Both the position numbers and the translations under genes were made by a program. This document shows positions 1 through 64,000 of a stretch of DNA of 64,000 nucleotides, piece after piece. Where the stretch lies: positions 171,625 through 235,624 of IMG/VR virus record IMGVR_UViG_3300027844_001828, one strand, 5' to 3'. Position 1 is the first letter of the stretch. Each line of letters begins with the position of its first letter. The notes beneath the pieces are model-generated. The model did no database searches and was not told the origin of the DNA. It saw only the letters and a program-made list of their open reading frames with translations.

Positions 1-1458
1 GCGGCGAGTGTCAATTCAGCCACGGATGTGTTGCGCCTTGCAATTGGATTGTCCGATGGTGACATAACCATGCGAACCAACACGCCATTTAGAAACTTTA
101 CGCGGAAGGAAAGACGTTTCTTGCTCACCTTGATTGAAAATCAGAATGATTGTGAGGAAGACATCGCTATGGACAAGAATCGTTGGAAGAAGCTTTTAAA
201 CAGATTGCATCCAGGCGATTATAAGAATGCTTTCCCGAATGTGGTGAAGGCAAATAACAACTTGTACAACAACAACGTTGTCAGCTTCAATTCAAAGCTT
301 GAGAAATATCTTGAGACTGAAGACGCATACGCTCTCGTTCTTCTTAAGAGCAGACCCGGTGTCTTTGCAAGAAGATTGTCTCACGCTATTTCAATATTTG
401 GAAGCGCGGCCATCGACGCTTTCGCAGAAATTTGTCCAAAGCTCACGGTTATTAAACTCCTTAAGGTGAAGAAGTTCTTTTCAACCTTGAAGGAAAGAAA
501 TCATCTTGTTTATCCGCCGAAGAGTAATTGGGCCAAGTTGCAGATCGTTGAAAACTCAAAGGCGATACGTCACAATCCACAGGTCATAACTCTTATTGGG
601 AAGATCGACGATGCTCTTAATGAGAAGATGAGTGGAATTTCTGTCAATCTTGATTCCAGAACGAGTCTCGTTAAAATCCAGGGCAACGACTCTGAATTAA
701 CGAACTATGGTCGTGGAACCGTGTTCCCGATTCCAGAGAATATTAATTTCATCAGAAGCGCAAGCTATTGGGAATTACCTGACACTTTTAACAATTGGTA
801 CGACAATGGTTGGAACTTCTTTAACAAGGATTGGAAGGAAAAGGGCGCGTGTTGCTGGGCGAATATGACTTTCGCCAGAAAGGGATGCGCATTCTCTGGC
901 GATCCAACCAACTCAAAGACTGCTGACGGAAAGGCGTGTCAAATGATCGACTTGTACATTGACAAGTTGTTAGCTTTTGGAGTACGTTATGCTGTTTGGA
1001 ATGTCTTGTGCTATTCTCATAAGAAGTTCAGCGAGGCCACTGAGGTCTTTGGTGCGCTTCAATGGGGTGAGGCTCCGCAAAAGGGTAAGCTCTTCGAGCC
1101 AAGCCGTTGCCAACTCTCATTTCCAATTACTGGTGAATGCTATACCAAGTATATCGCATACATTGACTTGGAGAAGCGTGAACTTGTCTACATGGACGCT
1201 AACTTCAAGGCTGACGTTTCTTCCGCAAAGGAAAATGGTCGTATGCTTTCAGAAGTAATGCCAGCCTACATTGAATACTTGAATTCGTTGCCGAGCGTGT
1301 TCGATCTCTTCTCACATGCGAAGCAGGACGTGAATGGGACCGCTGTAGCCTATGACGATAGCAATATCGATATCAAGGGCACAAGTGCCTATGTATTCAA
1401 TCCGACAAATGAGAACAACTCGTTCGAGCAGCTTGAAGTCGCCAAATTTTTATCTTAA
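1..1458 (+). CDS. Conserved protein with TerD-like C-terminal region (MXAN_6230/SCO0854-like family); 5'-truncated by window edge
   Basis: Frame is open from base 1 (ATDVLRLA). Motifs RPGVFARRL, FSGDPT, RYAVWNV, YIDLEKRELVYMD recalled from this family. Confidence 0.5.
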   Translation, partial: AASVNSATDVLRLAIGLSDGDITMRTNTPFRNFTRKERRFLLTLIENQNDCEEDIAMDKNRWKKLLNRLHPGDYKNAFPNVVKANNNLYNNNVVSFNSKLEKYLETEDAYALVLLKSRPGVFARRLSHAISIFGSAAIDAFAEICPKLTVIKLLKVKKFFSTLKERNHLVYPPKSNWAKLQIVENSKAIRHNPQVITLIGKIDDALNEKMSGISVNLDSRTSLVKIQGNDSELTNYGRGTVFPIPENINFIRSASYWELPDTFNNWYDNGWNFFNKDWKEKGACCWANMTFARKGCAFSGDPTNSKTADGKACQMIDLYIDKLLAFGVRYAVWNVLCYSHKKFSEATEVFGALQWGEAPQKGKLFEPSRCQLSFPITGECYTKYIAYIDLEKRELVYMDANFKADVSSAKENGRMLSEVMPAYIEYLNSLPSVFDLFSHAKQDVNGTAVAYDDSNIDIKGTSAYVFNPTNENNSFEQLEVAKFLS

Positions 1459-1528
1459 TTGGTTATCTGATAACCACTTGAAATTTTCTGAAACCATGTT
1501 ATGATAATAAGGTAACAGGAGGATCAGG

Positions 1529-1870
1529 ATGGGTAAAGGTAAAAAAGAAATCAGGTGATTATTCCGGTCTTCGGTATTTAAGCGTGACGACTATACATGT
1601 GTATGTTGCAAGGTCATTGGGGATGTAGACGCACATCATATTATAGATCGGAATCACTTTCCTGACGGCGGTTATGTCATAGACAACGGGATTACCCCAT
1701 GTCCAGATTGTCACATCTTGGCAGAAGTTTATCACGATGGCGATGGCAGGGAGTATTCAGAAGGGAAGCACCCTCTCGACTTGTTAAAGGCAATAGGGTC
1801 TTCATTTATAGACAACCCACCGTGTTCATGTAACAACTGTGTTGTTTGTGATCACTTTATAAGAAAGTGA
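1529..1870 (+). pseudogene. HNH endonuclease with in-frame TGA at codon 10 (not in ORF track)
   Basis: AGGAGG SD, then MGKGKKEIR*LFRSSVFKRDDYTCVCC...DAHHIIDRN...NGITPCPDCH; TGA at 1556-1558. Confidence 0.75.
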
Positions 1871-1877
1871 GGCTTAC

Positions 1878-3851
1878 ATGAAAAAAATTAATCGTGACGA
1901 GTTGATCGGTAAGATTAAGGAAAGAGAGTCGAAGCTTGAAAACGCTTCGATTGAACTCAAAAAACATTTCGTTGGTCTTAATCCAACAATCGATGAAATA
2001 ATCGATTCAATAAGAGTCTGGTACATTATGCCAGAAATTATCACACATCCGGTAATCGTAAATCTTTGGGGAATGACTGGAGTTGGGAAAACCGATTTGA
2101 TTCGTCGCCTTGTACAGCTTCTTGATCTTAGTGATCGTTTTCTTGAAATGCCAATGGACATTGAAGACACAAGTAACTTCCACTGGCACAGTTCAATTCA
2201 AGGTGTTCTTGGATGTAGCAGTCTTGAGCCCGAAACTCCAGGCGTTGTTCTCTTTGACGAATTCCAACGTTATCGCACCATTGACGAGCATGGCCATGAG
2301 CGTACCGATCTTAAGAGGTTTCAAGATATTTGGACCCTTCTTAGCGATGGAAAGTTTTCAAACTCCGGCAAGGGTAAGAATGAGATCCTTGAGATGTTAA
2401 TGGACACTCTTTATTATGAAGAGAGAAGTGGAGACGACGACGCCGATGTAGAGCCCCCTATTGAACATGGTAATTTGACAACTAAGAGTAAGAACAAGAA
2501 AAATAAGGAAGTCAGCACTAAGAAGCGCTTTAGCTTCAGTTTCTATTCTGCCAAATCATTAAAGAAGACTCTCAGAATCCCTGACACCATTGAAACCATA
2601 ATGAAATGGACCGCCGAAACCAAAAAGAAGAAAATCATGGAGGCAATGGAAAGAGATGATATCCTTCATGGTGAAAGCTATTCCCAACTTTTGATTTTCA
2701 TTTGTGGTAATCTTGATTCTGCATTCTGGATGGCCTCCCGCGCTGAAGATGCAGATACCGATGCAGATATCTTGCACAAGCGAAGTCTTGATATTAACAC
2801 AATAGATATCCGCACTTCATTGAAAACGAGATTCAGGTATGAACAGATTGCCCGACTTGGCAATACTCATATCATTTATCCGTGCTTGTCTTCAAAATCT
2901 TACCGGGAACTTATTTCTAGAAAGATCATAGACGCAACCAATAGTTTTAAGGCAAGCACCGACATTGACATCAAAGTTGATCGTTCGGTAAACAATGTGA
3001 TATACAGAAATGGGGTGTTCCCCGCTCAAGGTGTAAGGCCAGTATTTAGTACGATCAACAGTTTGTTTACAACTTCAATGCCACCATTTATCATGGCGGC
3101 GCTCTTAGAAGACTGTAATCAAATTGACGTATCCTTCAAAGACAACAAAATGGTTTGTAAAATACGCGATCAAAATCTCAGTAAGAAGGTGACCTGTAGT
3201 ATTGACAATATTAAGGGCAAGACTTCTGAGGAACAAAAGCATCTCGTGGCGTTGCACGAAGCTTCACATGCTGTTGTTTATATGTTGAAGTTTGGCGTTG
3301 CGCCATGTCAGATTAAAAGTAATATATCAATGTTCTCTGGCGGCTTTGTAATGCCACACTCTATGTTAGAGTCAAAGAATATCTTGATAAGCTTGATTCA
3401 GGTTTATCTTGCTGGCCGTCTCGGTGAAATCGCATTTTTTGGTGACGGGATGACCTCGTCAGGGTGCGCTTCCGATCTTATGGAAGCAACTAAGTTGGCC
3501 AGTAAAATGCTCCGTCGTTACGGCATGGGTGATAGCTTGTCAGTTGTTGTGACATCTAACTTTGAAGATGCCAGTCTTCTTAATCTTGATGTTGACGGAA
3601 CAAACAAAGATATTGATTTGATACTTGACAATCGAGCCAAGGAAACGTCTATTATCATTAACGAAAATTTATCCTTCATTGGCGCAATCGCTGATGAATT
3701 GATGAGAAAGAATGGTGAGATGACAGATAAAGAGGTCGCTAAAATAGCCGAAGAGTTTTGTGAAAATAAAATTGAGTGTCTCCCAGCTGATCATAAAATC
3801 ACTGAGAGTTATGTTGATAAGTATAATGAGAGGCGAACGGATGAAAATTAA
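1878..3851 (+). CDS. AAA+ ATPase fused to C-terminal peptidase M41 (FtsH-like) domain
   Basis: Walker A GMTGVGKT, Walker B VVLFDE; M41 motifs HEASH, LAGRLGE, SSGCASDL; no TM segment. Confidence 0.8.
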   Translation: MKKINRDELIGKIKERESKLENASIELKKHFVGLNPTIDEIIDSIRVWYIMPEIITHPVIVNLWGMTGVGKTDLIRRLVQLLDLSDRFLEMPMDIEDTSNFHWHSSIQGVLGCSSLEPETPGVVLFDEFQRYRTIDEHGHERTDLKRFQDIWTLLSDGKFSNSGKGKNEILEMLMDTLYYEERSGDDDADVEPPIEHGNLTTKSKNKKNKEVSTKKRFSFSFYSAKSLKKTLRIPDTIETIMKWTAETKKKKIMEAMERDDILHGESYSQLLIFICGNLDSAFWMASRAEDADTDADILHKRSLDINTIDIRTSLKTRFRYEQIARLGNTHIIYPCLSSKSYRELISRKIIDATNSFKASTDIDIKVDRSVNNVIYRNGVFPAQGVRPVFSTINSLFTTSMPPFIMAALLEDCNQIDVSFKDNKMVCKIRDQNLSKKVTCSIDNIKGKTSEEQKHLVALHEASHAVVYMLKFGVAPCQIKSNISMFSGGFVMPHSMLESKNILISLIQVYLAGRLGEIAFFGDGMTSSGCASDLMEATKLASKMLRRYGMGDSLSVVVTSNFEDASLLNLDVDGTNKDIDLILDNRAKETSIIINENLSFIGAIADELMRKNGEMTDKEVAKIAEEFCENKIECLPADHKITESYVDKYNERRTDEN

Positions 3852-4011
3852 AGAACTCCAAGAATTAGTCAATGGTAGATTCATTGACGCCTTTGGCAGA
3901 ACACCACTTCGGCAGCGACAGGAAGATATTTTGGGCGAGGCGATTGAACTCAAAAACGCAACAGATATTACGAATCTCAGAGAAGAGACGGGGGATTTGC
4001 TTCAACAATGA
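3841..4011 (+). pseudogene. MazG-like N-terminal part of a frameshifted MazG-NadD fusion
   Basis: DILGEAIEL...NLREETGDLL (EExGD) continues in another frame as MMLCSESGWSVEELVQSTLNK. Confidence 0.55.
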
Positions 4012-4718
4012 TGTTGTGTAGTGAGTCTGGCTGGTCAGTAGAAGAGCTTGTGCAGTCAACTCTTAATAAGACAGAGAGAAGAAAGGAGCAATACCACACG
4101 TTGGGGAGAAAGACAAAGGTCGCTCTTCTTGGTGGGGCTTTTAATCCGCCTACGATTGGCCACTTAAGGCTTGCACAGTTCATTCTCGATACAAGTAAGA
4201 ACTTCGATGAGGTTTGGTTTGTACCGTGTTATCAGCACATGTATAACAAAGAACTCGTTACACCAGAGCATAGATTGGCTATGTGTAACTTGTTATGCGC
4301 TAACGATTGCAGAATAAAGACATTTGATTATGAGATCAAAAATCAATTACGTGGTGAGACTTACCATTTTGTAAAGAGATTGCTTGATGAAGACTTTGCA
4401 AAAGACCAATATGATTTTAGTATGATAATTGGGTTGGACAATGCTAACACATTTGATAAGTGGGTGAACTACGAAGATCTTGAGAAGATGATGCGCTTTG
4501 TCGTGGTGTCTCGACAAGGGACCGAAAGAGATGAGTCTGTAGACTGGTACTTAAAGCCACCACACATTTATCTTTACAGTGGTGGTGATGTCCCAGAGAT
4601 ATCTTCAACGGAAATCAGAAGGTGTATCGTCGAAGACGACACATCACAAGCCGCTTACGTTAAAGAGTTCATGGATGATGGGGTATGGAAATACCTTTGT
4701 GATAACGAACTTTATTGA
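4008..4718 (+). CDS. nadD: Nicotinate/nicotinamide mononucleotide adenylyltransferase
   Basis: GGAFNPPTIGH, HRLAM, IIGLDN, ISSTEIR and terminal LY. Confidence 0.85.
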   Translation: MMLCSESGWSVEELVQSTLNKTERRKEQYHTLGRKTKVALLGGAFNPPTIGHLRLAQFILDTSKNFDEVWFVPCYQHMYNKELVTPEHRLAMCNLLCANDCRIKTFDYEIKNQLRGETYHFVKRLLDEDFAKDQYDFSMIIGLDNANTFDKWVNYEDLEKMMRFVVVSRQGTERDESVDWYLKPPHIYLYSGGDVPEISSTEIRRCIVEDDTSQAAYVKEFMDDGVWKYLCDNELY

Positions 4719-4730
4719 ATTAAGGCATAG

Positions 4731-4763
4731 AAAAGGGGCGGCAATTACTTGCCGCCCCTTTTT
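4731..4763. terminator. Bidirectional intrinsic terminator
   Basis: AAAAGGGGCGGCAA-TTAC-TTGCCGCCCCTTTT between convergent genes. Confidence 0.85.
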
Positions 4764-4782
4764 ATTTAAGCTTGTCTTAAGA

Positions 4783-5130
4783 TTAGCTTGAGCTTGAGCT
4801 TGAACTTGAAGCAATGCTCTCTGGCAATTCAACGTCCAGGTTGGTCTTAAGTCTGAAACGATAATCAATTTCGGCGATCATCGAATCACTAATTGTTGAA
4901 TACTGCCCATTGTCCATAATCCCTTCAAGGAAAAACTTAAGACTTTGGAATCCCGCATCGACAACAGCTGTGCCGCCAACGTCAAGGTATTCATATGATG
5001 TTTGCAATTTTCCAGCGGTCACGAGGGAAGTCAAAAAAGTCACAATTTCATCGACAGTTGGACTGCTGTTGAAACTATTGTCATTGTCATGATCAGCCAT
5101 CGCTGCTAATGTGTTGTATATTAGGCTCAT
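4783..5130 (-). CDS. Hypothetical protein with poly-Ser tail
   Basis: AAGGAG SD on the minus strand; 115-aa ORF. Confidence 0.65.
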   Translation of the reverse strand: MSLIYNTLAAMADHDNDNSFNSSPTVDEIVTFLTSLVTAGKLQTSYEYLDVGGTAVVDAGFQSLKFFLEGIMDNGQYSTISDSMIAEIDYRFRLKTNLDVELPESIASSSSSSSS

Positions 5131-5296
5131 TCTTTAGTCTCCTTTTTAAATTAAGGCTATATAACCGTCCAATGTATGAAATCGGTCTTCATAAAATGAA
5201 TATACTCGATCAAAGTGCCTGTACCCTTTAATTAGACAAGTTTTTTCATGGTATTATAAAGGTATTGTTAAAAAGAAATTAGAAATAAATTTTATT

Positions 5297-5815
5297 ATGG
5301 AAGAACCTGAAGTACAAACCAATAAAAAGAAGTATAAAATAGTCATCTGGATAATCACAACTGTGATGCTTCCAGTCATCGGCTATCTCGCTATATTCCT
5401 TATCCAATCAACCCTTCAATTGTCTAAAGATATGTCAGCTGTTCAAACAGAGATCACTACTCTGAAAGAAGATAGCGATTCAGACAAGGCTATGTGGGCG
5501 ACACTGTCCGAGCATAGAAAGAGCCTCGCGGCCATGGAAACCAAATTGGCGGTGATGAAAAGTCTTACTAAGAACATCGATTCAAACAGAAATATCAATG
5601 TCACCATTAGTGGATTGAAGGGAAATGATTTCACCGCTTTCCCATTAGTCACACCTGATAATGCATTAATGCCTTCACCAGAAGCGCAAGGCCCAATAGG
5701 AGACGAGTTTCCAGAAGGGCTTATTGAAAAGCTTGAAGATTTTAATATGATTCAGCAAGAATCAGAAATTGACTTTAGGCAAAGAACTATGATGGAATAC
5801 GAGCAGAAAAATTAG
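5297..5815 (+). CDS. Membrane-anchored coiled-coil protein
   Basis: N-terminal hydrophobic helix followed by heptad-rich segment. Confidence 0.6.
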   Translation: MEEPEVQTNKKKYKIVIWIITTVMLPVIGYLAIFLIQSTLQLSKDMSAVQTEITTLKEDSDSDKAMWATLSEHRKSLAAMETKLAVMKSLTKNIDSNRNINVTISGLKGNDFTAFPLVTPDNALMPSPEAQGPIGDEFPEGLIEKLEDFNMIQQESEIDFRQRTMMEYEQKN

Positions 5816-6181
5816 CTATTTCAGCATCTTATGGAATGTTTCGCCATAAGTTTTCTTTGCGTAGTCAAGATAAGGCGTGATTTCATTCACTCCAACCACT
5901 TTAAGGGGCCTTCTGAATTGTTTTATCTTTGATTGGCTCTTCTTATCAAGCTTGCCCTTAATCTCTATATACTCGCCGTCTATGATGAAATCAGGGTAGT
6001 ATTTACGCTTCTTACCATAGTACTTATAAACAAAGCCACGATTATTGCGCTTTATGTCGGTCCCATGATCAAGATGATATAAGAGAAAGGCCAATTCCCA
6101 GGAGCTATCACACCAGATACGTTTATAGTATCCGCAATGCCCCCAACTCCACTTCTTTTGTCTTTTCCTATCGAACTTCAA
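5816..6181 (-). CDS. PD-(D/E)xK (TnsA-N-like) endonuclease
   Basis: DSSWELAF...YYPDF...YIEIKG. Confidence 0.7.
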   Translation of the reverse strand: MKFDRKRQKKWSWGHCGYYKRIWCDSSWELAFLLYHLDHGTDIKRNNRGFVYKYYGKKRKYYPDFIIDGEYIEIKGKLDKKSQSKIKQFRRPLKVVGVNEITPYLDYAKKTYGETFHKMLK

Positions 6182-6185
6182 GGGA

Positions 6186-7847
6186 TTAACCGCTTGAACT
6201 GCTTGAGCAACTACTTGAACTGCTTGAGCAACTACTTGAACTTGAACTACTGTTACATGCCGCCGCAGTTATAGTACAGCCACCACCATATCCATTATAG
6301 GCACCAGTGGCTGGAGAGGTTCCAGAATCGAACACGTAGCAACGTGGATTATCTCCTCCGTATGAGTTTTCATTAGCAAGAATCCATAATCCACCATCAT
6401 AGTCACTGTAGAACAGTCTAAATAATTCATTGTTGTCTCTATGGGTATAAATCCAACGACTTCCACCTGTTACAAATGACAACGTTGATGTTTGCCAGTA
6501 TCCTTTACCACCAGTTGCACAGTAGATTCCAGAATATTCATCTGCGGTTCCAGTGACCTTATATGCTTGTTCGATAATTGAATCGGCAGAACTCGAACTG
6601 CATGAGCAGCTTGAGCTACTTGACGGTGAAGGGTCAAGGGACATGCTACTACTACTACTGCTTAAGCTACTTGAGCTACTTGAGCTACCACATGCTGCTG
6701 TAATTAATGTGAGGTCATCATTTCCCCAAACTCCAATTGGAGGCGAGTCGGCACTAAAAGGGATCGATACGGCTTTGTTAAAACCATTATATGTACTTGG
6801 AGCAAGAACCCATCTTCCCACTTCTCTTTCTTCATAAAATAAGATCTTGGTGGCATCGGCGGCGTTTTCATAAACGAACTTGCTTCCGCCAGCAACAAAT
6901 GCACCATCTAAGAAATAGGCGACATGATCAGGGCAGTAGACGCCATTGTATCCAGAGGTTTCAAATCCGGTTATCTTATATGATTGGGCTCCAAACGGAT
7001 CGACGCTGGAACTACTTGAGCTACTAACCCAACTTGAACATGAGCTTGAACTACATGAGTTTGAACTTGATGAAACCCAACTTGAACAAGATGAGCTTGA
7101 GGAACTTGAGGAAGATGATGAGCAACTACATGAGCAACTGCTTGATGAACTTGAGGATGAGCTACCACATGTTGCCGTTGCAATTACTGCGCTCCCGTCC
7201 CATGATCCAGTGGGTGGAGTCGTTCCATTGTCTTGTATTAAATCTATTTCGTTTTGGCCGTCATATAAATCTTCATTTGCCAATATCCACCATCCACCAG
7301 CATAATTGTTGTAAAACAAGAACAAATCATTAGTTGGATCTTGATATCTCAATCTGCTTCCACCAGATACCCATGAACCGTGATCATAATAACCAGAGTC
7401 AAAGGCGCAATAAACACCGTTCTGAGCTTGGGTTAAACCACCAACACTAAATGCTGATACAGCAAGATTGTCGAGGGAGCTTGAAGAGCTTGAGCAGCTA
7501 CATGATGAGGAAGAACTTTGGGAAACTGAGGAACATGAGCTACTTGAGCTTGAACAATCGACATTTTGTGTTATGGTAAGACCACCGTCACCCCAGACAC
7601 CGGGTGGCGGCACTAAGGCGGAATGCTTCAGATTAGTGTATTGATTGAAGCCGTTGTAACTTTGAGCTATGGTCCATCTATTAATAGTACCGTAAATCTC
7701 ATAAAAAATCTGCTTGGTGGCGTCATCTCTATTGTTATAGATTTGTCTTGTCCCACCGCCAACGAAGGCTCCGCTTTCATAGTACCCTAAAGAGTCTTCA
7801 CAATAGACACCATCAAAACCAGTTGAATTGCTAATTCGTATAGCCAT
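6186..7847 (-). CDS. Four-repeat protein with Ser/Cys-rich linkers; possible virion surface protein
   Basis: Four ~90-aa units (GxYC...GY...GG.R..Y...W..A...PP.G.W...I..A.C) separated by poly-Ser/Cys runs. Confidence 0.7.
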   Translation of the reverse strand: MAIRISNSTGFDGVYCEDSLGYYESGAFVGGGTRQIYNNRDDATKQIFYEIYGTINRWTIAQSYNGFNQYTNLKHSALVPPPGVWGDGGLTITQNVDCSSSSSSCSSVSQSSSSSCSCSSSSSSLDNLAVSAFSVGGLTQAQNGVYCAFDSGYYDHGSWVSGGSRLRYQDPTNDLFLFYNNYAGGWWILANEDLYDGQNEIDLIQDNGTTPPTGSWDGSAVIATATCGSSSSSSSSSCSCSCSSSSSSSSSSSCSSWVSSSSNSCSSSSCSSWVSSSSSSSVDPFGAQSYKITGFETSGYNGVYCPDHVAYFLDGAFVAGGSKFVYENAADATKILFYEEREVGRWVLAPSTYNGFNKAVSIPFSADSPPIGVWGNDDLTLITAACGSSSSSSSLSSSSSSMSLDPSPSSSSSCSCSSSSADSIIEQAYKVTGTADEYSGIYCATGGKGYWQTSTLSFVTGGSRWIYTHRDNNELFRLFYSDYDGGLWILANENSYGGDNPRCYVFDSGTSPATGAYNGYGGGCTITAAACNSSSSSSSCSSSSSSCSSSSSG

Positions 7848-7941
7848 GTAAAAAATTTCCTCCGCTTGGGCTCAAGCCATTCTAAAAAGTTATAGTGTCT
7901 TAGTATTTCGCTATATTTCTGCTTGTTCCCTTCCTGAGAGC

Positions 7942-7970
7942 TTGACAGACACCACAAGTGGTGCTATATT
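7942..7970 (+). promoter_or_regulatory. Sigma70-like promoter
   Basis: TTGACA-N17-TATATT upstream of ORF 8018. Confidence 0.65.
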
Positions 7971-8017
7971 CCTCTAATTTGTAACAATATTACGACACGA
8001 CCGCTTAAGGACATATT

Positions 8018-8578
8018 ATGAAAATAAGAAAAGCCGTATATGCTGGCAGCTTCGATCCTGTGACCAATGGGTATCTTGATATCATCAAGAGAGCGTCCAA
8101 AATTTTTGATGAGGTTATCGTTGCAATTGGTATGAATCCTGGTAAAACACCAATGTTTTCTGCTGATGAAAGATATAAATTTGTACATGAAGCCACGTCA
8201 GCGAAGAAATTTGGATCGTTGTTGAGCGTGACATATTCGAGGAAGGATTCTAAAAAGATAGAAAAATTTATTCTTTCGACTGAGGCCGGGGTAGATTACA
8301 GTTGCTTGACAGAAAGACGCCTTCATGGTCTTGACTATTCAATAATTGCAGCCCCAAGGAATATTTACGAGAAGTACGCCAAGGCAATCGCCAGTGAATA
8401 CATTGTTCATGGTGGTTGCACAATAAATGAATACGTGAATGGTAGACATAAGTTTTTGAAGAGCACAATAGAGTCGGATGTTTTCTTGACTGACGAATTT
8501 GCACCATCAGAAGCAATGGCTCAGGAAAACATGGAATGGGAAATTGAAAATCTTTATAAAATAGCGGGGTCAGAATAA
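8018..8578 (+). pseudogene. coaD: Truncated phosphopantetheine adenylyltransferase (~60 aa) fused to unrelated sequence
   Basis: [32 protein letters not shown]...PMFSADER; GH motif reads GY; the RGLR and SSS motifs are missing. Confidence 0.65.
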
Positions 8579-9227
8579 TGGAATTCCCAACAGATCCAGG
8601 GAAATCAAGAATAGAAGACACAATAGGGAAGTCTTCAATAGAAAAAAAAGAAGTCGTATCATATGTTGATACTGAACATAGTGGGCTCCCTCCTGAACAT
8701 CGTCCACATCCATTGGATAGAGTCCTTGTAGATTCTTTCTCTTCGATTAGTGACTCAGAGATTAATGAATTGACTTTTTACGTTCCCATCACGGTATCAT
8801 TTAAGGACGCTGCCGAAATGGCTGAAAAGATAAAATCAATTAGAACATTGTTCCCTAATTCAACCTTGGAGAAAAGATGAAAACATTAGACCTCAAAAAA
8901 GTAGCTGAAAAGATCGTTAATTCAGGAGGCTCTCGTAAAATGCTCATGTCATCTAAAGATTTTTGTGAGGTGTCGAAGAATAGGGATGAGCGGTTTTGGG
9001 CTGTCCATTCTTCCTTTTGGGAAGGCGGTGAGAAGTTTGTCATGGTTTGCCCATATATTATGTTGAAAATTTTGAGCCCTCGCCCCAGACGTGTCGTAAA
9101 CATGGACCCTTTCCAAGTTATAGTGAAATATTTGTCGCAAACCCCTTGGAATTAACTTTTGCTGAGATATAGTGATCACGTTGATATTTAATCCAAACAA
9201 TTTCTAACTCAGATCGGAGAATATAAC

Positions 9228-10670
9228 ATGGGCCTCAAAGCACACAAGTTTGGCACACATCCGTTTGACACAACCTACGATGTGATTGATTCCGCCACAC
9301 TCCAATGCACTGACCTCAAGAAAGGGTCTAACAAGTTCTATCAGATGGAGTTACACAAAAACGCCTCTGGTTATTGGAGGATCTTCACAGCTAACGGGCG
9401 CACAGGCTCATACTCTACCCAATTGGAGCGTATGCCTGAAGACGAGACGGCAGGACGCGCAGAGTACGCAAAGATTTTCCGCACCAAGACCACCCGCAAG
9501 AGTCAGCCTTATACTAAGGTTGATGTTGTGAATTCCAACCTTGGAACAGATGCTGGGAACCAAGTTGTTCAATCAGACGACTTCGATCAGAAGAACATCA
9601 CCGTTGCCGACACAGGCAAAAAGAATAAATCAAAGAAGGTTATTCCAATCAAGATTTCTCAGTTGGTTTCCAGGCTCTACAGTGAAGCCGGTAACGCTTG
9701 TAAAAGCCAGCTTCATGGAAGTGTTCAAGCGAGTGAAGAGAACCCTCTTGGGACTCTTACAAAAACTCAGATTGAAGATGGTAGAGCCATTCTTCAAGAG
9801 GCGAATGCCATCTTGGTCGCTGACGCCACTCGTATTGACTCAATTGAATCTGAGGTTATCGCTATAACTGACAAGTTCTACAGCACTATTCCACAGGAAA
9901 TTGCTCTTCGCCCGAAAACTAAAGCCGGAGAAGATGCCCGTGATGATTGGATGCGTGGAATTGCCCTCAACAATGCTACAATCCTTGATGATAAGTTTGA
10001 TCTTCTCGACCTTCTTGGTGATGTGAAGGGAATGATGGGCGGTTTCGCCACGACAGATGAAGAAAAACGTTTGAAAGAGGCGAACTGTGAGTTTTCTGAA
10101 GTGGACAGTGCCACTTTCAAACAGGTCTGCGATCTTATTGTCAATACTCAGTCGAAGCACCACAATTGGAAGTTGAATCCAAGGCGAATTTTTTCAATGA
10201 AAAGCAAATCTCAATCAAGTCATAAAAAAACAATGGGGGAAACCGGGAATTGTCAAGAACTTTTCCATGGATCTGGATCTCAAAATATTTTGGGAATATG
10301 TAAACGAGGAATTTTAATACGTCCTCCTGGGGTCTATATTACTGGCGCGTTATTGGGAAACGGGGCTTATTTCGCTAATAATAGTACAAAATCAAGTCAA
10401 TATTCTACTGGCAGATTTGGTGGATCTGGATCTTCCAATGGAAATACTTCATTTATGTTTGTTGCCAACGTGGCTCTTGGGAAAGTGAAAAAATTAAGCA
10501 AGGGTAGCAGTTCTATTGTCAAAGCACCGAATGGTTTTGATTCTGTTATGGGGGCTGCTAATTATACAGATTGTGGATGGAGTAAACTCCTTCATGATGA
10601 ATTTGTAGTTTATGATGTTAAACAGCATACTCTTGACTACTTGATTGAATTTGAACAATCTTATAGATAG
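9228..10670 (+). CDS. WGR-domain poly(ADP-ribose) polymerase
   Basis: WGR-like SNKFYQMEL...NGRTG; regulatory PLGTLTKTQI...FYSTIP; catalytic LFHGS, GAYFA, KSSQY, VALG, HDEFVVY (H-Y-E triad). Confidence 0.88.
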   Translation: MGLKAHKFGTHPFDTTYDVIDSATLQCTDLKKGSNKFYQMELHKNASGYWRIFTANGRTGSYSTQLERMPEDETAGRAEYAKIFRTKTTRKSQPYTKVDVVNSNLGTDAGNQVVQSDDFDQKNITVADTGKKNKSKKVIPIKISQLVSRLYSEAGNACKSQLHGSVQASEENPLGTLTKTQIEDGRAILQEANAILVADATRIDSIESEVIAITDKFYSTIPQEIALRPKTKAGEDARDDWMRGIALNNATILDDKFDLLDLLGDVKGMMGGFATTDEEKRLKEANCEFSEVDSATFKQVCDLIVNTQSKHHNWKLNPRRIFSMKSKSQSSHKKTMGETGNCQELFHGSGSQNILGICKRGILIRPPGVYITGALLGNGAYFANNSTKSSQYSTGRFGGSGSSNGNTSFMFVANVALGKVKKLSKGSSSIVKAPNGFDSVMGAANYTDCGWSKLLHDEFVVYDVKQHTLDYLIEFEQSYR

Positions 10671-10761
10671 AGAGGGATTTAACTTTAAGGGTATACTATT
10701 GACGAGAGAGAGATTTCTGGTCCAGAAGTAGAGAAGAAAAAAAATATTTTTAATCCAGAGC

Positions 10762-11409
10762 TTGAATCACCGAGATGAGGGGGTTATATTGAAAACAGTA
10801 AGAACAACAGTGGATGGAAAGACTGAGTTTGAGATGATCGAGGAAGGTGCGGTTGTGGCGGCTTGCAAATACACTCAGGGAAACGCATCGTTCATACCAA
10901 CCATTTCAAATCTTAAGGTGAAGCTAAGTGAGAGAAAGAAAGGGTACGCTCGAAAACTAATGATGAAGATCATGGAAGGGTTTGGCCCTCCGATCCAACT
11001 ACAGGCGATACCATTTAGAGATTTGGGAGAGAAACAAGATCCTATCACAGTTGAAGATCTAAGAAAATTTTATGAGTCATTGGGTTTTGAAGGATTGCCA
11101 GGAACAAAGTTTATGCTCTGGTATTTGAAAGACAATGATGAGAACATAGCCACGAAGCAATTCTCTTTGTATCTATGGGAAGCGAGACTAACGAACATCG
11201 AAGGTATCTTTGGTACAGGAAAAACTGAAAAGGAATCAATTGGAGATCTTGTTTCAAGGTATCCAGTAATTTTCGGAGTCAAGAACATTGGAAAATCAGA
11301 AGACAACGATGCTTGGGCAACTGGAGATCTTGCTTCAAGGTATCCAACAATTTTCGGAGTTAAGAACATCGGAAAATCAGAAGACAAAGAAGTGGCGGCA
11401 ACTCATTAG
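10762..11409 (+). CDS. GNAT-family acetyltransferase with duplicated C-terminal segment
   Basis: LKV...RKKGYARKLM and LRKFYESLGF; true start uncertain. Confidence 0.7.
   Translation: MNHRDEGVILKTVRTTVDGKTEFEMIEEGAVVAACKYTQGNASFIPTISNLKVKLSERKKGYARKLMMKIMEGFGPPIQLQAIPFRDLGEKQDPITVEDLRKFYESLGFEGLPGTKFMLWYLKDNDENIATKQFSLYLWEARLTNIEGIFGTGKTEKESIGDLVSRYPVIFGVKNIGKSEDNDAWATGDLASRYPTIFGVKNIGKSEDKEVAATH
11241..11387 (+). repeat. Two diverged copies of a ~66-bp segment (GDLxSRYPxIFGVKNIGKSED)
   Basis: tggagatcttg(t/c)ttcaaggtatcca...tcagaagacaa occurs twice, 81 bp apart. Confidence 0.85.
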
Positions 11410-11769
11410 AGTGTTAAGTGTTGAGGGAGAACTTGTTAATATTGTCATCCCTGGATTTAGTGCCACAGAAGTGATCACCATTACAACTGATAACATTCCA
11501 TCCGAAGTTTTATCAATTTTTGAACCAGACACAAGGGTTTATGCAAGAGTTAATATTGGGGTGGAAGATTCCCAACACCTTGATTTTTCAGATTGGAGTA
11601 CATCATGAGATATAGAATAACACTCTCAAACTCCACCGTCCCCTTGATTGCCAGAAAACATTTTTCAACCAGATGCCATGTTTGCAATAGTTTGTTTACC
11701 AGACATGGTTGTTCAAATTGTCCGCCAAGTCCAAGATATAACACCAAACAAAAAACAGGAGAGAGCAAG

Positions 11770-12417
11770 ATGCAAAAGACATTGACAGTAGCAGTGAGTG
11801 ACGAAATCCACAATGGATTTGTAGCCAACGGCTGTGAATTCAGCGCCCATGACATCACCGTTGCCATTCGTAAAAAGATCAACGCGGGCGATTTGGAGAT
11901 TCACGGTCTTCCGTTTCAAGATGTTGACGGGACTCCGAATACGCAGCGTATCGAACATGACGCTGTACGAACTGAAGTTCATGGTGTCTGTGGTGTTGAT
12001 AACATCACCGGATATGCTCGCAAGTGGAACAGAACTGTCGGCTATTTTAGCTGGACCTTAGATGCTGCCACCGATGACGATGACGATGACTTCGTAAACA
12101 TTGCAACCAAGGATGGCACTTCCGTTATCTGGAATTCGCAAACACCAGCGCCCGCCCTCCCGCCAAAGACGCCGACGATCAAGGCCAATGCGGCGGCAAA
12201 TCCGAATGATCATATCGTCATCGGAAAGATCCTAAACTATGTCAATGGCAGAGTTAACGATGGTGTCAACCCCACGTTGAAGGCAACACAGAGTTGCATC
12301 AAGCGTAACCCTCTTACGGTCAGACAAATCTCTGATATCGTACAGAACAATGGTTACAAGATCAGCAATGATGGAGGAAAGGCGTACTGTTATTCCGAAA
12401 TCACACCCTCAAGCTAA
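11770..12417 (+). CDS. Hypothetical protein
   Basis: AGGAGA SD and ATG at 11770; terminator downstream. Confidence 0.65.
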   Translation: MQKTLTVAVSDEIHNGFVANGCEFSAHDITVAIRKKINAGDLEIHGLPFQDVDGTPNTQRIEHDAVRTEVHGVCGVDNITGYARKWNRTVGYFSWTLDAATDDDDDDFVNIATKDGTSVIWNSQTPAPALPPKTPTIKANAAANPNDHIVIGKILNYVNGRVNDGVNPTLKATQSCIKRNPLTVRQISDIVQNNGYKISNDGGKAYCYSEITPSS

Positions 12418-12438
12418 TTCGCGGGGTCATGGTATAAT

Positions 12439-12472
12439 AAGATGAGGGCTGCGAAAGCGGTCCTCATCTTTT
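12439..12472 (+). terminator. Intrinsic terminator
   Basis: AAGATGAGGGCTGC-GAAA-GCGGTCCTCATCTTTT. Confidence 0.8.
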
Positions 12473-12879
12473 GGTTATAACTAAACTATTGCTAATATAG
12501 GTAAATATATGGATCAGTATAGAAATCAGGTAGACCGCTTCCTCATGGCATTTAATTCAATGAGTGCCCTGGTGAAGATTCATATGATAATGTTCGATGT
12601 ATCAACTAAAACATTATCATTCTCTGTCTCATTAGAGATTTATGACAAGTATCTCAATGATGATAAGTATGGTAGCATGAACAATTTCGTTCATTTGTCT
12701 CAGGCTTTTTTCGACCAAATACACGTGATTTCGAATTCATACTTCGGTGAATCTGTTGATTGGGACGAGGTCAATCAAATAGGAATGGTAAAAGTAGCTA
12801 TAAAATGATGCAGGGGTTTTAGATTCAATTAATGAATAAATATCTTGTGGTTTAATTTTTATACTAGGGTCATTAAATA

Positions 12880-14487
12880 ATGAAAATAAAAACAGTAAGA
12901 GTCGCTCAAGATGCCAATACTCAAATTAGACAAGATGCAGAAATTGCATTGGCAAACATAATTCAGTATCTTAGCAATCAAAATGTTGATAAGGCAGTGG
13001 TTGATAATTTTTATGATGAGCTTGTCGGTGAGATCTCAAACATTGAGCTTGAAGGCAGAGAAGAAGAGATCGCAAGTATTTACATAGCGAACACTGTCTT
13101 GGCCGACCTTGTTAAAAACATTAAGATTTTAGATGCGGACAAAGATAGAGGTGCCTCCGCCGAGGATGTTGGATATTTAATAGAGCAGACTTATGGGGCT
13201 GGTATTATTGATGCGATCAATGCAAATCCAGACAAGTTGACCCCAGCAGAGATGGATGAGAATATATCAATCGCCACAGGCGGTCTGGATTTCACTCAGA
13301 AGTTTTTCAATCTCATTCCACATATAAGAGATTCGGCCACCACAGTGGCCGCTTACGATTTCAAGAGTGTGTTCGTGGCGTATGCCACAGAAGTAGATCT
13401 TCAAGACGGAGATAGTGAAGAACTAAAGAATATTCAATCCGTTTACCTCGCAATGTTATTGAAAGGGCATTTCAATGCAGATGATCTAAACGCATCATTC
13501 ATTAAATTAAAAGAAGTCGTGTCATCAAACAGGGCGAATCAGAGTCTTGAGCAAATCTGGTCCAGATATAATGATGCCGAAGATAAAGAAATTCCATTAA
13601 GAGATGCGATGGCGGCAATCAATGAGGCTACAACTTCACTTGAGAAATCGGTTTTTGGAACGGAAACATTTAAGGGTGAAGAAATTTCAGAACCAATGAC
13701 CTTCTCTGACGAACCAATGTTCTTCTCTGACGAGCCAACGGTTGAAGAGCAATCTTCTGCGCTCGTCCCAACACCAGGGAATAAACAAGAAGAACCAGCG
13801 GCACAAGCGCCTGCGCAAGAAACGCCGCCGCCGAGTATGGACCCGTCGCCGCCGAAACCGACGCCGCCGAGTATGGACCCACCGCCGCCGAGTATGGACC
13901 CGCCTATTCCACCTGACGTGAAAGAAGAGGAAAAGCCAGAACCACTTCCGGGCGAAACACAATCTCAGTACAATGAAAGAGCAAAGAGAATTGAAATAGC
14001 CGATGACGCCGAAGAAGAAGCGGCGATGGGTGTTATTTACAAAACGTTGAAAAGTCTTAAGATGGCGGACATGAGAATTCGTGCCGCTTGGGAACGTTAT
14101 AGATCCGGGGGAGAGTTTAACGACTTGAAGCAGGAGGTTGAAAAATATTTCTATGTAGAGTTGACGAATGTCGGCTCTGGTATTAAAGGAAAGATGAATG
14201 AAGGAGATCAGGCGGCGAAAGCGAAGGATGACCTTGGCTCTGCCGCTAACCAGAATACTCAGAATATGAATGAACAGGATATTAATGCTGACTTCAGTGC
14301 TTTCGGCTACGACACCGGATACATGGACCCAAATCAAACGTGGACAAGCGTGACTCTTAATAGGCTACCCAAAACTGCGAACTCAGGATTGGAGTTAAGA
14401 CTAAGAATGGAAGACCCATTACCACCTGTCTATAGGGGGCTGATACCTTCACAGTCATCAGATTCTTTCTCTTTGATAAGAAAATAG
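12880..14487 (+). CDS. Large acidic protein with Pro-rich (PPPSMDP)x3 linker; possible internal virion protein
   Basis: 535-aa ORF starting MKIKTVRVAQ; repeat ccgccgagtatggaccc x3. Confidence 0.6.
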   Translation: MKIKTVRVAQDANTQIRQDAEIALANIIQYLSNQNVDKAVVDNFYDELVGEISNIELEGREEEIASIYIANTVLADLVKNIKILDADKDRGASAEDVGYLIEQTYGAGIIDAINANPDKLTPAEMDENISIATGGLDFTQKFFNLIPHIRDSATTVAAYDFKSVFVAYATEVDLQDGDSEELKNIQSVYLAMLLKGHFNADDLNASFIKLKEVVSSNRANQSLEQIWSRYNDAEDKEIPLRDAMAAINEATTSLEKSVFGTETFKGEEISEPMTFSDEPMFFSDEPTVEEQSSALVPTPGNKQEEPAAQAPAQETPPPSMDPSPPKPTPPSMDPPPPSMDPPIPPDVKEEEKPEPLPGETQSQYNERAKRIEIADDAEEEAAMGVIYKTLKSLKMADMRIRAAWERYRSGGEFNDLKQEVEKYFYVELTNVGSGIKGKMNEGDQAAKAKDDLGSAANQNTQNMNEQDINADFSAFGYDTGYMDPNQTWTSVTLNRLPKTANSGLELRLRMEDPLPPVYRGLIPSQSSDSFSLIRK

Positions 14488-14824
14488 GTCAAACAGGTTT
14501 GTAAAGCCGCATTGTTGGGTTATGGTATTGGATGCTGAGCAAATCAGCTTCAACCAAAACAGAATATAACAATGAGGTGTCTGATGACCACGAACAAGCA
14601 GATCGAAGAACTTCGCGAAGAGAACCGTGCCCTCAAGGCCAATCTCGCCAGAGCCAAGGGTTTGTTTCGTTCTCTTGAGTCAATGTTGGACATCAACGCC
14701 TCAATTCTCAAGGGCGACACCACGGGGTGTCACGACGCTTGGCGTTATACGGAAAAGGCAACATTTAACCTTCGCTCATTCTTTGACAGAGTTTATGGGG
14801 TAAAAGAACTCGTGGAGAAGAGCC

Positions 14825-15397
14825 GTGCAGAAAACCATTCATGATACGATAGAGTTCAAACCGGAATTGGTGTTTTTATCTTCGAAATACGGTAAGAAAG
14901 GGGGCATCTTCTCTCTTACCAACATTCCGATTGGAGAATCTATAACGATTGGGCGAAGCCCTAATTGTGACGTTTCGCGTCCGACAAGTAGTGCCTTAAG
15001 TAAAATACACTACAAAATCGTTAGGGTGGAGACCAAAAGGTTTGTTCTTGAAGACTGTGATAGCACGAATGGAACATTCATCAATGGTTTGCAAGCTCAT
15101 GAATCAAATATTGATGCCGGTGACATTATAGGCTCCGGTGATATTGAGATCTTGTTTAATGATGGCAATCCTCTCAACACAAAGAACAAGGCAGTAATTG
15201 ATTGGACTACAGAAAGTTTCAATGCCGAAGACATGGACAGCTTGAACCCATTCAACAATGGTGATTCAGCAATCGATAAAATTAAAAAGAAAAAGACTGA
15301 CTTAACGGTTAAGGTGATTTTATTTACCTTAGTCATCATCGCTTGCTTGGTCGGCGGATCATTGCTCGCATTATTAATCGGATTGGGGATACTCTAA
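14825..15397 (+). CDS. FHA-domain membrane protein
   Basis: IGRS..CD, SKIH, DSTNGTFING; C-terminal TM helix. Confidence 0.85.
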   Translation: MQKTIHDTIEFKPELVFLSSKYGKKGGIFSLTNIPIGESITIGRSPNCDVSRPTSSALSKIHYKIVRVETKRFVLEDCDSTNGTFINGLQAHESNIDAGDIIGSGDIEILFNDGNPLNTKNKAVIDWTTESFNAEDMDSLNPFNNGDSAIDKIKKKKTDLTVKVILFTLVIIACLVGGSLLALLIGLGIL

Positions 15398-15922
15398 ATG
15401 GAATATAAATACAAGGCAATGGATGGGCAAGGCAAAGAGTGTAAAGGAACTGTTGCTGCCAAGAGCGAGAATGAGGCCTGTTCTCTTATCAAAGAAATGG
15501 GTCAGTTCCCAATAAGTATTACCCCTGTTGGAGCCGAAAATGGTGAGAAAGAACATAGTAAGGCTCGTAAAGGTTTCGCTCTCATTATGGACAACCTCAA
15601 AGAGGCGGTTGAGACCTGGGATGGGCCAAACAAAGATGAGCCCGAATTGTCCGATTTAGAACGGGAGACCTCAAACGCTCTTAAACTCTCAGGGTTCGGC
15701 AAACACATAGTTGATTTTGTTTGCAAGTGCGTCAAAGACCGCAAGAATCCAAAGGAAGTTTTGCTTCACATGTATACAGCAGAACAAGAACTCCCCATTC
15801 AATTGTTGTTCGCATGGATCGAGAATCCCACCGATGAAAATGTGAAAAAACTTGGAAAGAGATTGAATATTGACATAGACAAGACTATCTTGAACATGGA
15901 GCAAGAAAATGCAAAGGAATGA
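15398..15922 (+). CDS. Protein with PilC/GspF-like N-terminal domain fused to unrelated C-terminus
   Basis: YKYKAMDGQGKECKGTVAAKSENEACSLIKEMGQFPISI; no TM or T2SS-F body. Confidence 0.65.
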   Translation: MEYKYKAMDGQGKECKGTVAAKSENEACSLIKEMGQFPISITPVGAENGEKEHSKARKGFALIMDNLKEAVETWDGPNKDEPELSDLERETSNALKLSGFGKHIVDFVCKCVKDRKNPKEVLLHMYTAEQELPIQLLFAWIENPTDENVKKLGKRLNIDIDKTILNMEQENAKE

Positions 15923-16098
15923 CACGCGAGTAATTGAACCATTCGGTTTTATGGGATTCTTTTTCTTGTTATGTTTGGAGGGGAGGCAGGTTCCCCAAGA
16001 AACAACAGACCTAAGATGAATCCGTGGTTCATTGTGTCAGTAATTTTTGCGGAGGCAATCTTAATTATAATAGTTTAACATAAACATCGAGAATTAAA

Positions 16099-16611
16099 AT
16101 GAAAAAACCTGTGCTAAAAAGATTTACATTTATTGAAATCCTTGTGGTTGCAGCTATAGTTTTTATCATAGGACCAATGATTTTTTCTGGTGTTTATCAG
16201 AAAACTGTTTATGATAAACACAAGGCTATTAAATCTCTTTATATATTCACAATGTCAAAAGAACAGTTTTATGAGTTCTACAATGTTGACAATGATGTTA
16301 TGAAAGCCGAGTTGAATGCATTATCCGAAAATAAATTGCACCCAAGGGACTCTTTACACTTTAAATAGTGGTTTCCTATTGATAAGGTTGAAACGGTGAC
16401 GAAACCATCCGGGAAAAACTTTTATCACACATGGCGAGCTTATGAAGAGGATACTGAAATTAGTGAGAAGGGATTTTATCTCTTGTTTTACGCTAATCAA
16501 ATTCCAAATTTTTCATCTTCATGGTCAGCGTATTCAACAATAACCAAAAACCCAAGTGGCCTTACGGAAGTTTCTTTCAATATTCTTCTTGACGCCAAGG
16601 AGATCCGATGA
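16099..16611 (+). pseudogene. Prepilin-like protein interrupted by an in-frame TAG (16366-16368)
   Basis: KRFTFIEILVVAAI N-terminus; ORF 16396 is in the same frame and is paralogous to the C-terminus of ORF 16608. Confidence 0.6.
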
Positions 16612-17036
16612 TAATCCGTAGACACAACTTTGACCTTGTTGCGCTTCTTGTTGCAATCTTTGCAATATTAATATTAGCCGGGCTCCTTTTTCCAGCCTGG
16701 AATCAAGCGAGATCGAAAGCGAGATACAAAAAACTTATTTTGAAAACTGAAGAAAAAATAGAGGCCCCTGTTGATAATGCTCAAGAAGCCGCTATAGTAG
16801 AGGTGATTGAATCAGATACTATCAAAGGCATTGATAAAGATAGTATTTATTATCACTGGCGGACATATGAAACTAAAAGCGATCTTACCGAGAAACAGTT
16901 CTACATCTTGTTTTATGCAAACGATTTGCCAGGGTTTAGCGACGTTTTCGAGGCGTACTGTACAATTACCAGAGAAAAAAGTAAATTAACGAAAAGTCAA
17001 TTTGACTTATTATTCAACGAGAAAGCAATACATTAG
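16608..17036 (+). CDS. Degenerate PVC-type prepilin-like protein
   Basis: RRHNFDLVALLVAIFAILILAGLLFPAWNQARSKAR resembles FTLIELLVVIAIIAILAxxLLPALxxARxxAR. Confidence 0.65.
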   Translation: MIIRRHNFDLVALLVAIFAILILAGLLFPAWNQARSKARYKKLILKTEEKIEAPVDNAQEAAIVEVIESDTIKGIDKDSIYYHWRTYETKSDLTEKQFYILFYANDLPGFSDVFEAYCTITREKSKLTKSQFDLLFNEKAIH

Positions 17037-17045
17037 GAGAAATAT

Positions 17046-18065
17046 ATGTCATCATCAACGAACGCCAGCATTGAAGCAGAAGAGGATGACCTACAGACAG
17101 CTTTAGAGTCTGACACCGGATACGCAGAGTCAAAGGGGCAACCCACTTCTGACGAGGGTTCTGTAGAGTGCGACAAGAGTGTTGATCCCACAAAGAAGAA
17201 AGATGTGATACAGTGGTCTTTGATCGGCGACAACAAATTTTTCCCTTGTGGTGAAACGGCAGGCCAGTTGATCCCTGGTGTTTATGAAATATCATCAAGC
17301 GATCATGGTATCTTCTTTGAAAAGATCCCAATTAAATTGGAAGGGTTGATTCGATTCCCGCAAGTAAACTCTGAATTGGTCATTGATGAAATTCAAAGGT
17401 TCTGGACCTTGGAAGATCAATTCAAGAAACATTCTCTCTCATATAAGAGAGGAATGTTACTCTGGGGTCCACCCGGATCTGGTAAGTCTTGCACGATCCA
17501 ATTGCTCACACATGATGTTGTGGCGCGAGGCGGCATTGCATTGAACATTAATAACCCGAATCTCTTTGGGCAAGGGTTGAGGATCTTGAGAAAGATTCAA
17601 CCTGAGACTCCAGTCATCGTGATCATGGAAGACCTTGACGCCTTGATTTATCACTACAACGAATCTGATATCTTGAATATCTTGGATGGCGTTACAGAAT
17701 TGCACAAGATTGTTTTCCTCGCAACAACCAACTATCCAGACAGACTTGGCGCTCGTGTTATTAACAGACCGTCAAGATTCGACAAGAGATTTAAGATTGG
17801 TCACCCAGATGATGAATCAAGAAAGATCTATATCGAACACTTGTTCAGAAATGACGAGTCAGATCTTGAGTCAATCGATATCGAAGGATGGGTTGAAGAC
17901 ACAGAAGGATTTTCTCTTGCACATATCAAGGAACTCTTTGTGGCGCATGTGATCCTTGGTGACGGTTATGATGATGCTGTTAAGATCTTGAGCAGCATGA
18001 GAGAAAGAGTCAAGCCGGAAGAGGAATTCGATCAGAATACGGTTGGATTCGGAAAAAGCGAGTGA
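17046..18065 (+). CDS. AAA+ ATPase (classical AAA clade)
   Basis: RGMLLWGPPGSGKS, IMED, ATTNYPDRL, RPSRFD. Confidence 0.88.
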   Translation: MSSSTNASIEAEEDDLQTALESDTGYAESKGQPTSDEGSVECDKSVDPTKKKDVIQWSLIGDNKFFPCGETAGQLIPGVYEISSSDHGIFFEKIPIKLEGLIRFPQVNSELVIDEIQRFWTLEDQFKKHSLSYKRGMLLWGPPGSGKSCTIQLLTHDVVARGGIALNINNPNLFGQGLRILRKIQPETPVIVIMEDLDALIYHYNESDILNILDGVTELHKIVFLATTNYPDRLGARVINRPSRFDKRFKIGHPDDESRKIYIEHLFRNDESDLESIDIEGWVEDTEGFSLAHIKELFVAHVILGDGYDDAVKILSSMRERVKPEEEFDQNTVGFGKSE

Positions 18066-18070
18066 TAACA

Positions 18071-18481
18071 ATGGGCCATGTTGATCAGTTGGTGAGTGAT
18101 GAAGAAGAGTTGCAGGGGCTTCTTGCCTCTGCGCCCTTCGCTCACTCAATGGAAGACCAGTCGCACATGTTCAAGAGCAATTATCAAGAACGGTTAATGA
18201 TCCCAAATTGACATTTGGTCTTCAACCTGGACCATTTTATATTTTCTCAGGAAACCCCCGAAGAAAAATGTTTCAGGAGTTCGGACAAGATGAAAAGTAT
18301 ATCAGAAAAACTGTTGGGAGAAGAACTTGAGCTACAGGATATTTTAGCAGAGTTCCCAGATGGTAGTGAAGAGATTGACCCACCATTAGATTCGATGACA
18401 AAAGTTTCTGATATCAGAGGACGGATCTTCTTTATAGACAAAGAGGCTGAAGTTCATTCAATGGAGAGTTCCGTAGAATAG
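18071..18481 (+). pseudogene. Hypothetical gene with in-frame TGA at 18209
   Basis: ATG 18071 and ORF 18215 share a frame, separated by a single TGA. Confidence 0.45.
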
Positions 18482-19227
18482 CAAACGCTGGGGCTCAGAG
18501 TCCTGGGTAACAGTGGTAAGCCGTTACCCAGGACTAACCTGTTACATCTAACCTCCAAAAGGAGATCACAATGACGATGCTTAAAAACATCCTGCACCAA
18601 CTCGCTATTCTTCTCGGTTTGCGCAGTGCTGTGAACTATGGCAATGGCAGACTCGGTAAGGTTTGTCTTGACAGCGCCTTAGTTCTGTAACGTCGTCAGG
18701 CACTCAGTAACGGCCCCGTCCCCATCCTTGCTCCTCCGCGTCATGGAATGTTCTAAGACAATAAGGGGAACGAGTCGAGATTTAGGGGATACGGAGGAAT
18801 TTTTTGCTTATGACCTTGAGTCGTTTGATGAATTTACTGAAGAACATGACGTTTCAGGATTTTCTCGTTGGTTTGACAGATTGATTCCTATGACATATAA
18901 TTACTTCCATTGGGACAAAGATCGGTCGCTTGACGAAAAACCATTCTTAGATCTTTTTGAAAAGCATCGTTGTCCGATATTCGTTCTCAAAAATATTGAA
19001 CGAATGTCAGTCACTGTAGAGTTGAATCCTTGCCTCAAAGATATGCAGTTCTATCGGTACCATGATGCTCATACGGCATATCAGGAGATTTCTCAGTACT
19101 TAGGCAATGAGCTTGCTGTTCAGAAAGATCCTAATGTTCCGGTTGGAAATGACGTAACCCTTGCTTCCAGTAAGGGATTCGACAAGTGGAGCTTCAGAAA
19201 AGAATCCAATAAAAAGAAGAAGAAAGG

Positions 19228-19255
19228 TTGACATCGACGTTTGGTGGGATATGGT
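19228..19255 (+). promoter_or_regulatory. Sigma70-like promoter, 16-bp spacer
   Basis: TTGACA-N16-TATGGT. Confidence 0.65.
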
Positions 19256-19302
19256 AGTTGCACGTTGAAACAACGCCAAACACCAAACGGAGCACATCAA
19301 GC

Positions 19303-20427
19303 ATGAATGACGACATCAGAGCACTTTGGATGAAGAGAATCTTCTGCGAGATCAACAACTTGCAGTGGGCAATGAAGAAGCTTCAGGGACAGCATCCAAG
19401 GCTCATTGATCAATTGGAGCTTCCCAACATCATTATCAACGATGAGCTTAAACACGCTTGGGGCCGTTATCACAATAGTTCCAACACGATTGAACTCTCA
19501 GTGCGATTGCTCAACGATCATCCCTGGAGCGCGGTGAAACATGTCATTGGACATGAGTACGCGCATTTGGTCGTACATCGCGTTTTTGAGCTTCATGGGC
19601 GTCCACATGGCGAAGCTTTCAAGCGGGCTTGTAAAATTCTTGGAGTTGAAGACTCAACTACGTGCAGTCATGAGTTTCTTCAGAAGCAGGGTTACACAAA
19701 AGATGATTCTATGTTCCGAAAGGTTCAGAAGCTTCTTGCTTTGGCAGACGGCTCAAATGAGCACGAGTCCAGAAATGCAATGGTCAAGGCTCAGAGATTC
19801 ATTGAGCTTCACAATGTTGACTTGATCCGAGGCAATTCGGAGATCGAAGATCTTTATTTGAAAAGAACGGCGGGAAGATGCTGGAAAAGGATTCCGTCTT
19901 ACATTGATGCATTGGCGACAATCATCCGTGAGAACTACAAAGTCAAAGTCATCACGTCCGTCAATTATGGCGTCAATAAATATGGCGGAAGCGTGAGCGG
20001 GAAATGCCGCATGTTTGAATTCTTTGGAAAGCCAGAGCATTTGGACATTGCTGATTACGTTTTTAACTTTCTTCTTGACGCAGGCGAAAACGCTTGGAAG
20101 GAAGTTCAGAAGAGTGGTGAAGCGAAGGATTCTGGTTACAAAAAGATCGGTTACCTCAACGGGTTTTACGAAGGCTTCTCGGAGAAGCTTTGGGAAGCTC
20201 GTGAAGAGGTCGAAAAGGATTTTGACAACGACACAACCGCTATGATCTGCAAAGATGACGATATTCTTAACGAACAATACAGTCGCGCCTACACTCGTCT
20301 TGTGAACAGATACACTGGAAGTTCAAGAACCAGTAGTGGTTGGGGCGCTGGCGCATCTGCTGGCCGCATCTGCTCAATCAGACCTGGAGTCAGTGCCGGA
20401 GGCGGGGGGCCAAAACTTTTGACATGA
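19303..20427 (+). CDS. SprT-like zinc metalloprotease with DUF2786 domain
   Basis: HEYAH...PHGEAF; KVQKLLALA..SNEHE...AMVKAQ. Confidence 0.8.
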   Translation: MNDDIRALWMKRIFCEINNLQWAMKKLQGQHPRLIDQLELPNIIINDELKHAWGRYHNSSNTIELSVRLLNDHPWSAVKHVIGHEYAHLVVHRVFELHGRPHGEAFKRACKILGVEDSTTCSHEFLQKQGYTKDDSMFRKVQKLLALADGSNEHESRNAMVKAQRFIELHNVDLIRGNSEIEDLYLKRTAGRCWKRIPSYIDALATIIRENYKVKVITSVNYGVNKYGGSVSGKCRMFEFFGKPEHLDIADYVFNFLLDAGENAWKEVQKSGEAKDSGYKKIGYLNGFYEGFSEKLWEAREEVEKDFDNDTTAMICKDDDILNEQYSRAYTRLVNRYTGSSRTSSGWGAGASAGRICSIRPGVSAGGGGPKLLT

Positions 20428-21269
20428 ACATCGACATAAACAACGCATTAATACTCGGAGACGTACACGCTGACGTGTCGTTTATCACAATAGCCGTAGA
20501 AAAGGCCATAGAGCATGATCTTGAGGCGGTTATCGTGGTTGGGGACTTCGGGTATTGGCCAGAGGCGTATTTCGTCCACAGAGCCATTAAAGGCTATCCA
20601 TATATCTATGACAGAGATTACTTCGAGAGCAATCCAGAATTTGCATTGAAGGATGATCTTGAAGTGATACCTTCAGTCACGGCTCTTGAATACGATATCC
20701 CTGTTTATTTCATTGACGGAAATCATGAATTCTTTGGCGTCGAGGGAAAGCCTGGGTTGTCACAGTTTACAGAAATTACTGAGATAAACAAAAACCTCTT
20801 CTATGTTCCAAGGGGAATCGTTGAAAGGATTGCGAACACAACTGTGGCATTTGTCGGTGGCGCTGCCTCATTAGATAGAAACCCTGAGAAATTGGGGATT
20901 CATTGGTATGAAGAGGAAACCATAACATTTAATGATGTTAGGACGATACTTGATTACCCTAATGATATTGACGTTGTATTATCTCATGATATACCAATAT
21001 CATATTCTCCCCCTGAAGTACGCTTCGTTTTACCACATGCAATCCCAGGAAGAGAAGAGTTGGAAAAAATACTCACAAATAAATGTCCTAATCATTGGTA
21101 TTCTGGACATTACCACGTAAACGATGTAAAATATGATCGAAGATGTAACACCTTGTTCAGAATTCTTGCGTCAAATAAAAATATCTACGATGATGAACCC
21201 GTATTTGGAATTCATTTCGATTTCGTGAAAAACCAAGAAATCAAAGAAATAAGAGTTAATAAACAATGA
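20424..21269 (+). CDS. Calcineurin-like metallophosphoesterase
   Basis: GDVH, GDFG, GNHE, SHD, GHYH. Confidence 0.88.
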   Translation: MNIDINNALILGDVHADVSFITIAVEKAIEHDLEAVIVVGDFGYWPEAYFVHRAIKGYPYIYDRDYFESNPEFALKDDLEVIPSVTALEYDIPVYFIDGNHEFFGVEGKPGLSQFTEITEINKNLFYVPRGIVERIANTTVAFVGGAASLDRNPEKLGIHWYEEETITFNDVRTILDYPNDIDVVLSHDIPISYSPPEVRFVLPHAIPGREELEKILTNKCPNHWYSGHYHVNDVKYDRRCNTLFRILASNKNIYDDEPVFGIHFDFVKNQEIKEIRVNKQ

Positions 21270-21757
21270 TAAAATTAACAGATAAAGACATTTTAGTCGC
21301 CATGAACTTCATGATCAGCAAGCATGGATTCACCTTAGACGCCAACGGCGACCTCTATATATTCCACCCAATCCGTGTCGCAACTTACTTGATCGAAAGG
21401 GGTTGCAGTGAGTTGAAAATCGTTTGCGCCTTGCTTCATGATGTGGTTGAAGACTGCTATGTTGGACGCCGGGAAGAGGGATTGGACGACATTGAGCGGT
21501 ATTTTGGAACAGAGGCGAGAGAAATCCTTGACGTGATGAGTCACGATAAAAACGATAAGGATTACGATGAATACATTGGCGGGATTATCAGTAGTGCTTA
21601 TAGAGATATTACAAGAGAGATTAAATTGGCAGATATCAATGACAATACTTTGATATGGAGACTCGATCATTTCCCTGAGGATCGAAGGAAAAGAATGGAA
21701 GATAAATATGAGAAAGCTGAATCAAGAATTCGTCAAAGTATATACAATGAGAATTGA
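21266..21757 (+). CDS. HD-domain (p)ppGpp hydrolase-like protein (Mesh1/SAH type)
   Basis: YIFHPIRVA, ALLHDVVED, IKLADINDN. Confidence 0.8.
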   Translation: MIKLTDKDILVAMNFMISKHGFTLDANGDLYIFHPIRVATYLIERGCSELKIVCALLHDVVEDCYVGRREEGLDDIERYFGTEAREILDVMSHDKNDKDYDEYIGGIISSAYRDITREIKLADINDNTLIWRLDHFPEDRRKRMEDKYEKAESRIRQSIYNEN

Positions 21758-22103
21758 ACAAAACAAATTTCCTCATCATGAGGAATCTTCGCATGAGAAA
21801 CATACATAAAACCAAGGTAAATAAACATGGACGATAGTGAACCAAAAGAAGTCGCTCAGTCGGATGTGTCTATAGTACTAAAGGCTTTTAGAAAAGAATT
21901 GATCAAACGAGATATTGTTGATGGCGAAACCATTGACAACATTGATAATCAAGTTCTCCTAAAGGCCCTGTCAACAGCTTATAGAATGCCTGGAAGCATT
22001 GAGACCGTTGTTGAGTGTGCTGTAAACGAAGTTCGTAAAGAACTACAATCCGCTGAGAAGAAAGATTCGACGCTTATCTAATTGAGTGTTAGTCTCATAA
22101 GAT

Positions 22104-22580
22104 ATGGAAAAAATCACAGTAATAGAAGATAACAATATCGACGTTGAAGGGATCATCTGTTTAGATGTCATTTTGCTCCGAGATTATTGCGATCCATTCT
22201 CTAATAATCTTTGGTTAGATATGGAGTCTCCAATCACCAAAGAAGAGATTGATTTCTGTCTTGATCATAATATCCTCATAGAGCCAGACGACAATGATGA
22301 ACCCATGACCGTCTATACAAGAGACCAACACGCTGGAAAGATAGCCTACTTCGTAAAAGAAGGCATCAGAGACCCAATATCAATAGACATTGGCATTCCG
22401 TCTTTAAGCGTCCCTTGTTGGTTCATAGTTGATGGCAACCATCGCTATGCTGCCGCAATAATAAGAGAAGAGCCCAAAATCAAAGCCGCTTGGTCAGGAG
22501 ATCTTGACTTTCTCCAATCCCTCGATATAGTATACGATGAAAGAAAACATAAGGAAGTCCACCAAGCTTGTATAGGATAG
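22104..22580 (+). CDS. ParB/Srx-like domain protein
   Basis: DPISI...IVDGNHRYAAA. Confidence 0.65.
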   Translation: MEKITVIEDNNIDVEGIICLDVILLRDYCDPFSNNLWLDMESPITKEEIDFCLDHNILIEPDDNDEPMTVYTRDQHAGKIAYFVKEGIRDPISIDIGIPSLSVPCWFIVDGNHRYAAAIIREEPKIKAAWSGDLDFLQSLDIVYDERKHKEVHQACIG

Positions 22581-23174
22581 CTAAAAAGATCGCCAAACTC
22601 GGAGTGTAGATATTTATGAAAGCATCTGGAAGGTTAATTGAAAAATTAGACATCCTTGATAACATGCATCCAAATGATCTTGAAGTGTTAAAAGAGTCAT
22701 TTGATATGATGAGGGCAACGGATGGGAACCTTTGTGCGACATATAGCCCTGATCATAGGCTCTATGATCATGCATATAAAATCGCCAAAACATATAGCCT
22801 TGGAACTTGCGTCTTCGCAGACCAAACATATTCTATTAGATTAAATAGCAACGGAATTAAGTTGGCTAAGTTGTACGAGTTGTACGAAGAAATAATATTC
22901 TGAGGTTCTTAAATGATTTTTATTTATGTGTTACTTGTAATTTTAGCATGGCTTTTATTAGGTGTGTCAGTATTTGTTTCCTGGAGGTACTTTGTTGATG
23001 AAGAGAACATAACAGTTGGTTTGTTATCTGAAGACGAGTCGTTTTTCGCTTATTTTATCTGGCCAGTATTTTTGCTTTTCGTATCAAGAGATAAAATTAA
23101 AGATTGGACCCGGGAAAATCGCGATATAGTATTACTTGAACAAAAAAAGACGGATGAACAAAAGGAGAATACAG

Positions 23175-23504
23175 ATGAACCGTGATTGTAGAATCGAGTA
23201 TTATAAAGATAAGAATGAAAAGTTCCGGTGCAGGATCTTCGGAGCTAACGGAAAGCAATTATCTCGTAGCACAAAGGGATACAAAAATAAGGCCCGCTTG
23301 AGATATCTTGTACACACTTGTGGTGATTCACCTGATCAAGTTAATGTTTACAGGGGTAAGGCGGGTGAATATAGATGGAATGCATCTTACCAAGGAGATA
23401 AGGTTATTATGGCTTCAGAGGGTTATAAAAACAGGTCGGAATGCGTCCACAGCTTGAATCTCTCTATCGATGAAAGGGAATTGGATAACCCTCCAGGTAC
23501 ATAA
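23175..23504 (+). CDS. YegP/DUF1508 tandem-domain protein
   Basis: YKDKNEKFRCRIFGANGK...GYKNK and GEYRW...SEGYKNRSEC; AAGGAG SD. Confidence 0.7.
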   Translation: MNRDCRIEYYKDKNEKFRCRIFGANGKQLSRSTKGYKNKARLRYLVHTCGDSPDQVNVYRGKAGEYRWNASYQGDKVIMASEGYKNRSECVHSLNLSIDERELDNPPGT

Positions 23505-24156
23505 TAAAAACTGGAGATATAATCTAATGCGAATAATTAGAAGATCCGATAAAAAAGAAATTAATAAAAAGGGGCAATGGGAAAATGGCGTTGAGACAGA
23601 TCCGTCAGATTATTATGAAGATCCAGATACATCTGTAAAGATTAATCTTACTGACGATCTTGATGCAGACGTTGAAGTTTTATTAAATGCCGAGGGTGTC
23701 AATGTCGAGCCCGCAGAATACGACGGGCCATATGAGTCGTTCCCAGGCTCCGTTGATATTGAAAAGCTAATTGTTGCCGAGTCATTTTCAATCACGGTTA
23801 CATTCCCAGCGGGAATTGAATTCCCTGAAATGCTGGTTCCATATACCGGAGCTAGTAATATGGGAGAACTTCTCTCAAAGGCTTCTGAGAAATTAGGGAA
23901 TTTAGTTACAACAGAGTATTATCCTGATTCAAGGTCAATATAATGGATTGGTATAAAAAAGCTACAGTTAAGACATTCAGTGAGTACAATGAGATCTCCT
24001 TAAAAAATAACGTGCATGTTAATAACGATCAATTAATGGACCTCAAAAACAATAGATTCAAAGATCGTTATAGAGATCTTATGTTGGCTCATATAGAACA
24101 ATGTTCTGAATGCGACAGTAGATACACTGCCTTCACCGGAATATAATTTCTCCCGC

Positions 24157-24184
24157 TTGCAATACCAACCAAATGTGTTATAAT
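24157..24184 (+). promoter_or_regulatory. Sigma70-like promoter, 16-bp spacer
   Basis: TTGCAA-N16-TATAAT. Confidence 0.7.
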
Positions 24185-24526
24185 ATTGGAGGGAAGCAAA
24201 AGACTCCACAGTTGGCTATTTAACCAATATTTATTAATATAAGCTAATCAACTAAGGAAATTTACGATGATATTTTCAAGAGATAAAAGCATCACAGGTA
24301 CGCCATTAAAAGAGATCCAGGATATTGGTGTGACAAGAGCAATGGCTGAGAAACTATGGGCGACACTCGATGACGTTGATACATTATCTGATGTTCTCAA
24401 ACCACATGATGAGGCTTCATATAAGAGGTTTTATGACTCCACAATGAAAATAGTTGCGAAAAGAACTGAGCAATTAACAAGTGATGGATACGAATTGTTC
24501 CTACCAAATGGAGAGCATGCATAATT

Positions 24527-24698
24527 ATGGAGATGATTGAATATTATGGTCCAGCATGTAGAAAATGTGGCAGCGCCACGAACTATGAATACGAACTATG
24601 AATACGAACTCTGTGATCGTTGCTTTGTAAAACGGATTTTGACCATTGCTTATACCTTCTTTGCGGTTATAATAATAGTCATCGTGGCTGTATTATGA
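24527..24698 (+). pseudogene. CxxC/CxxC plus TM mini-protein frameshifted by a 13-bp tandem duplication
   Basis: ACGAACTATGAAT x2; removing one copy gives CRKCG...LCDRC plus TM helix, like neighbouring ORF 24695. Confidence 0.6.
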
Positions 24699-24897
24699 AA
24701 TGCTTAGATTGCAATAATGAAGTTGGTAAGACATATTGGGACTTCTGTATAGGCTGTTGGGCGAAGAGATTCGGAGTCGCAATAGGATTGATAATCTTAC
24801 TGCTTGTGTTGTTGTTAATTTTTGCGTAATGACTTGACATGTGGCGATATAGTAGTGGCATCGTTAGATAAACTTGAAATCAAAACAGGAGGAAGTG

Positions 24898-25254
24898 ATG
24901 AAAGGAATTGTAATTTGGATTGTAGCGTCAATCGCAGCTTTGGTGTTGCTCGGAACCTTAGCATTCGGAGCCGAATGGGCTGGACTTGCATGGAAGGGGT
25001 ATTTCAAACCCAAGCATGCGGCTGTTGAGCGTGAAGTCTTCATGGAGACACGTTCATTCAATCAAGCCGTGATTACAGCACTCGCTGATCATCGACTTGA
25101 ATGGATTCGCGAGGAAGATCCAATCGCCAAGAATGCGATTTTGGCCACTGTCAGGCTCCAGTATGGAGAGTATGATGAATCGAAACTCACGTCACCCGAA
25201 TTGATCAGCTTTCTTAAGACTGCTAAATACGGAAAGAGTAATCCGGGTTTTTAG
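24898..25254 (+). CDS. Membrane protein
   Basis: AGGAGG SD; N-terminal TM helix. Confidence 0.7.
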   Translation: MKGIVIWIVASIAALVLLGTLAFGAEWAGLAWKGYFKPKHAAVEREVFMETRSFNQAVITALADHRLEWIREEDPIAKNAILATVRLQYGEYDESKLTSPELISFLKTAKYGKSNPGF

Positions 25255-25327
25255 CTGGATGAAGAGATCGCACATTTGAAAGCGCATACCTAACCGAAAA
25301 CCAAGAACAAAACATCGGAGAACAACT

Positions 25328-25861
25328 ATGAAAAAGACTATTACATTGATTGCATGCATCATCGGCCTCACTTTTATCACAGGCTGTACGGAAGATAAAA
25401 ACAGTGCGGATTCTATTCAGGCGGAACAAACTAAAGAAGCAATGGTAGAAGCGCAAAGGCAAGTGGGAATGCCAGCTATTGTCAATTATCGAGAACGGAA
25501 AATGATGAAAAGCATTTTCGAATTGCGTGATAAGAACGATCTTATTTGCTACGCATATATTTTCAGTGAAATGACTGGGAAGTACACCTTTCTCGGAAAA
25601 TGTATCGGATATGGTCTCCCGTACTCTGTTCAATTCACAAATCCTGAACGTGTTCGAAAAGTTAGAGGCGCAACCGGATCATATTTAGACACCGTCACAG
25701 TCCCACAGCCAGATCCAAATGGGCTATTCATGCCCGAAGGCTTGTCAGCGACATGGCTTGCTTTGATCAATCCAGAAACCGGCGATCCTCAAGTCGTTTA
25801 TGTCGAACCGTTGATTACGGTCTCACCGTTCCCTTTGCCCAGTACCGTTGTCCAACAATGA
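25328..25861 (+). CDS. Putative lipoprotein, conserved phage family
   Basis: Signal peptide with ITGC lipobox; GYGLPYSVQFTNP, QPDPNGLF. Confidence 0.75.
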   Translation: MKKTITLIACIIGLTFITGCTEDKNSADSIQAEQTKEAMVEAQRQVGMPAIVNYRERKMMKSIFELRDKNDLICYAYIFSEMTGKYTFLGKCIGYGLPYSVQFTNPERVRKVRGATGSYLDTVTVPQPDPNGLFMPEGLSATWLALINPETGDPQVVYVEPLITVSPFPLPSTVVQQ

Positions 25862-26412
25862 CTTACCAACCACCCCCCAGGAGAAGAATATGAAAACATT
25901 GAACATGAATTTGCCAGATATCTTTGTTACAGGAATACTTACATGTGACAAGCCGACAACTAGCAAAGAGCCAAGAGTCATCCTTTGGAAAGAGGGCGCG
26001 ACACCAAAGATACAAGAAGATGGCGACTACTTCCAGTCCCCCGACGACTTCGTGTATGTCAGCCAGTGGGACAGAGCACTCTTTGTCAAAATGTACGGAG
26101 AGATTGAATTGGGATCGTCCCAGGAAATCTCTTTGCAAACTTGGTGACCACAATGCACCCCGATGAATTCATCAAATTAGTAGACAATGTTTTCGATGGT
26201 CCTGACGAAGATATATCTTTGAGGACCAGAGAAAGCTTTGACAAGATAACAGATATTAATGAAAAGAGATGGTTTGTTGGTCATGTGTCATTGAGATTGA
26301 CATCTTTCATAAGCGGAATTATAGGATCGGAGAATAATGAAATGAAACTCTTGATAGAGAGAAGTGTTATTGCTGACTTAGCATTCCGTCCGCCAATAAA
26401 GAGGGAAGAGAG

Positions 26413-26859
26413 GTGAACTATTTAAGAGGGCTCTACAATTCTCTTAAAGAGATGAATAGGCGGCAAACAAAGTCCTTTACGGCATGGAAGGTTATAGATT
26501 GTAATCGGCGCTCTGTAGTCGTTTCAAATGTTCCTGGCATGTCCATGAAATATAGTCTTAATAAATGGGTAAAAAAAGAATTTATGAAAGGACCTCTTAT
26601 GGCTTTCTATACGAAAGAGCAAGCAGAGAGATTCGTGAAAAACAACTTAGCCGGGAACAAAGCGAGAGTTCAATTACTTGATAGACTTGAACACTCTCTT
26701 ATTGTAAAGGCCGAAGTCATTGAATTCAATGAGGCTGAAGAGCCAAAGTGGTCAATTAAAATGATTAGTGAATCAGATTGCAGTATGACAGAGTCGTGGA
26801 GAGCTTGTTCATGGCCAAAGGGAACAATATTTTGTGAACAAATAAAATGTGTGGAGTAA
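26413..26859 (+). CDS. Hypothetical protein, paralog of ORF 30063
   Basis: Shared WKVI...P(L/I)MA...WxKGT..CE.IKC. Confidence 0.65.
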   Translation: MNYLRGLYNSLKEMNRRQTKSFTAWKVIDCNRRSVVVSNVPGMSMKYSLNKWVKKEFMKGPLMAFYTKEQAERFVKNNLAGNKARVQLLDRLEHSLIVKAEVIEFNEAEEPKWSIKMISESDCSMTESWRACSWPKGTIFCEQIKCVE

Positions 26860-28280
26860 CATATTATGAATGAAGAAAAAGAGACTGGAAATCCCATTAT
26901 CAGCCTTATCCCAAAAAAATAAGTCATTTATTTGGGGATTCGTTATCTGCTCATTGTTGGTCTATGTAACATCTGGTCCAAAGCAAGAGGCGGAAAACCA
27001 AAGTGGAAGGGACAAAAACGATTGAAAAAAACAGAAGTTATTCATAGGGTTGAAATAGCAACAGTTAAACCAGACGTTTCTGGTTTTTAAGTAATTCCAA
27101 ATGTTATATATGATAAGATAGAATATGATGTTACTCTTTTTGATTCGAACCGAAAAGCACTTGCGACATGGGATCTCAGATATATCATAATCAAATAACT
27201 GGCGACCTTCATCTTATAACCAATTCGAAAAAAAAGGGGCGGTTGTATTGAATATCTGGAAAGGGCCATACGGAATCAGTGTGTCTGAATAGATAAATAG
27301 TCTATAACTAACTGTTAATGAATAATTTACGCGGAGTTATGAATAGATGGAAGAGTTAACTAAAGAATCAAGTCGATTGGAGTTTCTCTTTCCGATCATG
27401 ATAGCTAATAGAATGATTAGAACCAATTCTGCTGGCCCTGAGTGTGAAAGGAAATGGTTTAGAAAGCCTCATGGTTGGGAAACACAAAGAAAGACTCCAA
27501 CGTATTTGTATCAACAATGCGCGTTCTGTTCAGACAGGAAGATGATAAGGTTGGCTGAAGGATTTGATGAGCCAAGAGCAAGGGGGTGGGAAGACATAGG
27601 AGTGGTGAAACAAAATGAAAATTGAAGATGACGGGTCGCTCACACTTCACAGGTGTGATATAGCATGGTGGGTTGACCATTTTGAGAAATCAGACCAGCG
27701 TTTTAATGAAATGGATGTCAAAAAAAGAGCTTAGTGAATTGTCTGAGTTCTCGCCAGACGCATAGATCGCCGCCGCCTCTGCTCAGTCGGCAGGTTATAA
27801 AAAAAGACGGTTGAGTGGATCGAACAAAAAAGGTCAATAGAAAAAACATAATGAAGTAACATTATTAACACAATGAAGCGACATGTTCTTTTTTATAATA
27901 GCCGTGCTTATAACAGTCATCTTTATGATGGATGTGGAAGCGGGAATTATTACAACAGGCGTTTGTTCGCTTTTCACCCTAACAATACTTACAGGATTTA
28001 CAAACTGGATATTAATAGTCCTGATTATTGACACAATCATTACTGGCAGCGTTGATGAAACACTGTTTGGAATGACAATGTTTATAACAGCACTATTTTT
28101 ATTTTCAGAAATATGACAATGAGAGAAGAAGATAGAATTGAACTGAAGAAGGCCTTGAAAGAGGCATCGATTAGTACCAGACCATCAAACCGCTTTGATC
28201 GTGTGGCAACAATAGAATTTAAGAGCGGATCGACGAAATCAGCAGAACTAATATTGAACGCGGCAAGAAGCTTCGTCAGG

Positions 28281-28320
28281 ATGAAAGAAGATTAAAGAAG
28301 ATTAAAGAAGATTAAAGAAG
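28281..28320 (+). repeat. 10-bp tandem repeat x4
   Basis: AT(G/T)AAAGAAG repeated four times. Confidence 0.85.
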
Positions 28321-29095
28321 AATAAGTGACAACGCAAGATCTAATGGATTTGGATGGGGGGAACCGCCGTCCTGAAGAGAGGTAACCATGAAAATAAAGA
28401 TCATTCAAGCTGGACAAGCATTAAGATGTAAGAAATCTCACATTTTCAAGTTGATGGAGGTGGGGTCGAATGATCAGATAAATGTCGAATTCAAGTGGTG
28501 TATCTATTATGAGGATGACACCTTGGTTAAGACCAGAGCCGATAAAGAGGAATATGTTCTCCCGAAACAAATGTCCATAACATCAAGAAACGCTACAAAA
28601 GAAAGCGCTGAACTTGTACTCGAAGAAGAATTCTCAAAGTACATAGCATCAATGGAACAACCAGACGGCGACGACGCACTCGTTTTGTTCTTGGAAGGTA
28701 AAGAGAAAAACATTGTCTATCAAGATGAAGATGTATGGGTGGCAATTAAGGAATTCTTCTTGTTTTTGTGCGAATGGGACGAGCCACCAGAAGTTAAAGA
28801 GCCAGAAACCTATACACAAGAAGAACTTGAAGAACATCAAAAGTCCGTACCCGAACTCTGGGACGCAGATCCCGATTGCTGGCATGAACTCGATCCAAAC
28901 TCATGGTCTGGAATCAAATGTATGAAATGCACAGGGTGGTATCGCCTCTAATGAATAGAAACACAGTAATATTTATTATCCTCTTGTCGTTATTTTTATT
29001 AACGGCAGCATGCGGATTTCCAGCTATGGCTTGACAAACACATAATTATCCGGTATAGTACAAGCATTAACAACGACAAGAACTAAGAGAATAAC

Positions 29096-29749
29096 ATGAA
29101 CTTGACAAGAAAACTATTGGCGTCAACAGAGCCGTGCCTCAAAAGAAACGCGATCTATGACAAAGACCCACAACAATTAGCCTACACAGTCAATGCGTCC
29201 ACAAACCCAATGGTCTTTATGGATGCGCAGAAAAGGATCATCGGCGAAGAGATCATTATCAAAGGTGATCTTGAATATATTGAAAAGAACGAAGATAAAA
29301 TGCTCACCGGAATCTTCGACCTTGCACAAGAACACGAAAAAGTCAAATATGATTTCAGAGACTTTAGATTGAGAACGATGATAAGGGCCATCCAGGACAT
29401 TGAAAAACATGATCTCGTCGTCGCAAATATCATCATGGGAATCGAAGACTGGACCCAATTGAATCACTACTACTCGGCTAAAAAATGGAAGAGGGTCTTC
29501 GGAGCATACGCAAAGGTAAGACCCATGACCGAAGAAACCTGGAAAACAACTGGAATCATAGCAAAGATCCAAGGACCAATAAGACCAGTTGATATCATCG
29601 CCCTTCCAAATATGCCAAAAGGACAAATCTACCTCGCTACCAAGGGAGAGTATATTGGAGAAATTAGTTCGTCGGAATTGAAGGATAATGTAAGATCTTT
29701 AACGATCTGTATAACAAGCATGACTGGAGTTAATGTATTAACAACATGA
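29096..29749 (+). CDS. Hypothetical protein, possibly a degenerate major-capsid-protein paralog
   Basis: Order of motifs RKLL, IYDKD, IEKHDLVVANIIM, TGIIAKI.G, MPKGQIY, EYIG recalls HK97-fold MCPs of large phages (from memory only). Confidence 0.35.
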   Translation: MNLTRKLLASTEPCLKRNAIYDKDPQQLAYTVNASTNPMVFMDAQKRIIGEEIIIKGDLEYIEKNEDKMLTGIFDLAQEHEKVKYDFRDFRLRTMIRAIQDIEKHDLVVANIIMGIEDWTQLNHYYSAKKWKRVFGAYAKVRPMTEETWKTTGIIAKIQGPIRPVDIIALPNMPKGQIYLATKGEYIGEISSSELKDNVRSLTICITSMTGVNVLTT

Positions 29750-30062
29750 AAATAAGCAACTTCAAATTAGAAAATGAAGAGAGAGACGGTGAGCATGTGA
29801 TTTTTACAGGGACAGTTGAAGTAGTCACCGGCTCCTGGTTCTGGAAAAAGAAGACGGTCAAAGGAGTCAAGAAGAAAACTTTTTTGTGGTTCTGGACCGA
29901 CAATGGTGAATTAACTCCGGGAGAACTCGTGGAAAACGCCGCCAGAGTCTTTGCAGAAAAATCAGGCAAGCATCCCAAACTCTTGTGAAAGAAACAATAG
30001 ATAAAACTGTTGACAATAAATCACAAGACTTAAGAATAAATTTGAACAGTAGGAGCAAACCA

Positions 30063-30458
30063 ATGAAACCAACTATCGGATGGAAAGTCATTAGTAAAGA
30101 GAGAAAATCAATCCTTACAGGTGATGTGAAAGGATACGGAAAAGAATATCCAATCGGGAAAATGGTGGGAAGATCCAAACGAAGACTCCCAATTATGGCA
30201 ATGAAAACAAGACAAGATGCCGTGGATTTCATAAAGATGGAAAGAAAAAAACACGACGAACAGGAGAACTACTTCACAAGAGCATTAGATGAAGCAGTGA
30301 TCGTTCAAGTGGAAATGTATGGAATCAAAGACAAAACAGAATACGTTAATGATACTAAAATCTTCTTGGTCTCTACTACGCCAATTGTAAGCCAATCATA
30401 CAAAAGACCATGGGCCAAAGGAACCGTCCTCTGCGAAGCAATCAAATGTATAACTTGA
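30063..30458 (+). CDS. Hypothetical protein, paralog of ORF 26413
   Basis: AGGAG SD; shared motifs with ORF 26413. Confidence 0.65.
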   Translation: MKPTIGWKVISKERKSILTGDVKGYGKEYPIGKMVGRSKRRLPIMAMKTRQDAVDFIKMERKKHDEQENYFTRALDEAVIVQVEMYGIKDKTEYVNDTKIFLVSTTPIVSQSYKRPWAKGTVLCEAIKCIT

Positions 30459-31961
30459 TAGGAGAATAAACAATGAAACCAGAAGGATTACTTCTTAAAG
30501 CCGAAAGAGAATACATAGAAAAGAACAAGTCGCCACTAAGAGAAGACTACCACTATGTCTAAAATAATGAGAGGAAATCTTTTAATAAAACACGGATTCT
30601 CAGTAGCTGTTGATGGTGTTGAAATCACAAGCAATCTATGATAACCTTACCAAAAAATAAAGCCATCGATGCCATTATAGCCGTCTACGTCAAACCAAAG
30701 GAAATAAAATGACATATAACACGCATACAGAGGGACTACCGCCAGGAAATGATAAGGACAACAAAGCTAAGAATAGAAGACCAAACGAAGGTAAGATTAA
30801 ATGCCCAGAACTAAACAAAGAACAACAAATAAGATATAATGCATACCTTGAAGGATGCTTGAAATATGTACATATCTGGGAACCAACAGAAGAACAATCT
30901 CAAAGAGAATTGAAATACGCAGAAGAACAATCTCAAAGAGCATTGGAATACGCAAAAGATAAATCACGAAAAAGCTTTCAATAACAACATGAATGAACAT
31001 AAAGAAGAATAAGCATGGGATAAGCAATGTAACCTCGAATTAACTGGGAGAATAAAGAATGACAGGAATAGAATGGTATTGCATATACTGTGGAGGATCA
31101 ATACTTACAAGCCTCGGAATCATTATGAACAACGGTGATAGATTCATAAGAAAAAAACACCCAAGATATGACGCCGATATATCAATCATAGCATGCCCAT
31201 TACTATTGCCAATGTCAATATACGCATTGATAGGTAAATTTTTATACTTAATTAATATAAAGACCACGTACATGACATATAACGAAAAACAGGAGAACCA
31301 ATATGGAACTCAACTTTAACCCGTTATTTGAACAATTGAAAAGAAAAAGAATTATTACTAATAACAAGCCGAAGCACAACCATAAGAAAATTAAAGAACA
31401 AAAACAAAAACAAGAGCAAAAGAAAAGGATGCTGCCAATTATGACAGCGATAACAGGATGAAACAAATTATTAATAAAATCATTGACTGACTCTGGTGGA
31501 TCATTGTAATAAGAAAAAATGAGTCCCACCCATCCCTTAACATGAACAAAGTAAATAAACATGGAATGCTCATAGAACAAAATAGAATCATGAGACTAAG
31601 AAAAAAAGAACATGACATGGATCTTGATAATGAATGACAATGAGGGAGAACAATATGGAAGATGAAGTATAGAAGAAACTCAATTGATTGAGAAAGAGAT
31701 AAAACTAATAAGCACAGACGCAGAACTCGGAGAAGCATGGTACGCTTCTCTCATAAATTCAAAGAAAACCTCGATCAAGAAAGACAAAATGAAACTAAGA
31801 TCCGAGACAGCGATGGAGCAAGACCAGTTGAAATACACGATGGAGGAAACCTCGGAAGCCAAAGATCAGAGATCATAGTATGGAATGCAGATCATGATTC
31901 AGTCGAATACGTTAGAGATAACATGAAGGAACTCTGGAAAGTAGTGTTGTTAGGAGAGTAA

Positions 31962-32715
31962 CACTGAATGTTGCGCACATAGGCGAAGTAGCACTGAATG
32001 CGTATACGATACACACGCACACACAGGTGATACTATCAAATGATCTATAGGAGGCCTTAAAATTGATATAATGACCTGTATATAACCCATTAAGTGACAT
32101 TATGGATCATATATGACGCATTATAGAGTCCTACTGAATGTTGTGCAGGCTCCTATGACATGCACTGAATGCCCACGCAAGGGCGCACGGAACATGCACT
32201 GAATGCCTGGATAGACATGCGCTCGAACATGCGCTCGAACATACGTGTGAGAGCGCATGTTACAAAAAAGCGTAACACTTGTTATAAAATAATGTAACTA
32301 TTATATGAATGGGTAAGGACTGGGGAAAAGTGTTATACAAAAGTATAAATAATAATTAATAGAATCACTTTTTCGAATTTCAGGAGCGCTGCTCAAAAAA
32401 ATTTCTCCTTTAATGATGTTGTGTAAAGATCGCAAAATCAAACACTTACAAAAATGACTAAAATATAATAACTGTAAGGATTAAAATAGGCCGTTTAAGG
32501 GGTTGCACTGGTCGCAATAGAGGTGTATATTGTGTACCATGATGGGCAACTATCGTCGTAGTAGAGGTTAATGTTAGTAAGAAGATGACGAGTTTTTTGA
32601 CATGCACTGAATGTTCGTATGTGCGCATGTGTGTTAGTAAGTATGCACGCCTGTTAATAATGTGACCTGTCGTTTAAAAATGATGACCTGTGATTTCTAA
32701 GAGGTTAGCCAACTT
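31962..32715. other. Long non-coding locus; candidate replication origin or genome terminus
   Basis: CACTGAATG at 31962, 31992, 32163, 32197, 32605 plus TACTGAATG at 32132; AT-rich core; strand composition flips here. Confidence 0.5.
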
Positions 32716-32784
32716 GTGAACTTTAAGTTTCGCTTACGAAACTCAAAGTTCATTTATCAATATATAGGTGTGATACATTTAAAT

Positions 32785-33399
32785 ATGATTGATCCTCAGA
32801 AGAAAAAATTATATGCCTGGGAAGAATATCTACATGATCATTTGGAAATTGTAGAAGAGAGCCTATCAATCGTAGAGTGCCGAAAAATCATTCGAGAGAT
32901 GTGCGAAGACTTTGCTATCATTCCCCCAAAAGTGATAATCGGGAAAAAAGAATATGCCATGGCATCTGGGGATGGGAAATTAATCGAGTTGCCAAAATGG
33001 TTTCTGGAAGAACTATCTAGTATTCATGAGGCATGTCATGTGATCGCCTTTAGCATAGCTCCACAAGAAAATCATCATGGCCCGACATTCGTGAGATTGA
33101 TGATAGATTTTATTAAAAAGAGATGGGCATCTGAGATAACATTAAAAAGACTTGAGGATTTAGCTCTTAAACATAATCTAAAAATTGCGAAGCTTGGGGT
33201 GGTCTCTCCGGTCACGAAACGAGAGAAACAGAGGCTAAGGCGGCTAAGAACAAATGTGAAGATAGCAGACGATATGTACAGGGTGAATCAAAGGGGATCA
33301 AAGCGGGCCATTAATTATAAAAAGAAACGGGACTCTTATAAAAAAGAATTATCTGATCTCGTCGGACTTCTTTATAAAAAGTACTGGTCAGTCTTATAA
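32785..33399 (+). CDS. Zincin-motif (SprT-like) protein
   Basis: IHEACHV...HHGPTF. Confidence 0.6.
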   Translation: MIDPQKKKLYAWEEYLHDHLEIVEESLSIVECRKIIREMCEDFAIIPPKVIIGKKEYAMASGDGKLIELPKWFLEELSSIHEACHVIAFSIAPQENHHGPTFVRLMIDFIKKRWASEITLKRLEDLALKHNLKIAKLGVVSPVTKREKQRLRRLRTNVKIADDMYRVNQRGSKRAINYKKKRDSYKKELSDLVGLLYKKYWSVL

Positions 33400-33481
33400 A
33401 AGTATTGGTAATTTCTGTAAACCCTTTTGGTCATTTTCATAAAAGTCTTTACGTATATGACCAAAAGTCTGGAGAGTTGTC

Positions 33482-33515
33482 GGTTCACTGTATAAAACAT
33501 TTTATACAGTGGACC
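33482..33515 (+). repeat. 34-bp 13-8-13 palindrome, copy 1
   Basis: GGTTCACTGTATA-AAACATTT-TATACAGTGGACC; degenerate copies at 33429-33462 and 33548-33581. Confidence 0.95.
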
Positions 33516-33816
33516 GAAACGAGGAAGCGCCTGGTGTACGAAAACGGACGATTTGGTAAAAACACTTTTATACAGTGGACCGGAGGGTTGGCCGTGGAGT
33601 TTTGGTAAGATCTGTAAAATATCCCTTAATAGGTATAAGAGAAAAGAATCTTTCACAGAGTGCTTGTAATGTGAATGTTGGTGGGATATAGTGTTTGCAT
33701 GATAACCAAAACGACAATCAATGGCGACATTGTTCAGATTGAAACAGCAACATAGCAAGGGTGAAGCAGTAGAGTGGCTTGAAAAAGAGAGTGTACTAAC
33801 TTACGGATGGTGAATT

Positions 33817-34059
33817 ATGGATATCAAATATGCCAAATCTGGAAATGTTACATTGACATCTGAGGCTTTCTCTTACCATCCTTTATGGTGGCATGAGAAA
33901 GGGTTACAGGAAACTGCATCTGGGTATGGATCTAAGCTGACTACACCGTACAAGGTGCGGCACAACAATAGATGGAAGAGAGTCTATGCGATTTGCTGGA
34001 GCAATGCGGCAAGCCATTACATCTTCAACAAGGGACAACGTGAATATATTCATGGGTGA
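33817..34059 (+). CDS. Conserved phage hypothetical protein
   Basis: ETASGYGSKLTTPYKV...RVYAICWSNA motif. Confidence 0.65.
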   Translation: MDIKYAKSGNVTLTSEAFSYHPLWWHEKGLQETASGYGSKLTTPYKVRHNNRWKRVYAICWSNAASHYIFNKGQREYIHG

Positions 34060-35001
34060 AATATGAAAATCTCTGAAATACCGAATCTGGACGATCATTC
34101 AATTGATCCAAATGATTACGATAAATTGATCGTAGAGTTTCTTGTAGCAGGACAGTGCCTTCTTAGGCTCTCTAACTACGCTCAAATAAAGGCTGAAAGC
34201 ATAAAGGAAAGAAAAGCAGGGAACATTGAAAAAGCTTTTCTTCTATCTCGTAATATGGAAAATACTTATAATGAATTGCCAGATTGGGCGAGGTGGTGAG
34301 ATGAAAGCAGTAACAGGAGAATTGTGGCAAAATAAATCACCTCTGTCAAGAGTGAATGACAATCTGGTAGAACGATGAATGGGATAGGGGTTCAGCCCCC
34401 CAAGAAAAGATCACACGACACATCACAACGGAGGGTTGAGAGATGACTATCGAACACCCAGAATATTTTTACTATGCAGAGCTGGAAGGCGACTTCTTTC
34501 ATTCGTTTGATTATTATACGGATTTGGTTATCAACATCCACTGCACCTCAATTGAAATCCGTAAAACCTCGATGAAAAGGTACACTTGGCCTTGGCGGAT
34601 GCTCAGGGAGACGCATTGGGAGGCGGTGGAAGACGCCGAGAACCTCCTAAAGAATTATGCCGACGTCCTGTTCCGAAGCCAGCAGAAACCCCACCCTGCC
34701 ATCCCAGACGCAGATGCGGTGAACACCCACATCTTGAAAATGAGGGACGGGGTGTCGTTGCCGTCGCCGGAATACATGCGAGAGTGGATTGGTACTCAAA
34801 CCCTCTACCTGTATGCTGGACCTGGCCAAGTGCATGTGGAACCACTACCCCACGAACAAGGAGACGAGGAATGAGTGAATGACAAGACGATGTGCAGGTT
34901 GCGACTCTGAATCTATATAAGGGATTCTCCGAAGGTGGTCGTCATCGAATGGTTAGTTGATCATGCGACTGAGGTTCAATCCCTGTATCAGACTGCCAAT
35001 C

Positions 35002-35043
35002 TTTCTAATAACGACTTGAAAAGTCAACTTGAGGGGTTAGAGT
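35002..35043 (+). promoter_or_regulatory. Promoter-containing 42-bp direct repeat, copy 1
   Basis: TTTCTAATAACGACTTGAAAAGTCAACTTGAGGGGTTAGAGT; TTGAAA-N16-TAGAGT. Confidence 0.85.
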
Positions 35044-35108
35044 GTTATTATGTCAATAACATACAAAGAACTTGCAGCAACGATTTTGTCCTGGAATCAG
35101 GAATAACG

Positions 35109-36689
35109 ATGAAGATTAAAGTTGGTCACGAGTTCTTCCGCAAAGAGCGGTACTCCGCATACGCTGATTGGAAAACCGCATTCTGGCGGGAACTGGAACA
35201 AAATTCAGATGATGCCAAGTCAAGGCGCGTCGATATCAATATAGTTCCTGATGGGAATGGCTGTATTGTTGGATTCGATGACAACGGCTGTGGTATGAGT
35301 GAGGCTGTCATTCGGGATGTGTTTATGAGTCTTGGTGAGACTACGAAGTCGGGTGATTCTACGGGTGGGTTTGGTCGCGCTCGTATGCTGACTCACTTTT
35401 CAATGCCTAAGTATCAGATCAAATCGGGTTGTATTTATGTGAGCGGCAAGGGATCTGAGTATCAAATCAGGAAAAGTGATAGCTACGTTTTGGGGACGAA
35501 GCAGAAGATATGGATTGATGATGCTTCTATGTCAGACATGGAAATGGCTTTGCATGATTATCTTGGAAAGTGTAATCTTGCCCATGACATCTACGTCAAT
35601 GGTGTACGGTGGAACAAGTGGTTGTACAGGCGTAAGCTTATCAGGGATATGACATTTGGTTCAGTCTACGTGAACAAATCCTCAGACCTTAAAAACACAG
35701 TCGTGTTCAGGGTCAACGGGGTGATGATGTTCACTCGATATACATCGGCAAATGCGTTGGTGGTGATCGAAATCTATCCCAGTATTAGTCGTGATGTGCT
35801 TACTTCTAACCGTGATGGAATTCACTACAAGTATCAAAGCGAACTGGATATATTTCTTAACAAGTTGGCTATCGATACGACTTCGACTCTAAAGCGTAGA
35901 CGGACAAACAAGAGTACTCGCAGACAAGGACAAGGTTGTTTCATCTCCTGTGTAAAGCGGAAGGAATTGTCGGTGATGAAGCGGGATTCTGATCCATCCG
36001 ATTCCTACTCTGGTAACGGTGGCTACACTATGGATACTTCAAGTGATGAAGCCACGATAAAGTCCTTCACAGGTGTGGTTTTTGGTGGCACAAGTCAGGC
36101 AGATTCTGAGCCGATTGCAGCCTTGTACGGTGGTGATGGCTATTATGGATCTGAGTCTGAGTGTATCGCCAAACTCGTAGAATCTGATCCTACTGAGATC
36201 GATATGTATGATGTGGCGATACTTGATGAGTGTCAGGATATAGGACCGGTTAGTAAGGTGATCGAATCATACGATCCTACGAATTGGAGAGACAAGGCTG
36301 GCGGCACGAAAAAGAAGCTCCTGTCTCTGTGGCAGATTGCGGTCAAGCATTCTCTGGATATTCTTCAAGAGGAAAAACCCTCTGATGGTATTCCTTGGAT
36401 CGTTGGGTGGGTATTCGATGATAGTGAAGAGGCAGGGATGAAGGCTGCACACAAGATGTATGACGATACGCATGGGTTCCTTATCAATCCAGTAGGCTTG
36501 GATGGCAAGTTGCAATTCAAGTTGAATCCTGAGGGCAAGTCTTCATTGTTCGCAATCGCCCTACATGAGGTTACTCATGTTTATTGCGAGATGCACAATC
36601 AGGAGTTCTCGTCCCTTCATACTGCACTGACAATCAATGGGATGTCTCGGATCAAGGAAGTTCTCAGAGACATGAAGGAGAATTCATAA
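35109..36689 (+). CDS. GHKL (Hsp90/MORC-like) ATPase with C-terminal HExxH motif
   Basis: RELEQNSDDA, DDNGCGM, GGFGRA, GT; ALHEVTH...HNQEF. Start placed downstream of the promoter. Confidence 0.8.
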   Translation: MKIKVGHEFFRKERYSAYADWKTAFWRELEQNSDDAKSRRVDINIVPDGNGCIVGFDDNGCGMSEAVIRDVFMSLGETTKSGDSTGGFGRARMLTHFSMPKYQIKSGCIYVSGKGSEYQIRKSDSYVLGTKQKIWIDDASMSDMEMALHDYLGKCNLAHDIYVNGVRWNKWLYRRKLIRDMTFGSVYVNKSSDLKNTVVFRVNGVMMFTRYTSANALVVIEIYPSISRDVLTSNRDGIHYKYQSELDIFLNKLAIDTTSTLKRRRTNKSTRRQGQGCFISCVKRKELSVMKRDSDPSDSYSGNGGYTMDTSSDEATIKSFTGVVFGGTSQADSEPIAALYGGDGYYGSESECIAKLVESDPTEIDMYDVAILDECQDIGPVSKVIESYDPTNWRDKAGGTKKKLLSLWQIAVKHSLDILQEEKPSDGIPWIVGWVFDDSEEAGMKAAHKMYDDTHGFLINPVGLDGKLQFKLNPEGKSSLFAIALHEVTHVYCEMHNQEFSSLHTALTINGMSRIKEVLRDMKENS

Positions 36690-37048
36690 TGAGTTGGTAC
36701 ATAGTCGGTGAAGATGGAAAGTGTCAGGCAAAGGAGAATGATTTGCAGATCGCTTTGATGGTGGCTAAGGGAAAGGGATGTCCTTTCATTACGGATGACA
36801 TTAAGTCACCAAAGAAGCAGTGGATCAAGGTGGATGATGTGATTAGTTGCGGGGCATACATCGAAGATGCGGGAGGCGAAGTGAAAAGCGGCGGATTGGA
36901 GGTAGGTACGATGAGTAATTCAACGTTTGATCGATTAGTTCTTATTGGAGCTAAGAGAAAATGGAAAAGTGTTCCTTTGGTGATTACTTTGAGGATCATC
37001 CATAAATGCAGTGGGGGTCATCCACCTTGTGACGAGCAATGAGACTTA

Positions 37049-37090
37049 TTTCTAATAACGACTTGAAAAGTCAACTTGAGGGGTTAGAGT
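37049..37090 (+). promoter_or_regulatory. Promoter-containing 42-bp direct repeat, copy 2
   Basis: Identical to 35002-35043. Confidence 0.85.
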
Positions 37091-37764
37091 AATTGTTATG
37101 AGCGACACAGACCAAGAAGATCAGTACGAGCGTTCGATGAGTGAAGAGAAAGAAACAAAAGGATCAAGCATAACACAATTTGTTTTGATTTTTGTAGCGA
37201 TTATGTTCACCGTATGTATGAGGGTTTCACTCACAACCATAAGTGGACTTCGGGCGAAAGTTAGTGATCTTACGCAAGAAAACATTTCGCTTCGATATGA
37301 TGTTATAGAGCTTCAAGAGTTCTACGAATGCCCACCGGAGATACCATGAAATCAGTTGACAAATTAATTCGCGCTATTGATCGTGGCAAGCTTGTTGTCA
37401 CGGGCCACGATCTTATTTGTGCTGTGAACATTCACGAAGCCAGGATCGAAGTCAAGGTCTATCATGATTACGAGCATGTTCATTTCGATATCTGTTTCGA
37501 GCAACATGCTATTGACATCAACATCGAAGAGACGGATTTTGTTCTTCTCTATCAGACTTCGGCCCGGAATAATGGCCGGGTGTTAGGTCTCGAAGACTTA
37601 AATATTGTTTTGAAACTCGACTTGACAGAAGCGGCCATTGATGCTATAGTGTTTCATTACAAGTCAATCTTGTTACCCGCGACGGGTTTCACTGACGAAC
37701 AGTTAAGTGATATCGTCTCGGCATCTGAGTCACAACATTCGAATAGACAAGAGGTTACAGCCTA

Positions 37765-38553
37765 ATGCCACGGACTAATAAACCCGTCCCGAAGTTTTTA
37801 CTCACCTTGAAATCGTCAAACATCAAAACCGGGCCGATGGCTGTAAGCACTTCTCCAATGGGTACTTGCCCGGACGCCTGCCCTTTCAAGGGTAATGGTT
37901 GCTACGCTGCCTACGGCCCTGTAAAAATCTGGTGGGACGCCTGTACAGCCAATGGTGACGATCCGGTTGAGGCATACACTGAGTTCCTTAGCCGCGTTAC
38001 TGAAAACATTGACAACGATGCATTTTGGAGACATAATCAAGCTGGCGATTTATTTTCATTGAATGGTCGAACGATCAATCAAAAGGCGGCCCGTGCTTTG
38101 ATTGCTGCGAACGAGGGTAAGAAAGGTTATACTTACACTCACTACGGCGTGATCAAACAGCCTTTCACACAGAAGCGTGAGGCAGAGCGGAATCGTAAGA
38201 TTGTTGAAGAAATGAATGCGAGCGGGTTCGCTACGAATGTATCGGCTAACAGCATGGAGCATGCCGATAAGATCAAGGCGAGCGGTATCAAGGCTCCAAT
38301 CGTTACGTTGTTGCCGGAGCGGTACAAACATGACAAGAAAGCTTTCTTGACACCTGGGGGCAATAAGATCGTTGCTTGTCCCGCGATTACACATGACGAC
38401 ATTACTTGTGTGAAGTGTAAGCTTTGCATGCATCCTGAACGTGATATTATCGTGGGGTTTCCATCACATGGTAGTGGTAAACGCCGGGCTGAATCAGTGT
38501 ACACTGAATGGAGTCCGGACGAGATTAAAACAACAGCCAAGGGAAAAATCTAA
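37765..38553 (+). CDS. Cys-rich conserved phage protein (gp88/radical-SAM-like; putative Fe-S or Zn binding)
   Basis: SNIKTG, TCPDACPF...CYA, RHNQAGD, YTYTH, CPA, CVKCKLC, FPSHG. Confidence 0.6.
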   Translation: MPRTNKPVPKFLLTLKSSNIKTGPMAVSTSPMGTCPDACPFKGNGCYAAYGPVKIWWDACTANGDDPVEAYTEFLSRVTENIDNDAFWRHNQAGDLFSLNGRTINQKAARALIAANEGKKGYTYTHYGVIKQPFTQKREAERNRKIVEEMNASGFATNVSANSMEHADKIKASGIKAPIVTLLPERYKHDKKAFLTPGGNKIVACPAITHDDITCVKCKLCMHPERDIIVGFPSHGSGKRRAESVYTEWSPDEIKTTAKGKI

Positions 38554-38925
38554 TGGGAAAGGAACAGAAAGTTATTTTAGAGGGTTCGTATTTAACTATC
38601 TCACACTTGGCTTAGATCATGTCCTTATGAGATGAAACCTGGCGAGACCGATTGTTTCGCTCCTTCTGAGCTTCAAGAGTTTTATGATATCGTATCTAAA
38701 ACTGGGTTTTTTATTTTTCGCGGTTTGGATTTACTTATTTTTTGGTTTTTCAATAATTGTTGTAATCTCTCTTGTGTTATTTACTCTCATTAATGTTTTC
38801 TTTTTAATAGCCTTATTTAATAAGGCGGAATATTTTGATGATTGACTTGACAGGAATGCCCTCAGCGGTTACAGTATGGTTAACTGTAACTGTTAACATA
38901 ACCAACCAGGAGTTGTAAAGCCAAA

Positions 38926-39093
38926 ATGGCGAACAGATCAAAAATCATTAGTAAGTTCAATCAAAAGAACAAAACCCGTCGTGGATTTGACGATGGATAT
39001 TCCGCAAACCGTGAACCGACGAGGAAGAAGAAGCGCAGCAAGCGCATAAAGCCTCCGAAGGAAGACAGTTACGAGAGAAATGGTCGCGACTAA
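38926..39093 (+). CDS. Small basic protein (55 aa, below ORF-track cutoff)
   Basis: Upstream promoter TTGACA-N17-TACAGT and AGGAG; Lys/Arg-rich. Confidence 0.55.
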   Translation: MANRSKIISKFNQKNKTRRGFDDGYSANREPTRKKKRSKRIKPPKEDSYERNGRD

Positions 39094-39434
39094 TTTATAA
39101 CAACTCCTTGACAAAAACTCAACCCGTGCTATGTTGTAGGTATGAAGAACATCAAACAGGTACGGGTAACACTTGAAAAATGATAGTTGCCCTATCAAGA
39201 GAAAGTGTCTAAGGTGGATGGCAAAGCCAGGACTAAATGCAGACGGCGGGTTCGAAGAATGGCTGGCCGATATTTTCGCGAAAGAGGGTATTGATGTTCC
39301 CCATTCTGCCCTCGGAATGGTCAAAGAGCGCATCAAATACTTCGATAATCGGCCCAATCGTCAAAGATCTGAAGCGCCAGTTTAAGGGCTTAGATGTCAT
39401 CAAGGATTATTAATTTAACCAAACAGGAAAGAAG

Positions 39435-39758
39435 ATGAACAACGAAAGAATTGCGAGACAGCTGGTAAAGATTGCCGGTGAGTTAGTAGGAGCAAGTAGA
39501 GCCAAACCCAAGGACAAAAAAAGTCCTTTCGATAATGCAGTCGATAAATATGAAGACATGGTGAAGGACGGGTATAGCCACGCTGATGCTTTGAAACATA
39601 CCAAGAGTTCTTTCCCAGGATTGACAAAGACAGATGAGAAAGATATCTCGAAGGTCAAGAAGCTCTTTGGCGATCACCGACTTACAGCCGAGGGAATTTC
39701 GACAGGCAGAACGGCAGCCAAAATCATCACGGTTGGAAAGTACAAGTTCAAATGGTAA
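39435..39758 (+). CDS. IAxEL-leader family protein
   Basis: MNNERIARQLVKIAGELVGA. Confidence 0.7.
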   Translation: MNNERIARQLVKIAGELVGASRAKPKDKKSPFDNAVDKYEDMVKDGYSHADALKHTKSSFPGLTKTDEKDISKVKKLFGDHRLTAEGISTGRTAAKIITVGKYKFKW

Positions 39759-39950
39759 TGACATTAACTCCAGCGAAGGAAGAGGCATTATGCGAGTTGC
39801 TGTAGGAACAATTAGTCCCATGATCCTTTTCCATATGGCTTGTGTCAATTCAGAGTGAAACATGAGCATGCAACGTTCGTTGGCGAGACTCTCAAGTCTC
39901 TTGATGTTGAGGAATACGAAATTAAAACAATAACCATCGAGGATTGATCC

Positions 39951-40688
39951 ATGGAAAAGCTTTTTCAAGGTACGTTATCTGTCTGGAGTGGTTGCGTTTA
40001 TGCTCAGGCGAGGCCTTTTACTTATGAAGACTTCGAGTTTTTCGATCTTTCTGTTTCAGAGAAAGGGGGAACCAGCAAGTATGCGTCGGTGACAAAGGCC
40101 TTTCGATTGAAACAAGAGGTTCTCGACGAAGTCGTTTCAGAAAGTTGCCTCAGTATTGGCAAGGGCTTCTTCATGGAATGGGATAAGATAAAGAATCATT
40201 ATATTTATGTCACACAAGACATCAAGTATAATGGCTGTCGGACTTTGGCTTCGAAAGTTGCCAAGTATGATAAGGCCTGTGCGGAAGTTATTTATCGCTG
40301 GAATGAGATTGGCGACTCCTTGGTTGAGAAGCGCATCGAAGAAATCAATGAGGACTTTCAAAGGTTGTTGTCCCGGTCTCGTGAGGATTACCTTCAGCGG
40401 TACACTGAATTCCTCTCAAACTTGAGAGGGTACGAGCAATCAGAGTTGATCGAAGAGTCTGGCACAGCTTCTGATATTCTCATGCTTGATGAGATGGGAA
40501 AGGCGGTCATGGCCTTGGAGAGATCAATTAATTCTAGGAAGTACGCTTGTCTTTTAGAATCATTCGAGTTGCCTGATAAGGGCAGCTGGATCAACGAGCT
40601 TCCCACTGAATTGACTGAGCAGGTTATTTTGAACTTGAGAAAAAGTGTTGATAACTCAGTTCCGGAATTCCGAGGAGTTTTGACTTAA
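39951..40688 (+). CDS. Hypothetical protein
   Basis: 245-aa ORF with GGAGG SD. Confidence 0.65.
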   Translation: MEKLFQGTLSVWSGCVYAQARPFTYEDFEFFDLSVSEKGGTSKYASVTKAFRLKQEVLDEVVSESCLSIGKGFFMEWDKIKNHYIYVTQDIKYNGCRTLASKVAKYDKACAEVIYRWNEIGDSLVEKRIEEINEDFQRLLSRSREDYLQRYTEFLSNLRGYEQSELIEESGTASDILMLDEMGKAVMALERSINSRKYACLLESFELPDKGSWINELPTELTEQVILNLRKSVDNSVPEFRGVLT

Positions 40689-41460
40689 GGTGAAAGACCC
40701 CAGGAACATCAGCGAATTTACAAGTAATCGAAAACCCCCTCCTGAACCATCAAGCAAATCTGAAAAAGAATTGTATTGGGCTCAACAGATTGCCGAGATG
40801 TTCTCAGAGAAAGAACAGAAGGACAAGGCGGGTGAAGTCGTAGGTTACTGTATTGAAGAGGGTTACGACTTGCTCGATATATTTCGAGCGTTAGTGGTTC
40901 TTAACTCGGCCTATGAACGTGAGAAGTTAAAAGTATTAAACCTCCAAGAAAAAACTTAGAATGGAGTTGTAAAGATCTTCATTTAACGGTATAGTAATTG
41001 GTGTTAAGGGGCATATTGCCCAGAGGTGAAAAAGCGAACAAGGAGAAGGCTTATGAATATAACTGTGAGACAATTTGCTCAGATCAACAACATGTATCCA
41101 CCTAATTTGGCGGACATGGATTACAAGACCCGTAAGAAGGTAGAGGCCAAGGTGTATGCGAGAGCCTCGGCGGTTGTTAACTATCTCCTTACGATCAATG
41201 CAATCACTGATACTGGCAAGAAAGTGCAGGCACGTGGTGGTATTGGGCGAAGTTCGGTCGTGTACAGCGTACCAGCCGGTGCGATTCATTTGACCTTGGT
41301 TGCAGAAGGCACCGATGTTCCTGAGGATACCCCTTATCCTGAGAAGCCTAAGGCAGAAGAGACCACACCAGAGGTAGATACAAACATGACTACCACTGAG
41401 AATGAAGAATCAACGGAGCCTGTGGAAGCGTCAGCGTAGATCCTGAGAAGTTGTAAGATG

Positions 41461-41496
41461 GTGCTCGTCGGGGAACCCGGCGGGCACTTTCTTTTT
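41461..41496 (+). terminator. Intrinsic terminator
   Basis: GTGCTCGTCGGG-GAA-CCCGGCGGGCAC followed by a T-tract. Confidence 0.8.
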
Positions 41497-42450
41497 ATTA
41501 GGGCTTGCATCCACTGAATGTGGGGGTATCGTATGTGTATGAACACCCACACACCCCCGGAGACATATTAAGATGGACCCTCAAAGCTACAATACCTTTC
41601 GCACCATGTTCCAACGTGGTGAGATCACTGGTGAGATCACCCAGTTCGGTGCGGATGAGGTGAAGGGTGATACCAACTTTGGTCATGCACAAACACTTAC
41701 GCCAGAACAGTATCTGGGTCTTGTTACCGACCCTCTCCAAGAAGTAGCTGCACTTTTGAGTTCTCGCTTCGGTCTTGGTCTTGTTGACATCGACGAAGAG
41801 ATGGCGATTCGTAATTTAGTGGAAGGCTCTACGCCAGAAGCTATTGTGAATGATATAGAGACTAAACAAGACCTTGATCGTAATGATCAAGGCCCCTACG
41901 GATTGGGGTTACAGGGTTGGATTTGAACAGGTCTTAAACACTTCTGTGTCGTATAATATACATATATCTACAGGAGATGACATGTTAAAGATACTACAAA
42001 CAGAATTAGATAGAACATCAATAATTAAACAACTATCATCGGAGTAGATTGTGACTCATATGGAATTAGTAGGATGGTATGCAATAGGCTTTTTTGTAGT
42101 ATATGTATTGTTTTATGTATTAGAAATCATAGAAATTTCATGAGAAGAAGATGATGAGTTTCCAGGAGGCGCAAGCATGTCACTTAAAGCATTGCTTGTT
42201 CTTCGTTAGAAAGATAGGTTCTGATGAGTCTGAGCCGTTAGAAACGGCAAAGCTTTTGAAAGACAAGACTCACGTATTTTTTCAGGCTTAGCTTATTCTA
42301 AGCGCATTGAAGCCGGTCACATATTAGTCCCTGCCCATCCTCCGTCCTCATCAACGAGGCGACCGCCAAGTATACACCCGCGAAGAGTTCGATGCTGAAT
42401 ATGAGTGGGTGGGCTGCTCCTACCCGCCACAATCGAGCGGGTCCTAACTT

Positions 42451-42484
42451 GGTTCACTGTATAAAAACTTTTATACAGTGGACC
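42451..42484 (+). repeat. 34-bp palindrome, copy 2
   Basis: GGTTCACTGTATA-AAAACTTT-TATACAGTGGACC. Confidence 0.95.
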
Positions 42485-43683
42485 GTAGTGATAGGCACCC
42501 GGAAGTCTTTTTCCTAAAAACTCCTCAAGTGAGCTTGTAACCAACGAATGATGGGTTATTGTGTGAGTATGTCAAAAACAATCCAGATCAAAAAGGGCTG
42601 CGAGTGTGGTAGCCAGAGGTTCAATGCAGATCGATTGATCCGCGTTGAAATCATTGTTGACGAGAACAATATGTTCGTTGAAAATATAGCTGGCGGCGAT
42701 GCTGTCTCTATTGTTGACGACAAACCCCCAGAGGGACCGTACACTTGTGTTGAGTGTGAGTGCGAGTACGACACCCTTGATGGAGAATGATGCCTACCAA
42801 ACGTAAGTTTTACCGTACTGTTCTTGCTATCGAAGTTCTTAGCGAGACGCCCATTTCGGCCTGTACTTCATATCAGGACATTCTTCGTGAAGCTGAAGAG
42901 GGTGATTTCTCTCATGCTTCACTTCCTCAAGAGGTATACAATCAGGAAATAGACGGGCGAAAATGCGCTGAGCTTTTGGTTAGGCAGGGTAGCGATTCTG
43001 GTTTTTTCCAGTTGACAGATATTGGGGAGGATGTCGAGGATTATGATGGATAAATTGTATGTTCCTTATGTGACGGAAAGGTGGGTAGTGATACCGCACA
43101 CCTCAATCAAGATAAATGGATCGGAGAGTGTTGCTGGGATGAAAGACTCCGGGGGACAGAATAATGGCTGAGTTAATAGTAATTTCTGTGGTTATTTTCA
43201 TTTCTTGTGTGGTGTGTACGTTCGTTGCCACACAAAAGCAGGCGAAACCTTTGATGATCTTGCAAGGGGTTATCAGAAAGAGATCGAAGAGCTTTACAAG
43301 CAGATCGCCAACATGATCGAATTTGTCCCATTCACAGCCTGGAGAATTGTGTATGAGAATAAGATGTTCATTGTAAAAAGCGAACAGATTAATATACGCA
43401 GGATTGTAAATGGAGAAATCCGATATATGGTTAGCACTGGCATGTTCTGCACTGGGATGTTTTCGACTCTTTATGACAGTCGAGACGACATTCCTAAAGG
43501 TAGGGGGAATTCCCGCACATGGTATCACCATGCTCTTTTCAAAGATGAAATTGAAGCGTTGCTTGCCATTCAAGGGTTGGCGCAAGAAATTTTGAAGACT
43601 CGCAACGATTCACATCAAGAAGACGTTTTACCGCTTCACAAATCAATCGACTCAAACGCCAAACGCTTAAAGGAACTCGGAAT

Positions 43684-43860
43684 ATGAAATACATTCGCAG
43701 AAATCCGCTGGAAAAAGACTTTGGTTGGGGAAAATTAAAATTAAGAAGTTGGGATAAAATTAAAAATGAGCTTGACAAATGCGATCTTCTTTGTGGAAAT
43801 TGCCATGATGAAGCGCATCAAGAAATTAGAACTGGAACTATTTTTACCCCAATAGCTTAA
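43684..43860 (+). pseudogene. HNH endonuclease C-terminal remnant running into tRNA-Arg
   Basis: NPLEKDF...WDKIKNELDKCDLLCGNCHDEAH. Confidence 0.7.
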
Positions 43861-43920
43861 GGGATAAAGCAGTGGATTTCTAATCCACATATTCAGGTTC
43901 GAATCCTGGTTGGGGTACCA
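43846..43920 (+). tRNA. tRNA-Arg(UCU)
   Basis: Acceptor ACCCCAA/TTGGGGT, anticodon arm GTGGA-TTTCTAA-TCCAC, T-loop GGTTCGAATCC, encoded CCA. Confidence 0.92.
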
Positions 43921-44138
43921 GAATTAACTTAATTAACTGCTTGATAAATTTCAAAACGGAGATAGAGTAACAGTATGCAAGAAATACTCACAACCTTAAT
44001 TGCCTTGGGGGCCTTACACTTTACATCGTGTGGAACATTTCCTACACCCTCTCACATTTTCATTGGTGTCAATAGGACTTACGAAAATACCTTTCGTGAG
44101 TAAAGATCCTGATAACGTAACCTGTTGTAGCGTAACCT

Positions 44139-44236
44139 GCTTCAGTCCATTAGGCGGGTTCGCCTGGCTGCGAGTTCCAGGGGGGTGCGGAACTGTTCGC
44201 AATTGAGACGGTAACGCACAACACGGAGGACTGAGC
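44139..44236 (+). ncRNA. Candidate multibranch structured RNA
   Basis: TCAGTCC/GGACTGA closing stem; inner TAGGCG/CGCCTG and TGCGA..GTTCC/GGAAC..TCGCA. Confidence 0.4.
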
Positions 44237-44314
44237 AATAACTGCGCAAAACTATCGCACATACCGGCGCAAGTACGATACTACCATCAAACATAAACCA
44301 AACGAGGCTGAATA

Positions 44315-44941
44315 ATGAGTAAAGCAACCATCATGGCTGGCATCGACAGCGACAGCAGCCGCGTCATCGCCAACAATACAGTCGAGTACACTGTTGGCAA
44401 AGCCCGTACAATACGGCTGCATTCGACGGACGTCATCACCTTCGATGCGCTCGGCGGCGTGACGCTGGACACGGGGGGCTGGCTAACCCCGACCACCAAA
44501 GACCGGATAAACCAATTCCAAACCGCTGCTCGGTTGCACAGCGAGCGGGGGATCTGGTACGCTACCATCGGAGGCAAGCGGTACATATATCAAGACGGCC
44601 TCCGCATCGGGCCACGCGGCGGCGTCACGGGCCACGCTGGTCCGGCAGCGATCAAGGCGCAGCGTAAAAAAACTAAGCAAATCAAAGCTTACTGCGATGC
44701 TATTCGGGCGCTGGATACGTTGCCAGAACCAGAACCCGGTGACTGTTTTATTTGTAGTGGTTTTAAAGGCACCGATTGTCTGCAAAGTCACCTGGATGAG
44801 ATGTATATACACGGGTCACTCATTAGGCGCGCAATGGAGGCGCGTGGATACAGCGAGTTTGCGCTGCGATTTGCCTATCAGATCGACAATCGTGACACAG
44901 TTGTCCGTGCAGTCCTAGCCTATTTCAAGGCCAACTGCTAA
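44315..44941 (+). CDS. Conserved phage hypothetical protein in a GC-richer island
   Basis: RLHSTD...TLDTGGWLTPTTKDRIN motif. Confidence 0.65.
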   Translation: MSKATIMAGIDSDSSRVIANNTVEYTVGKARTIRLHSTDVITFDALGGVTLDTGGWLTPTTKDRINQFQTAARLHSERGIWYATIGGKRYIYQDGLRIGPRGGVTGHAGPAAIKAQRKKTKQIKAYCDAIRALDTLPEPEPGDCFICSGFKGTDCLQSHLDEMYIHGSLIRRAMEARGYSEFALRFAYQIDNRDTVVRAVLAYFKANC

Positions 44942-45472
44942 TCCACCGGATCGTCCGCTCTGATAGGCAACTCATCCCAGCACCAACGCAGTCTAATCAG
45001 CCATCGCATAGATCGTGATCTCGCTCATTGAAGTTTACATTCGGCGCGATGTTTCCATTGTAGAGGCCGAGGAATGGATTTGGGACAGACATGGGCGTGG
45101 ATTCACGAAACTCAAGGATTTTCATTGTGACCGGCCTTATATCGCCTTCATTCGTACACATGATGGGTTCACTCGGCAAAGAATTGGCAAAAGGTTACTT
45201 TTCAAGGCGACTGGGATCATTCAGGACAGGTTAGGCCTCGCCGGTATCCATTCAGGGGAAAGTTCGACCAGAGGTACTGGTGGCCGGGCGTTCTTTACTT
45301 ATATTGAGCGTTACTATAGGCATCGATTGAAATCTAAGAATCTCCCAGGTTCCCGCAAAAAAGATTATGTTATTGTTTGACATTTCGACAATCTGCATTA
45401 TGGTAGGGCATCATGAACAAACACAACTTCTAAGCACATCTCAGCCAACTTAAATCAACAGAGGAATTAGAA

Positions 45473-46114
45473 ATGTCTTTTCATGGAATGATAGATCGAA
45501 TAGCTGGTGCAGCAGTTAAGACTGCTATAGATTGGGCACCAGTAGAAGAGGGTTTGGATTATTGGCCAGTTGAAAAGCAACAATCTGAATTGGATAATGC
45601 TCAAAAGGTTTTCAAGAAATCTCTTCAAGATGGTTCGTTTAGGAAACTGCATGCAATCATAAAAGGTCGCAGTACTTACTATAATGCTACATCAGATCCT
45701 AAGGCTTTCTCTTTTCATGCTCCTATCGCATTGATGTTGGATGCCATGAATGAGCTTGGGTGGAGAGGGCTTGAGGATGACATATCAAGATTGGTGGCAA
45801 GAAGGGTATATGAGAATCCAGATTCTGGCATCAAGATAATGAAAGGTGAAGGTGATACGTTTGTAGCATTTCTTCCTTCTTCAAGTGCAAAGCCGGTTGA
45901 TAGGCGTAGTAGCGATAAGACTGCCAGTAAGTATATCCTTACTGTTGATGATTCTGTTGAGGCTCACAAGTTGGAGAGTATGGCAGATGATTTGAAGGAT
46001 GTGGAGTATGACAACTATGATGTTTACTCTACAGATAAGGATGGTCTCAAGAAGCTGAAGAGTGAATTGAATAAAAAAGGAATTAATTCTGAAGCAATAA
46101 AGACACGTTGGTGA
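45473..46114 (+). CDS. Two-domain protein with RIA/KTA motifs (leader-family relative)
   Basis: MIDRIAGAAVKTA; internal DKTA. Confidence 0.6.
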   Translation: MSFHGMIDRIAGAAVKTAIDWAPVEEGLDYWPVEKQQSELDNAQKVFKKSLQDGSFRKLHAIIKGRSTYYNATSDPKAFSFHAPIALMLDAMNELGWRGLEDDISRLVARRVYENPDSGIKIMKGEGDTFVAFLPSSSAKPVDRRSSDKTASKYILTVDDSVEAHKLESMADDLKDVEYDNYDVYSTDKDGLKKLKSELNKKGINSEAIKTRW

Positions 46115-46452
46115 TCTTAACGTAGGGATCTTAACGGACCTCGATAAGGGGAGAGACGAGCCAGTTAATAAGACAGTAGAAAAAACAATCGGATTCAATT
46201 TAATCATCAAACACTCAAGGAAGGTATCATGTTGTTAGGCTTAATTTAATTTATTACTGTGACGATCTGGGCTTGGTTAATTCCGGCTGGAGTTTCAGCT
46301 TTGATTTTGATTGCTGGACTCTTTATCGTTTTTGTTAAATTAAGGGATGATGGTACAGACGAAGAGGATCAATGTGTTGTTGGATACATCTTCGTAATCC
46401 TTTTCGTCTGTCCTTGGCTTGCTTACTTTCTTATCGTATAGGTGTTTGTTTA

Positions 46453-46586
46453 GGGACCGTAGCACAATGGTATGTCATAATTGTCATGGAGAGATACATG
46501 ATGAGCTAATTCCTAAAAAACAAATTTTAGAACTTCAAATTAGTAAATGGAATCGTGGCCAAACGGTTAAGGCTGCATGCTCATAA
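46453..46586 (+). pseudogene. tRNA 5' fragment fused to HNH C-terminal remnant
   Basis: GGGACCGTAGCACAATGGT joined to (M)VCHNCHGEIH. Confidence 0.6.
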
Positions 46587-46624
46587 CATGTTGATTGTAG
46601 GTTCGAACCCTACCGGTTCCACCA
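46549..46624 (+). tRNA. tRNA with CAU anticodon (elongator Met or Ile2)
   Basis: Acceptor GGAATCG/CGGTTCC, anticodon arm GCATG-CTCATAA-CATGT, GGTTCGAACCC, encoded CCA. Confidence 0.9.
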
Positions 46625-47580
46625 TTTCTTTTCAATAACGCTTGTAAAAATTCAAACCAGTGTCATTGTACCTCCATGAGCAAAAGCATTTCAGATCGAC
46701 TCGAAGAGTTGAAAGTTCACCTTCGTAATAAGCATCGGATTAAGTATGGCGCTGACTATACAATCTTGATCAGTAGTGAGCAACTCCATATATTATGTGT
46801 TGATGCTTACACTGATGCTATCATTGAACACTTTCGAAGTTTTGATATTGCAATCTCAACGTTGTCAATCATAGGGAAAAGGGAGTGGTAAGTATGAAAT
46901 TCTTACTCGCATTCTTTCTTTGTTCGAATCTCTATGCGGTAGATATCTTCGAATAGTTCGACCGAATCGCTGCAAAGGACTACCATTTGCAGGTTTATTA
47001 CTGTTCTAACATGTGTTCCGAGTTCATCATCGCGATAAATCGTTCACTGTTACCGGCGCGAATCACCGCGCCAGACAACCCTGGAGAAAGAATCTGATGA
47101 CTACTAAAGCCGGACATTTCAACCTTGATTGGATCGCGGAATGCCGATCAAATGAAGGTGACGACGAAACGCTTGAGGCATGGGTATGCAGAGCAAGAAA
47201 TTGTGAGATGACTGAGATCGACAAAGATGGTAGTGTCTGGTGCGGTCGAAAGCGGCGGTACGAATACGATGGCTTTTGGCTATCACAAGAAGCGTGCGAC
47301 GAGACCGTAGCCACTATCGAGCGAGGGCTATAGCAAGGGACCAAACCACCGTGGCGAAACGCACCTGCGAGTGCGTCACGTAAAGGAGATTAGATAGTCA
47401 TGTTGTTATGCGCCAACTGCCCAAACTATTATGAGAAGCACGGTACGTGATAGTACTATGCTTCATCCAGCTATCTATAAGAAGAATTTCTCAGCTTATG
47501 GGTATGAAAAACATTTCAATAAAGCTTTGGGTGGACAACCAAGATACTATTAACATTGAAAAAAATCAAGGAGAAAAATA

Positions 47581-47799
47581 ATGAGGACAATCGTCCATGT
47601 GAATCAGCATGTGATAAAAGCTAATAGAAAGAATCAAAAGAACGATCCAGTTTTGACAGTCAAGACCTATAAAAGTAATGACTACGCACATGAGGTCATA
47701 ATAAATGGACCCTCGAAGATAATCTATAGACCGGACAAGCCATTGCCTTGCGGAGCGCAAGTTTGGATTGAAACAGAATCAGATGTAGAAAAAAGGTAG
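47581..47799 (+). CDS. Conserved small phage protein
   Basis: HVNQHVIKAN...PDKPLPCGAQVWIET; AAGGAG SD. Confidence 0.75.
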   Translation: MRTIVHVNQHVIKANRKNQKNDPVLTVKTYKSNDYAHEVIINGPSKIIYRPDKPLPCGAQVWIETESDVEKR

Positions 47800-47880
47800 G
47801 AAGCTTTTTTGTGGAAAATATATTGCCCAGAATGTATAATAAAAGAGGGCGAAGTCAATAACAAACACAGAGGATGACAA

Positions 47881-48036
47881 ATGAGTATCGCTGAACGACT
47901 TGAATATTTACGTGGGGAAATTAAACAAGAACGAATCAGCTACGGAGAAATTGCTGAATTGCAATCACTTGCGACACACATTGACGAGGGTGACGTTCAA
48001 CTCCGAGAATGGGCAGGGATTCCAGAGAGGGAGTAG
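47881..48036 (+). CDS. Small phage protein (51 aa, not in ORF track)
   Basis: GAGGA SD; RLEYLRGEI..ERISYGEIAELQSL...EWAGIPE. Confidence 0.65.
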   Translation: MSIAERLEYLRGEIKQERISYGEIAELQSLATHIDEGDVQLREWAGIPERE

Positions 48037-48130
48037 AGTGGTACAAGATTGTAGACACAGTGATTCCAGCCAATGCAAGGAAAAGAGAGATGGATGAAAA
48101 ATTAAAGCGGATTGACCATTCGAGGCGATT

Positions 48131-48580
48131 TTGAGATGTAACGCAGGAATTAGTCCAGAGCACATGGCAGATCAGCATTTGTGTGAAGCAAGTGAACTTA
48201 AAATGGTGCCTGGCACCATAAAAAAGAGATTAAAATTTAACATAACAAAACCCATCCCAGATAAGTTTTGTTTGAATGGAGGACATATCTCGTTCTTCTA
48301 TGATAAATTGCACTATTTGCGCCTTCGCCATGGTCATGTATTTAAGGAATGCATAGCCAGAGGTAGAAAATGCCAGAGCTTATTTTATGATCTATCAGAT
48401 TTTCCTGACAATCTGATAAATGATTGGCATCCTACTTTAGATGATAGTAGGATAGTAAGAACCCGCATGGTGAAGAGATTATTTCAGAAACCCAAATTTT
48501 ATCGCTATAAAGGAGAACCTATAGATGATATGGAAGACTTTTGCTCTAGGATCATGCTGAGTCCTTTATATACGAAGTAA
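48131..48580 (+). CDS. denV: Pyrimidine-dimer DNA glycosylase (T4 endonuclease V-like)
   Basis: ADQHL..E, IPDKFCL.GGH..FFYDKL.YL, EC..RG, KPKFYRY; may lack one residue near the catalytic Glu. Confidence 0.78.
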   Translation: MRCNAGISPEHMADQHLCEASELKMVPGTIKKRLKFNITKPIPDKFCLNGGHISFFYDKLHYLRLRHGHVFKECIARGRKCQSLFYDLSDFPDNLINDWHPTLDDSRIVRTRMVKRLFQKPKFYRYKGEPIDDMEDFCSRIMLSPLYTK

Positions 48581-48827
48581 GATGGCTTTAAGCGGTAATA
48601 AACGATACAAGAGCGACAAATAGGGCTCAAATGGTACCCACTCCCTTAAAAAAATAGAAGATGCACGGCATTCACGCAGTCTAACCACACGCAAGGATAT
48701 TTACAGGGTCAGTGATTTGCCAAATAGTATCGCAGCGAATCTGGAGATCGATGCCGTCAATAGTAGCGATCACTTCGCAGCAGACTTTGCCTTCGCCCCC
48801 TTGATAGAATAAATTTTCCAACACGAG

Positions 48828-48855
48828 TTGACAGGACGAATTCGTGAGCTATAGT
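48828..48855 (+). promoter_or_regulatory. Sigma70-like promoter, 16-bp spacer
   Basis: TTGACA-N16-TATAGT. Confidence 0.75.
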
Positions 48856-49297
48856 TGATCATAGTCCGAAACCACAATCCAAATAACGAGGATAAGGCGA
48901 TGGTTCTAAAACAGTTTCTTTACAAAGGTAGAACGGGCAAGACGCGAGTCAACAATGTGACAAGCCGCGTTAAGCGTGGCGTGATGGTCGCAGTAAAGGG
49001 TGCGGGTCGCACAGTCAATGTCGGCTGGAGCAAGTGCTCCCCTGGAGACTACTTCGACAGGGATCGTGCTCACGCCAATGCGATTGCCCGGCTCGTCCAG
49101 CCGGATCATGTTGAATTCCCGGCCTCCGAGTCTGATCAGCGTCAGTTCGATCACTTTGCAAAGCGGGCGGCGAGCGCATTCAAAATTTTGATCAAGAACG
49201 TGAAGGTGGTCTGATGCAGAAGTTGATACGCGGCGATCAACCAAGTAGTCTCGCCAGCCGCCCCTATTTTTCTTAAAACAACTAATGGATAGAAGCA

Positions 49298-49597
49298 ATG
49301 AATTTTGAACAGAGAATCGCACATAAGCTTGTCGGTATAGCTGAAAGGTTAATAGTTGTCGGTGAGATTAGAAAGCCTGCCGATGTAGATCAGAAGTTCT
49401 GGGAAGCATTAGTCGAAGCAGCAGACGATGTTGTGGATGGTAAGGGTAATTTTAAGAACCATGTCAAGAAATTAAAGAAGCAATTCCCTACTTCAGATGA
49501 GGAAGACATTACTTCCATAATGCAAGAAATGATTGGCCACTCTGAAAGGCTTGCAGCTGATCGGGGAACTTTGGTTCATAGGTGCTCGTGTCTATGA
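49298..49597 (+). CDS. IAxEL-leader family protein; 3' part apparently disrupted
   Basis: MNFEQRIAHKLVGIAERL; internal ERLAA. Confidence 0.6.
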   Translation: MNFEQRIAHKLVGIAERLIVVGEIRKPADVDQKFWEALVEAADDVVDGKGNFKNHVKKLKKQFPTSDEEDITSIMQEMIGHSERLAADRGTLVHRCSCL

Positions 49598-50087
49598 GAA
49601 CCCTGCTGTTTTTGAAGAGGGGCGACAAGTCTGAGTTTGAGACTAATGGCACGAAATATCGTGGCACAGTTAGTCGTGTTTATAAGGATGAGGCTGATCT
49701 TGAAAAGATTAATCCCCCTACCTCAGATGATGATGATGAGGCTACAGTTCTTCTCACTCGTTTGAAAAAGGTGTAATGTAGTGAGATATAATGCGATATC
49801 TAATGCGATATCTAATCTAATAGATGCCGCAGAGAGACTTGCAGCTACAGATATCGTTTTAGATGCCCTTGAGGTTGCAGAGCGTATTACTAAGGATTTC
49901 ACTCGAAAGGGTGAGATTTCCAAGAATGATGTCAAAAACATGGGTGTATCAAAATGTGTCTGTTAGCGCCTTTGGCGATGGTTTCAACTCGAAAGAGAAG
50001 GCCTCAGAGAAGGGCTACTTTGCAATCGCCATTGAACAAGAACCGTCACAAGTTGTGGCAAAGGAGAATGGTTAAGTCTCAAGTAGA

Positions 50088-50229
50088 GGCTTAGCAAGGC
50101 AGTACTGGTGTAGCCGGTTAGGGTTTTGAGCCCGGTGGCAGTCGCACCCTTAAGATACAAAAGTATTGATAAGGCACCAGTTGGGAATAAGCTGCACAGT
50201 CGAAGCGGACGTAGAGATTGCCAAGTCTC
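50088..50229 (+). ncRNA. Candidate structured RNA upstream of HNH gene
   Basis: GGCTTA/TAAGCT and ACTGGTGT/GCACCAGT stems enclosing two hairpins. Confidence 0.35.
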
Positions 50230-50255
50230 GCCCCACCGTTTCATTTTGGATAACT

Positions 50256-50672
50256 ATGAAAGAAACCATCATAAAGAAAAAGCAAGACCTCGAAAGAACG
50301 GGTGGTCACATCAAACCTGAAGATGTATTCCCATTCATTGAGCCAAGCACGAAACCGAACAGGAGTCCAAAGCATGATTTCCTGGGACACTCAGTAAATG
50401 TTTCGTCTCCCCGCTACAATGTCTTCGCAAACAAGGGATGTGACTGTGTTACTTGCGGAGTTAAGGGTAAGTATTTCCTCCTTGAAAGGCACAAGGCCTC
50501 CGGCCCCAAGCAGCCCTATCATTTGAATCTCTACGCTATCGATTTCGAAGGGGATGAGGTACTTATGACTGTTGACCACATCATCCCAGCTTCGCATGGT
50601 GGACCCAGATCCTTCGACAACCTTCAGCCCATGTGCAAAGTTTGTAATGAAGAAAAGGGTAACACAGTTTGA
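50256..50672 (+). CDS. HNH endonuclease
   Basis: CVTCG...MTVDHIIPASHGG...NLQPMCKVCNEEKGN. Confidence 0.88.
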   Translation: MKETIIKKKQDLERTGGHIKPEDVFPFIEPSTKPNRSPKHDFLGHSVNVSSPRYNVFANKGCDCVTCGVKGKYFLLERHKASGPKQPYHLNLYAIDFEGDEVLMTVDHIIPASHGGPRSFDNLQPMCKVCNEEKGNTV

Positions 50673-50697
50673 CAAACACTGAATCATGCAGTAGGTT

Positions 50698-50878
50698 ATG
50701 TGTGCATGGTGAGTAACGCTCGCCCGTAAGGCGCACGTAGCCGCTATATAGGTGATCCTCAGATGATCAAGAGGGGATAGGGAGTTCGTCGTCCCGAACA
50801 ATCAAGATGGCGATAGGGTAACTTAGAGGTTGGGGGGTGACGTTGAAGTCACGGCTCTTTGATGGAGTCATCACAACC
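50698..50878 (+). ncRNA. Candidate structured RNA or leader downstream of promoter
   Basis: Serial hairpins and a three-way junction GGTTG[GTGAC/GTCAC][GGCTC/GAGTC]CAACC. Confidence 0.4.
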
Positions 50879-51281
50879 ATTTAACTTTATTAAGGAAAAT
50901 CATGAGCAACACCGACACAATCGAAGCAGTTGAAGAAGTTATCGAGAGAACCGATTTCATTCCTTCGCGGGATCTTGTGCCTCCCCCGTTTGACCCGAAG
51001 GCTTTCTTCGTTGATGTCGCAGAGAGTGATAGATACACCTTCACGATTAATGGTGAGCACTTTGATCATAACTCTCCTAACTTGGAAGACACCAAGAGGC
51101 AGGCGAGCATCTTCGCACAGAATCTCGAAAAAGGCTTCCATCGAGTTGTGATCTTCAAGAAAGAGGGTCTTTTCTTAGAGTTCGATGTTCATCAAGAGAA
51201 TGGTGACTTCGCCCCACGAAATCATCATGACCATACCAACAGGTACGCTCATCTCGATACTGATTGGTGGAAGACCAAGCC

Positions 51282-51572
51282 GTGAAACGTCATCGTATAA
51301 TCAACTGGCTTGAGAACAATGGCCATGATGTTATTGATAACCCTACAATACTCTTATTAGATGGACTTGACGAGGCATTCATGGGTGTGACAGAGTTGTG
51401 GAGAGAGAGTACTATCGTAACCGTAGCTAATTACGACTACAAGAAGTGTGTCAACACTCTCATGAAACGAGATGGGATGCCTTACGAAGAGGCTATGGAA
51501 TTCATTGAATCTCAATCCATTGGCGCATACGTCGGAATCTACACTCCAGTTTTTAGTCATAACGTGGCTTGA
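51282..51572 (+). CDS. Conserved phage hypothetical protein
   Basis: DGLDEAFMG...YDYKKC...DGM.YEEAMEF...GAYVG..TPVF. Confidence 0.65.
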   Translation: MKRHRIINWLENNGHDVIDNPTILLLDGLDEAFMGVTELWRESTIVTVANYDYKKCVNTLMKRDGMPYEEAMEFIESQSIGAYVGIYTPVFSHNVA

Positions 51573-52557
51573 CCTTTTCAGATGGCGTGATATGTTGTTT
51601 GCACTTTGATAAGCACTGAATGTTTTCACACACACCACGGGACGCACTGAATGAATACGCAAGACTTGGCGGAAGACATGCAATACGCGGGGTTGATACC
51701 ATCTCAGGGGATCATTACGACAGCTGTCAAAGAATTTTTTGCCAAATACCTTGCCAAAGAGGTCTCGATTTCCTTTTCTCTCGACGAGGTCAAGGGATTC
51801 GCAGAGGATAACCTTGGTATTGCCATTACTGACGAGGACGCTGTGAAGATTTTGGCGAAGATCCGGCAGCGACTATCGGCCTCAACGAAAGCGTGGTCAT
51901 TCAAGCTATTACAGATTACTATGCCTAAGAAAAGGACAAGTATATGCAAAGACTGCAAAGACGTTGGTATGTTCTTGAAGGATGGGGCAATTGAGAGTTG
52001 TCGTAAATGCAGCAAGCTTAACGCTCCGCAGTCCCTTGAGAATTCATTCGAGATATTCCGCCAAGTGATGTTAGCATATGAGGGGTTTTACGACGATTTG
52101 TACGACGACCCTGATTTCGATGAGAAGTGCCTTAAACTTTTTGAAGCCATGATAAAGCAAAAGCGGGAGATGAAAGATGGACAGCAGTGAGACCGAAGAA
52201 GAAGCTATGAAAAAGGGAGACGAACTCCTTGCTATGATGAAAGGTGATGGCTGGGAGCTTAGTGTTCACGAAAACATGGGGTGGCACTACAGTGTTCGAA
52301 ATGGCCCCATGCAGATGCAGTCAAGCTCTTCCGGTGGAACCACCACATATTCGATACTTCTTGGCGGGAGCTTGGTGGTCCGCACCGCCGGTGTGTCACA
52401 CTTTCTTGTTGAAGACTGGTACGCCGACCCGAACGAAGCTGTTGAAGCACAAATCTATAAGGCAAAAGAGTTCGTTCTCTCACAGGTCGAGTTGTTGACC
52501 CACATCATAAAGTGTTGTGTTTAACCAACAAACGTAACACATCCAGAAGATTTATCA

Positions 52558-52591
52558 AGAGCCTCGACGAAATATTATCGTCGGGGCTTTT
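52558..52591 (+). terminator. Intrinsic terminator preceding palindrome pair
   Basis: AGAGCCTCGACGA-loop-TCGTCGGGGCTTTT. Confidence 0.7.
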
Positions 52592-52643
52592 GCGTGTACG
52601 GCCCATTGAGGTGATCGCCGAGGGACTCCCTTCCACCTCGCTT

Positions 52644-52677
52644 GGTTCACTTTATAAAATGTTTTATACAGTGGACC
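52644..52677 (+). repeat. 34-bp palindrome, copy 3 (inverted spacer)
   Basis: GGTTCACTTTATA-AAATGTTT-TATACAGTGGACC. Confidence 0.95.
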
Positions 52678-52746
52678 GAAACGGTTTGCCGTCGCTGGCG
52701 GTCGGGGCCCCCGATATCGCCAGCTCTTCAGGCTCATGTTGCTCCT

Positions 52747-52780
52747 GGCTCACTGTATAAAACATTTTATACAGTGGACC
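52747..52780 (+). repeat. 34-bp palindrome, copy 4
   Basis: GGCTCACTGTATA-AAACATTT-TATACAGTGGACC. Confidence 0.95.
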
Positions 52781-52855
52781 GAAACGGATAGGAGCCGGGC
52801 TCCCTGGTGAGACAAAATGACACACATTATTTTCGAAAATAGTCTTTTATCAAGC

Positions 52856-52883
52856 TTGACATAAACGTTTGGTGAGTTAGAGT
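52856..52883 (+). promoter_or_regulatory. Sigma70-like promoter, 16-bp spacer
   Basis: TTGACA-N16-TAGAGT. Confidence 0.75.
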
Positions 52884-52927
52884 CATTGCATGCATCGAAA
52901 AATCATCATCCAACTCGGAGTTTAATC

Positions 52928-53557
52928 ATGGACCTTGTACCCGGAACACTTGCAGTTCATCGTGGCAGTATTGTTTTCGTCACCAGAGTCGAAAACGCGA
53001 AAAAGTATCCCATCATCTTCAAGAAAGCGTTACAGGCGAAGGGGACATATCACGACAGAGCCACCGGCTTTTCTTCTGTGATCGGCTCATTTGACTTGAA
53101 GCAGTTCAACGAACTCTCCGGGTCTCCGGCGCGAACCATTGAAGCTGACGATGACGTTGATCTCGATGCGGTGGAAGTTTACATTAAGGGGTTGAACATC
53201 GATGATGATCTCCTCTTGAAGAGTGGTAAGACAGCGAAGTATCGCGGATGGGTATCGCGTCGTCCAGTGATGCCAATCTCAGCCACTATCAATGGTAGGC
53301 CGTTTAAGCTCCGGCCCGACAGCATTGTCCTCCCGAAAGATAAACGTTCTGAGGATGTAATCATGGAAGAAGTCCTTGATGTCTACTGCGGTCTCTCGCC
53401 GGAAAATCTTACCAGTGACGGTGAAGTGAGAGCCTCGGCGGTTGTTAACCAGCGTTATCGTGAGTTGAAAAAGCAGCTTCGCGGCTTGTGCAGTGAACTT
53501 GGCCGTGATGTCAGCGAGACAGAAGCGTACTCTTATCCCGGAAACATGAACAAGTAA
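52928..53557 (+). CDS. Hypothetical protein with LSPENLxxDGE domain
   Basis: GGAG SD; C-terminal motif common in large phages. Confidence 0.65.
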   Translation: MDLVPGTLAVHRGSIVFVTRVENAKKYPIIFKKALQAKGTYHDRATGFSSVIGSFDLKQFNELSGSPARTIEADDDVDLDAVEVYIKGLNIDDDLLLKSGKTAKYRGWVSRRPVMPISATINGRPFKLRPDSIVLPKDKRSEDVIMEEVLDVYCGLSPENLTSDGEVRASAVVNQRYRELKKQLRGLCSELGRDVSETEAYSYPGNMNK

Positions 53558-53567
53558 CTGGAGAATT

Positions 53568-54260
53568 ATGATGTCTGTGATCCAACTCAATACCGAGCAT
53601 GAAAACCGAAGTGAGACATGGGACGGGGGGAGTGATCTTCCTGACGGCCTGTCTGTCAAAGAGATTCCTACCACCTATCAGTATGATGGTAAGACCGTAT
53701 CTTACTCATACAAGCGGTATACCTATCCCGAACTCGGCTCACCCCGGATGTATGACAGCATGATGGGCGGCGTCATCGTCCCCATTAGCGGGAAGAAGTA
53801 TCGCATCATCATTGAAGTCAATTACTATGATGATGTTCCAAGTAACGCTATCCTCACGTTCATTCCGACCGACGAGTCAGAGACGGAATTCACTCCCTAT
53901 GATGTAGTTGCGCATCACAAGATGCTCGTCGAAGAGATGAAGAAACGTCGAGACAATTATCTTGAGGAAGATGATGAAGATTATAACCTCTTCTACAAGA
54001 ACATGGCAGCAGAGGAACAGCACAACATTGATCAGATTGAAATGGGCGATTATTCCTATTCTTCCGGGAGCAAGGTCAAGTTGTTTGGTCAACCGGACTT
54101 CGTTCAAGATGGAATGTTTCCACTTTATGAAGGACGCATCGCTCGCCACCTTGTCACCTTTGAAGATAACTGGGGTGACTCTGGGAATACCAACATCATG
54201 ATTGGTCTTGATGAAGCCGGAATCCCAGCAAAAGCATGGTTCGAGGCAAGTTGTTGCTAA
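53568..54260 (+). CDS. YwqG/DUF1963-like protein
   Basis: KLFGQPDFVQ...WGDSG...terminal CC. Confidence 0.5.
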   Translation: MMSVIQLNTEHENRSETWDGGSDLPDGLSVKEIPTTYQYDGKTVSYSYKRYTYPELGSPRMYDSMMGGVIVPISGKKYRIIIEVNYYDDVPSNAILTFIPTDESETEFTPYDVVAHHKMLVEEMKKRRDNYLEEDDEDYNLFYKNMAAEEQHNIDQIEMGDYSYSSGSKVKLFGQPDFVQDGMFPLYEGRIARHLVTFEDNWGDSGNTNIMIGLDEAGIPAKAWFEASCC

Positions 54261-54276
54261 TCTTTTCAAAAGTGGC

Positions 54277-54304
54277 TTGAAATTTTCACAACCTACGTTA
54301 TAGT
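54277..54304 (+). promoter_or_regulatory. Sigma70-like promoter, 16-bp spacer
   Basis: TTGAAA-N16-TATAGT. Confidence 0.7.
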
Positions 54305-54362
54305 ATTATCAACGTCAGCAAAAGTTGACAGTAACTGAAACCGCCACCAATGGGAGGCACTT

Positions 54363-55427
54363 ATGAGCGCAGGAATCATACCCGGAGTCGATGCAGGATG
54401 TATTGGCTACAAGGAACATTTCGGGGGTACCTGGCATGGGTTCCCGGAGTACGAAGTTATCGATGGCCCAGTCTCAATGGAACAGACCCGTAAAATTCTT
54501 GAGCATGAAGTTGTCATGAATCCGGTAACGTTGACTGGTGACTTCGAAGGCGAGGAAACCGAGATGTTCGCTCTTGTTCGCAAGGACACTGGCCGCGTCC
54601 TTTACAAAGAGAGCGTGTCGGATGAGTATTACATCACCCAGAACAAGGCGTTTCTCGACCAGCTTCAGTTGCGTATCTTGACCCCAAACCCGCAAGTTTC
54701 AATCGAATCCACCGGTACGCTCTTCGCCTTCCGCGTCGGTTTCGTGAACTTGCTTCTCAATCGGTTCCGTGTCAATGGTGATGACAGTGAGACAATCGCT
54801 CGTCTCATGTACTACAATGCGTTCGGTGGTCGCAGCATTACAGCTGGCGCACACACCACTCGTATCGAATGTGCCAACACGATGAACATGGCCGAAGCGC
54901 AAGCTTACGCTAACGCAACGATCAAGAAGTTCAAGCATACAAAGAATGCTGAGAAACGTCTTGCTGACCACCTCGTTGACTTGGGCGAGATGTATTCGCT
55001 CATGGAAACGCACAAGGACGCACTCAACTGGCTTTCTTCGCAGACTATCAACTCAACGGAAGTTCAGCGGTTCGTTGGTAACCTCTTCGCCCTCCCAGCC
55101 AAGGCTTCGAAGACGATGATCAGTCGGCGAACCAGAGAGCGGGGCGAACTCTTGCAACACTTCGAGGACTGTGACAATCTTCAGGGTGCGATTGCGAGGA
55201 CTCGATTTTCCATGCTTCAGGCTGTTATCTGGTACGCGAACAACAACAATATCCGTGGGGATAGTGACATGGCGTATTCGTACTTCAATACGGTTTCCGG
55301 CGGGACACGTGATGCCTTGAATCAGCAGGCGTTCAGGCTCTTGACTTGTCAAGACATCCCGCTCCCAGTCGTTGACATCACTGAACCGGAAACGGCGGGT
55401 GAGACGGAACTTGCTCCCGCAGAGTAA
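54363..55427 (+). CDS. DUF932 (TIGR03299-like) protein
   Basis: WHG, VSDEY..TQN, ESTGTL, RIECANT, KHT. Confidence 0.75.
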   Translation: MSAGIIPGVDAGCIGYKEHFGGTWHGFPEYEVIDGPVSMEQTRKILEHEVVMNPVTLTGDFEGEETEMFALVRKDTGRVLYKESVSDEYYITQNKAFLDQLQLRILTPNPQVSIESTGTLFAFRVGFVNLLLNRFRVNGDDSETIARLMYYNAFGGRSITAGAHTTRIECANTMNMAEAQAYANATIKKFKHTKNAEKRLADHLVDLGEMYSLMETHKDALNWLSSQTINSTEVQRFVGNLFALPAKASKTMISRRTRERGELLQHFEDCDNLQGAIARTRFSMLQAVIWYANNNNIRGDSDMAYSYFNTVSGGTRDALNQQAFRLLTCQDIPLPVVDITEPETAGETELAPAE

Positions 55428-55812
55428 CGTCCACTGAATGCGCACACGGGGGAGGGGTTTCCTCCCCCATTAACATCTGAGGTAAAATTATGAGTCGTAA
55501 TTAGATTCATGTATCAAGTACAGACAGTTTTTTTGGCAGAGCGAGATCGACAGGTATCTTTTTGGTGGTTACACAGTTGTCCCACAAACAACTACGATTG
55601 TTATTTCTGGTGAAAAGAAGTTCTTCAGTATGTTCATGAATCCACCGAAGGAACGCGAGGGTGATTCGATCACTGATGAAGATTAAAAGAAATTTCACAA
55701 TACGGTTTGTATTTAATTCGATGCGTGTCATATTGTGATTGTTAAGGCCGAATGTGGGGTTTGCCACCACAAAATAAACACCAAACATGTTCAAGCAATG
55801 GAGAACACCAGC

Positions 55813-56178
55813 ATGAGCGAGAATCAAAACGAGAATGAATGTGCCGATGGTGCCGAGACTCAGGTGCCGACAACGAATCAGCGTGGCCGGGCGAAGGGTT
55901 CCGTGACTGCCGCTCAGAAGGAATCGATGCAGAATGGCCGTATCGCTGCTGGCAAGCGCAAGGCAGCGGCGATCAAGGTCATCGAGAAGAACGATGCCTT
56001 CACGAAGGCTTCGACTTGGCGCAACGTTGACCCGACCATTACGGCGGCGATCATCGACGCGGCAACCGAAGGCGGAGCAAAGGCGCAGGACAAGCAGGAT
56101 GCGGCTCGTGCCGTGGCTCAGTCCCGCATTAACGCCATCGACGCTGAACGGGCGCAGTTGGTTGCAGACCTCGGCTAA
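55813..56178 (+). CDS. Ala-rich hypothetical protein, probably highly expressed
   Basis: GGAG SD; GC-rich codons; own promoter and terminator. Confidence 0.65.
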   Translation: MSENQNENECADGAETQVPTTNQRGRAKGSVTAAQKESMQNGRIAAGKRKAAAIKVIEKNDAFTKASTWRNVDPTITAAIIDAATEGGAKAQDKQDAARAVAQSRINAIDAERAQLVADLG

Positions 56179-56206
56179 GACAGCCGAACGTCGAATATTA
56201 GTAAAG

Positions 56207-56238
56207 AAAAGCCCCACCGGGAAACTGGTGGGGCTTTT
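56207..56238 (+). terminator. Intrinsic terminator preceding palindrome
   Basis: AAAAGCCCCACCGG-GAAA-CTGGTGGGGCTTTT. Confidence 0.85.
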
Positions 56239-56297
56239 CTGTTTTCCCGGCTCGCCGATCTTTACCCCCTTGGCGAGACCTCCTGGTGACCTCGGCT

Positions 56298-56331
56298 GGC
56301 TCACTGTATAAAACATTTTATACAGTGGACC
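56298..56331 (+). repeat. 34-bp palindrome, copy 5
   Basis: GGCTCACTGTATA-AAACATTT-TATACAGTGGACC. Confidence 0.95.
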
Positions 56332-56424
56332 AAAACGGGTGGTCTCGATCAGACCAGGGCTGACCTCTCATATTTCTTTTCAAGAACAGCTTGCAATGTT
56401 GAAGATGCGATCTATATTGTTGAT

Positions 56425-56571
56425 GTGTATAGCACAAGCTACCTCACAGGGGTGAGGGGAAATGCATCAATCGGAGAAAACGGTTGAAGTGCAGGAGGGA
56501 TTCTACTCCTTTAAGTACAGGTATGAGCTGCGTTTTTGCGAAGTATCAGTGGCTTGAATCCTGTTACATAC
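56425..56571 (+). ncRNA. Candidate multibranch, possibly pseudoknotted RNA directly after a promoter
   Basis: CAAGCTAC/GTGGCTTG closing stem, 3-4 hairpins, loop GGATTC complementary to GAATCC. Confidence 0.5.
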
Positions 56572-57680
56572 TAACTTAACAAGGGGGATGAGATGAATGA
56601 TGGGAATAAAAATCTCAAACTTGATCTAATGCTTCTGGGCAACAAGCTCGTGACTGAGTATGGATACCCGACGGGGAATCAGATGATCGGATCGTCATGG
56701 TTCCTGAATGCAGTGAACAATTTTACAGAAGCTTTGAACGAGGCACCACCAGAGGTGCTGGAACTCCTGTCAGAATTTGGTTACGATTGGCCTGTTGTTG
56801 AAAAATGAAATAGGAGAAACAGAGGTAGCGTAGATGGAAATTAATAAAAAACGAATCAGGGTGACCTACGAGATTATCACACCTGAGTCTTCTGCCAACG
56901 GAGATGTTGCAGAGAGTGGGTGGCTCGATGAGGGGGGTAGAGACTTCCGTCTACCTCTTTGTCCGAGTAGCCCTGAAGGAGATACCCCAGTTGCTTTCGC
57001 TATTGATCACCTGAGATGTGAGGGAGCAACCAGTGATGGGGGTAGTGAATGGTTGACTGCCTACGGGGATATGGAAACTGACGGTAGCGTGACCAATACA
57101 TCCTTCCACCTTGTCGAAGGTGAGTGGACTGACGAGGAAATTGATGAAATTCATAGAGCTTTGTCGCCAGCACCATATAACGCAGCAGCATATGCTGCCA
57201 AAATGAGAAATAAAAAATGAAAAAGACCATCGATTACTACACAGAGATGTGCGTTGACGGAAGTGGACGAGTAGTTCTGATGCGGGAAGATAGCGATAAC
57301 TATGTAGAGGAAGTGACCATCGTTGAAGGGACGAAATACTCCTCTGGCTATAGCGTGACAGCAATGGATGTTCAGGCAGCTATCACACAGGACATCATGC
57401 GAAACTGTGTCAGGGTAGATTACCGACTGTCCCCTGACGTAGACAAGGGCGACAATAGGACTACTCGATACGAGACTCCCCAGTACGCCAATTGTGAGCC
57501 TGTATTACCTTCCCGTAAATAAAAAAAACAGGAGAAACCAGATGAGTAATGAGTTTCCCCTTGCAATAGTTAGGTGAAGAGAGAGAAACCTAACAAGGAG
57601 GAAACGATGTTTAAGTCAGAGTTTGCAATCAAGGCACTGATTCTCGTGTGTGGTCACCCAACTAACTAAGGAAAGGAACA

Positions 57681-57980
57681 ATGAACAATCAAGTGATAGC
57701 TAATGAATTGGTGGCAGGGTCAACGGCAAAAGGGCTTTTCGATGCTATTATGATGGATATAATGCCACGGGCATCTGTCACTGTCGATTTTGGTATCGAT
57801 TCAAAGAAGCACTATGAAGCTTTATATTATCCTATTAGGTCAGGCGAGATTGATTTACAAGATTTAGAGAGAGTGGTGGGAGATGGTCCTGCTATTACGG
57901 ATCTCGTGAGAAAGAGCAAGGGAAATCCTCATCGGAACATCACATTTACAACCAGCTATGATGGCAAGTATGGACAATAA
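57681..57980 (+). CDS. IAxEL-leader family protein (short leader)
   Basis: MNNQVIANELVAG. Confidence 0.7.
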   Translation: MNNQVIANELVAGSTAKGLFDAIMMDIMPRASVTVDFGIDSKKHYEALYYPIRSGEIDLQDLERVVGDGPAITDLVRKSKGNPHRNITFTTSYDGKYGQ

Positions 57981-58299
57981 TAAAATAGCTAATGAACTTC
58001 TGAAAGTGGCTGAAAGCCTGATCGCTGGGAGAGGTTTCACCAAACAGCGCACAGAACCACTTCCGGATGTGAACGGGGTGTGGCGAAAGGTTTGGTTCAA
58101 CTACCACCCTGATGGAACTATGGAGATTCAACTCTCTTCAACGGCAAAGATCGAGTTTGGGTTCAGTACCTATGTGGACAGAGATTGGGGGATTTGGGAT
58201 ACGAATCAATTGGATGACCTTTACAAAAACATTCGGAATGGCAAGATGCCAAGAGGATTCGTCCACACAGAGGGTGCCAAGTTCATACCTGAACAATGA
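57970..58299 (+). CDS. IAxEL-leader family protein
   Basis: MDNNKIANELLKVAESLIAG. Confidence 0.75.
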   Translation: MDNNKIANELLKVAESLIAGRGFTKQRTEPLPDVNGVWRKVWFNYHPDGTMEIQLSSTAKIEFGFSTYVDRDWGIWDTNQLDDLYKNIRNGKMPRGFVHTEGAKFIPEQ

Positions 58300-58682
58300 A
58301 TCAGAAAATAGCATCTGAGTTAGTGGATATGGCTGAGAGGGTCGCTGCAAATAAAACTCTCTTGGATTATGATGGGGATGATGCAGAAATAGCTGATGAC
58401 TTGGAAGCGGCATTGAGTTATTTTCTTGGCGGTTCTTCAGAGGTGAACAAGACTGAGATCATTTTCTATGAAGAAGAAACACGAAAGGGTGAATCAGTTC
58501 AGATATCGGTAACGGTGGAAAATCAATGGCGGAATCTTTTAGTCGGTCTCTACATCACAGGGGAAAATGGTGATGGACCCACATACGAGGACGGTATGTG
58601 GAGCTTTGATATCACCGATTCGGTTCGAGAAGTTGCCAAAACCATTGGACAAGCTGCTCAAAAAGTACTCAAAAAGTTCTAA
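58296..58682 (+). CDS. IAxEL-leader family protein
   Basis: MNQKIASELVDMAERVAAN. Confidence 0.75.
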   Translation: MNQKIASELVDMAERVAANKTLLDYDGDDAEIADDLEAALSYFLGGSSEVNKTEIIFYEEETRKGESVQISVTVENQWRNLLVGLYITGENGDGPTYEDGMWSFDITDSVREVAKTIGQAAQKVLKKF

Positions 58683-58697
58683 ACAAGGAGAGAAACA

Positions 58698-58883
58698 ATG
58701 AATCAAAAAATAGCAAGTGAGATGGTGGAGAAGGTTGTGAATAGGGTTGCTGCTGGTGTAGCTTCCGAGGCGGGATTGTATCACAGGTTTACAGGCACAA
58801 TTAGTGTAAAAAACGCAATTTTTGAACTAAAGAGAGACGGAAAAATAGATTGGAAAAAAGGAACTTGGGTAGCTGGAAAGTAG
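58698..58883 (+). CDS. IAxEL-leader family protein
   Basis: AAGGAG SD; MNQKIASEMVEKVVNRVAAG. Confidence 0.7.
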   Translation: MNQKIASEMVEKVVNRVAAGVASEAGLYHRFTGTISVKNAIFELKRDGKIDWKKGTWVAGK

Positions 58884-59489
58884 CGCAGTAGAACCACACT
58901 TTAACGAGCGTCTTGGAATCAAAACTAACTAAGGAAAGGACAATGGACAATCTATCGTTATCCGATATCAAGAAGGCAATTCAAGCAGTTAAAAGAGACA
59001 AGTGGCGTGATGATAGGACCATCATGAGTATTGTTGAAATATTCTTAGCATAGTTTGTAATAACTAAAAATGAGGTTAGAGTAAGAACATGAGTCAACCA
59101 TATTCAATTTTCATTCTCCATGACAATGGTACATGGGAACAACCAACGTTTTGTGTTGAGAACGGAGACCGCCTTTCTTTGGATGAAATTGAGAAATGCG
59201 CACAAAACCAGTTCGGCGGGTTTCTTAGCTATGGCCTTCAATCAGATGATGACGCCCCCGAAGAGAATATCTGTGAAATCCCTAACCCCATTAACAAGAA
59301 GGCGTAACATGGAATCCGATATTATCAATATCCTTACCGAGCTCCTTCAATATTATGGGCCGGAGCACGGTGTCACGAACACTTCAATGGTCGGCACAGA
59401 TTGTTCTGTCGCCTTCGATTTTTCCGGGAAGTCATTTCTTATAAGCTCTAACGATATAAATTTGATCGATGAACTGGTAAATTAGCGAC

Positions 59490-60578
59490 ATGCAAATTGG
59501 CGTTCCAAAAGAAATTAAAAACAACGAGTTCAGGGTTGGGCTAACTCCTGCTTCAGTAGCTGAATTAATTGCTAACAATCATTCCGTCTTTGTTGAACAT
59601 AATGCTGGCAAAGAAATTGGCTTCTCTGATAACGATTACTCTTTAGCAGGAGCAAATATTCTTGAAACTGCTGCCGAAGTCTTCAATGCTGCCGAGCTTA
59701 TTATTAAGGTTAAGGAGCCCATGCAAGAAGAATTGCAATTTCTATCCGCTCGCCACACTCTTTTTACTTACTTGCACTTAGCTGGTGATAAGAAGCATGC
59801 TGCTAATCTAATTAAAACTGGTGTTACAGGCATTGCTTATGAAACTGTTACTTCAGCTAATGGCTCTTTGCCATTGCTTGCGCCAATGAGTGCTATTGCT
59901 GGTCAACTCAGCATAGTGGTTGGCTCCTATCATCTGTTAAAACCAAATAAAGGCAGGGGAACTTTAATTGGATCTTTTGGAGAAATTGATCCAAGAGTTG
60001 TTACTGTTATTGGAGCAGGCGTGGCTGGTACTGAGGCCATTGAAAAAGCAATTAGAAACAATGCTCACGTTAAAATTATTGATTTATCTAAAGAGAGATT
60101 GGCTGAGTTAGAAGTAATTCATGGAACTGACCGCATTGAATACATTGAATCCACCGACGCTGCGATTGTCGAGGCTTTATCACAATCTGACTTGGTTGTT
60201 GGCGCTGTTTATGTTGTTGGCAAACAAGCTCCAAAAATCGTAACAGAGAAAATGCTTGCCAAGATGACCCCAGGAAGTGTGATGGTTGATATTTCAATTG
60301 ATCAAGGCGGATGCTTTGAGACAAGCCGACCAACGAATCATGATGAGCCTACTTTTATTAAAGATGGAGTCGTGCATTATTGTGTTACTAACATGCCCGC
60401 CGCAGTTCCCTTGACGGCGACCCACGCATTGAATAAAGCAACCTTACCTTTTGTGATAGACCTAGCAAACAAAGGTATAGATCAAGCATTAAAAGATGAC
60501 GAACATCTTTTAAATGGATTGAATATAAAAAATGGTGAAGTTGTTCATCCTGCTGTAAAAGAAGCCTTGCTAGGCTAA
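59490..60578 (+). CDS. ald: Alanine dehydrogenase
   Basis: IGVPKEIKNNEFRVGLTP, KVKEP, FTYLHLA, LPLLAPMS, GAGVAG, IDQGGCFETS, HYCVTNMP. Confidence 0.96.
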   Translation: MQIGVPKEIKNNEFRVGLTPASVAELIANNHSVFVEHNAGKEIGFSDNDYSLAGANILETAAEVFNAAELIIKVKEPMQEELQFLSARHTLFTYLHLAGDKKHAANLIKTGVTGIAYETVTSANGSLPLLAPMSAIAGQLSIVVGSYHLLKPNKGRGTLIGSFGEIDPRVVTVIGAGVAGTEAIEKAIRNNAHVKIIDLSKERLAELEVIHGTDRIEYIESTDAAIVEALSQSDLVVGAVYVVGKQAPKIVTEKMLAKMTPGSVMVDISIDQGGCFETSRPTNHDEPTFIKDGVVHYCVTNMPAAVPLTATHALNKATLPFVIDLANKGIDQALKDDEHLLNGLNIKNGEVVHPAVKEALLG

Positions 60579-62380
60579 ATCGTCAATAGCGACTTAGTGC
60601 GCGGGTTCGAGCAGTGTTGGCAGGTATTTGACGGTGACCTATCGAAGTGCATGGCGGTGACTGAATTGATACTTGCCGGTGGCTTTTACGGCATTCGGAC
60701 TGCGGATTACTGCGGCGATAATGGTGACGGGTTCTCGTCTGAGTTTATCATCGACTCCACCGACGTGGACGGACTGAAAGCGATCTATAAACAGTACAAA
60801 GCGAGGGCAACACGATGAGCACGATGCAAATTACGACAATCCCAACATCACCAACTATGCCGAATCGGTATAGGTAACGCCCGTGGGTAGTGTGTTGCAG
60901 CAGCAGGTCTACCTGTCTGCATCCTACGATGCCGCAATGAGCGAGTACCGCGACCGACTGAACAAGTAACCACAACCGCAACGGCGCGCCAGATAACAGA
61001 GAGGAATGAACATGGAAACCCACCACGCATACTACACGCACGACGAACACGACAAGTGGACGCTGATACACCAAGGCCTGCCATGCAATGCACCCCGCGA
61101 TCTCGCAACGTGCCGCAAGCTGGCGAAGCGTTACGGGCTGGAAGTCACGCACGTATGGCTGGCCGAGGACGGAAAGTTCGCGCCGCTAACACAAGTCGGA
61201 GAGGATGGGCTTGTCGAGCGGTGCGTTGACTGCAACGGCACGAACATCGAAGAACAAACCTGTAACGATTGCTTAACTGAGGCGCTAACATGACACGCGA
61301 ACCATCAATCACAATACGCAAGACAAACCGCAAACGCGATATTTTTTTCTTTCAGTGCATTTGTTAGCTCTAAGTTAGGGTTGGCCCCCATGCATGGAGA
61401 GGTTTATGGCTATGGTTCAATGTGCGCACCGTCGCCAACAGCCTTCGCCAAGGATTGTGATTACATTGCGAAGTGGAGGGATATCCTCCGGGGCGAATAC
61501 TCCAGGCTTGACGGTGTGATCATCAGTGATGGTGACTACCGCACTGGGAATATCTTCGTTGTTTTCTTCAAGCCTGCTTGACAAATGACTTGCACTGAGT
61601 AATGTACACGCATGCGTAACATACACGAAATCAATGGAGTTAATATTATGGCAACAATAAAAAATCCCGGAGGCACATCGAATTTACAGGGTAGAGAGAA
61701 CAGTATTCGAAGTCTCTCATTAGTCAATGCCAGAATATGTGGAGATAGTTCAGATGGAATCGTCTCAAAGAGGTGTGATTGCAAGTACCTCAACCCTGGA
61801 GATGTGCTTACGAGTTGCCAGACTGGTTGTAGCGAGCTTCGGACAGTCATTTTCATGTTGGAAAACATGACAGAGGAGGAGTATCAATTAGCCTTGTCTG
61901 TTGGAGCCGAACGCCTTAGAGGTTCCGAAAGAAAAGCCCGGCTCGATAGGTTGCGGGACAAGCTCGATGATGTAGACATTCGTACTTTACAGTCAGAAGG
62001 GCTTGATATCTAAGATTCAGGAGTCATTGTAACACCATGAATCACACACTGACAGCCAAGGAACAATCATGACGCGACATGGAACATGTTATTGGAAGAA
62101 CTTCAACTGTGCTCAAATTTATTATCATGATCAAGGCCATGATGATTATGAGATCAACGACAAACTATATCGTCGTGAGATCATTTGCAATGAGGAGCCC
62201 AAGTGCAACACTGCTGCCGGAGAGATCATCAACGTGGATGAATATGGTCGCTACCTGATATTTGTCCCTGACACGCCTCCTGCGCCAGCCAAGCCGGAAC
62301 CCAAAGCGTTCAATTTGATCATTGGACATTCACGGGAATTGATGTCGTCATAAGTTCTTGGCAGGGTGGCGTTTACATAG

Positions 62381-62408
62381 AGAGCCTCATCGGAAACGGT
62401 GGGGCTTT
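62381..62408 (+). terminator. Intrinsic terminator preceding palindrome
   Basis: GAGCCTCATCG-GAAA-CGGTGGGGCTTT. Confidence 0.7.
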
Positions 62409-62472
62409 CGTGTGTCCAGAGGAAGGGAGAATCCGAGGCTCTGCCTCTCCATCGCTCGATTGGGCCTCTGTC

Positions 62473-62506
62473 GGCTCACTGTATAAAACATTTTATACAG
62501 TGGACC
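62473..62506 (+). repeat. 34-bp palindrome, copy 6
   Basis: GGCTCACTGTATA-AAACATTT-TATACAGTGGACC. Confidence 0.95.
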
Positions 62507-63412
62507 GGGATTTGTTGACGGCGGACACGGCGGACAAAAATATTCCTAAAAAGTGTTTGTACTCAAGGAATGTTGATGTAGATTATTAGCAACCTAAACC
62601 AAAGGATTGATCATGAAGCACTATTTTTTAGTTGGAGTGAGAGAAGTTCACGTATCACATCGGATGGTGTGTGTTGAAGATGAGGACGGGAATCCTTCTG
62701 GTCAATCCCTTGAGGAATGCGCGATTAGCAAGGCGCTCGAAGAGTCTGAAAACGAAGTTTTCTTGGAGTACTCGTACACGATGGAGGAAACAAGGACTCC
62801 AGAGCGAGCTTCTGAGGATGATATTGCAAACTTCTACCCACAAGACGACTCGGAAGAAGAACAGGGGGGGGGATGAACCAGCCCACCAGAGTCGTAGAAT
62901 GTGAAGAACCGGTAGTTCGCAAGTTCGTTGCTGGCGAACTCACTGAGGAAGAAGCATTTGCGGAACACCGAAGGCTCCAATTTAAGCACTTGCGAACAGC
63001 TTATGAGAAGGTGTTCGGGAAGGACTCCAGAGCATTGATCGTCACTGCTATCGAAGATCAGATGACAGCTTTGGGAAAAGTGTCTACCTCAGAAAAGGAG
63101 TGGGCCAGGATTCGTATCGCCGAGTACAAAGAAATATTGATAAACTTGGGCGAGATCGATTGACTTTTTATTTATAGGTGTCATATTGTTTTATTATGGC
63201 AAAAAGTACACATAAGGAGAACACCTATGTTTGAAAACAAAGAGTTTGATGCCGAGCCATTCGACGCCTTTGTGTCCCGTATGAGTGAGGTGGAGAAGAG
63301 CGCGGAGTTTGTACCGACGGTTACGCCCGAGGCAAAGACAGGGAACATCGGCTACTTCGAGATAGAATGCTTTGATGGAGTCTGGTGGGGCTAATTATTT
63401 TCACAAATGAGC

Positions 63413-63440
63413 TTGTAATGAAAACAATCGAGGTTAGAGT
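63413..63440 (+). promoter_or_regulatory. Sigma70-like promoter, 16-bp spacer
   Basis: TTGTAA-N16-TAGAGT. Confidence 0.65.
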
Positions 63441-63730
63441 ACTGGTATGACAAAAACTAATCTTATTCTCGTCATCACTTACGCATACAACGGCATCTAT
63501 GGGCGGCGCGTCGAACAGTTGGCAACGTTCAATGATGACAAAATAGGCCGTGGTCGTGCCGGAACTCATTTCAGGAAGCAATGCAGGGAAAATTTTCCAG
63601 CGTGGGCCACATTAACACGCGCCGAAAGGTCAGACATCCTTGATGATGGCATCTTTGAGAACAACACTCGCTTGGTGACGATCACTCACCAGAGGCAAAT
63701 CAATAACATCATCGACTTTGAGGGTCACTA

Positions 63731-63997
63731 ATGTCTAACATGTCACACTGCCGGTTTACGAATACCTTGGCCGATCTTGAGGATTGTTTTGAACACCTCG
63801 AAGATCCTATCGAATCGTCCGAAGAAGGTGCGCAAGATCACGGTGAACCTATGATAAGCGAAGCCGAGGCCAGTGGACGCGACATGTTGATCGAACTCTG
63901 CACCAGAATCGCACAAGACTACGGAGACATTGACGAATGGAAGGTATCACTTGCACAAAATGCAATACGGAAAACACGTCTGTCGAAGAGATTATGA
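63731..63997 (+). CDS. Conserved small phage protein (MxNMSxCRFxNT family)
   Basis: MSNMSHCRFTNTLADLEDC. Confidence 0.65.
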   Translation: MSNMSHCRFTNTLADLEDCFEHLEDPIESSEEGAQDHGEPMISEAEASGRDMLIELCTRIAQDYGDIDEWKVSLAQNAIRKTRLSKRL

Positions 63998-64000
63998 CGG

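What the first reader, a model, noticed from the sequence alone, without database searches (positions are those of the whole stretch)
14825..17036. Cluster of host pilus/T2SS mimics: PilC N-domain fusion and two pseudo-pilins next to an FHA membrane protein
Seen: 15398 starts with a PilC/GspF-like cytoplasmic N-domain but lacks the membrane platform. 16099 has KR|FTFIEILVV. 16608 has a degenerate FDLVALLV...LFPAWNQARSKAR with Glu5 lost. Both pilin-like genes carry a paralogous C-terminal domain (Y.HWR.YE...EK.FY.LFYAN..P.FS). Established: PVC bacteria encode many FTLIELLVV...LLPA..AR proteins, and Pseudomonas phages block type IV pili with small proteins (Tip, Aqs1, PfsE). Inference: dominant-negative decoys that shut down the receptor pilus (superinfection exclusion), and a clue to a Lentisphaerae/PVC host.
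Basis: partly seen in the sequence, partly recalled or inferred. Interest (0 to 1): 0.72.

Follow-up and report, generated by a model that had tools for sequence, protein, structure and literature searches.

The report
Phage copies of host pilus-machine parts
A 236-kb marine phage carries, side by side, cut-down copies of three inner-membrane host proteins, and their sequences point to a Lentisphaeria-like host, but whether they shut down the host pilus or secretion machine is untested.

Summary
The sequence features are real, with one correction. The window is the end of a 235,624-bp marine virus record that uses the standard genetic code.

- Gene 15398-15922 encodes a confident GspF/PilC N-domain (T2SSF_N, ββαβ fold). 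It is fused to an uncharacterised helical domain, which I call X. It has no membrane platform.
- Genes 16099 and 16608 are tandem paralogues. Their N-termini match the hugely expanded Lentisphaeria-type pilin-like family.
- Correction: gene 16099 is cut by an in-frame TAG at 16366-16368. This TAG is conserved in 9 assemblies. The "paralogous C-domain" of 16099 therefore lies in a separate 71-80 codon frame.
- The FHA membrane protein is a homologue of a Lentisphaeria FHA+TM protein encoded directly upstream of ftsH. It is not a known pilus part.

Related phage contigs keep T2SSF_N and X together, either fused or as adjacent genes. They lack the pilin-likes, so the pilin-like pair is a lineage-specific addition. 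The phage has no GspE-type ATPase, no prepilin peptidase and no platform core, so it cannot build its own filament.

The best reading is that these are host-derived fragments that interfere with, or plug into, the host type IV filament machinery. That function is inferred and was not tested. The Lentisphaeria host clue is supported among the groups I could test. The Pf28597-type stand-alone phage T2SSF_N proteins appear to be undescribed.

The parts
14825..15397 (+). FHA + C-terminal transmembrane protein (190 aa, tail-anchored). The pThr-binding motifs GR, SxxH and NG are present.
   Evidence: PF00498 E 1.3e-13. It is the only FHA in the phage. It is 36% identical over 140 aa (E 3e-14) to a 177-aa Lentisphaeria FHA+TM protein. 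That host protein lies directly upstream of ftsH in 4 of 4 genomes examined.
15398..15577 (+). T2SSF_N domain: the N-domain of the GspF/PilC platform protein (residues 1-60 of the 174-aa protein).
   Evidence: TIGR02120 positions 1-52, E 4e-6. Precomputed PF28597 T2SSF_N. 250 of 401 genomes matched at the N-terminus of ~420-450-aa frames. ββαβ fold at pLDDT 97-98. AFDB cluster hits are GspF N-domains.
15578..15922 (+). Linker helix plus 'X' domain (residues ~75-174). All-helical, with invariant G, H, F, C, P and W. Function unknown. The start codon abuts the stop of the FHA gene (TAAATG).
   Evidence: Exhaustive HMMER search: P0003 (fusion) and the stand-alone proteins P0005, 7, 9, 14, 22, 36 and 52. 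Model helices 86-173. No PDB, Pfam or fold match.
15923..16098 (.). 176-nt spacer between the T2SSF_N-X gene and the pilin-like pair.
   Evidence: No ORF here. No promoter or terminator signal above chance, and the fold z-score is -0.84.
16099..16368 (+). Pilin-like A, N-part (89 aa): MKKPVLKR|FTFIEILVV with Glu5 kept and no Gly-1. It ends at the in-frame TAG 16366-16368.
   Evidence: Lentisphaerota N-terminal profile E 5.7e-5; upstream-only profile E 0.0012, rank 1 of 3,965. PF07963 is below its cut-off. The TAG is in all 9 assemblies.
16369..16611 (+). 80 open codons in the same frame behind the TAG, holding the paralogous C-domain. A 71-aa ORF is possible from GTG 16396, with a weak AAGG upstream.
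   Evidence: 42% identity to the C-domain of 16608 (E 3e-21). Called as a separate 71-aa gene in public assemblies.
16608..17036 (+). Pilin-like B (142 aa): MIIRRHN|FDLVALLVAIFAILILAGLLFPAWNQARSKAR plus an orphan C-domain with the internal repeat LTEKQFYILFYAND / LTKSQFDLLFNEKA. It has a strong Shine-Dalgarno sequence (AAGGAGA).
   Evidence: Profile E 4e-12 (partly circular). 29 of 31 Lentisphaeria genomes hit. 87 of 100 Atlas neighbours are N_methyl clusters. Best PDB hit is geopilin, in register. The C-domain has no homologue.
17046..18065 (+). Classical-clade AAA+ ATPase (339 aa), with no membrane segment and no protease domain.
   Evidence: PF00004 E 5e-13. CDC48, PAN and FtsH family hits. 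25% identical to the AAA module of Lentisphaeria FtsH (E 6e-12). A distant AAA gene lies ~2 kb after the X gene in relative L157.

Best explanation
This is a patch of host-derived fragments of inner-membrane machinery in a lytic-type marine jumbo phage whose host is most likely a Lentisphaeria-like PVC bacterium.

(1) T2SSF_N-X. It carries the small, peripheral ββαβ N-domain of the type IV filament platform protein (GspF/PilC), without the platform. Phages keep this domain in several lineages, either tail-anchored to the membrane or joined to domain X. The inferred role is a mimic. It would compete with the host platform's own N-domain for that domain's still unknown partner. That would weaken filament assembly (pili, or the pseudopilus of a T2SS-like machine).

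(2) The two pilin-like genes. They are a tandem duplication of a gene that acquired a Lentisphaeria-type N-terminus: a short basic leader without Gly-1, then FTLIELLVV...LLPALN.AR.KAR. That segment should insert them into the inner membrane like host pilin-like proteins and bring them to the same machinery. Copy B has lost Glu5. Copy A is truncated by a TAG. Neither has a pilin globular head. They are therefore more likely to block or merely use the pathway than to build a filament.

(3) FHA+TM protein. It copies a host protein that is genetically linked to ftsH, and it would read host Ser/Thr phosphorylation at the membrane.

Shown: homologies, architectures, paralogy, the stop codon, the distribution in relatives, and the absence of a complete phage-encoded system. 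Inferred: membrane topology, interference with the host machine, and any benefit such as exclusion of other phages or avoiding re-adsorption.
For: - T2SSF_N identity.
- The domain recurs in phage-like or viral contigs as 83-126-aa proteins with a C-terminal TM (P0010, P0013, P0016, L155, L163). Next to or fused with X: P0003 fusion; L155/L156 adjacent with a 4-bp overlap; the L157 upstream fragment has the same TM plus tail.
- The phage lacks T2SSE, Peptidase_A24 and T2SSF core domains, so the fragments can act only on a host machine.
- Pilin-like N-termini.
- Only these two ORFs and this one T2SSF_N exist in 235 kb, and they sit about 180 nt apart.
- Literature. The PulF N-domain is peripheral and dispensable but needed for full pilus assembly and secretion, and its partner is unknown (PMC10790770). 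The class III N-terminal segment alone suffices for membrane insertion. Glu5 mutants cannot homopolymerise but do co-assemble (PMC4471445). Phages are known to disable T4P via PilB or PilC using unrelated small proteins (PMC11656802, PMC8764522, PMC13436744).
Against: - There is no functional test of any kind.
- The partner of the platform N-domain is unknown, so 'decoy' has no defined target.
- Relatives with T2SSF_N and X lack pilin-likes, so the adjacency may reflect an insertion hotspot rather than a shared function.
- Copy A is interrupted by a stop, which is compatible with decay.
- The FHA+TM counterpart in Lentisphaeria is linked to ftsH, not to pili.
- The same ββαβ fold is used by unrelated phage inhibitors (T7 Gp2, p56).
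- In Lentisphaeria the pilin-like N-terminus sits on hundreds of proteins per genome, so it may simply be the local membrane-anchoring signal.
- The metatranscriptome gave no coverage of the pilin-like genes.
Confidence: 0.45

Rival explanations
1. Targeting signal only. The pilin-type N-termini are just the host's commonest inner-membrane anchor or export signal. The phage borrowed them to place the orphan C-domain (the real effector) on the periplasmic side, with no action on the filament machinery. T2SSF_N-X would work on something else.
For: - Lentisphaeria genomes carry 100-260 candidate genes with this N-terminus.
- The family mostly lacks Gly-1, so many members may never enter a pilus.
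- The N-terminal segment alone suffices for SRP/Sec insertion. Archaeal sugar-binding proteins use class III signals for surface display (PMC4471445).
- The conserved, duplicated part of the two genes is the C-domain.
- Relatives of the T2SSF_N-X module have no pilin-likes.
Against: - It does not explain why the only pilin-like genes of a 235-kb genome lie next to its only T2SSF_N gene.
- In copy A the C-domain is cut off from the anchor by a stop.
- Even a mere anchor of this type would share the membrane pool and the machinery contacts of host pilin-likes.
Confidence: 0.25
2. Decaying cargo. The pilin-like pair, or at least copy A, is a degrading remnant of horizontally acquired DNA with no present function.
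For: - In-frame TAG in copy A under a standard code.
- Each paralogue keeps only half of the ancestral N-terminal motif.
- There are no homologues anywhere else.
- General pilin profiles fail.
Against: - 80 codons behind the TAG remain open and 42% identical to copy B.
- Copy B is intact, has a strong Shine-Dalgarno sequence and overlaps the preceding frame by 4 nt.
- The region is identical, apart from 0-4 SNPs, in 9 assemblies from several marine samples, with no indels.
Confidence: 0.12
3. T2SSF_N-X acts elsewhere. It could be a Gp2/YkzG-like RNA-polymerase binder, or, with FHA+TM and the AAA+ ATPase, a modulator of FtsH-type membrane proteolysis. On this reading it has nothing to do with pili or secretion.
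For: - The best solved-structure matches of the N-domain are YkzG (RNAP epsilon) and T7 Gp2, with TM by target 0.6-0.73. The PulF paper notes the same similarity (PMC10790770).
- The FHA+TM homologue sits upstream of ftsH in 4 of 4 Lentisphaeria genomes.
- The neighbouring phage gene is a classical AAA ATPase.
Against: - Sequence similarity (40-55% identity, family-specific invariant residues Y5, A7, D9, G12, E14, G17, G35, F37, P38) places the domain in T2SSF_N, not with Gp2 or YkzG.
- The fold matches are weak (E 0.02-0.1). No T2SSF_N structure is in the PDB to compete with them.
- The AAA similarity to FtsH is generic (25%).
Confidence: 0.13

Closest known systems
Phage-encoded type IV pilus inhibitors: Tip (D3112), Aqs1 (DMS3), Zip, PfsE (Pf4)
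   Same: They are small phage proteins that act on the inner-membrane and cytoplasmic part of the pilus machine (PilB, PilZ-PilB, PilC), and so block pilus-dependent superinfection (PMC11656802, PMC8764522, PMC13436744). If the best explanation holds, the outcome here would be the same.
   Different: Those proteins are unrelated in sequence to any pilus component. Here the proteins are homologous fragments of the machine itself: the platform N-domain and pilin N-termini. The known cases are temperate or filamentous Pseudomonas phages. This is a 236-kb marine phage, and no activity has been shown.
N-domain of GspF/PilC platform proteins (Pfam PF28597 T2SSF_N; PulF residues 1-54)
   Same: Same sequence family and same predicted ββαβ fold. 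In relatives it is also tethered to the membrane.
   Different: It is not followed by the Cyto1, TM and Cyto2 platform. It is fused instead to an uncharacterised helical domain X, or to a single TM, and it is encoded by a virus.
Lentisphaeria/PVC expanded family of 'prepilin-type N-terminal cleavage/methylation domain' proteins (FTLIELLVVIAIIAILA.MLLPALNKAREKA...)
   Same: N-terminal ~40 residues: a short basic leader usually without Gly-1, a hydrophobic helix, and the LLPA.N.AR.KA motif. Copy B is 50-64% identical.
   Different: Host members are 200-350 aa with a Cys-containing ...C.SNLKQ... continuation and a large C-terminal domain. The phage proteins are 89 and 142 aa with an orphan helical C-domain. 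Copy B lacks Thr2 and Glu5. Copy A lacks the LLPA.N.AR.KA half.
Lentisphaeria FHA+TM protein encoded upstream of ftsH
   Same: Same length class (177-190 aa), with an N-terminal FHA domain and a C-terminal TM. 34-38% identity.
   Different: In the phage it is followed by T2SSF_N-X rather than ftsH. The function of the host protein is itself unknown.

Membership tests
Type IV pilin / pseudopilin (class III signal peptide) | Match to the N-terminal methylation-site profiles (PF07963 N_methyl, TIGR02532) above their cut-offs | tested here: not met
   PF07963 scores 9.4-11.8 bits for 16099 (cut-off 21.2) and gives nothing for 16608. TIGR02532 gives no hit at E<=10 in the whole phage.
Type IV pilin / pseudopilin (class III signal peptide) | Leader peptide ending in Gly-1, which is critical for prepilin peptidase cleavage (PMC4471445) | tested here: not met
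   Residue -1 is Arg in 16099 and Asn in 16608. The Lentisphaerota relatives also mostly lack Gly-1: it is Gly in 7 of 82.
Type IV pilin / pseudopilin (class III signal peptide) | About 21 hydrophobic residues interrupted by Glu5 | tested here: inconclusive
   16099 has FTFIE with Glu5 and a hydrophobic tract, so the feature is met. 16608 has FDLVA with Glu5 replaced by Ala, so it is not met.
Type IV pilin / pseudopilin (class III signal peptide) | Globular head of a β-meander packed on α1C | tested here: inconclusive
   The model of 16608 has a long N-terminal helix (residues 2-50) and then only helices, but pLDDT is 56.6, so it is unreliable. 16099 stops after 89 residues.
Lentisphaeria-type expanded pilin-like family | N-terminal ~40 residues alignable with FTLIELLVVIAIIAILA.MLLPALN[KQ]AR.KA | tested here: met
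   Profile E 4e-12 for 16608 (partly circular) and 5.7e-5 for 16099 (independent), next best 0.94. 16608 as a single-sequence query hits 29 of 31 genomes. 16099 as a single-sequence query found nothing at E<=5e-4.
Lentisphaeria-type expanded pilin-like family | Large C-terminal domain following ...C.SNLKQ... | tested here: not met
   The phage C-domain gave no match in 301 genomes of that phylum and none in the protein collections.
GspF/PilC platform protein (T2SSF) | N-domain (T2SSF_N, ββαβ) | tested here: met
GspF/PilC platform protein (T2SSF) | Two T2SSF (PF00482) cytoplasmic domains and three TM segments | tested here: not met
   No PF00482 match in the phage at E<=1. The 174-aa protein has no hydrophobic segment, and residues 60-174 never matched bacterial GspF.
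Complete type IV filament system encoded by the phage | GspE/PilB-type ATPase, prepilin peptidase and platform core | tested here: not met
   PF00437, PF01478 and PF00482 are all without a match in the 235,624-bp record, which is 93% complete by CheckV.
Phage anti-pilus / superinfection-exclusion proteins (Tip, Aqs1, PfsE type) | Binding to PilB or PilC and loss of piliation or of pilus-dependent adsorption | not testable with these tools

The most novel reading that the evidence does not exclude
Phages of several lineages encode stand-alone copies of the platform-protein N-domain: tail-anchored, or fused or paired with domain X. These would act as molecular mimics that disable or capture type IV filament machines. 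In this phage the strategy is doubled by non-assembling pilin mimics tuned to the peculiar Gly-less pilin-like family of Lentisphaeria. If true, it would be the first anti-pilus or anti-secretion mechanism based on mimicry of machine parts. The phage protein would also be a ready-made probe for the unknown partner and role of the GspF/PilC N-domain.
Probability: 0.3. Interest if true: 0.8.

Novelty: new variant of a known kind. Interest (0 to 1): 0.6.

Why it matters
- The function of the GspF/PilC N-domain is an open point in type II secretion and type IV pilus biology. It is dispensable yet needed for full efficiency, and it has no known partner (PMC10790770).
- A virus that keeps only that domain, in several architectures, suggests it has a discrete binding target worth finding. 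The phage protein could serve as bait.
- All known phage anti-pilus proteins are unrelated peptides, so mimicry by machine fragments would be a different route to the same end.
- The N-termini give a sequence-based host clue (Lentisphaeria-like) for an uncultured, widely detected marine jumbo phage. Phages of that group are essentially unknown.
- The side observation that the expanded Lentisphaerota pilin-like family mostly lacks the 'invariant' Gly-1 raises the question of how, or whether, those hundreds of proteins are processed.

Tried and rejected
- Alternative genetic code for the in-frame TAG: rejected. All three stops end long ORFs, there is no suppressor tRNA, and coding density shows no clear gain from recoding.
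- K-mer homologue searches for the 142-aa and 174-aa proteins, and for the C-domain alignment: only the phage's own proteins were found.
- GenBank phages: no DNA relative and no tblastn hit.
- First strict back-translated motif scan of genome contigs: 0 hits.
- X-domain: no Pfam, PDB-sequence, Foldseek or VIA match of value. P0004 and P0011 are low-complexity repeat artefacts.
- Structure of pilin-like B: pLDDT 56.6, too poor for a fold search. The Atlas structural neighbours of the 89-aa protein rest on a pLDDT 0.57 model and are meaningless.
- Complex prediction on FHA(1-160) with T2SSF_N-X: no verdict. This is evidence neither way.
- Metatranscriptome run X18: two short contigs at 14560-14710 and 15145-15408 only. 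Transcription is not shown, and there is nothing over the pilin-likes.
- Promoter/terminator scan and fold of the 176-nt spacer: at chance level.
- Phage-encoded Ser/Thr kinase to feed the FHA domain: none.
- Synteny of the AAA gene with relative L157: only generic AAA similarity (23%), so I treat it as weak.
Full report
**Where the window lies**

The window is bases 171,625-235,624 of a 235,624-bp IMG/VR virus record that is 93% complete by CheckV. GC content is 41%. There are 11 tRNAs and none is a suppressor. TAA, TGA and TAG end 89, 53 and 36 of the 178 long + strand ORFs. Reassigning any stop gives no clear gain, so the code is standard.

Near-identical copies of the region (at least 99.9%) occur in at least nine assemblies from several marine or seawater metagenomes. 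GenBank phages hold no relative.

**The genes**

Five co-directional genes fill 14825-18065.

(1) 14825-15397: a 190-aa protein with an FHA domain (E 1.3e-13). It keeps the GR, SxxH and NG motifs and ends in one hydrophobic segment.

(2) 15398-15922: a 174-aa protein that starts at the stop of gene 1 (TAAATG).

(3) After a 176-nt spacer, 16099-16368: an 89-aa protein, MKKPVLKR-FTFIEILVV..., that stops at TAG 16366-16368. Eighty more open codons follow in the same frame, with a possible GTG start at 16396.

(4) 16608-17036: a 142-aa protein, MIIRRHN-FDLVALLVAIFAILILAGLLFPAWNQARSKAR...

(5) 17046-18065: a classical AAA+ ATPase.

**The GspF/PilC-like piece**

- Residues 3-55 of the 174-aa protein align to positions 1-52 of TIGR02120 GspF (E 4e-6).
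- The identical protein carries a precomputed hit to Pfam PF28597 T2SSF_N. All 100 Atlas feature neighbours are T2SSF_N clusters.
- Against 401 genomes of the phylum of Victivallis vadensis, 250 have a match at E<=0.01. The match is always residues ~2-60 of the phage protein against the N-terminus of a ~420-450-aa frame. The best is 51-55% identical (E 2e-9). The remaining 115 residues never match.
- With an alignment of hits, AlphaFold2 gives a model of mean pLDDT 86.8. It has a ββαβ N-domain (pLDDT 97-98), a linker helix, and a five-helix C-terminal domain.
- ββαβ is the fold predicted for the PulF N-domain. That domain is peripheral and is joined to the platform by a flexible loop. It is dispensable but needed for full pilus assembly and secretion, and its partner is unknown (PMC10790770).
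- Foldseek against AlphaFold DB returns GspF N-domains. Against the PDB, which has no T2SSF_N structure, it returns the look-alikes YkzG, T7 Gp2 and p56 weakly. The PulF paper noted the same.
- The phage has no PF00482 platform core, no GspE-type ATPase and no prepilin peptidase.

**Domain X and the relatives**

The exhaustive HMMER search found 59 proteins. One class matches only the N-domain. Several of these are 83-95-aa proteins made of T2SSF_N plus a C-terminal membrane segment (P0010, P0013, P0016). They sit in contigs of small overlapping genes with TnpB or a methylase.

Two further IMG/VR viral contigs encode 91-94-aa versions.

The other class matches residues ~75-170, which I call domain X:
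- P0003 (156 aa) is a second T2SSF_N-X fusion.
- P0005, P0007, P0009, P0014, P0022, P0036 and P0052 (107-133 aa) are X alone.
- Invariant residues are G, H, F, C, P and W.

In L155/L156 the X gene is preceded, with a 4-bp overlap, by a 122-aa T2SSF_N+TM protein. In L157 the truncated upstream gene ends in the same TM plus tail.

T2SSF_N and X are thus fused in two lineages and adjacent in others, which argues that they work together.

X has no Pfam, PDB or fold match. None of these relatives has pilin-like genes. The gene after X there is a different 180-199-aa protein.

**The pilin-like pair**

General pilin profiles fail. PF07963 scores 10-12 bits against a cut-off of 21.2, and TIGR02532 finds nothing. 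The best PDB hit of each N-terminal 45 residues is nevertheless a geopilin, in register, at non-significant E. In the Atlas, 87 of 100 feature neighbours of the 142-aa protein are N_methyl clusters (a lead only).

I back-translated L[LF]PA.N[KQ]AR.KA and scanned the genome collection. Almost all listed loci are from Lentisphaerota. Because the scan was truncated, this is not a fair taxonomic sample.

The 82 N-termini recovered read FTLIELLVVIAIIAILA.M-LLPALNKAREKA. Their leaders are often only MKK or MKRR, and residue -1 is Gly in just 7 of 82.

A profile of positions -6 to +38, searched against all 3,965 six-frame phage ORFs, finds exactly the two genes:
- 16608: E 4e-12. This is partly circular, because the motif came from this protein.
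- 16099: E 5.7e-5. This is independent.
- Next best: E 0.94.

A profile limited to the part upstream of the motif ranks them first and second (E 0.0012 and 0.59).

As a single query, the first 45 residues of the 16608 protein hit 29 of 31 genomes of the class of Victivallis vadensis (Lentisphaeria by NCBI taxonomy). There are up to 150 or more hits per genome, at 50-64% identity and up to 37 bits. At E<=5e-6 the counts are:
- 16/31 for that class.
- 0/31 for the class of a Verrucomicrobiia genome (p 2e-6).
- 2/9 for a small candidate phylum.

The 16099 N-terminus alone is too short and diverged to score in whole genomes.

The two genes are paralogues. The frame behind the TAG is 42% identical to the C-terminal 72 residues of the 16608 protein (E 3e-21). 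Each copy keeps a different half of the ancestral N-terminus. Copy A keeps FT.IE.LVV, and copy B keeps ILAG.L.PA.N.AR.KAR.

The C-domain has an internal repeat (LTEKQFYILFYAND / LTKSQFDLLFNEKA). It has no homologue in the protein collections or in 301 sampled genomes. Its model is unreliable.

**The TAG**

It is present in all nine assemblies and in the DNA runs laid on the region. Three readings remain open:
- Termination, giving an 89-aa membrane stub plus an untranslated remnant.
- A separately initiated 71-aa product. Without a signal segment this product would stay in the cytoplasm.
- Low-level read-through.

**The FHA protein**

Lentisphaeria genomes encode 177-218-aa proteins that match the phage protein over most of its length, at 30-38% identity. 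The host proteins whose sequence I read (177-178 aa, G001 and G015) have the same FHA + C-terminal TM layout. In 4 of 4 genomes with enough context, that gene lies directly upstream of ftsH. A PP2C phosphatase and an ABC ATPase lie just before it.

The phage has no protein kinase, so its FHA domain would read host phosphorylation. This makes the FHA protein a third host-like inner-membrane piece. It is not, however, a pilus component.

**Interpretation**

The homologies, the architectures, the duplication, the stop, the absence of a complete phage-encoded filament system and the distribution among relatives are shown.

The following are inferred:
- The T2SSF_N proteins mimic the platform N-domain and compete for its partner.
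- The pilin-like N-termini take the two small proteins into the membrane pool and machinery used by host pilin-likes.
- The net effect is interference with a type IV filament machine.

That the only T2SSF_N gene and the only pilin-like genes of a 235-kb genome lie ~180 nt apart favours a common target. That relatives lack the pilin-likes weakens this.

Known phage anti-pilus proteins (Tip, Aqs1, Zip, PfsE) reach PilB or PilC with unrelated small proteins (PMC11656802, PMC8764522, PMC13436744). I found no paper on phage T2SSF_N.

The host clue is supported among the groups tested. As a post hoc cross-tabulation, the T2SSF_N domain also scores better in Lentisphaeria than in Verrucomicrobiia: 12/24 against 2/14 genomes at E<=1e-5, p 0.04. 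Planctomycetota, Kiritimatiellia, Omnitrophota and Armatimonadota were not tested separately.

**Verdict**

This is a real and unusual set of host-derived fragments. One member, the stand-alone viral T2SSF_N (with X), appears undescribed and recurs across viral contigs. The proposed decoy and exclusion function remains a hypothesis.

Noticed in passing
window 9228-10670 (+): A 480-aa protein with WGR, PARP regulatory and PARP catalytic domains. The Pfam hits are precomputed on the identical gene in several assemblies. It is a eukaryote-style poly(ADP-ribose) polymerase architecture in a marine jumbo phage.
   Followed up: no
loci L013-L092 (Lentisphaerota genomes): In the expanded pilin-like family (FTLIELLVVIAIIAILA.MLLPALNKAREKA) the residue before Phe1 is Gly in only 7 of 82 sequences, and leaders are often just MKK or MKRR. 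The review PMC4471445 calls Gly-1 invariant and critical for prepilin peptidase, so processing of these hundreds of proteins per genome is unclear.
   Followed up: partly
L164 (G001 Victivallis vadensis C9), L165 (G015), L166 (G007), L167 (G002): A conserved Lentisphaeria gene string: PP2C phosphatase, oligopeptide-type ABC ATPase, a 177-178-aa FHA + C-terminal TM protein, then FtsH. It is present in 4 of 4 genomes examined. The phage FHA+TM protein is a homologue of the third gene.
   Followed up: partly
window 16366-16368: An in-frame TAG splits pilin-like gene A from its paralogous C-domain. It is conserved in 9 assemblies, and the phage otherwise uses TAG as a stop.
   Followed up: yes
L155:28-393 and 393-722; L152:78-548; L158, L159, L160, L162, L163: A family of small viral or phage-like proteins made of T2SSF_N plus a C-terminal TM segment (83-126 aa). 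A second family consists of ~110-aa 'X' proteins. The two are adjacent or fused in some contigs.
   Followed up: partly
window 28000-32000: A stretch with the lowest GC in the window (0.355-0.40) and a strong AT skew (up to 0.37). It has few ORFs of 100 aa or more, and only short tandem repeats were found.
   Followed up: no
window 19258-20427 and 20340-21757: A fusion protein of SprT-like metallopeptidase, DUF2786 and DUF7168 (phrog_421). It is followed by a metallophosphatase and an HD-domain gene.
   Followed up: no

What the first reader, a model, noticed from the sequence alone, without database searches (positions are those of the whole stretch)
31962..32715. Candidate replication origin or terminus: composition flip without a gene-strand switch
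Seen: the longest gene-free stretch in the window. The + strand is very A-rich and T-poor over about 29-32 kb and becomes richer in G and T to the right, although genes stay on +. It holds six (C/T)ACTGAATG copies, an ACATGCGCTCGA tandem, the inverted motif TGTTAC-N8-GTAACA near 32257 and an AT-rich core at about 32260-32480. Established: leading strands tend to be G/T-rich, so an A/C to G/T switch is expected at a bidirectional origin. Skew was judged by eye only.
Basis: partly seen in the sequence, partly recalled or inferred. Interest (0 to 1): 0.68.

Follow-up and report, generated by a model that had tools for sequence, protein, structure and literature searches.

The report
Control region bordering phage ORFan array
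A 0.8-kb gene-free stretch in an uncultivated giant phage borders a long block of small genes and carries six copies of a strand-specific 9-base signal used throughout that block, so it is most likely a transcription-control hub, although a real local switch in strand composition means a replication start site cannot be excluded.

Summary
The window is the last 64 kb of a truncated 235.6-kb IMG/VR jumbo-phage contig with about 93% of genes on +. GC skew is positive in every 5-kb bin, third-position GC skew is about zero, and no cumulative curve turns at the gap. The local A/C-to-G/T switch is nevertheless real at four-fold degenerate sites and is the strongest discontinuity in the contig (z about 5). 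The locus is not an assembly join: independent assemblies from other samples span it at 99% identity or more. CACTGAATG is not origin-specific. All 18 copies found to the right of the gap's left edge are on +, 14 are intergenic, and they spread over at least 61.5 kb; none occurs on + in the 203.6 kb to the left. They accompany a 16-bp-stem palindrome (21 copies) and a T-tract/TTGCAA/TAGATT promoter module (13 copies), forming cassettes like the PeSLs of T4-type phages. Best reading (0.45): a non-coding control region at the left border of a hyperplastic ORFan array. Main rival (0.27): a replication start site. No read-level test was possible.

The parts
31962..32784 (.). Whole non-coding gap: 754 bp to the GTG at 32716, or 823 bp to the more likely ATG start at 32785
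   Evidence: No credible ORF. No gene is called here on sibling contigs. No Rfam hit at E<=1 and no tRNA. 99% or more identical in sibling assemblies.
31962..32000 (+). A-box pair 1: CACTGAATG at 31962 and 31992, start-to-start 30 bp. The first copy abuts the stop codon of the 74-aa ORF.
32064..32072 (+). Extended -10-like word TGATATAAT pointing right
   Evidence: Read. Consensus match only: 3 in the window against 2.4 expected.
32132..32205 (+). A-box triplet: TACTGAATG at 32132 and CACTGAATG at 32163 and 32197, spacings 31 and 34 bp
32215..32238 (+). ACATGCGCTCGA tandem, two copies here and one copy in most siblings
32226..32261 (.). 16-bp imperfect hairpin built partly from the tandem
   Evidence: inverted repeat I2; the 32205-32275 fold is -26.6 kcal/mol, z = -4.1.
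32258..32277 (.). TGTTAC-N8-GTAACA, 6-bp arms
   Evidence: Present. Too short to distinguish from chance and not listed by the repeat finder.
32260..32480 (.). AT-rich core, 27.1% GC, A>T on +
   Evidence: (fifth-lowest 200-bp window of the contig)
32500..32700 (.). Short G+T-rich segment where the strand composition changes sign
   Evidence: (keto excess +26 and +16 per 100 bp)
32593..32613 (+). T-run, TTGACA (32597-32602), then the sixth A box (32605-32613) in spacer position
   Evidence: The layout parallels the terminator/CTTGCAT/A-box/TATCGT arrangement at 41460-41540.
32717..32752 (+). 16-bp hairpin just upstream of the first right-arm gene
   Evidence: -17 kcal/mol, z = -7.7. In L212 an A-to-G change turns its single A.C mismatch into a G-C pair.
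27000..31961 (+). A-rich block of tiny + strand genes, with A>T and C>G at four-fold sites rising toward the gap
32785..33399 (+). First right-arm gene: 204 aa with an HExxH motif, a weak SprT-like match and a basic C-terminus
33486..33511 (.). First copy of the palindrome (B), 894 bp after the last A box. Other window copies start at 42455, 52648, 52751, 56302 and 62477.
38502..55440 (+). Dispersed A boxes in the window at 38502, 41512, 51614, 51645 and 55432

Best explanation
The gap is the non-coding control region at the left border of a long array of small ORFan and accessory genes. The array is at least 61.5 kb and has higher GC than the rest of the contig. It belongs to an uncultivated jumbo phage that uses host-type sigma70 promoters and also encodes its own sigma factor.

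Shown:
- The array is punctuated by a private vocabulary of cis-elements found nowhere else in the contig. These are the exact 9-mer CACTGAATG (A box, always on +, mostly intergenic), a palindrome with a 16-bp stem (B), and a T-tract/TTGCAA/16-18 nt/TAGATT promoter module.
- In places these join into composite stem-loop / A box / GC hairpin + T-run / promoter cassettes.
- The gap holds the densest A-box cluster (six copies, in groups about three helical turns apart), two strong hairpins, promoter-like words pointing right and an AT-rich spacer.

Inferred:
- A boxes are recognition sites for a sequence-specific phage or host factor acting on transcription (start, stop or read-through).
- The gap insulates the array from read-through out of the A-rich gene block on its left and launches or gates transcription into the array.
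- The composition step reflects the junction of two gene blocks with different histories or mutational regimes.
For: - A box genome-wide: 10 exact + strand copies in 235.6 kb against about 1 expected, all at genome 203,586-227,056. It is the most over-represented 9-mer of the contig.
- With the extension from sibling contigs: 18 of 18 on + (p = 8e-6) and 14 of 18 intergenic against a 26% intergenic fraction (p = 7e-6).
- One-mismatch variants are at chance level, so recognition is strict.
- Palindrome B: 21 copies, 16 intergenic (p = 3e-6), folding at -15 to -24.5 kcal/mol.
- Nine of 12 A sites have a B copy 850-1150 bp downstream, matched by 0 of 200,000 permutations.
- Promoter module: 13 copies, all on +, all in the right arm. 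Full B/A/hairpin/T-run/promoter cassettes start at extension coordinates 85943, 89717 and 91763.
- At 41460-41540 an intrinsic terminator is followed by CTTGCAT, an A box and TATCGT.
- Sigma70-like + strand sites are about two-fold over shuffles in both arms, and the ribosome-binding word is shared.
- The right arm holds ORFans plus an HNH endonuclease, DUF932, DUF7227, a GHKL-type ATPase and two tRNAs, with no structural or replication genes.
- PeSL cassettes of T4-type phages are the same kind of thing (PMC2839356, PMC4122927).
Against: - No transcript data, so no A box is shown to start, stop or modulate transcription.
- A boxes are not followed by stable hairpins more than control positions are, and no consistent -10 or -35 partner was found by inspection.
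- The gap lacks both the palindrome and the promoter module. Its extended -10 word is a consensus match at chance frequency, and sigma70-like sites in 31-34 kb are at chance level.
- The regulatory reading does not by itself explain the gradient of A>T and C>G at four-fold sites rising toward the gap from the left. The polarity there is opposite to what transcription of + strand genes should produce.
- The 30-34 bp phasing of A boxes suits protein binding of any kind, including an initiator.
Confidence: 0.45

Rival explanations
1. Replication start site. The gap is an origin: bidirectional, or transcription-primed like the T7 primary origin or T4 oriF/oriG. Equivalently, on a circularised map, it is the junction of termini from which strand-displacing synthesis begins. 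A boxes in helical phase would bind an initiator or organise the DNA, and the AT-rich core would unwind. The strand left single near the start would accumulate deamination, giving A/C-rich + strand on the left and G/T-rich on the right, decaying with distance.
For: - The local switch at four-fold sites has the right polarity, rises toward the gap from the left, and is the largest discontinuity in the contig.
- The sign change falls inside the gap at about 32.5 kb, at the edge of the AT-rich core.
- Direct repeats sit 30-34 bp apart beside a 27% GC stretch of 221 bp.
- No other AT-rich or non-coding site of the contig has a repeat cluster.
- A rightward extended -10 word lies about 190 bp upstream of the AT-rich core.
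Against: - No contig-scale inflection in GC, GC3 or keto curves.
- The effect is dominated by one A-rich block of about 5 kb. The G-C component is modest and fades within 4 kb.
- The boxes are dispersed, strictly co-oriented with transcription and built into terminator/promoter cassettes over at least 61 kb.
- No DnaA boxes, no DnaA-family gene, and no recognisable initiator among the neighbours.
- The helicase-primase, clamp loader and polymerase lie at genome 42-72 kb.
- The contig is incomplete, so a better candidate may lie in the missing part.
Confidence: 0.27
2. Physical genome terminus, packaging site or injection-pause region. The gap would be where virion DNA ends lie (terminal-repeat boundary, pac/cos) or where DNA entry pauses. 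The nearest analogues are the repeat-rich region beside the T7 terminal repeats and the non-coding repeat region at the inner edge of the T5 first-step-transfer DNA (both recalled from memory, not checked here).
For: - A long repeat-rich non-coding region separates a small-gene array from the rest, with all genes co-oriented.
- Four contigs from other samples start inside the gap, at about 32328 (two), 32388 and 32648.
- The local skew polarity also fits end-initiated displacement synthesis.
Against: - At least six other contigs run straight through the gap.
- The 32328 break sits next to the A/T polymorphism at 32327 and about 100 bp from the 12-nt indel. That is typical of assembly-graph breaks at strain variants.
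- No Terminase_6N domain is detectable in the contig.
- No end repeats are known for the record, and gene order around the map does not follow a simple early-to-late polarity starting here.
Confidence: 0.07
3. Structured non-coding RNA or long regulatory leader. The gap would be transcribed from its left part, and A boxes plus hairpins would act at RNA level as processing, antitermination or stability signals. The strict + strand orientation would follow from this.
For: - All A boxes are on the transcribed strand.
- The gap folds better than shuffles (z = -3.1), with two strong local hairpins and one compensatory-type change in the second hairpin.
- The contig's other long ORF-poor stretch is a giant ncRNA.
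- The palindrome outer stem shows GGTT/AACC versus GGCT/AGCC pairs.
Against: - No Rfam family matches at E<=1.
- The 27% GC core is poorly structured.
- The z-score is modest and rests on 20 shuffles.
- Siblings are too similar for covariation analysis.
Confidence: 0.08
4. Strand-specific recognition sites of a phage nicking or homing enzyme. An exact 9-mer on one strand only would mark single-strand interruptions like those reported for T5 and some Pseudomonas phages (recalled from memory, not checked here).
For: - Exactness of the 9-mer, with one-mismatch variants at chance.
- Strict strand bias.
- GCGC-core words within about 16 nt downstream in roughly half of the first 14 copies (my reading; no statistical test run).
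- An HNH endonuclease gene in the array, ending about 0.9 kb upstream of an A-box pair.
Against: - Intergenic confinement, paired phasing and incorporation into promoter/terminator cassettes are not expected of nick sites.
- There is no direct evidence of nicks.
Confidence: 0.04
5. Assembly join or chimera of two phages with different GC content and signals.
For: A GC step from about 0.40 to 0.44-0.55, and different motif vocabularies on the two sides.
Against: - Contigs from several other samples and assemblers (ENA megahit contigs and scaffolds, JGI, Logan) span the gap with the same genes for 10 kb on both sides, at 99.8% identity or more.
- No repeat lies at the junction.
- Both sides share the same ribosome-binding word and sigma70-like promoters.
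- The right arm has no structural or replication module of its own.
Confidence: 0.01

Closest known systems
PeSL (promoter-early stem-loop) cassettes in hyperplastic regions of T4-type phages (PMC2839356, PMC4122927)
   Same: Near-identical composite elements recur between small ORFan genes in a variable genome region. They consist of a stable stem-loop plus a sigma70-like promoter with a T/AT-rich tract upstream of -35, all co-oriented with the genes.
   Different: - This phage is not T4-type in its polymerase: it has a DnaE-like Pol III alpha.
- The stem-loop is an AT-centred 16-bp palindrome, not GGGG...CCCC.
- There is an extra exact 9-mer box with no PeSL counterpart, coupled to the palindrome at about 0.9-1.1 kb.
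- Recombination at the elements is not shown here.
- The flagged gap contains only the A box, not a full cassette.
Transcription-primed phage origins: T7 primary origin (tandem phi1.1A/B promoters followed by an AT-rich stretch) and T4 oriF/oriG (promoter plus downstream unwinding element). Established knowledge, not checked in papers here.
   Same: Rightward promoter-like words and tandem oriented boxes are followed by an AT-rich stretch of about 220 bp in a non-coding region.
   Different: No evidence that the boxes are promoters. No T7-type RNA polymerase was found, though that search's control genomes also gave no hit, so absence is not shown. Function is untested.
Iteron-type origins (lambda ori, theta plasmids) and bacterial oriC
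   Same: Clustered direct repeats roughly in helical phase beside an AT-rich element, with a local strand-composition switch of the right polarity.
   Different: The repeat is 9 bp, is dispersed over at least 61 kb, and is co-oriented with transcription. There are no DnaA boxes, no adjacent initiator gene and no long-range skew.

Membership tests
Iteron / oriC-type replication origin | Cluster of direct repeats (initiator sites) confined to the origin | tested here: not met
   Six copies cluster in the gap. However, 12 more exact copies are spread over at least 61 kb to the right, all on + and mostly intergenic.
Iteron / oriC-type replication origin | Adjacent AT-rich unwinding element | tested here: met
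   32260-32480 is 27.1% GC, the fifth-lowest 200-bp window of the contig. About 12 other sites are comparable.
Iteron / oriC-type replication origin | DnaA boxes or an initiator gene next to the repeats | tested here: not met
   No DnaA-box matches in the gap. No Bac_DnaA domain in the contig. Neighbouring proteins have no initiator domain.
Iteron / oriC-type replication origin | Inflection of cumulative strand skew at the site | tested here: inconclusive
   There is no contig-scale inflection in GC, GC3 or keto curves. There is a local switch at third-position and four-fold sites, the strongest in the contig, with the right polarity. The contig is incomplete.
Iteron / oriC-type replication origin | Supports initiation of replication | not testable with these tools
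   This needs marker-frequency data or a replication assay.
Transcription-primed phage origin (T7 / T4 type) | Active promoter reading into a downstream unwinding element | tested here: inconclusive
   TGATATAAT at 32064-32072 lies about 190 bp upstream of the AT-rich core. It is a consensus match at chance frequency, and no transcript data are available.
PeSL-type composite promoter-terminator cassettes | Repeated sigma70-like promoter with a T/AT-rich upstream tract | tested here: met
   There are 13 modules, all on +, all in the right arm from window 54262 onward. None lies inside the flagged gap.
PeSL-type composite promoter-terminator cassettes | Adjacent conserved stable stem-loop | tested here: met
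   There are 21 palindromes folding at -15 to -24.5 kcal/mol, most of them 40-100 nt upstream of a promoter module. The gap has other hairpins but no copy of this palindrome.
PeSL-type composite promoter-terminator cassettes | Concentration among ORFans in a hyperplastic region | tested here: met
   The right arm consists of small genes without family hits plus accessory genes. The motifs are absent from the other 203.6 kb.
PeSL-type composite promoter-terminator cassettes | Indels and replacements with junctions in the cassettes (recombination points) | tested here: not met
   Three indels among the siblings have junctions 0.46-1.7 kb from the nearest palindrome and 2-4 kb from the nearest A box. 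The siblings are 99.8% identical or more, so the test is weak. A 100-nt and a 257-nt internal duplication do exist.
PeSL-type composite promoter-terminator cassettes | Terminator and promoter activity | not testable with these tools
   This needs reporter assays or transcript mapping.
Genome terminus / terminal repeat / pac site | Fixed read starts or a coverage step at the site | not testable with these tools
Genome terminus / terminal repeat / pac site | Independent contigs ending at the site | tested here: inconclusive
   Four contigs start inside the gap and at least six span it. One break point coincides with a strain polymorphism.

The most novel reading that the evidence does not exclude
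The gap is a genuine replication start site of an uncultivated jumbo phage, either an origin or the junction of termini used for displacement synthesis. It would be revealed by a gradient of strand asymmetry at neutral sites that decays over about 10 kb. The same exact 9-mer would both organise this site and punctuate at least 61 kb of ORFan cassettes, linking replication initiation to a PeSL-like gene-shuffling system.
Probability: 0.2. Interest if true: 0.65.

Novelty: new variant of a known kind. Interest (0 to 1): 0.42.

Why it matters
- **Origins of jumbo phages.** These are largely unmapped. A locus that combines the largest truly non-coding stretch, phased boxes, an AT-rich core and the strongest neutral-site strand switch of a 235-kb contig is a concrete, clonable candidate.
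- **Regulatory cassettes.** Independently of that, the right arm shows that composite stem-loop/promoter cassettes, known from T4-type phages, also exist in an unrelated lineage with a DnaE-type polymerase. Here they carry two added features: an exact strand-specific 9-mer and a fixed spacing of about 1 kb between that box and the palindrome. This would extend the idea of mobile regulatory cassettes as a general way large phages organise and shuffle accessory genes.
- **Method.** Bulk GC skew in a unidirectionally transcribed phage reflects coding, not replication. Four-fold degenerate sites are the right place to look.

Tried and rejected
- **Annotated relatives.** Megablast of 31-34 kb against the phage collection gave no match. 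tblastn with the GHKL-type ATPase gave no match. The polymerase finds only relatives at 35% identity or less.
- **IMG/VR scans.** Scans with the ATPase and the polymerase found no relatives. DUF7227 relatives sit in unrelated small contigs. The 14-mer ACATGCACTGAATG gave only single, chance-like hits.
- **Palindrome elsewhere.** It occurs in one sibling IMG/VR contig only, and in none of 185,579 species genomes, so it is not a host signal such as a LexA box. Its CTGT-N14-ACAG spacing also differs from the canonical N8.
- **A-to-B intervals as duplicated gene cassettes.** Rejected: only the motifs are shared.
- **A box as the 5' flank of terminators.** Rejected: downstream hairpins are no better than at control positions.
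- **A box as a sigma54 or ECF-type promoter.** Rejected by inspection: no GG-N10-GC and no conserved partner element.
- **'The right arm lacks sigma70 promoters'.** This was my first inference from k-mers. I withdrew it after a fair scan.
- **Phage RNA polymerase.** No T7-type or Rpb1-type polymerase was found. The T7-type search had no positive control.
- **Other candidate origin sites.** Other AT-rich or non-coding sites have no repeat clusters.
- **Conservation analysis.** Sibling contigs are too similar to be informative.
- **First right-arm gene.** The protein atlas gave only viral hypothetical proteins and a weak SprT-like hint.
Full report
**Context.** The window is the last 64 kb of a single 235,624-bp IMG/VR viral contig (genome coordinate = window coordinate + 171,624). 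The record is classed as linear and about 93% complete. My crude hexamer-based gene map gives 288 genes, 267 of them on +. The phage encodes:
- a DnaE-like Pol III alpha, a RecD/Dda-like helicase, an NAD-dependent ligase, a ribonucleotide reductase and a Lon-like protease;
- a DnaB-type helicase with an adjacent DnaG-type primase zinc ribbon at genome 42-44 kb;
- a sigma70-family factor next to a clamp-loader-like gene at about 56-57 kb.

No T7-type or Rpb1-type RNA polymerase was seen, although the T7-type search lacked a positive control. No DnaA-family gene or Terminase_6N domain was seen either. No close relative exists in the annotated phage collection or in IMG/VR, apart from near-identical siblings.

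**The contig is truncated at both ends.** Sibling assemblies continue at least 29.4 kb beyond its right end. Its first bases lie inside a 1607-aa gene of a tail module. Every 'whole-genome' statement below therefore refers to the 235.6 kb held plus that extension.

**Check of the observation.** All listed features are present; details and coordinates are in the observation field.
- The six (C/T)ACTGAATG copies are real and far beyond chance: 12 in the window against 1.41 expected.
- The 12-nt tandem is real but is a copy-number polymorphism among siblings.
- The AT-rich core is 27% GC, one of about a dozen such sites in the contig.
- The TGTTAC-N8-GTAACA repeat is too short to mean anything on its own. 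Two stronger hairpins lie at 32226-32261 and 32717-32752.

**Skew at contig scale.**
- GC skew is positive in every 5-kb bin and its cumulative curve rises monotonically.
- Third-position GC skew hovers around zero along the contig. The bulk G>C and A>T of the + strand come from codon positions 1 and 2, so they reflect coding on one strand, not replication.
- A detrended cumulative keto curve has no V at the gap.
- In the classical sense there is therefore no origin- or terminus-type inflection.

**Skew at local scale.**
- The eight genes in the 4 kb left of the gap have third-position AT skew of +0.29 to +0.69, against a genome mean of -0.08. The value rises toward the gap.
- Third positions are confounded by amino-acid content, so I repeated the test at four-fold degenerate sites. 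A-T / G-C skew values are:

| Region | A-T | G-C |
|---|---|---|
| Contig baseline (1-190 kb) | -0.025 | -0.057 |
| Window 21-27 kb | +0.07 | -0.22 |
| Window 27-29.8 kb | +0.39 | -0.24 |
| Window 29.7-32 kb | +0.47 | -0.26 |
| (gap) | | |
| Window 32.7-36.7 kb | -0.16 | +0.18 |
| Window 36.7-45 kb | -0.25 | -0.09 |
| Window 45-64 kb | -0.16 | -0.11 |

- Intergenic DNA in the left block is also A-rich.
- A combined left-versus-right statistic peaks at window 32.6-32.9 kb at 3, 4 and 6 kb scales (z = 4.9-5.7), about 1.4 to 2.3 times the runner-up.
- At 100-bp resolution the sign changes at about 32.5 kb, at the right edge of the AT-rich core.
- The polarity is that expected of a replication start, with the minus strand more often single-stranded on the left and the plus strand on the right. 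On the left it is opposite to what transcription of + strand genes would give.
- The signal is dominated by one A-rich block. The G-C component is modest and short-lived.

**Not an assembly join.** Contigs from other samples and assemblers (ENA megahit contigs and scaffolds, JGI, Logan) span the gap with the same genes for 10 kb on each side, at 99.8% identity or more. Some contigs start inside the gap. One such break (two samples) sits next to an A/T polymorphism and about 100 bp from the 12-nt indel, which points to assembly-graph breaks at strain variants rather than DNA ends.

**The repeated word is not origin-specific.**
- CACTGAATG (the A box) is the most over-represented 9-mer of the contig. 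All ten + strand copies lie from the gap rightward.
- With the extension there are 18 copies (17 exact plus the TACTGAATG variant), all on +. Fourteen are intergenic, against a 26% intergenic fraction.
- One-mismatch variants are at chance level.
- Four pairs are spaced 30-34 bp apart, about three helical turns.

**Two further right-arm-only elements emerged.**
- A palindrome with a 16-bp stem and an AT-rich centre: 21 copies, folding at -15 to -24.5 kcal/mol.
- A promoter module consisting of a T-tract, TTGCAA, 16-18 nt and TAGATT: 13 copies, all on +.

Downstream of most palindromes these parts line up as stem-loop, 40-70 nt, T-tract, -35 and -10. In three cassettes an A box and a GC hairpin sit in between. 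At 41460-41540 an intrinsic terminator is followed by CTTGCAT, an A box and TATCGT. At 32593-32625 a T-run, TTGACA and the sixth A box repeat that layout.

Nine of 12 A sites have a palindrome 850-1150 bp downstream, matched by 0 of 200,000 permutations. The genes in between are unrelated. I cannot explain this spacing.

**Promoters in both arms.** Sigma70-like + strand sites are about two-fold over shuffles in both arms, and the ribosome-binding word is shared. Host-type promoters therefore serve the whole genome. Only the TGGTATAATA subclass is confined to the left arm.

**What the right arm is.** It contains small ORFans plus an HNH endonuclease, DUF932, DUF7227, a GHKL-type ATPase, an AlaDH/PNT-like gene and two tRNAs, and no structural or replication module. 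GC rises from about 0.40 to 0.44-0.55. This matches the hyperplastic ORFan regions of T4-type phages, which are punctuated by PeSLs. PeSLs are composite stem-loop plus sigma70-like early-promoter cassettes with an AT-rich tract upstream of -35. They act as terminators and promoters, and as recombination points (PMC2839356, PMC4122927). The resemblance is functional, not a matter of homology: the polymerase type differs, the stem-loop differs, the A box has no counterpart, and recombination at the elements is not shown here.

**Interpretation.** The flagged gap is the left border of this array and its densest A-box site. It contains neither the palindrome nor the promoter module.
- **Best reading (0.45).** A non-coding control region that insulates and gates transcription into the array. 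The motif statistics and cassette anatomy are shown. Factor binding and the effect on transcription are inferred.
- **Main rival (0.27).** A replication start site, supported by the local neutral-site switch and the repeat/AT-rich anatomy. It is weakened by the dispersed, transcription-oriented use of the box, the lack of initiator signals and the absence of long-range skew. The two readings are not mutually exclusive, because T7 and T4 origins are promoter-associated.
- **Less likely.** A terminus or packaging site (0.07), an RNA-level element (0.08), nick sites (0.04) and an assembly artefact (0.01).

**Limits.**
- No read-level or transcript data were available.
- All relatives are near-identical, so there is no conservation or covariation evidence.
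- The gene map is my own heuristic.
- The genome is incomplete.
- Comparisons with the T7, T4 and T5 regions and with phage nick sites rest on my own knowledge, not on papers read here.

Noticed in passing
L009:8445-8925 (genome 168,445-168,925, about 2.7-3.2 kb left of the window start): A GOLLD-type giant RNA (Rfam RF02032; 148.1 bits against a gathering score of 150; E = 9.5e-41; full model length) with an embedded tRNA-Met. It lies in the contig's longest ORF-poor stretch.
   Followed up: partly
window 9228-10670 (+): A 480-aa protein with the eukaryote-type PARP architecture (WGR + PARP regulatory domain + PARP catalytic domain; catalytic-domain E = 1.6e-28). This is unusual in a phage.
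   Followed up: no
window 33486-33511, 42455-42480, 52648-52673, 52751-52776, 56302-56327, 62477-62502, plus 15 more in the extension (L202, L216): A palindrome family with a 16-bp stem and an AT-rich centre, specific to the right arm. It occurs in one sibling IMG/VR contig and in none of 185,579 species genomes. Its outer stem shows GGTT/AACC versus GGCT/AGCC pairs. Several Logan contigs end exactly at the first copy, at about 33511.
   Followed up: yes
window 32605 to 33498, 41512 to 42467, 51645 to 52660, 55432 to 56314, and five more pairs in the extension: A boxes are followed by a palindrome at 880-1100 bp in 9 of 12 sites (0 of 200,000 permutations). The genes between them are unrelated. 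I have no explanation for this.
   Followed up: partly
window 54262 and 56376, plus 11 more in the extension to coordinate 91852: A repeated promoter module (CTTTTCA, a few bases, TTGCAA, 16-18 nt, TAGATT-like): 13 copies, all on +, none in the other 203.6 kb.
   Followed up: yes
genome 11,834-184,054 (window 12430 is the last copy): TGGTATAATA, an extended -10-type word: six exact copies (GGTATAATA twelve), all on +, mostly 66-150 nt upstream of genes. It occurs only left of the gap.
   Followed up: partly
L006:11397-19104 (genome about 111.4-119.1 kb): A cluster of eight tRNA genes. The second-largest third-position GC-skew step of the contig lies beside it (about 111 kb, z = 2.9-3.6), and the contig's most AT-rich 100-bp window is at 116,260.
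   Followed up: no
window 1878-3851 (+); L003:7334-9535 (+); window 59490-60578 (+); L186:1351-2058 (+): An FtsH-like M41 peptidase, a Lon-like ATP-dependent protease, an AlaDH/PNT-like protein, and a 235-aa sigma70-family factor next to a clamp-loader-like gene.
   Followed up: no
window 64000 (contig end) and genome position 1: The contig is truncated. Siblings continue at least 29.4 kb to the right with the same regime, and the contig starts inside a 1607-aa gene next to a tail-tube gene. A second assembly breaks within 14 bp of the same right end.
   Followed up: partly
window 47546-47802 versus extension 91258-91512; window 56298-56397 versus extension 90863-90962: Internal duplications of 257 nt (92.6% identity) and 100 nt (95% identity) within the right arm. 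The second includes a palindrome and its downstream flank.
   Followed up: no
window 60877 and extension coordinate 72861: Indel polymorphisms among sibling assemblies (about 383, 100 and 63 nt extra in L194, L197 and L203). Their junctions are not at A boxes or palindromes.
   Followed up: partly

What the first reader, a model, noticed from the sequence alone, without database searches (positions are those of the whole stretch)
31962..55440. Strand-biased nonamer CACTGAATG, often in pairs about 31 bp apart
Seen: exact + strand copies at 31962, 31992, 32163, 32197, 32605, 38502, 41512, 51614, 51645 and 55432, where fewer than one is expected by chance in 64 kb. Neighbour spacings are 30, 31, 34 and 31 bp (counting the 32132 variant), about three helical turns. 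One copy lies inside a promoter spacer (41512). The only reverse copy noticed (23974) is left of the 32-kb locus. It shares CACTG with the 34-bp palindrome arm. Inference: iteron, or a Chi/KOPS-like polar signal, possibly bound by the same protein.
Basis: partly seen in the sequence, partly recalled or inferred. Interest (0 to 1): 0.6.

Follow-up and report, generated by a model that had tools for sequence, protein, structure and literature searches.

The report
Strand-specific box in phage gene cassettes
A nine-base word repeated on one strand, almost always between genes, in the accessory region of an uncultured marine giant phage is real and far beyond chance; it is most likely a docking site for a regulator of those genes, not a genome-wide polarity signal, and its binding partner is unknown.

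Summary
CACTGAATG occurs 10 times on the + strand at the stated coordinates and once on the - strand at 23974, against 0.8 expected. The window is the last 64 kb of a 235.6-kb marine jumbo-phage contig. All forward copies in the whole genome lie in one 23-kb stretch, and the other 203 kb have none, so a Chi/KOPS-like genome-wide polar signal is refuted.

The stretch is a GC-richer accessory ("hyperplastic") region of small genes. The assembly stops inside it. Overlapping metagenome contigs extend it by 39.5 kb and raise the count to 20 forward and 0 reverse (8-mer CACTGAAT: 27 and 0). Of 28 sites, 23 lie outside scored genes. Flanks are unrelated. Five pairs sit 30-34 bp apart with different spacers.

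The box co-occurs with a 34-bp palindrome that sits between terminators and sigma-70-type promoters, an arrangement like the PeSL cassettes of T4-type phages. In four diverged cassettes the box lies 36-38 bp upstream of the -35 element.

Best reading (about 0.45): an asymmetric protein-binding box that regulates these cassettes. Rivals are a promoter for a phage sigma-like factor, origin iterons, a cassette boundary or nick site, and an mRNA signal. The binding protein was not identified.

The parts
31962..31970 (+). Nonamer copy 1. It starts directly after the stop codon of ORF 31737-31961 and is the first of a pair 30 bp apart.
31992..32000 (+). Nonamer copy 2, followed by an alternating purine-pyrimidine tract.
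32132..32140 (+). One-mismatch copy TACTGAATG. Its flanks are homologous to those of copy 1 (repeat family D4).
32163..32171 (+). Nonamer copy 3, in the extended form TGACATGCACTGAATG.
32197..32205 (+). Nonamer copy 4, 34 bp after copy 3.
32215..32261 (+). Two 12-nt direct repeats (ACATGCGCTCGA) that resemble the extended box, merging into a 16-bp-arm hairpin. The repeat copy number differs between assemblies.
32251..32500 (.). AT-rich stretch (26-30% GC) inside the 750-bp non-coding control region. No DnaA boxes.
32605..32613 (+). Nonamer copy 5 (TTGACAtgCACTGAATG). It heads a unit of about 0.9 kb (gene 32716-33399) that ends at the palindrome at 33486.
33486..33511 (.). Palindrome core (CACTGTATAAAA-NN-TTTTATACAGTG; 34 bp with its GGTT/GGACC flanks). 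A right-arm half copy lies at 33569-33584.
38502..38510 (+). Nonamer copy 6, inside the last 50 nt of the DUF7227 gene (37765-38553).
41460..41498 (+). Terminator-like hairpin with a T run, immediately upstream of copy 7.
41512..41520 (+). Nonamer copy 7, between a weak -35-like TTGCAT and a -10-like TATCGT. It lies 52 nt before the RBS and ATG of gene 41573-41926 and heads a 0.94-kb unit that ends at the palindrome at 42455.
42455..42480 (.). Palindrome core, followed by a sigma-70-like promoter (TTGTAA-16-TATTGT, read by eye).
50677..50685 (+). Last-base variant CACTGAATC, 4 nt after the stop of the HNH gene. It lies in the spacer of TTGACA-17-TAGGTT.
51614..51622 (+). Nonamer copy 8, the first of a pair 31 bp apart, about 18 nt after a promoter-like TTGACC-16-TATGTT (51569-51596).
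51645..51653 (+). Nonamer copy 9. Its ATG is the first possible start of ORF 51651-52190. It heads a 1.1-kb unit that ends at the palindromes at 52648 and 52751.
52648..52673 (.). Imperfect palindrome copy with one arm mismatch.
52751..52776 (.). Palindrome core, followed by the promoter-like TTGACA-16-TAGAGT at 52856-52883.
55432..55440 (+). Nonamer copy 10, 4 nt after the stop of the DUF932 gene (54363-55427). It heads a 0.87-kb unit (gene about 55735-56178) that ends at a terminator and the palindrome at 56302.
56302..56327 (.). Palindrome core between a terminator-like hairpin (about 56211-56246) and the promoter-like TTGCAA-16-TATATT (56391-56418).
62477..62502 (.). Palindrome core, the last one before the contig end. 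The cassette array continues in overlapping metagenome contigs.

Best explanation
CACTGAATG is the invariant core of an asymmetric DNA box about 13-16 bp long, T(A/G)ACAT(C/G)CACTGAATG(ccc). Part of it forms a 13-bp imperfect dyad, CATsCAcTGaATG. The box belongs to the intergenic control regions of the accessory ('hyperplastic') gene-cassette region of an uncultured marine jumbo phage. That region is built from repeated modules of terminator, 34-bp palindrome, T-rich tract and sigma-70-type promoter, like the PeSL elements of T4-type phages. I infer that the box is a docking site for a sequence-specific regulator, probably phage-encoded. This regulator would bind cooperatively to pairs on the same face of the helix, 30-34 bp apart, and raise or lower transcription of the cassettes. 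The six-copy cluster at 31962-32613 would be the main control region, at the border between the core genome and the accessory region. Shown here: enrichment, confinement to one region, strict orientation, intergenic placement, unrelated flanks, phased pairs, fixed spacing to the -35 element in diverged cassettes, and co-occurrence with the palindrome. Inferred only: that a protein binds the box, which protein it is, and the sign of the effect.
For: The box has 20 forward and 0 reverse copies in the 71.6-kb region, against 0.58 expected. The 203.5-kb core has 0 forward copies. The 8-mer CACTGAAT has 27 forward and 0 reverse copies. Of 28 sites, 23 lie fully outside scored genes (p 3e-4; p 3e-6 with a generous ORF mask). 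Information content falls to background outside positions -7 to +16, so the box is not riding on a longer repeat. There are five pairs at 30, 31, 34, 31 and 30 bp whose spacers are unrelated in sequence. Four cassettes with diverged intervening sequence keep the box 36-38 nt upstream of the -35 hexamer, with conserved islands at the box, the T tract, the -35 and the -10. Some sites lie in spacers after terminator-like hairpins and before the next gene or promoter: 41512, and the pair at extension coordinates 95229 and 95259. The box co-occurs with the palindrome, in the same orientation; in the extension it often lies within about 30-75 nt of one. Core-genome promoters are classical sigma-70 promoters, so host RNA polymerase with added regulators is the expected mode of transcription. 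There is no conserved RNA hairpin downstream of the box.
Against: No binding protein was identified. Pfam and PHROGs are blank for nearly all neighbouring ORFs. The only DNA-binding candidate is weak and lies outside the window: P0003, with an excisionase-like HTH (PHROG 66, E 5e-4). Strict 27:0 orientation is more than a simple repressor site needs. Several sites sit in very short gaps between genes (extension coordinates 64442 and 64814) or in coding sequence (38502, and extension coordinate 79379), where an operator role is not obvious. The position relative to promoters and start codons varies in the window's own copies. There are no relatives beyond one phage population at 99.5% identity or more, so true phylogenetic footprinting is limited to paralogous cassettes.
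Confidence: 0.45

Rival explanations
1. The box is the core of a promoter for RNA polymerase redirected by a phage sigma-like factor that has only region 2, in the manner of T4 gp55. It would define a second temporal class of cassettes, analogous to the PmSL cassettes of vibriophage nt-1.
For: Every copy is co-directional with the genes and almost all are intergenic. Box-headed units of about 0.9-1.1 kb with unrelated genes recur and end at a terminator and palindrome. One unit (41512) is separated from the upstream operon by a terminator-like hairpin and has no good sigma-70 promoter of its own. The genome has a Sigma70_r2 hit at genome coordinate 56887 and no region 4 hit. The box is a single conserved block with no -35 partner.
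Against: Five to six copies lie within 250 bp with no ORF for the next 500 nt. Pairs 30-34 bp apart would occlude each other as promoters. The distance to the next start codon ranges from 6 to more than 700 nt. Many copies lie upstream of a palindrome and a normal sigma-70 promoter. The box is absent from the 203-kb core, where most middle and late genes lie. No -10-like TAnnnT occurs at a fixed distance; only 2 of 28 sites have one 6 nt downstream.
Confidence: 0.2
2. The box and the palindrome mark the two ends of mobile gene cassettes of about 1 kb. The box would be a strand-specific nick or crossover site for a phage nuclease or recombinase, for example the HNH protein at 50166-50672.
For: The distance from a box to the next palindrome is bimodal: 45-75 nt or 870-1140 nt. 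Four of the five exact palindromes in the window have a box 870-1110 nt upstream, while gene content differs between units. Related contigs carry tandem 'empty' palindrome arrays. Contigs in DNA runs carry many alternative flanks at the palindrome. A box variant lies 4 nt after the HNH gene. The 27:0 strand bias fits a nicking site. This is an inference; the analogy with strand-specific nicks in T5, phiKMV and tf phages is from memory.
Against: No tyrosine recombinase was detected. The alternative junctions seen in reads are at the palindrome, not at the box, and may only reflect repeat length against assembly k-mer size. Phased pairs and the fixed distance to the -35 are not explained.
Confidence: 0.12
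3. The box acts in the mRNA, as a cleavage site for an endoribonuclease or as a binding site for a translational regulator, in the manner of T4 RegB or RegA.
For: The box has strict sense-strand orientation. It sits in very short gaps between co-oriented genes, 4 nt after real stop codons at 55432, 50677, and extension coordinates 64442 and 64814. RNA-library contigs cover 31827-32123, which includes two copies (low depth, and DNA carry-over is not excluded).
Against: There is no conserved structure around the box. Phased pairs with diverged spacers point to DNA geometry. Several copies lie after terminators and before promoters. The ATG inside the box is a plausible start codon at only one or two sites.
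Confidence: 0.1
4. The cluster at 31962-32613 is a replication origin whose iterons are the nonamer.
For: There are six phased direct repeats, degenerate 12-nt copies, a hairpin, and an adjacent 250-bp stretch of 26-30% GC.
Against: There are no DnaA boxes and no recognisable initiator, helicase loader or ParB near the cluster. Of 28 sites, 22 are dispersed over 70 kb in promoter-proximal or intergenic positions. GC skew shows no turn at this point.
Confidence: 0.08
5. The box is a genome-wide polar signal of the Chi or KOPS kind.
For: Only the strand bias inside the window.
Against: The core has 0 forward copies in 203.5 kb. The box is confined to one region and is intergenic rather than spread through coding sequence.
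Confidence: 0.01

Closest known systems
PeSL and PmSL cassettes of T4-type phages (Arbiol et al. 2010, PMC2839356; Comeau et al. 2014, PMC4122927)
   Same: Both have repeated composite modules: a stem-loop just upstream of an AT-rich tract, a sigma-70-like promoter and an SD. Both flank small ORFan genes, are concentrated in hyperplastic regions, and are associated with gene gain and loss. nt-1 also has a second cassette class marked by a short asymmetric box, the Mot box.
   Different: Here the stem-loop is an almost invariant 26-34-bp AT-rich palindrome, not a short GC stem. The phage is not evidently T4-like: it has a DnaE-type polymerase and giant ORFs with no family hits. The nonamer is not a described PeSL component, and it does not behave like a Mot box because it has no -10 element at a fixed distance.
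Dispersed asymmetric operators of the phage P1 C1 repressor (from memory, not tested)
   Same: Both are an asymmetric site present in many copies scattered over a region, some in pairs and some overlapping promoters.
   Different: There is no sequence similarity and no repressor gene is known here. The P1 sites serve lysogeny, while this phage shows no integrase.
Upstream activator or repressor sites near -82, such as phi29 p4 and class I activators (from memory)
   Same: In four cassettes the box lies at about -82 to -74 relative to the inferred transcription start, upstream of a T-rich UP-like tract.
   Different: Other copies lie at quite different positions: in spacers, in leaders, or upstream of the palindrome.
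Plasmid and phage origin iterons
   Same: Both are direct repeats in helical phase next to an AT-rich stretch.
   Different: The core is 9 bp rather than 17-22 bp. There is no adjacent initiator gene and no DnaA boxes, and most copies lie far from the cluster.
Chi and KOPS polar octamers
   Same: Both are short, oriented words.
   Different: The box is not genome-wide, is not in coding sequence, and shows no relation to replication direction.

Membership tests
Chi/KOPS-like polar signal | Over-represented throughout the genome | tested here: not met
   0 forward and 2 reverse copies in the 203.5-kb core against about 0.7 expected per strand. All forward copies lie in one region.
Chi/KOPS-like polar signal | Polarity follows replication direction and switches at the origin or terminus | tested here: not met
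   No copies lie outside the accessory region, so no polarity profile exists. GC skew is uniformly positive.
Origin iterons | Tandem direct repeats in helical phase | tested here: inconclusive
   Spacings of 30, 31 and 34 bp occur in the cluster, but the core is only 9-16 bp and there are gaps of 140 and 408 bp.
Origin iterons | Adjacent AT-rich unwinding region | tested here: met
   Window 32251-32500 has 26-30% GC.
Origin iterons | Adjacent initiator gene and/or DnaA boxes | tested here: not met
   No DnaA box with one mismatch or fewer in 31700-32800. The flanking ORFs give no family hits or only a weak SprT-like hit.
Origin iterons | Repeats confined to the origin | tested here: not met
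   22 of 28 sites are dispersed over 70 kb.
PeSL-type regulatory cassettes | Stem-loop immediately upstream of an AT-rich tract and a sigma-70-like promoter | tested here: met
   This holds for the palindrome modules. The nonamer is an extra element within or beside them.
PeSL-type regulatory cassettes | Many copies flanking small variable genes in a hyperplastic region | tested here: met
   27 exact palindromes lie between 33.5 and 102.5 kb of the tiling path, 0.1-10 kb apart; genes are mostly without family hits.
PeSL-type regulatory cassettes | Associated with indels between close relatives | tested here: inconclusive
   There are many alternative flanks at the palindrome in DNA-run contigs, and empty tandem arrays in other contigs. 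Both could partly be assembly effects.
PeSL-type regulatory cassettes | Host phage is T4-type | not tested
   No T4 core genes were looked for. The DnaE-type polymerase and the absence of a MotCF hit suggest otherwise (the control for one search was uninformative).
T4 MotA-box middle promoter | -10 element TAnnnT at a fixed distance downstream of the box | tested here: not met
   No information content downstream. Only 41512 and 50677 have TAnnnT 6 nt after the box.
nut-like boxA/boxB RNA signal | Conserved hairpin a few nucleotides downstream | tested here: not met
   Mean folding z of -0.45 for 28 sites against -0.36 for controls.
Sequence-specific operator or activator site | A cognate DNA-binding protein | not testable with these tools
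   No HTH_3 or ParB hit in the genome. There is one weak excisionase-like HTH candidate in the extension.

The most novel reading that the evidence does not exclude
The nonamer and the 34-bp palindrome are the 5' and 3' boundaries of a phage-borne system of mobile gene cassettes of about 1 kb. The system would be integron-like in logic but have unrelated sites and no integrase. The strand-specific box would be nicked or recombined by a phage enzyme, and this would build an accessory array of more than 70 kb in a marine jumbo phage.
Probability: 0.1. Interest if true: 0.75.

Novelty: new variant of a known kind. Interest (0 to 1): 0.42.

Why it matters
Large phages keep most of their unknown, fast-changing genes in hyperplastic regions, and how those regions are regulated and reshuffled is known only for T4-type phages. 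This uncultured marine jumbo phage, apparently not T4-like, has an array of more than 70 kb. The array is built from an almost invariant palindrome-promoter module plus a second, strictly oriented box. If the box is a regulator site, it gives a handle on a whole regulon of about a hundred ORFan genes, because a pull-down could identify the regulator. If it is a cassette boundary, it would point to a new route of gene exchange in ocean viruses.

Tried and rejected
- **Close relatives.** Megablast and blastn against the phage and plasmid collections found none.
- **Related loci in IMG/VR.** The 227-aa, 584-aa and 403-aa proteins returned only the same phage or nothing.
- **Nonamer pairs in IMG/VR.** The scan gave 45 hits. 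Nearly all are coding repeats in unrelated viruses and one is the same phage. One unrelated P22-like contig (L051) has tandem ACACTGAATGT repeats upstream of its terminase genes, but it shares no proteins with this genome, so I treat it as coincidence.
- **Palindrome in prokaryote genomes.** It is absent from 185,579 species genomes.
- **Rfam.** Only two tRNAs were found.
- **Downstream RNA hairpins.** Not enriched.
- **Stop/start coupling through the TGA and ATG in the box.** Not general.
- **Phage RNA polymerase.** No T7-like RNA polymerase hit (the control was uninformative). No DFDGD-type motif in the giant ORFs.
- **Other factors.** No sigma region 4, HTH_3, tyrosine recombinase, MotCF or ParB hits.
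- **Other strand-biased words.** GGCAGAGTG and TTGTCGGTG are coding repeats. GGTATAATA and GCTATAGTA are ordinary sigma-70 -10 regions.
- **Atlas look-up of the 179-aa protein behind the 51614/51645 pair.** Nothing usable.
- **Metatranscriptome run.** Only low-depth contigs were available, and they cannot show transcript starts.

Full report
**Observation.** That is 11 matches against 0.83 expected from dinucleotide shuffles, and no shuffle reached 11. One-mismatch forms are not enriched overall (24 against 19 expected). The spacings of 30, 31, 34 and 31 bp are correct.

**What the window is.** The window is the last 64 kb (171625-235624) of a 235,624-bp linear IMG/VR virus record, rated 93% complete.
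- The genome has 41% GC and almost every gene is on the + strand.
- It encodes a DnaE-type polymerase, RecD2, ribonucleotide reductase, an NAD-dependent ligase and a ClpB-like ATPase. It also has several giant ORFs (up to 2,759 aa) with no family hits.
- It occurs in marine and seawater metagenomes of 17 studies.
- No close relative exists in the phage or plasmid collections.

**Genome-wide distribution.** The whole genome holds 10 forward copies, all between window 31962 and 55440, and two reverse copies.
- The first copy starts directly after the last gene of an A-rich block. It opens a 750-bp non-coding region.
- There the GC content steps up from 0.38-0.42 to 0.43-0.48 for the rest of the contig.
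- The word therefore belongs to one compositionally distinct region. It is not a genome-wide signal, which disposes of the Chi/KOPS reading.

**The companion palindrome.** The same region, and only it, carries a 34-bp palindrome with the core CACTGTATAAAA-NN-TTTTATACAGTG.
- Exact cores lie at 33486, 42455, 52751, 56302 and 62477. An imperfect copy lies at 52648 and a half copy at 33569.
- Alignment of its surroundings shows a recurring module: a terminator-like hairpin, about 60 nt, the palindrome, about 45-65 nt, a T-rich tract, then a sigma-70-like promoter of the form TTG(T/C/A)AA-16/17-TAnnnT.
- This is the architecture described as PeSL (promoter-early stem-loop) in T4-type phages (PMC2839356, PMC4122927).
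- Core-genome promoters are classical TTGACA/TTGCAA-17-TATAAT sites, so host RNA polymerase with sigma-70 is evidently used.

**The region extends beyond the window.** A scan of metagenome contigs for the palindrome returned 40 loci.
- Several are the same genome.
- Others overlap the window's end and one another at 99.5-100% identity. They give a tiling path that runs 39.5 kb past the contig end.
- The published contig therefore stops inside the repeat-rich array.
- Over the resulting 71.6-kb region there are 27 exact palindromes and 20 forward nonamers, with none in reverse (0.58 expected; Poisson 4e-24). The 8-mer CACTGAAT occurs 27 times forward and never in reverse.
- The last base tolerates change: G 20 times, A 3, C 2, T 2.

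**Anatomy of the box.**
- Counting the variant at 32132, 23 of 28 sites lie fully outside scored genes.
- Information content is at background beyond positions -7 to +16. The extended consensus is T(A/G)ACAT(C/G)CACTGAATG followed by a C-rich stretch. The stop-like triplet at -7 to -5 is present in 10 of 28 sites (p 3e-7).
- The central 13 bp form an imperfect dyad, CATsCAcTGaATG, of which only the right part is invariant.
- Flanks are otherwise unrelated, so the box is not a passenger of a longer repeat.
- No distal partner at a fixed distance exists. No conserved downstream hairpin exists either.
- The internal TGA and ATG do not generally act as stop and start codons.

**Placement.** There are five pairs at 30-34 bp (31962/31992, 32132/32163, 32163/32197, 51614/51645, and 95229/95259 in the extension). 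Their spacers differ in sequence, which points to a constraint on helical phase rather than to recent duplication.

In the extension the box often lies within about 30-75 nt of a palindrome, on either side but always in the same orientation. In four cassettes whose intervening sequence has diverged, the box stays 36, 37, 37 and 38 nt upstream of the -35 hexamer. The conserved islands in these cassettes are exactly the box, the T tract, the -35 and the -10.

In the window itself, the box mostly heads units of about 0.9-1.1 kb with unrelated genes, each ending at a terminator and palindrome. The distances are 881 nt (32605 to 33486), 943 nt (41512 to 42455), 1106 nt (51645 to 52751) and 870 nt (55432 to 56302). 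The copy at 41512 follows a strong terminator-like hairpin by 14 nt and precedes an RBS and ATG by 52 nt.

**Interpretation.** The combination of features is what a sequence-specific DNA-binding site looks like:
- an invariant short core and unrelated flanks;
- phased pairs;
- a fixed upstream position in diverged promoter modules;
- positions in spacers between terminators and promoters;
- association with a dyad element that shares CACTG(T/A)AT.

I therefore read the box as a cis-regulatory protein-binding site of the accessory-region cassettes, with the six-copy cluster at the region's border as a main control region. This is an inference, because no binder was found. Almost all neighbouring ORFs are blank in Pfam and PHROGs. 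The genome shows no HTH_3, ParB, sigma region 4 or tyrosine recombinase hits. The only DNA-binding candidate is a 403-aa protein in the extension with a weak excisionase-like HTH (PHROG 66, E 5e-4). Its own gene contains a box.

**Rivals.**
- *Promoter for a phage sigma-like factor.* A Sigma70_r2 hit lies at genome coordinate 56887. This rival explains the strict orientation and the box-headed units. It fits poorly with tandem copies 30 bp apart, with five to six copies in front of 500 nt of non-coding DNA, with widely varying distances to start codons, and with absence from the core genome.
- *Cassette boundary, nick or crossover site.* The bimodal distance from box to palindrome suggests this. 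So do the empty palindrome arrays in other contigs and the many alternative flanks at the palindrome. No junctions were seen at the box itself.
- *mRNA signal.* This fits the sense-strand bias and the sites in very short gaps between genes. It does not fit the phasing or the lack of structure.
- *Origin iterons.* This fits the cluster and the AT-rich stretch. There are no DnaA boxes, no initiator and no skew change.

**Novelty.** Repeated promoter and stem-loop cassettes in hyperplastic regions are known from T4-type phages. This case differs in four ways. The phage is a different, uncharacterised marine jumbo phage. The stem-loop is a long, nearly invariant palindrome. The array exceeds 70 kb. 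A second, strictly oriented box accompanies the palindrome. I rate it a new variant of a known kind, of moderate interest. It would rank higher if the box proves to be a cassette boundary or nick site.

Noticed in passing
window 9228-10670 (+): A 480-aa protein with WGR, PARP regulatory and PARP catalytic domains (E 1.6e-28). This is a eukaryote-type poly(ADP-ribose) polymerase architecture in a marine jumbo phage.
   Followed up: no
window 64000 and beyond; loci L108, L110, L079, L086, L097, L077: The 235.6-kb contig ends inside the repeat-rich cassette array. Overlapping metagenome contigs at 99.5-100% identity extend it by at least 39.5 kb, so the genome is probably 275 kb or more rather than the size implied by the 93% completeness estimate.
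   Followed up: partly
L093 (reverse strand) 846-1230 and 4882-4978; also L106, L109, L084: Tandem 'empty' arrays of the same palindrome, 3+3 copies 50-130 nt apart, in contigs of 54% GC that share nothing else with this genome. They are either another part of the array or another phage using the same element.
   Followed up: partly
window 31971-32030, 32614-32645, 51623-51640, 55438-55448; extension 64822-64840, 95240-95275: Many boxes are followed within 0-12 nt by alternating purine-pyrimidine tracts (CGCACAC, CACACGCA, GTATGTGCGCATGTGTGT; up to 18-25 nt). The word TGCGCACA, or its complement, lies next to three boxes. The role is unknown: it could be a second site or Z-DNA-prone DNA.
   Followed up: partly
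window 32063-32079, 32654-32670, 32675-32691: A third repeat, (A)ATG(A/T)GACCTGT, occurs three times in the 750-bp control region. One copy overlaps an extended -10-like TGATATAAT.
   Followed up: no
window 32215-32238: The 12-nt unit ACATGCGCTCGA is present twice here but once in the 85.8-kb contig Ga0209402_10000145. This is copy-number variation within the population.
   Followed up: no
L051 5440-5700 (IMGVR_UViG_3300036715_001952): An unrelated P22-like contig has ACACTGAATGT in tandem (periods of 15 and 23 nt) next to GAACATGCATG repeats, upstream of its small and large terminase and portal genes. The same two words (CACTGAATG and AACATGC) co-occur in the window. No shared proteins were found.
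   Followed up: partly
window 1878-3851, 19258-20427, 48131-48580, 59490-60578; L110 3541-4596 (-): Auxiliary genes: an FtsH-like AAA plus M41 peptidase, SprT-like with DUF2786 and DUF7168, a DenV-like pyrimidine-dimer glycosylase, alanine dehydrogenase, and an NAD-dependent sugar epimerase/dehydratase.
   Followed up: no
window 43846-43920 and 46549-46624: tRNA-Arg(TCT) and tRNA-Met(CAT) lie inside the accessory region.
   Followed up: no
L110 5678-6889 (-), protein P0003: A 403-aa protein with a weak excisionase or transcriptional-regulator-like HTH (residues 70-149; PHROG 66, E 5e-4). It carries a nonamer in its own coding sequence just after the HTH. It is the only DNA-binding candidate seen in the array.
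   Followed up: partly
window 33478-33521: In DNA-run contigs, depth over the palindrome is about ten times that of its flanks, and at least ten different sequences adjoin it. This shows how many contexts the element has in the sampled communities.
   Followed up: no

What the first reader, a model, noticed from the sequence alone, without database searches (positions are those of the whole stretch)
33330..33600. Graded cluster of degenerate palindrome copies next to the putative origin
Seen: 33429-33462 (GGTCATTTTCATA-AAAGTCTT-TACGTATATGACC) keeps the 34-bp length and GGT/ACC ends. 33482 is intact, 33548-33581 keeps only the right arm, and further (C/T)TTATAAAA half-like motifs lie at about 33335-33400. 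Inference: a cooperative loading array (strong plus weak sites) less than 1 kb from the 32-kb non-coding locus, linking the palindrome system to replication, partition or packaging.
Basis: partly seen in the sequence, partly recalled or inferred. Interest (0 to 1): 0.6.

Follow-up and report, generated by a model that had tools for sequence, protein, structure and literature searches.

The report
Phage operator-like palindrome control region
The flagged stretch is the control region in front of the first operon of one arm of an uncultured marine jumbo phage: it holds one full and one half copy of an almost invariant 34-base palindrome that precedes nearly every host-type promoter in that arm, plus a separate set of local repeats, and nothing links it to a replication origin.

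Summary
The window is the last 64 kb of a 235.6-kb marine jumbo-phage record. The palindrome GG-NN-CACTGTATAAAA-NN-TTTTATACAGTG-NN-CC is real: six full copies, all in window 33-63 kb. At least 14 more lie in a relative's contig that runs past the record's end.

Across 51 distinct contexts the core never varies. The free positions do not co-vary, which fits a protein site rather than a hairpin. In most contexts a sigma-70-type promoter with an UP-like element lies 62-165 bp away, on one side only.

At 33330-33600:
- The intact site (33482-33515) is confirmed.
- The right-arm-only copy (33566-33581) is confirmed and is the only orphan half-site in the data.
- The "degenerate copies" are mostly a separate local repeat, TGGTMA-N6-YNTAAA. 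It has 5 copies here and 1 elsewhere in the genome. Three are direct at 21-22 bp and two form the 33424-33467 imperfect palindrome.
- Each degenerate copy scores at background; only their clustering is significant.

No DnaA boxes, skew inflection, initiator, ParB or recombinase were found.

Best reading: a dispersed operator acting on promoters from a distance, with extra private sites at this first promoter. The binding protein is unknown.

Side finding: a ~4-kb element encoding a minimal family-A-polymerase-like protein carries arrays of 4-6 intact palindromes.

The parts
32716..33399 (+). ORF upstream of the cluster (227 aa, weak SprT-like metalloprotease motif). Its last ~65 nt carry the YTTATAAAA half-like motifs, which encode YKK.
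   Evidence: only its own cluster and one weak partial match (E 1e-4) in the protein database
33305..33379 (+). Three to four half-like motifs GGnnnnnnTTATAAAA (starts 33305, 33329, 33364), 9-11 of 14 half-site positions; inside the ORF's 3' end.
33385..33443 (+). Three direct copies of the local repeat TGGTMA-N6-YNTAAA (33385, 33406, 33428) at 21-22-bp spacing.
33424..33467 (.). Imperfect palindrome (20-nt arms, 85% complementary) made by local repeat copy 3 and an inverted copy 4 (33448-33463, - strand).
33482..33515 (.). Intact 34-bp palindrome (28/28 conserved positions); leftmost copy in the record.
33548..33581 (.). Half copy. The right arm 33566-33581 is perfect; the left arm is replaced by sequence beginning TTTGGTAA, like the local repeat. 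It cannot form a hairpin (z -0.27).
33603..33618 (+). Fifth copy of the local repeat, about 46 bp upstream of the -35 hexamer.
33664..33692 (+). Sigma-70-type promoter TTGTAA-17-TATAGT heading the operon that starts at 33721/33817.
   Evidence: In the one RNA run, contigs lie on 33936-36901 and none on 32124-33935 (weak, contigs only).
33817..34059 (+). First sizeable gene of the operon (80 aa, phrog_3436, function unknown).
42451..42484 (.). Palindrome copy 2; promoter at 42535-42562.
52644..52677 (.). Palindrome copy 3 (one core mismatch, G to T).
52747..52780 (.). Palindrome copy 4, 103 bp from copy 3; promoter at 52856-52883.
56298..56331 (.). Palindrome copy 5, after the terminator at about 56205-56245; promoter at 56391-56418.
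62473..62506 (.). Palindrome copy 6; promoter at 62557-62584. With its flank it gives a 59-bp match (96.6%) to the 4-kb element.
31961..32716 (.). It holds five exact copies plus one one-mismatch variant of CACTGAATG, a 12-nt tandem repeat whose copy number varies between strains, and an AT-rich stretch.

Best explanation
The region 33305-33692 is the intergenic control region of the first transcription unit of the palindrome-bearing arm of a marine jumbo phage.

The 34-bp palindrome is most likely the binding site (operator) of a two-fold symmetric, sequence-specific DNA-binding protein. That protein is not identified and is probably phage-encoded. In this lineage one site, sometimes two, stands 62-165 bp upstream of the -35 hexamer of nearly every host-type (sigma-70, UP-element) promoter of the arm. 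In the clearest cases it sits between the preceding terminator and that promoter. The bound protein would act on the promoters from a distance, either as co-ordinated repression or shut-off of these units or as insulation between them.

At this first promoter the standard module (one intact site) is supplemented by a half-site and by five copies of a private 16-nt repeat, which are probably sites for a second factor.

Shown: the sites, their invariance, the lack of pairing covariation, their position relative to promoters, and the separate identity of the local repeats.

Inferred: that a protein binds, that it regulates transcription, and the direction of the effect.
For: - Six copies in the window against 0.00 expected, none elsewhere in the record.
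- 40 metagenome loci hold the palindrome, with up to about one copy per kb. None was found in one genome each of 185,579 prokaryote species.
- In 51 distinct contexts the 2 x 12-bp core and the outer GG/CC are essentially invariant. Positions 3:32 and 4:31 pair no more than chance (23 vs 19.6 and 11 vs 19.9 expected).
- The orphan half-site keeps a perfect arm although it cannot fold.
- About 20 of 29 distinct contexts have a promoter-like match within 200 bp, in 17 of them on one side only; most belong to the ATTTCTTTTCAA..TTGCAA-N16-TAGATT family, at 62-125 bp and up to 165 bp.
- In the own genome this promoter family is found almost only in the arm, and 4 of its 7 PWM hits (plus the N17 promoter at 33664) follow a palindrome.
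- Strong intrinsic terminators precede the sites at 52560 and 56205.
- In the one RNA run, contigs cover the operon downstream of the 33664 promoter but not the cluster.
- The local repeats are a distinct family confined to this locus.
Against: - No candidate binder. ParB_N, HTH_3 and HTH_17 gave no match in the record. None of the 90 ORFs from relatives' arms hit a recombinase, HTH or ParB family; a weak C2H2 zinc-finger match is the only nucleic-acid-binding-type hit. Only three small or unknown proteins are shared between the divergent arms.
- The distance to the promoter is variable and long for a classical bacterial repressor or activator.
- The near-total invariance of 24 core bases is stronger than in most operator sets. 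It would also fit a site copied by recombination or recognised by a nuclease or recombinase.
- Terminators do not regularly precede the sites in a relative.
- No expression or binding data exist. RNA evidence is contigs only.
Confidence: 0.45

Rival explanations
1. Mobile regulatory cassette or recombination signal. The palindrome marks the boundary of promoter cassettes that are shuffled between genomes, like PeSLs, or is the crossover site of a site-specific recombinase (12-bp half-sites around a 2-bp core). The cluster at 33.3-33.6 kb would hold scars of such events, namely the half-site and the replaced arm.
For: - The arm is hyperplastic. Only three proteins are shared with divergent relatives, although the palindromes and promoters are conserved.
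- A 100-bp block (95% identity) shared with a relative starts exactly at the outer edge of the palindrome and ends at the -35.
- The 12-2-12 layout has a centre that is never self-complementary (0 of 51).
- The invariance fits copying.
- The half-site looks like a rearrangement.
- A 59-bp match including flank exists with the 4-kb element.
Against: - No resolvase or integrase in the record and none in 90 ORFs of relatives' arms.
- The one clear insertion/deletion between lineages has its breakpoints at gene ends, 247-362 bp from any palindrome.
- Homodinucleotide centres, which a recombinase would tolerate, are also absent.
Confidence: 0.2
2. The cluster is an origin-type or loading array (iterons plus strong site) that serves replication, partition or packaging together with the neighbouring non-coding gap.
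For: - Three direct 16-nt repeats in 21-22-bp phase plus an inverted pair resemble iterons plus an operator.
- The repeat-rich, AT-rich 755-bp gap lies 600 bp away.
- The locus is the left boundary of the palindrome arm.
- A separate 4-kb element has arrays of intact palindromes next to a polymerase-like gene and GC-rich repeats.
Against: - No DnaA boxes: 2 in the window against 8.3 expected, none near.
- GC skew is positive throughout, without inflection.
- No initiator, ParB or terminase-like gene beside it.
- The palindromes themselves are spread over at least 58 kb in front of promoters, which does not suit a single cis site.
- No read-end pile-up was seen, though only contigs were available.
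Confidence: 0.1
3. The function lies in an extruded hairpin or cruciform, or in an RNA hairpin. Examples are a hairpin promoter or priming site for a polymerase (N4-like logic), or an RNA processing site.
For: - The palindrome folds very stably (RNA -26.1 kcal/mol, z -8.1; DNA -15.7 kcal/mol, z -7.0) and has an A4-NN-T4 centre that favours extrusion.
- The 4-kb element that carries arrays of it encodes a family-A-polymerase-like protein.
Against: - The variable positions 3:32 and 4:31 do not pair above chance. The sequence, not only the pairing, is invariant.
- The perfect orphan arm cannot fold.
- The sites lie between terminator and promoter, so they are largely untranscribed.
- The polymerase-like protein has no homolog in the phage.
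Confidence: 0.1
4. The degenerate part (everything except the intact site and the half-site) has no function of its own. It would be AT-rich coding tail plus decayed local duplications.
For: - Each copy scores at background.
- Three motifs are in coding sequence, giving YKK.
- No diverged relative of this locus exists to show conservation. The three near-identical strains are identical here, but the surrounding genes (32328-34676) are also unchanged, so this says nothing either way.
Against: - The clustering is the genome-wide maximum (P = 0.0005 against local shuffles).
- Five copies of a 16-nt pattern occur here against one in the other 235 kb, in helical phase.
Confidence: 0.15

Closest known systems
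KorB operators (OB) of plasmid RK2 (ParB-family CTPase clamp plus KorA)
   Same: An invariant palindromic site in many dispersed copies, standing upstream of promoters at short or long, variable distances. OB lies 4-10 bp or 45 to >1,000 bp upstream (PMC11790492). It acts on sigma-70 promoters from a distance, and clusters of sites occur.
   Different: The site here is 34 bp, not 16 bp. No ParB_N or KorB-like protein is in the record or in the relatives' arms. No partition genes were seen. The host element is a lytic-type jumbo phage arm, not a plasmid backbone.
PeSL promoter-terminator cassettes of T4-like phages (PMC2839356, PMC4122927)
   Same: Repeated composite regulatory cassettes with a sigma-70-type early promoter, lying between small variable ORFs in hyperplastic regions. 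The cassette is conserved while the genes around it are not.
   Different: In PeSLs the stem-loop is a short G+C terminator hairpin next to the promoter. Here the palindrome is a 34-bp AT-centred, sequence-invariant element without a T-tract, 62-165 bp from the promoter, and separate terminators exist. The phage replicates with a DnaE-type polymerase, not a T4-type one.
Dispersed C1 operators of phage P1 (own knowledge, not checked here)
   Same: One repressor's operator is scattered over a large phage genome in front of many operons, with some sites doubled.
   Different: P1 operators are 17-bp asymmetric sites that overlap the promoters. Here the sites are symmetric and lie far upstream.
Iteron arrays of plasmid and phage origins (R6K, RK2 oriV, lambda ori; own knowledge)
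   Same: The local TGGTMA repeats are direct, about 21-22 bp apart, with an inverted pair beside them.
   Different: Only three direct copies. No adjacent initiator gene, no DnaA boxes, no skew signal.
Crossover sites of serine invertases and resolvases (hix, gix; own knowledge)
   Same: 12-bp inverted half-sites with an A-tract next to a 2-bp non-palindromic centre.
   Different: No serine recombinase gene. There are extra conserved outer GG/CC bases. Homodinucleotide centres are absent.

Membership tests
ParB/KorB-operator system | Invariant palindromic site in several dispersed copies | tested here: met
ParB/KorB-operator system | ParB_N (CTPase) DNA-binding protein encoded by the element | tested here: not met
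   PF02195 gave no match in the 235.6-kb record, while the control genomes gave matches. None among 90 ORFs of relatives' arms. About 7% of the genome is missing.
ParB/KorB-operator system | Sites upstream of regulated promoters, proximal or distal | tested here: met
   62-165 bp upstream of the -35; compared with PMC11790492
PeSL (T4-type promoter-early stem-loop) | Sigma-70-type early promoter in a repeated cassette within a hyperplastic region | tested here: met
PeSL (T4-type promoter-early stem-loop) | The stem-loop is a short G+C-rich terminator-type hairpin directly coupled to the promoter | tested here: not met
   The palindrome has AT-rich 16-bp arms, no T-tract and a variable 62-165-bp distance. 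Separate GC-rich terminators are present.
PeSL (T4-type promoter-early stem-loop) | Host genome is a T4-type myovirus | tested here: not met
   The replicative polymerase is DnaE-like, about 33% identical to the nearest phage records.
Iteron-type replication origin | Three or more direct repeats of 17-22 bp in helical phase | tested here: met
   33385, 33406 and 33428 at 21-22 bp
Iteron-type replication origin | Adjacent initiator gene, DnaA boxes or AT-rich unwinding element | tested here: not met
   No DnaA box within the locus. Neighbouring genes are SprT-like, phrog_3436 or unknown. The AT-rich stretch is about 900 bp away.
Iteron-type replication origin | Strand-composition inflection at the origin | tested here: not met
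   GC skew is positive in every 10-kb bin; the cumulative minimum and maximum lie at the record ends. This is confounded by co-oriented genes.
LexA SOS box (gammaproteobacterial type) | CTGT-N8-ACAG | tested here: not met
   The spacing here is CTGT-N14-ACAG. No copy was found in one genome each of 185,579 prokaryote species.
Serine-recombinase crossover site | Inverted 12-bp half-sites around a non-palindromic 2-bp core | tested here: met
   The centre is never self-complementary, 0 of 51.
Serine-recombinase crossover site | Cognate serine recombinase encoded nearby | tested here: not met
   PF00239 gave no match in the record; none in relatives' arms.
N4-type hairpin promoter | Short hairpin (5-7-bp stem, 3-nt loop) whose structure is what is recognised | tested here: not met
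   16-bp arms and a 2-nt centre. The variable stem positions pair at chance level.

The most novel reading that the evidence does not exclude
The 34-bp palindrome is a cis-signal shared between an uncultured marine jumbo phage and an independent ~4-kb mini-replicon that encodes its own minimal family-A DNA polymerase. The mini-replicon would be a satellite or hyperparasite. Its arrays of 4-6 intact sites would either hijack or titrate the phage's palindrome-binding factor, or its own two-HTH protein would target the phage's early promoters. The mixed array at 33.3-33.6 kb would then be the phage's master control point of that circuit.
Probability: 0.15. Interest if true: 0.8.

Novelty: new variant of a known kind. 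Interest (0 to 1): 0.5.

Why it matters
If the palindrome is a dispersed operator, it defines the early or accessory regulon of a whole lineage of uncultured marine jumbo phages. That regulon has at least 20 promoters and includes anti-defence-like genes. It also gives a direct handle, a 34-bp bait, for finding the regulator.

It would add a phage example to the very few bacterial cases of promoter control from sites tens to hundreds of bp upstream.

The same site occurs in arrays on a separate polymerase-encoding mini-replicon. This hints at cross-talk between a jumbo phage and a small element, which would be new.

For the scan itself, the result is a caution. The "graded weak copies" are a different repeat family, and the origin link is not supported.

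Tried and rejected
- Near-identity search of 32-36 kb against 50,697 phage records: no match.
- Relatives of the flanking proteins in IMG/VR: only a near-identical strain. The SprT-like ORF has no informative homolog, so conservation of its tail could not be judged.
- Near-identical strains show no difference between 32328 and 34676, so they say nothing about constraint.
- Strict PWM built from relatives: it separates true from degenerate sites, but it is biased because the training loci were found by exact core match.
- Binder hunt: ParB_N, HTH_3, HTH_17, Resolvase and Phage_integrase all negative in the record. Metagenome records could not be searched through handles.
- Pfam and PHROGs on about 45 window ORFs and 90 relatives' ORFs gave no DNA-binding family apart from a weak C2H2 zinc-finger match.
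- The only mid-size protein shared by divergent arms (44315-44941) belongs to the widespread Kyano_Gp96 family, so it was not pursued as the binder.
- Breakpoint-at-palindrome statistics: too few internal breakpoints (10) to test.
- Terminator scan of a relative: 17 found against 13.6 expected, so a terminator before each palindrome is not general.
- LexA box, DnaA boxes, Rfam families and tRNAs in 27-35 kb: nothing.
- Reads: all runs are held as contigs only, so no transcript starts, molecule ends or depth profile could be read.
- Profile and phmmer searches of the mini-replicon's two proteins against the six-frame phage: nothing, even at E 10.
Full report
**What the window is.** The window is bases 171,625-235,624 of a 235,624-bp IMG/VR virus record, estimated 93% complete. 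It equals a marine metagenome contig. The record encodes a DnaE-type polymerase, DnaB-like and other helicases, a fused SbcCD-like nuclease, a Lon-like protease, ribonucleotide reductase and an NAD-dependent ligase. It also has several giant ORFs without family matches. Of 274 greedily chosen ORFs, 233 are on the + strand. The polymerase is only about 33% identical to anything in 50,697 phage records. This is therefore an uncultured marine jumbo phage. At least 12 seawater or marine runs hold half or more of the 6-kb test stretch.

**The palindrome family.**
- The core CACTGTATAAAA-NN-TTTTATACAGTG occurs six times in the window, against 0.00 in shuffles. It occurs nowhere else in the record. 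A seventh, right-arm-only copy is at 33566-33581.
- A scan of metagenome contigs found 40 loci, some with about one copy per kb. A scan of one genome for each of 185,579 prokaryote species found none.
- Contigs that overlap the last 1.4 kb of the window at 99.7-100% identity continue past the record's end. One carries 14 further copies in about 28 kb. The record is therefore truncated inside the palindrome-bearing arm, which spans at least 58 kb.
- Over 51 distinct contexts the consensus is GG-NN-CACTGTATAAAA-NN-TTTTATACAGTG-NN-CC.
- The free positions 3:32 and 4:31 are complementary no more often than their base frequencies predict: 23 vs 19.6 and 11 vs 19.9. So nothing selects for stem pairing, while sequence identity is nearly absolute.
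- The centre dinucleotide is never self-complementary and never a homodinucleotide. It always has one A/T and one G/C base (0 of 51 exceptions; 0 of 29 per context cluster).
- These features point to recognition of duplex DNA by a symmetric protein rather than to a hairpin, although the element would fold very stably as a single strand.

**Where the palindromes sit.**
- All window copies are intergenic. Each is followed on the + strand by a promoter of one family: an UP-like ATTTCTTTTCAA stretch, then TTGCAA or TTGTAA, a 16-17-nt spacer, and TAGATT or TATAGT.
- About 20 of 29 distinct contexts have a promoter-like match within 200 bp, in 17 of them on one side only. Most are of this family and lie 62-125 bp from the palindrome centre, up to 165 bp at the locus studied here.
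- A PWM of the promoter family hits the own genome at 41505, 42535, 52856, 56391, 62557 and 63413 of the window, and only once elsewhere. The N17 promoter at 33664 is not covered by that N16 model.
- Strong intrinsic terminators precede the sites at about 52560 and 56205. A terminator before each site is not general in a relative.
- The arm is organised as promoter-headed units. In the window these are operons of 3-10 kb. In relatives they are cassettes of about 1 kb.
- The arm's gene content is hyperplastic. Only three proteins are shared with divergent relatives, although palindromes and promoters are conserved.

**The flagged cluster.**
- 33482-33515 is a full site (28/28).
- 33548-33581 has a perfect right arm. 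Its left arm begins TTTGGTAA and matches little of the consensus (20/28 overall). It cannot fold (z -0.27). It is the only orphan half-site beside 137 paired site occurrences in all loci.
- 33429-33462 matches 16/28 conserved positions, a level reached at about 92 other places in the genome. In a strict PWM all degenerate halves score below 6 bits, against 28-29 bits for nearly all true halves.
- The cluster as a whole is still significant. Eight half-like matches (9-12 of 14) lie on the + strand in 320 bp. This is the maximum of the whole genome (mean 0.98) and is exceeded in 0.05% of local dinucleotide shuffles. Three of the window's five YTTATAAAA copies lie in 33335-33401.
- The explanation is a second, locus-specific repeat, TGGT[AC]A-N4-6-YNTAAA. 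It has five copies (33385+, 33406+, 33428+, 33448-, 33603+). There is one other copy in 235 kb and none in the relatives' other palindrome loci.
- Three of these copies are direct at 21-22 bp.
- These repeats share only the frame GG...TATAAAA with the palindrome half and lack its invariant CACTG.
- The upstream YTTATAAAA motifs lie in the last 65 nt of ORF 32716-33399 (weak SprT-like motif), where they encode YKK. That ORF has no informative homologs, so the tail's conservation cannot be judged.
- Three near-identical strains show no difference between 32328 and 34676. Their differences fall in 30.5-32.3 kb, including the copy number of a 12-nt tandem unit at 32215.

**The origin idea.** The 755-bp ORF-free gap (31961-32716) is real. 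It holds five exact copies of CACTGAATG plus one one-mismatch variant. The window has 11 exact copies against 0.83 expected, 10 of them on the + strand. It also holds an AT-rich stretch. Nothing marks it or the cluster as an origin:
- no DnaA boxes;
- GC skew positive in every bin, with no inflection;
- no initiator, ParB, terminase-like or recombinase gene nearby or in the record;
- no Rfam family.

In public runs the assemblies break at the palindrome, with many different continuations and about ten-fold summed depth. This only shows that it is a repeat in the community. An RNA run has contigs on 31827-32123 and on 33936-36901 but none on 32124-33935. That is weakly consistent with transcription of the operon behind the 33664 promoter. 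These are contigs only, and DNA carry-over is not excluded.

**Mechanism.** The best-supported model is a dispersed operator. A dimeric protein binds each palindrome and acts on the downstream sigma-70-type promoter from 60-165 bp away, either by repression or shut-off of the arm's units or by insulation between units.

The nearest functional parallel is KorB on RK2. Its invariant palindromic OB sites lie 4-10 bp or 45 to >1,000 bp upstream of promoters and work through a sliding clamp (PMC11790492). Membership fails, because no ParB_N protein is present.

PeSL cassettes of T4-type phages are the nearest architectural parallel: repeated early-promoter cassettes in hyperplastic regions (PMC4122927). 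Their stem-loops are short GC-rich terminator hairpins, unlike this element.

The 12-2-12 layout with an asymmetric centre also recalls serine-recombinase sites, but no recombinase was found. The one clear indel between lineages has breakpoints at gene ends, not at palindromes.

At the flagged locus, the standard module is supplemented by a half-site and by private phased repeats. I read these as sites of a second factor specific to this first promoter. A decayed or rearranged origin of these extras cannot be excluded.

**A side finding that bears on the question.** Six short contigs (54% GC, against 41-47% in the phage's 10-kb bins) form a family of units of about 3.7-4.4 kb. Each unit has:
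- a 431-aa protein;
- a 181-aa protein with an excisionase-type HTH_17 and a second HTH resembling a small-terminase N-terminus;
- a repeat-rich non-coding region of about 1.3 kb with 4-6 intact palindromes at 50-128 bp spacing.

The 431-aa protein has no Pfam or PHROG match and only close relatives, all on contigs of 3.2 kb or less. Its model (pLDDT 71) matches the polymerase domain of family-A DNA polymerases (Foldseek E 1.6e-5, probability 1.00, low TM-scores of 0.30-0.39). It has invariant residues in motif-A-like D262...E267 and motif-C-like H392-D393 positions. The motif assignment is my reading of the alignment. Language-model neighbours point the same way.

Neither protein has a homolog in the phage or in the relatives' arms. 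No DNA match longer than 59 bp links the element to the phage. It lacks the phage's promoter family. Its depth relative to the phage differs between two runs (25.7 vs 4.6, and 7.1 vs 8.3). All six samples that hold it also hold phage contigs with the palindrome. It therefore looks like a separate small replicon of the same system, either a satellite or a plasmid of the host. It shows that arrays of intact sites do exist, but on another element.

**Verdict.** The interpretation (graded copies of one site forming an origin-linked loading array) is only partly supported. What is there is the first promoter-control region of a regulon-like arm defined by a new, highly constrained 34-bp palindrome, with the binding protein unknown.

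Noticed in passing
L051:1-5156 (also L029, L038, L048, L049, L054): Family of units of about 3.7-4.4 kb at 54% GC. Each has a 431-aa protein whose model matches the family-A DNA polymerase domain, a 181-aa two-HTH protein, GC-rich repeats, and arrays of 4-6 intact copies of the phage's palindrome. No protein is shared with the phage. It occurs in the same six samples as the phage, at a varying depth ratio.
   Followed up: partly
window 31962-32613, 38502, 41512, 51614, 51645, 55432: A second motif, CACTGAATG, usually followed by CGCAC/ACACAC-rich sequence. There are 11 copies against 0.83 expected, 10 of them on the + strand. Five exact copies plus a one-mismatch variant lie in the 755-bp gap. 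One lies in the spacer of the promoter-like site at 41505, and it recurs in relatives' intergenic regions.
   Followed up: partly
all palindrome copies (window and L020-L059), positions 17-18: The centre dinucleotide always consists of one A/T and one G/C base. In 51 contexts it is never self-complementary and never a homodinucleotide. Unexplained.
   Followed up: partly
window 62619-64000 and L053, L052, L056: Other samples' contigs overlap the window's end at 99.7-100% identity and continue for up to about 28 kb with 14 more palindromes. The 235.6-kb record ends inside this arm.
   Followed up: partly
window 33664, 42535, 52856, 56391, 62557, 63413; relatives L022-L047: A conserved promoter family with an UP-like ATTTCTTTTCAA element, TTGCAA/TTGTAA, an N16-17 spacer and TAGATT/TATAGT. 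In this genome it is confined almost entirely to the palindrome arm.
   Followed up: partly
window 30560, 31397-31402, 32215-32226: Strain differences among four near-identical genomes cluster in 30.5-32.3 kb. They include 6-nt indels and loss of one 12-nt tandem unit (ACATGCGCTCGA). The stretch 32.3-34.7 kb is identical.
   Followed up: no
window 29000-32000: Strongly A-rich + strand (AT skew 0.29-0.39) with only short ORFs, directly left of the non-coding gap.
   Followed up: no
window 9228-10670, 19258-20427, 32716-33399, 54363-55427: A PARP-like protein with WGR and regulatory domains, SprT-like/DUF2786/DUF7168 proteins and a DUF932 protein. These families are typical of plasmid leading regions and anti-restriction modules, here in a jumbo phage.
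   Followed up: no
window 43846-43920, 46549-46624, 48131-48580, 50166-50672, 59490-60578: tRNA-Arg(TCT) and tRNA-Met, a pyrimidine-dimer glycosylase-like gene, an HNH endonuclease and an alanine dehydrogenase, all within the palindrome arm.
   Followed up: no
window 47581-48097 vs L042:2852-5861: Two small genes that are adjacent in the window are separated in a relative by about 2.6 kb carrying two extra palindrome-headed cassettes. The breakpoints lie at gene ends.
   Followed up: partly
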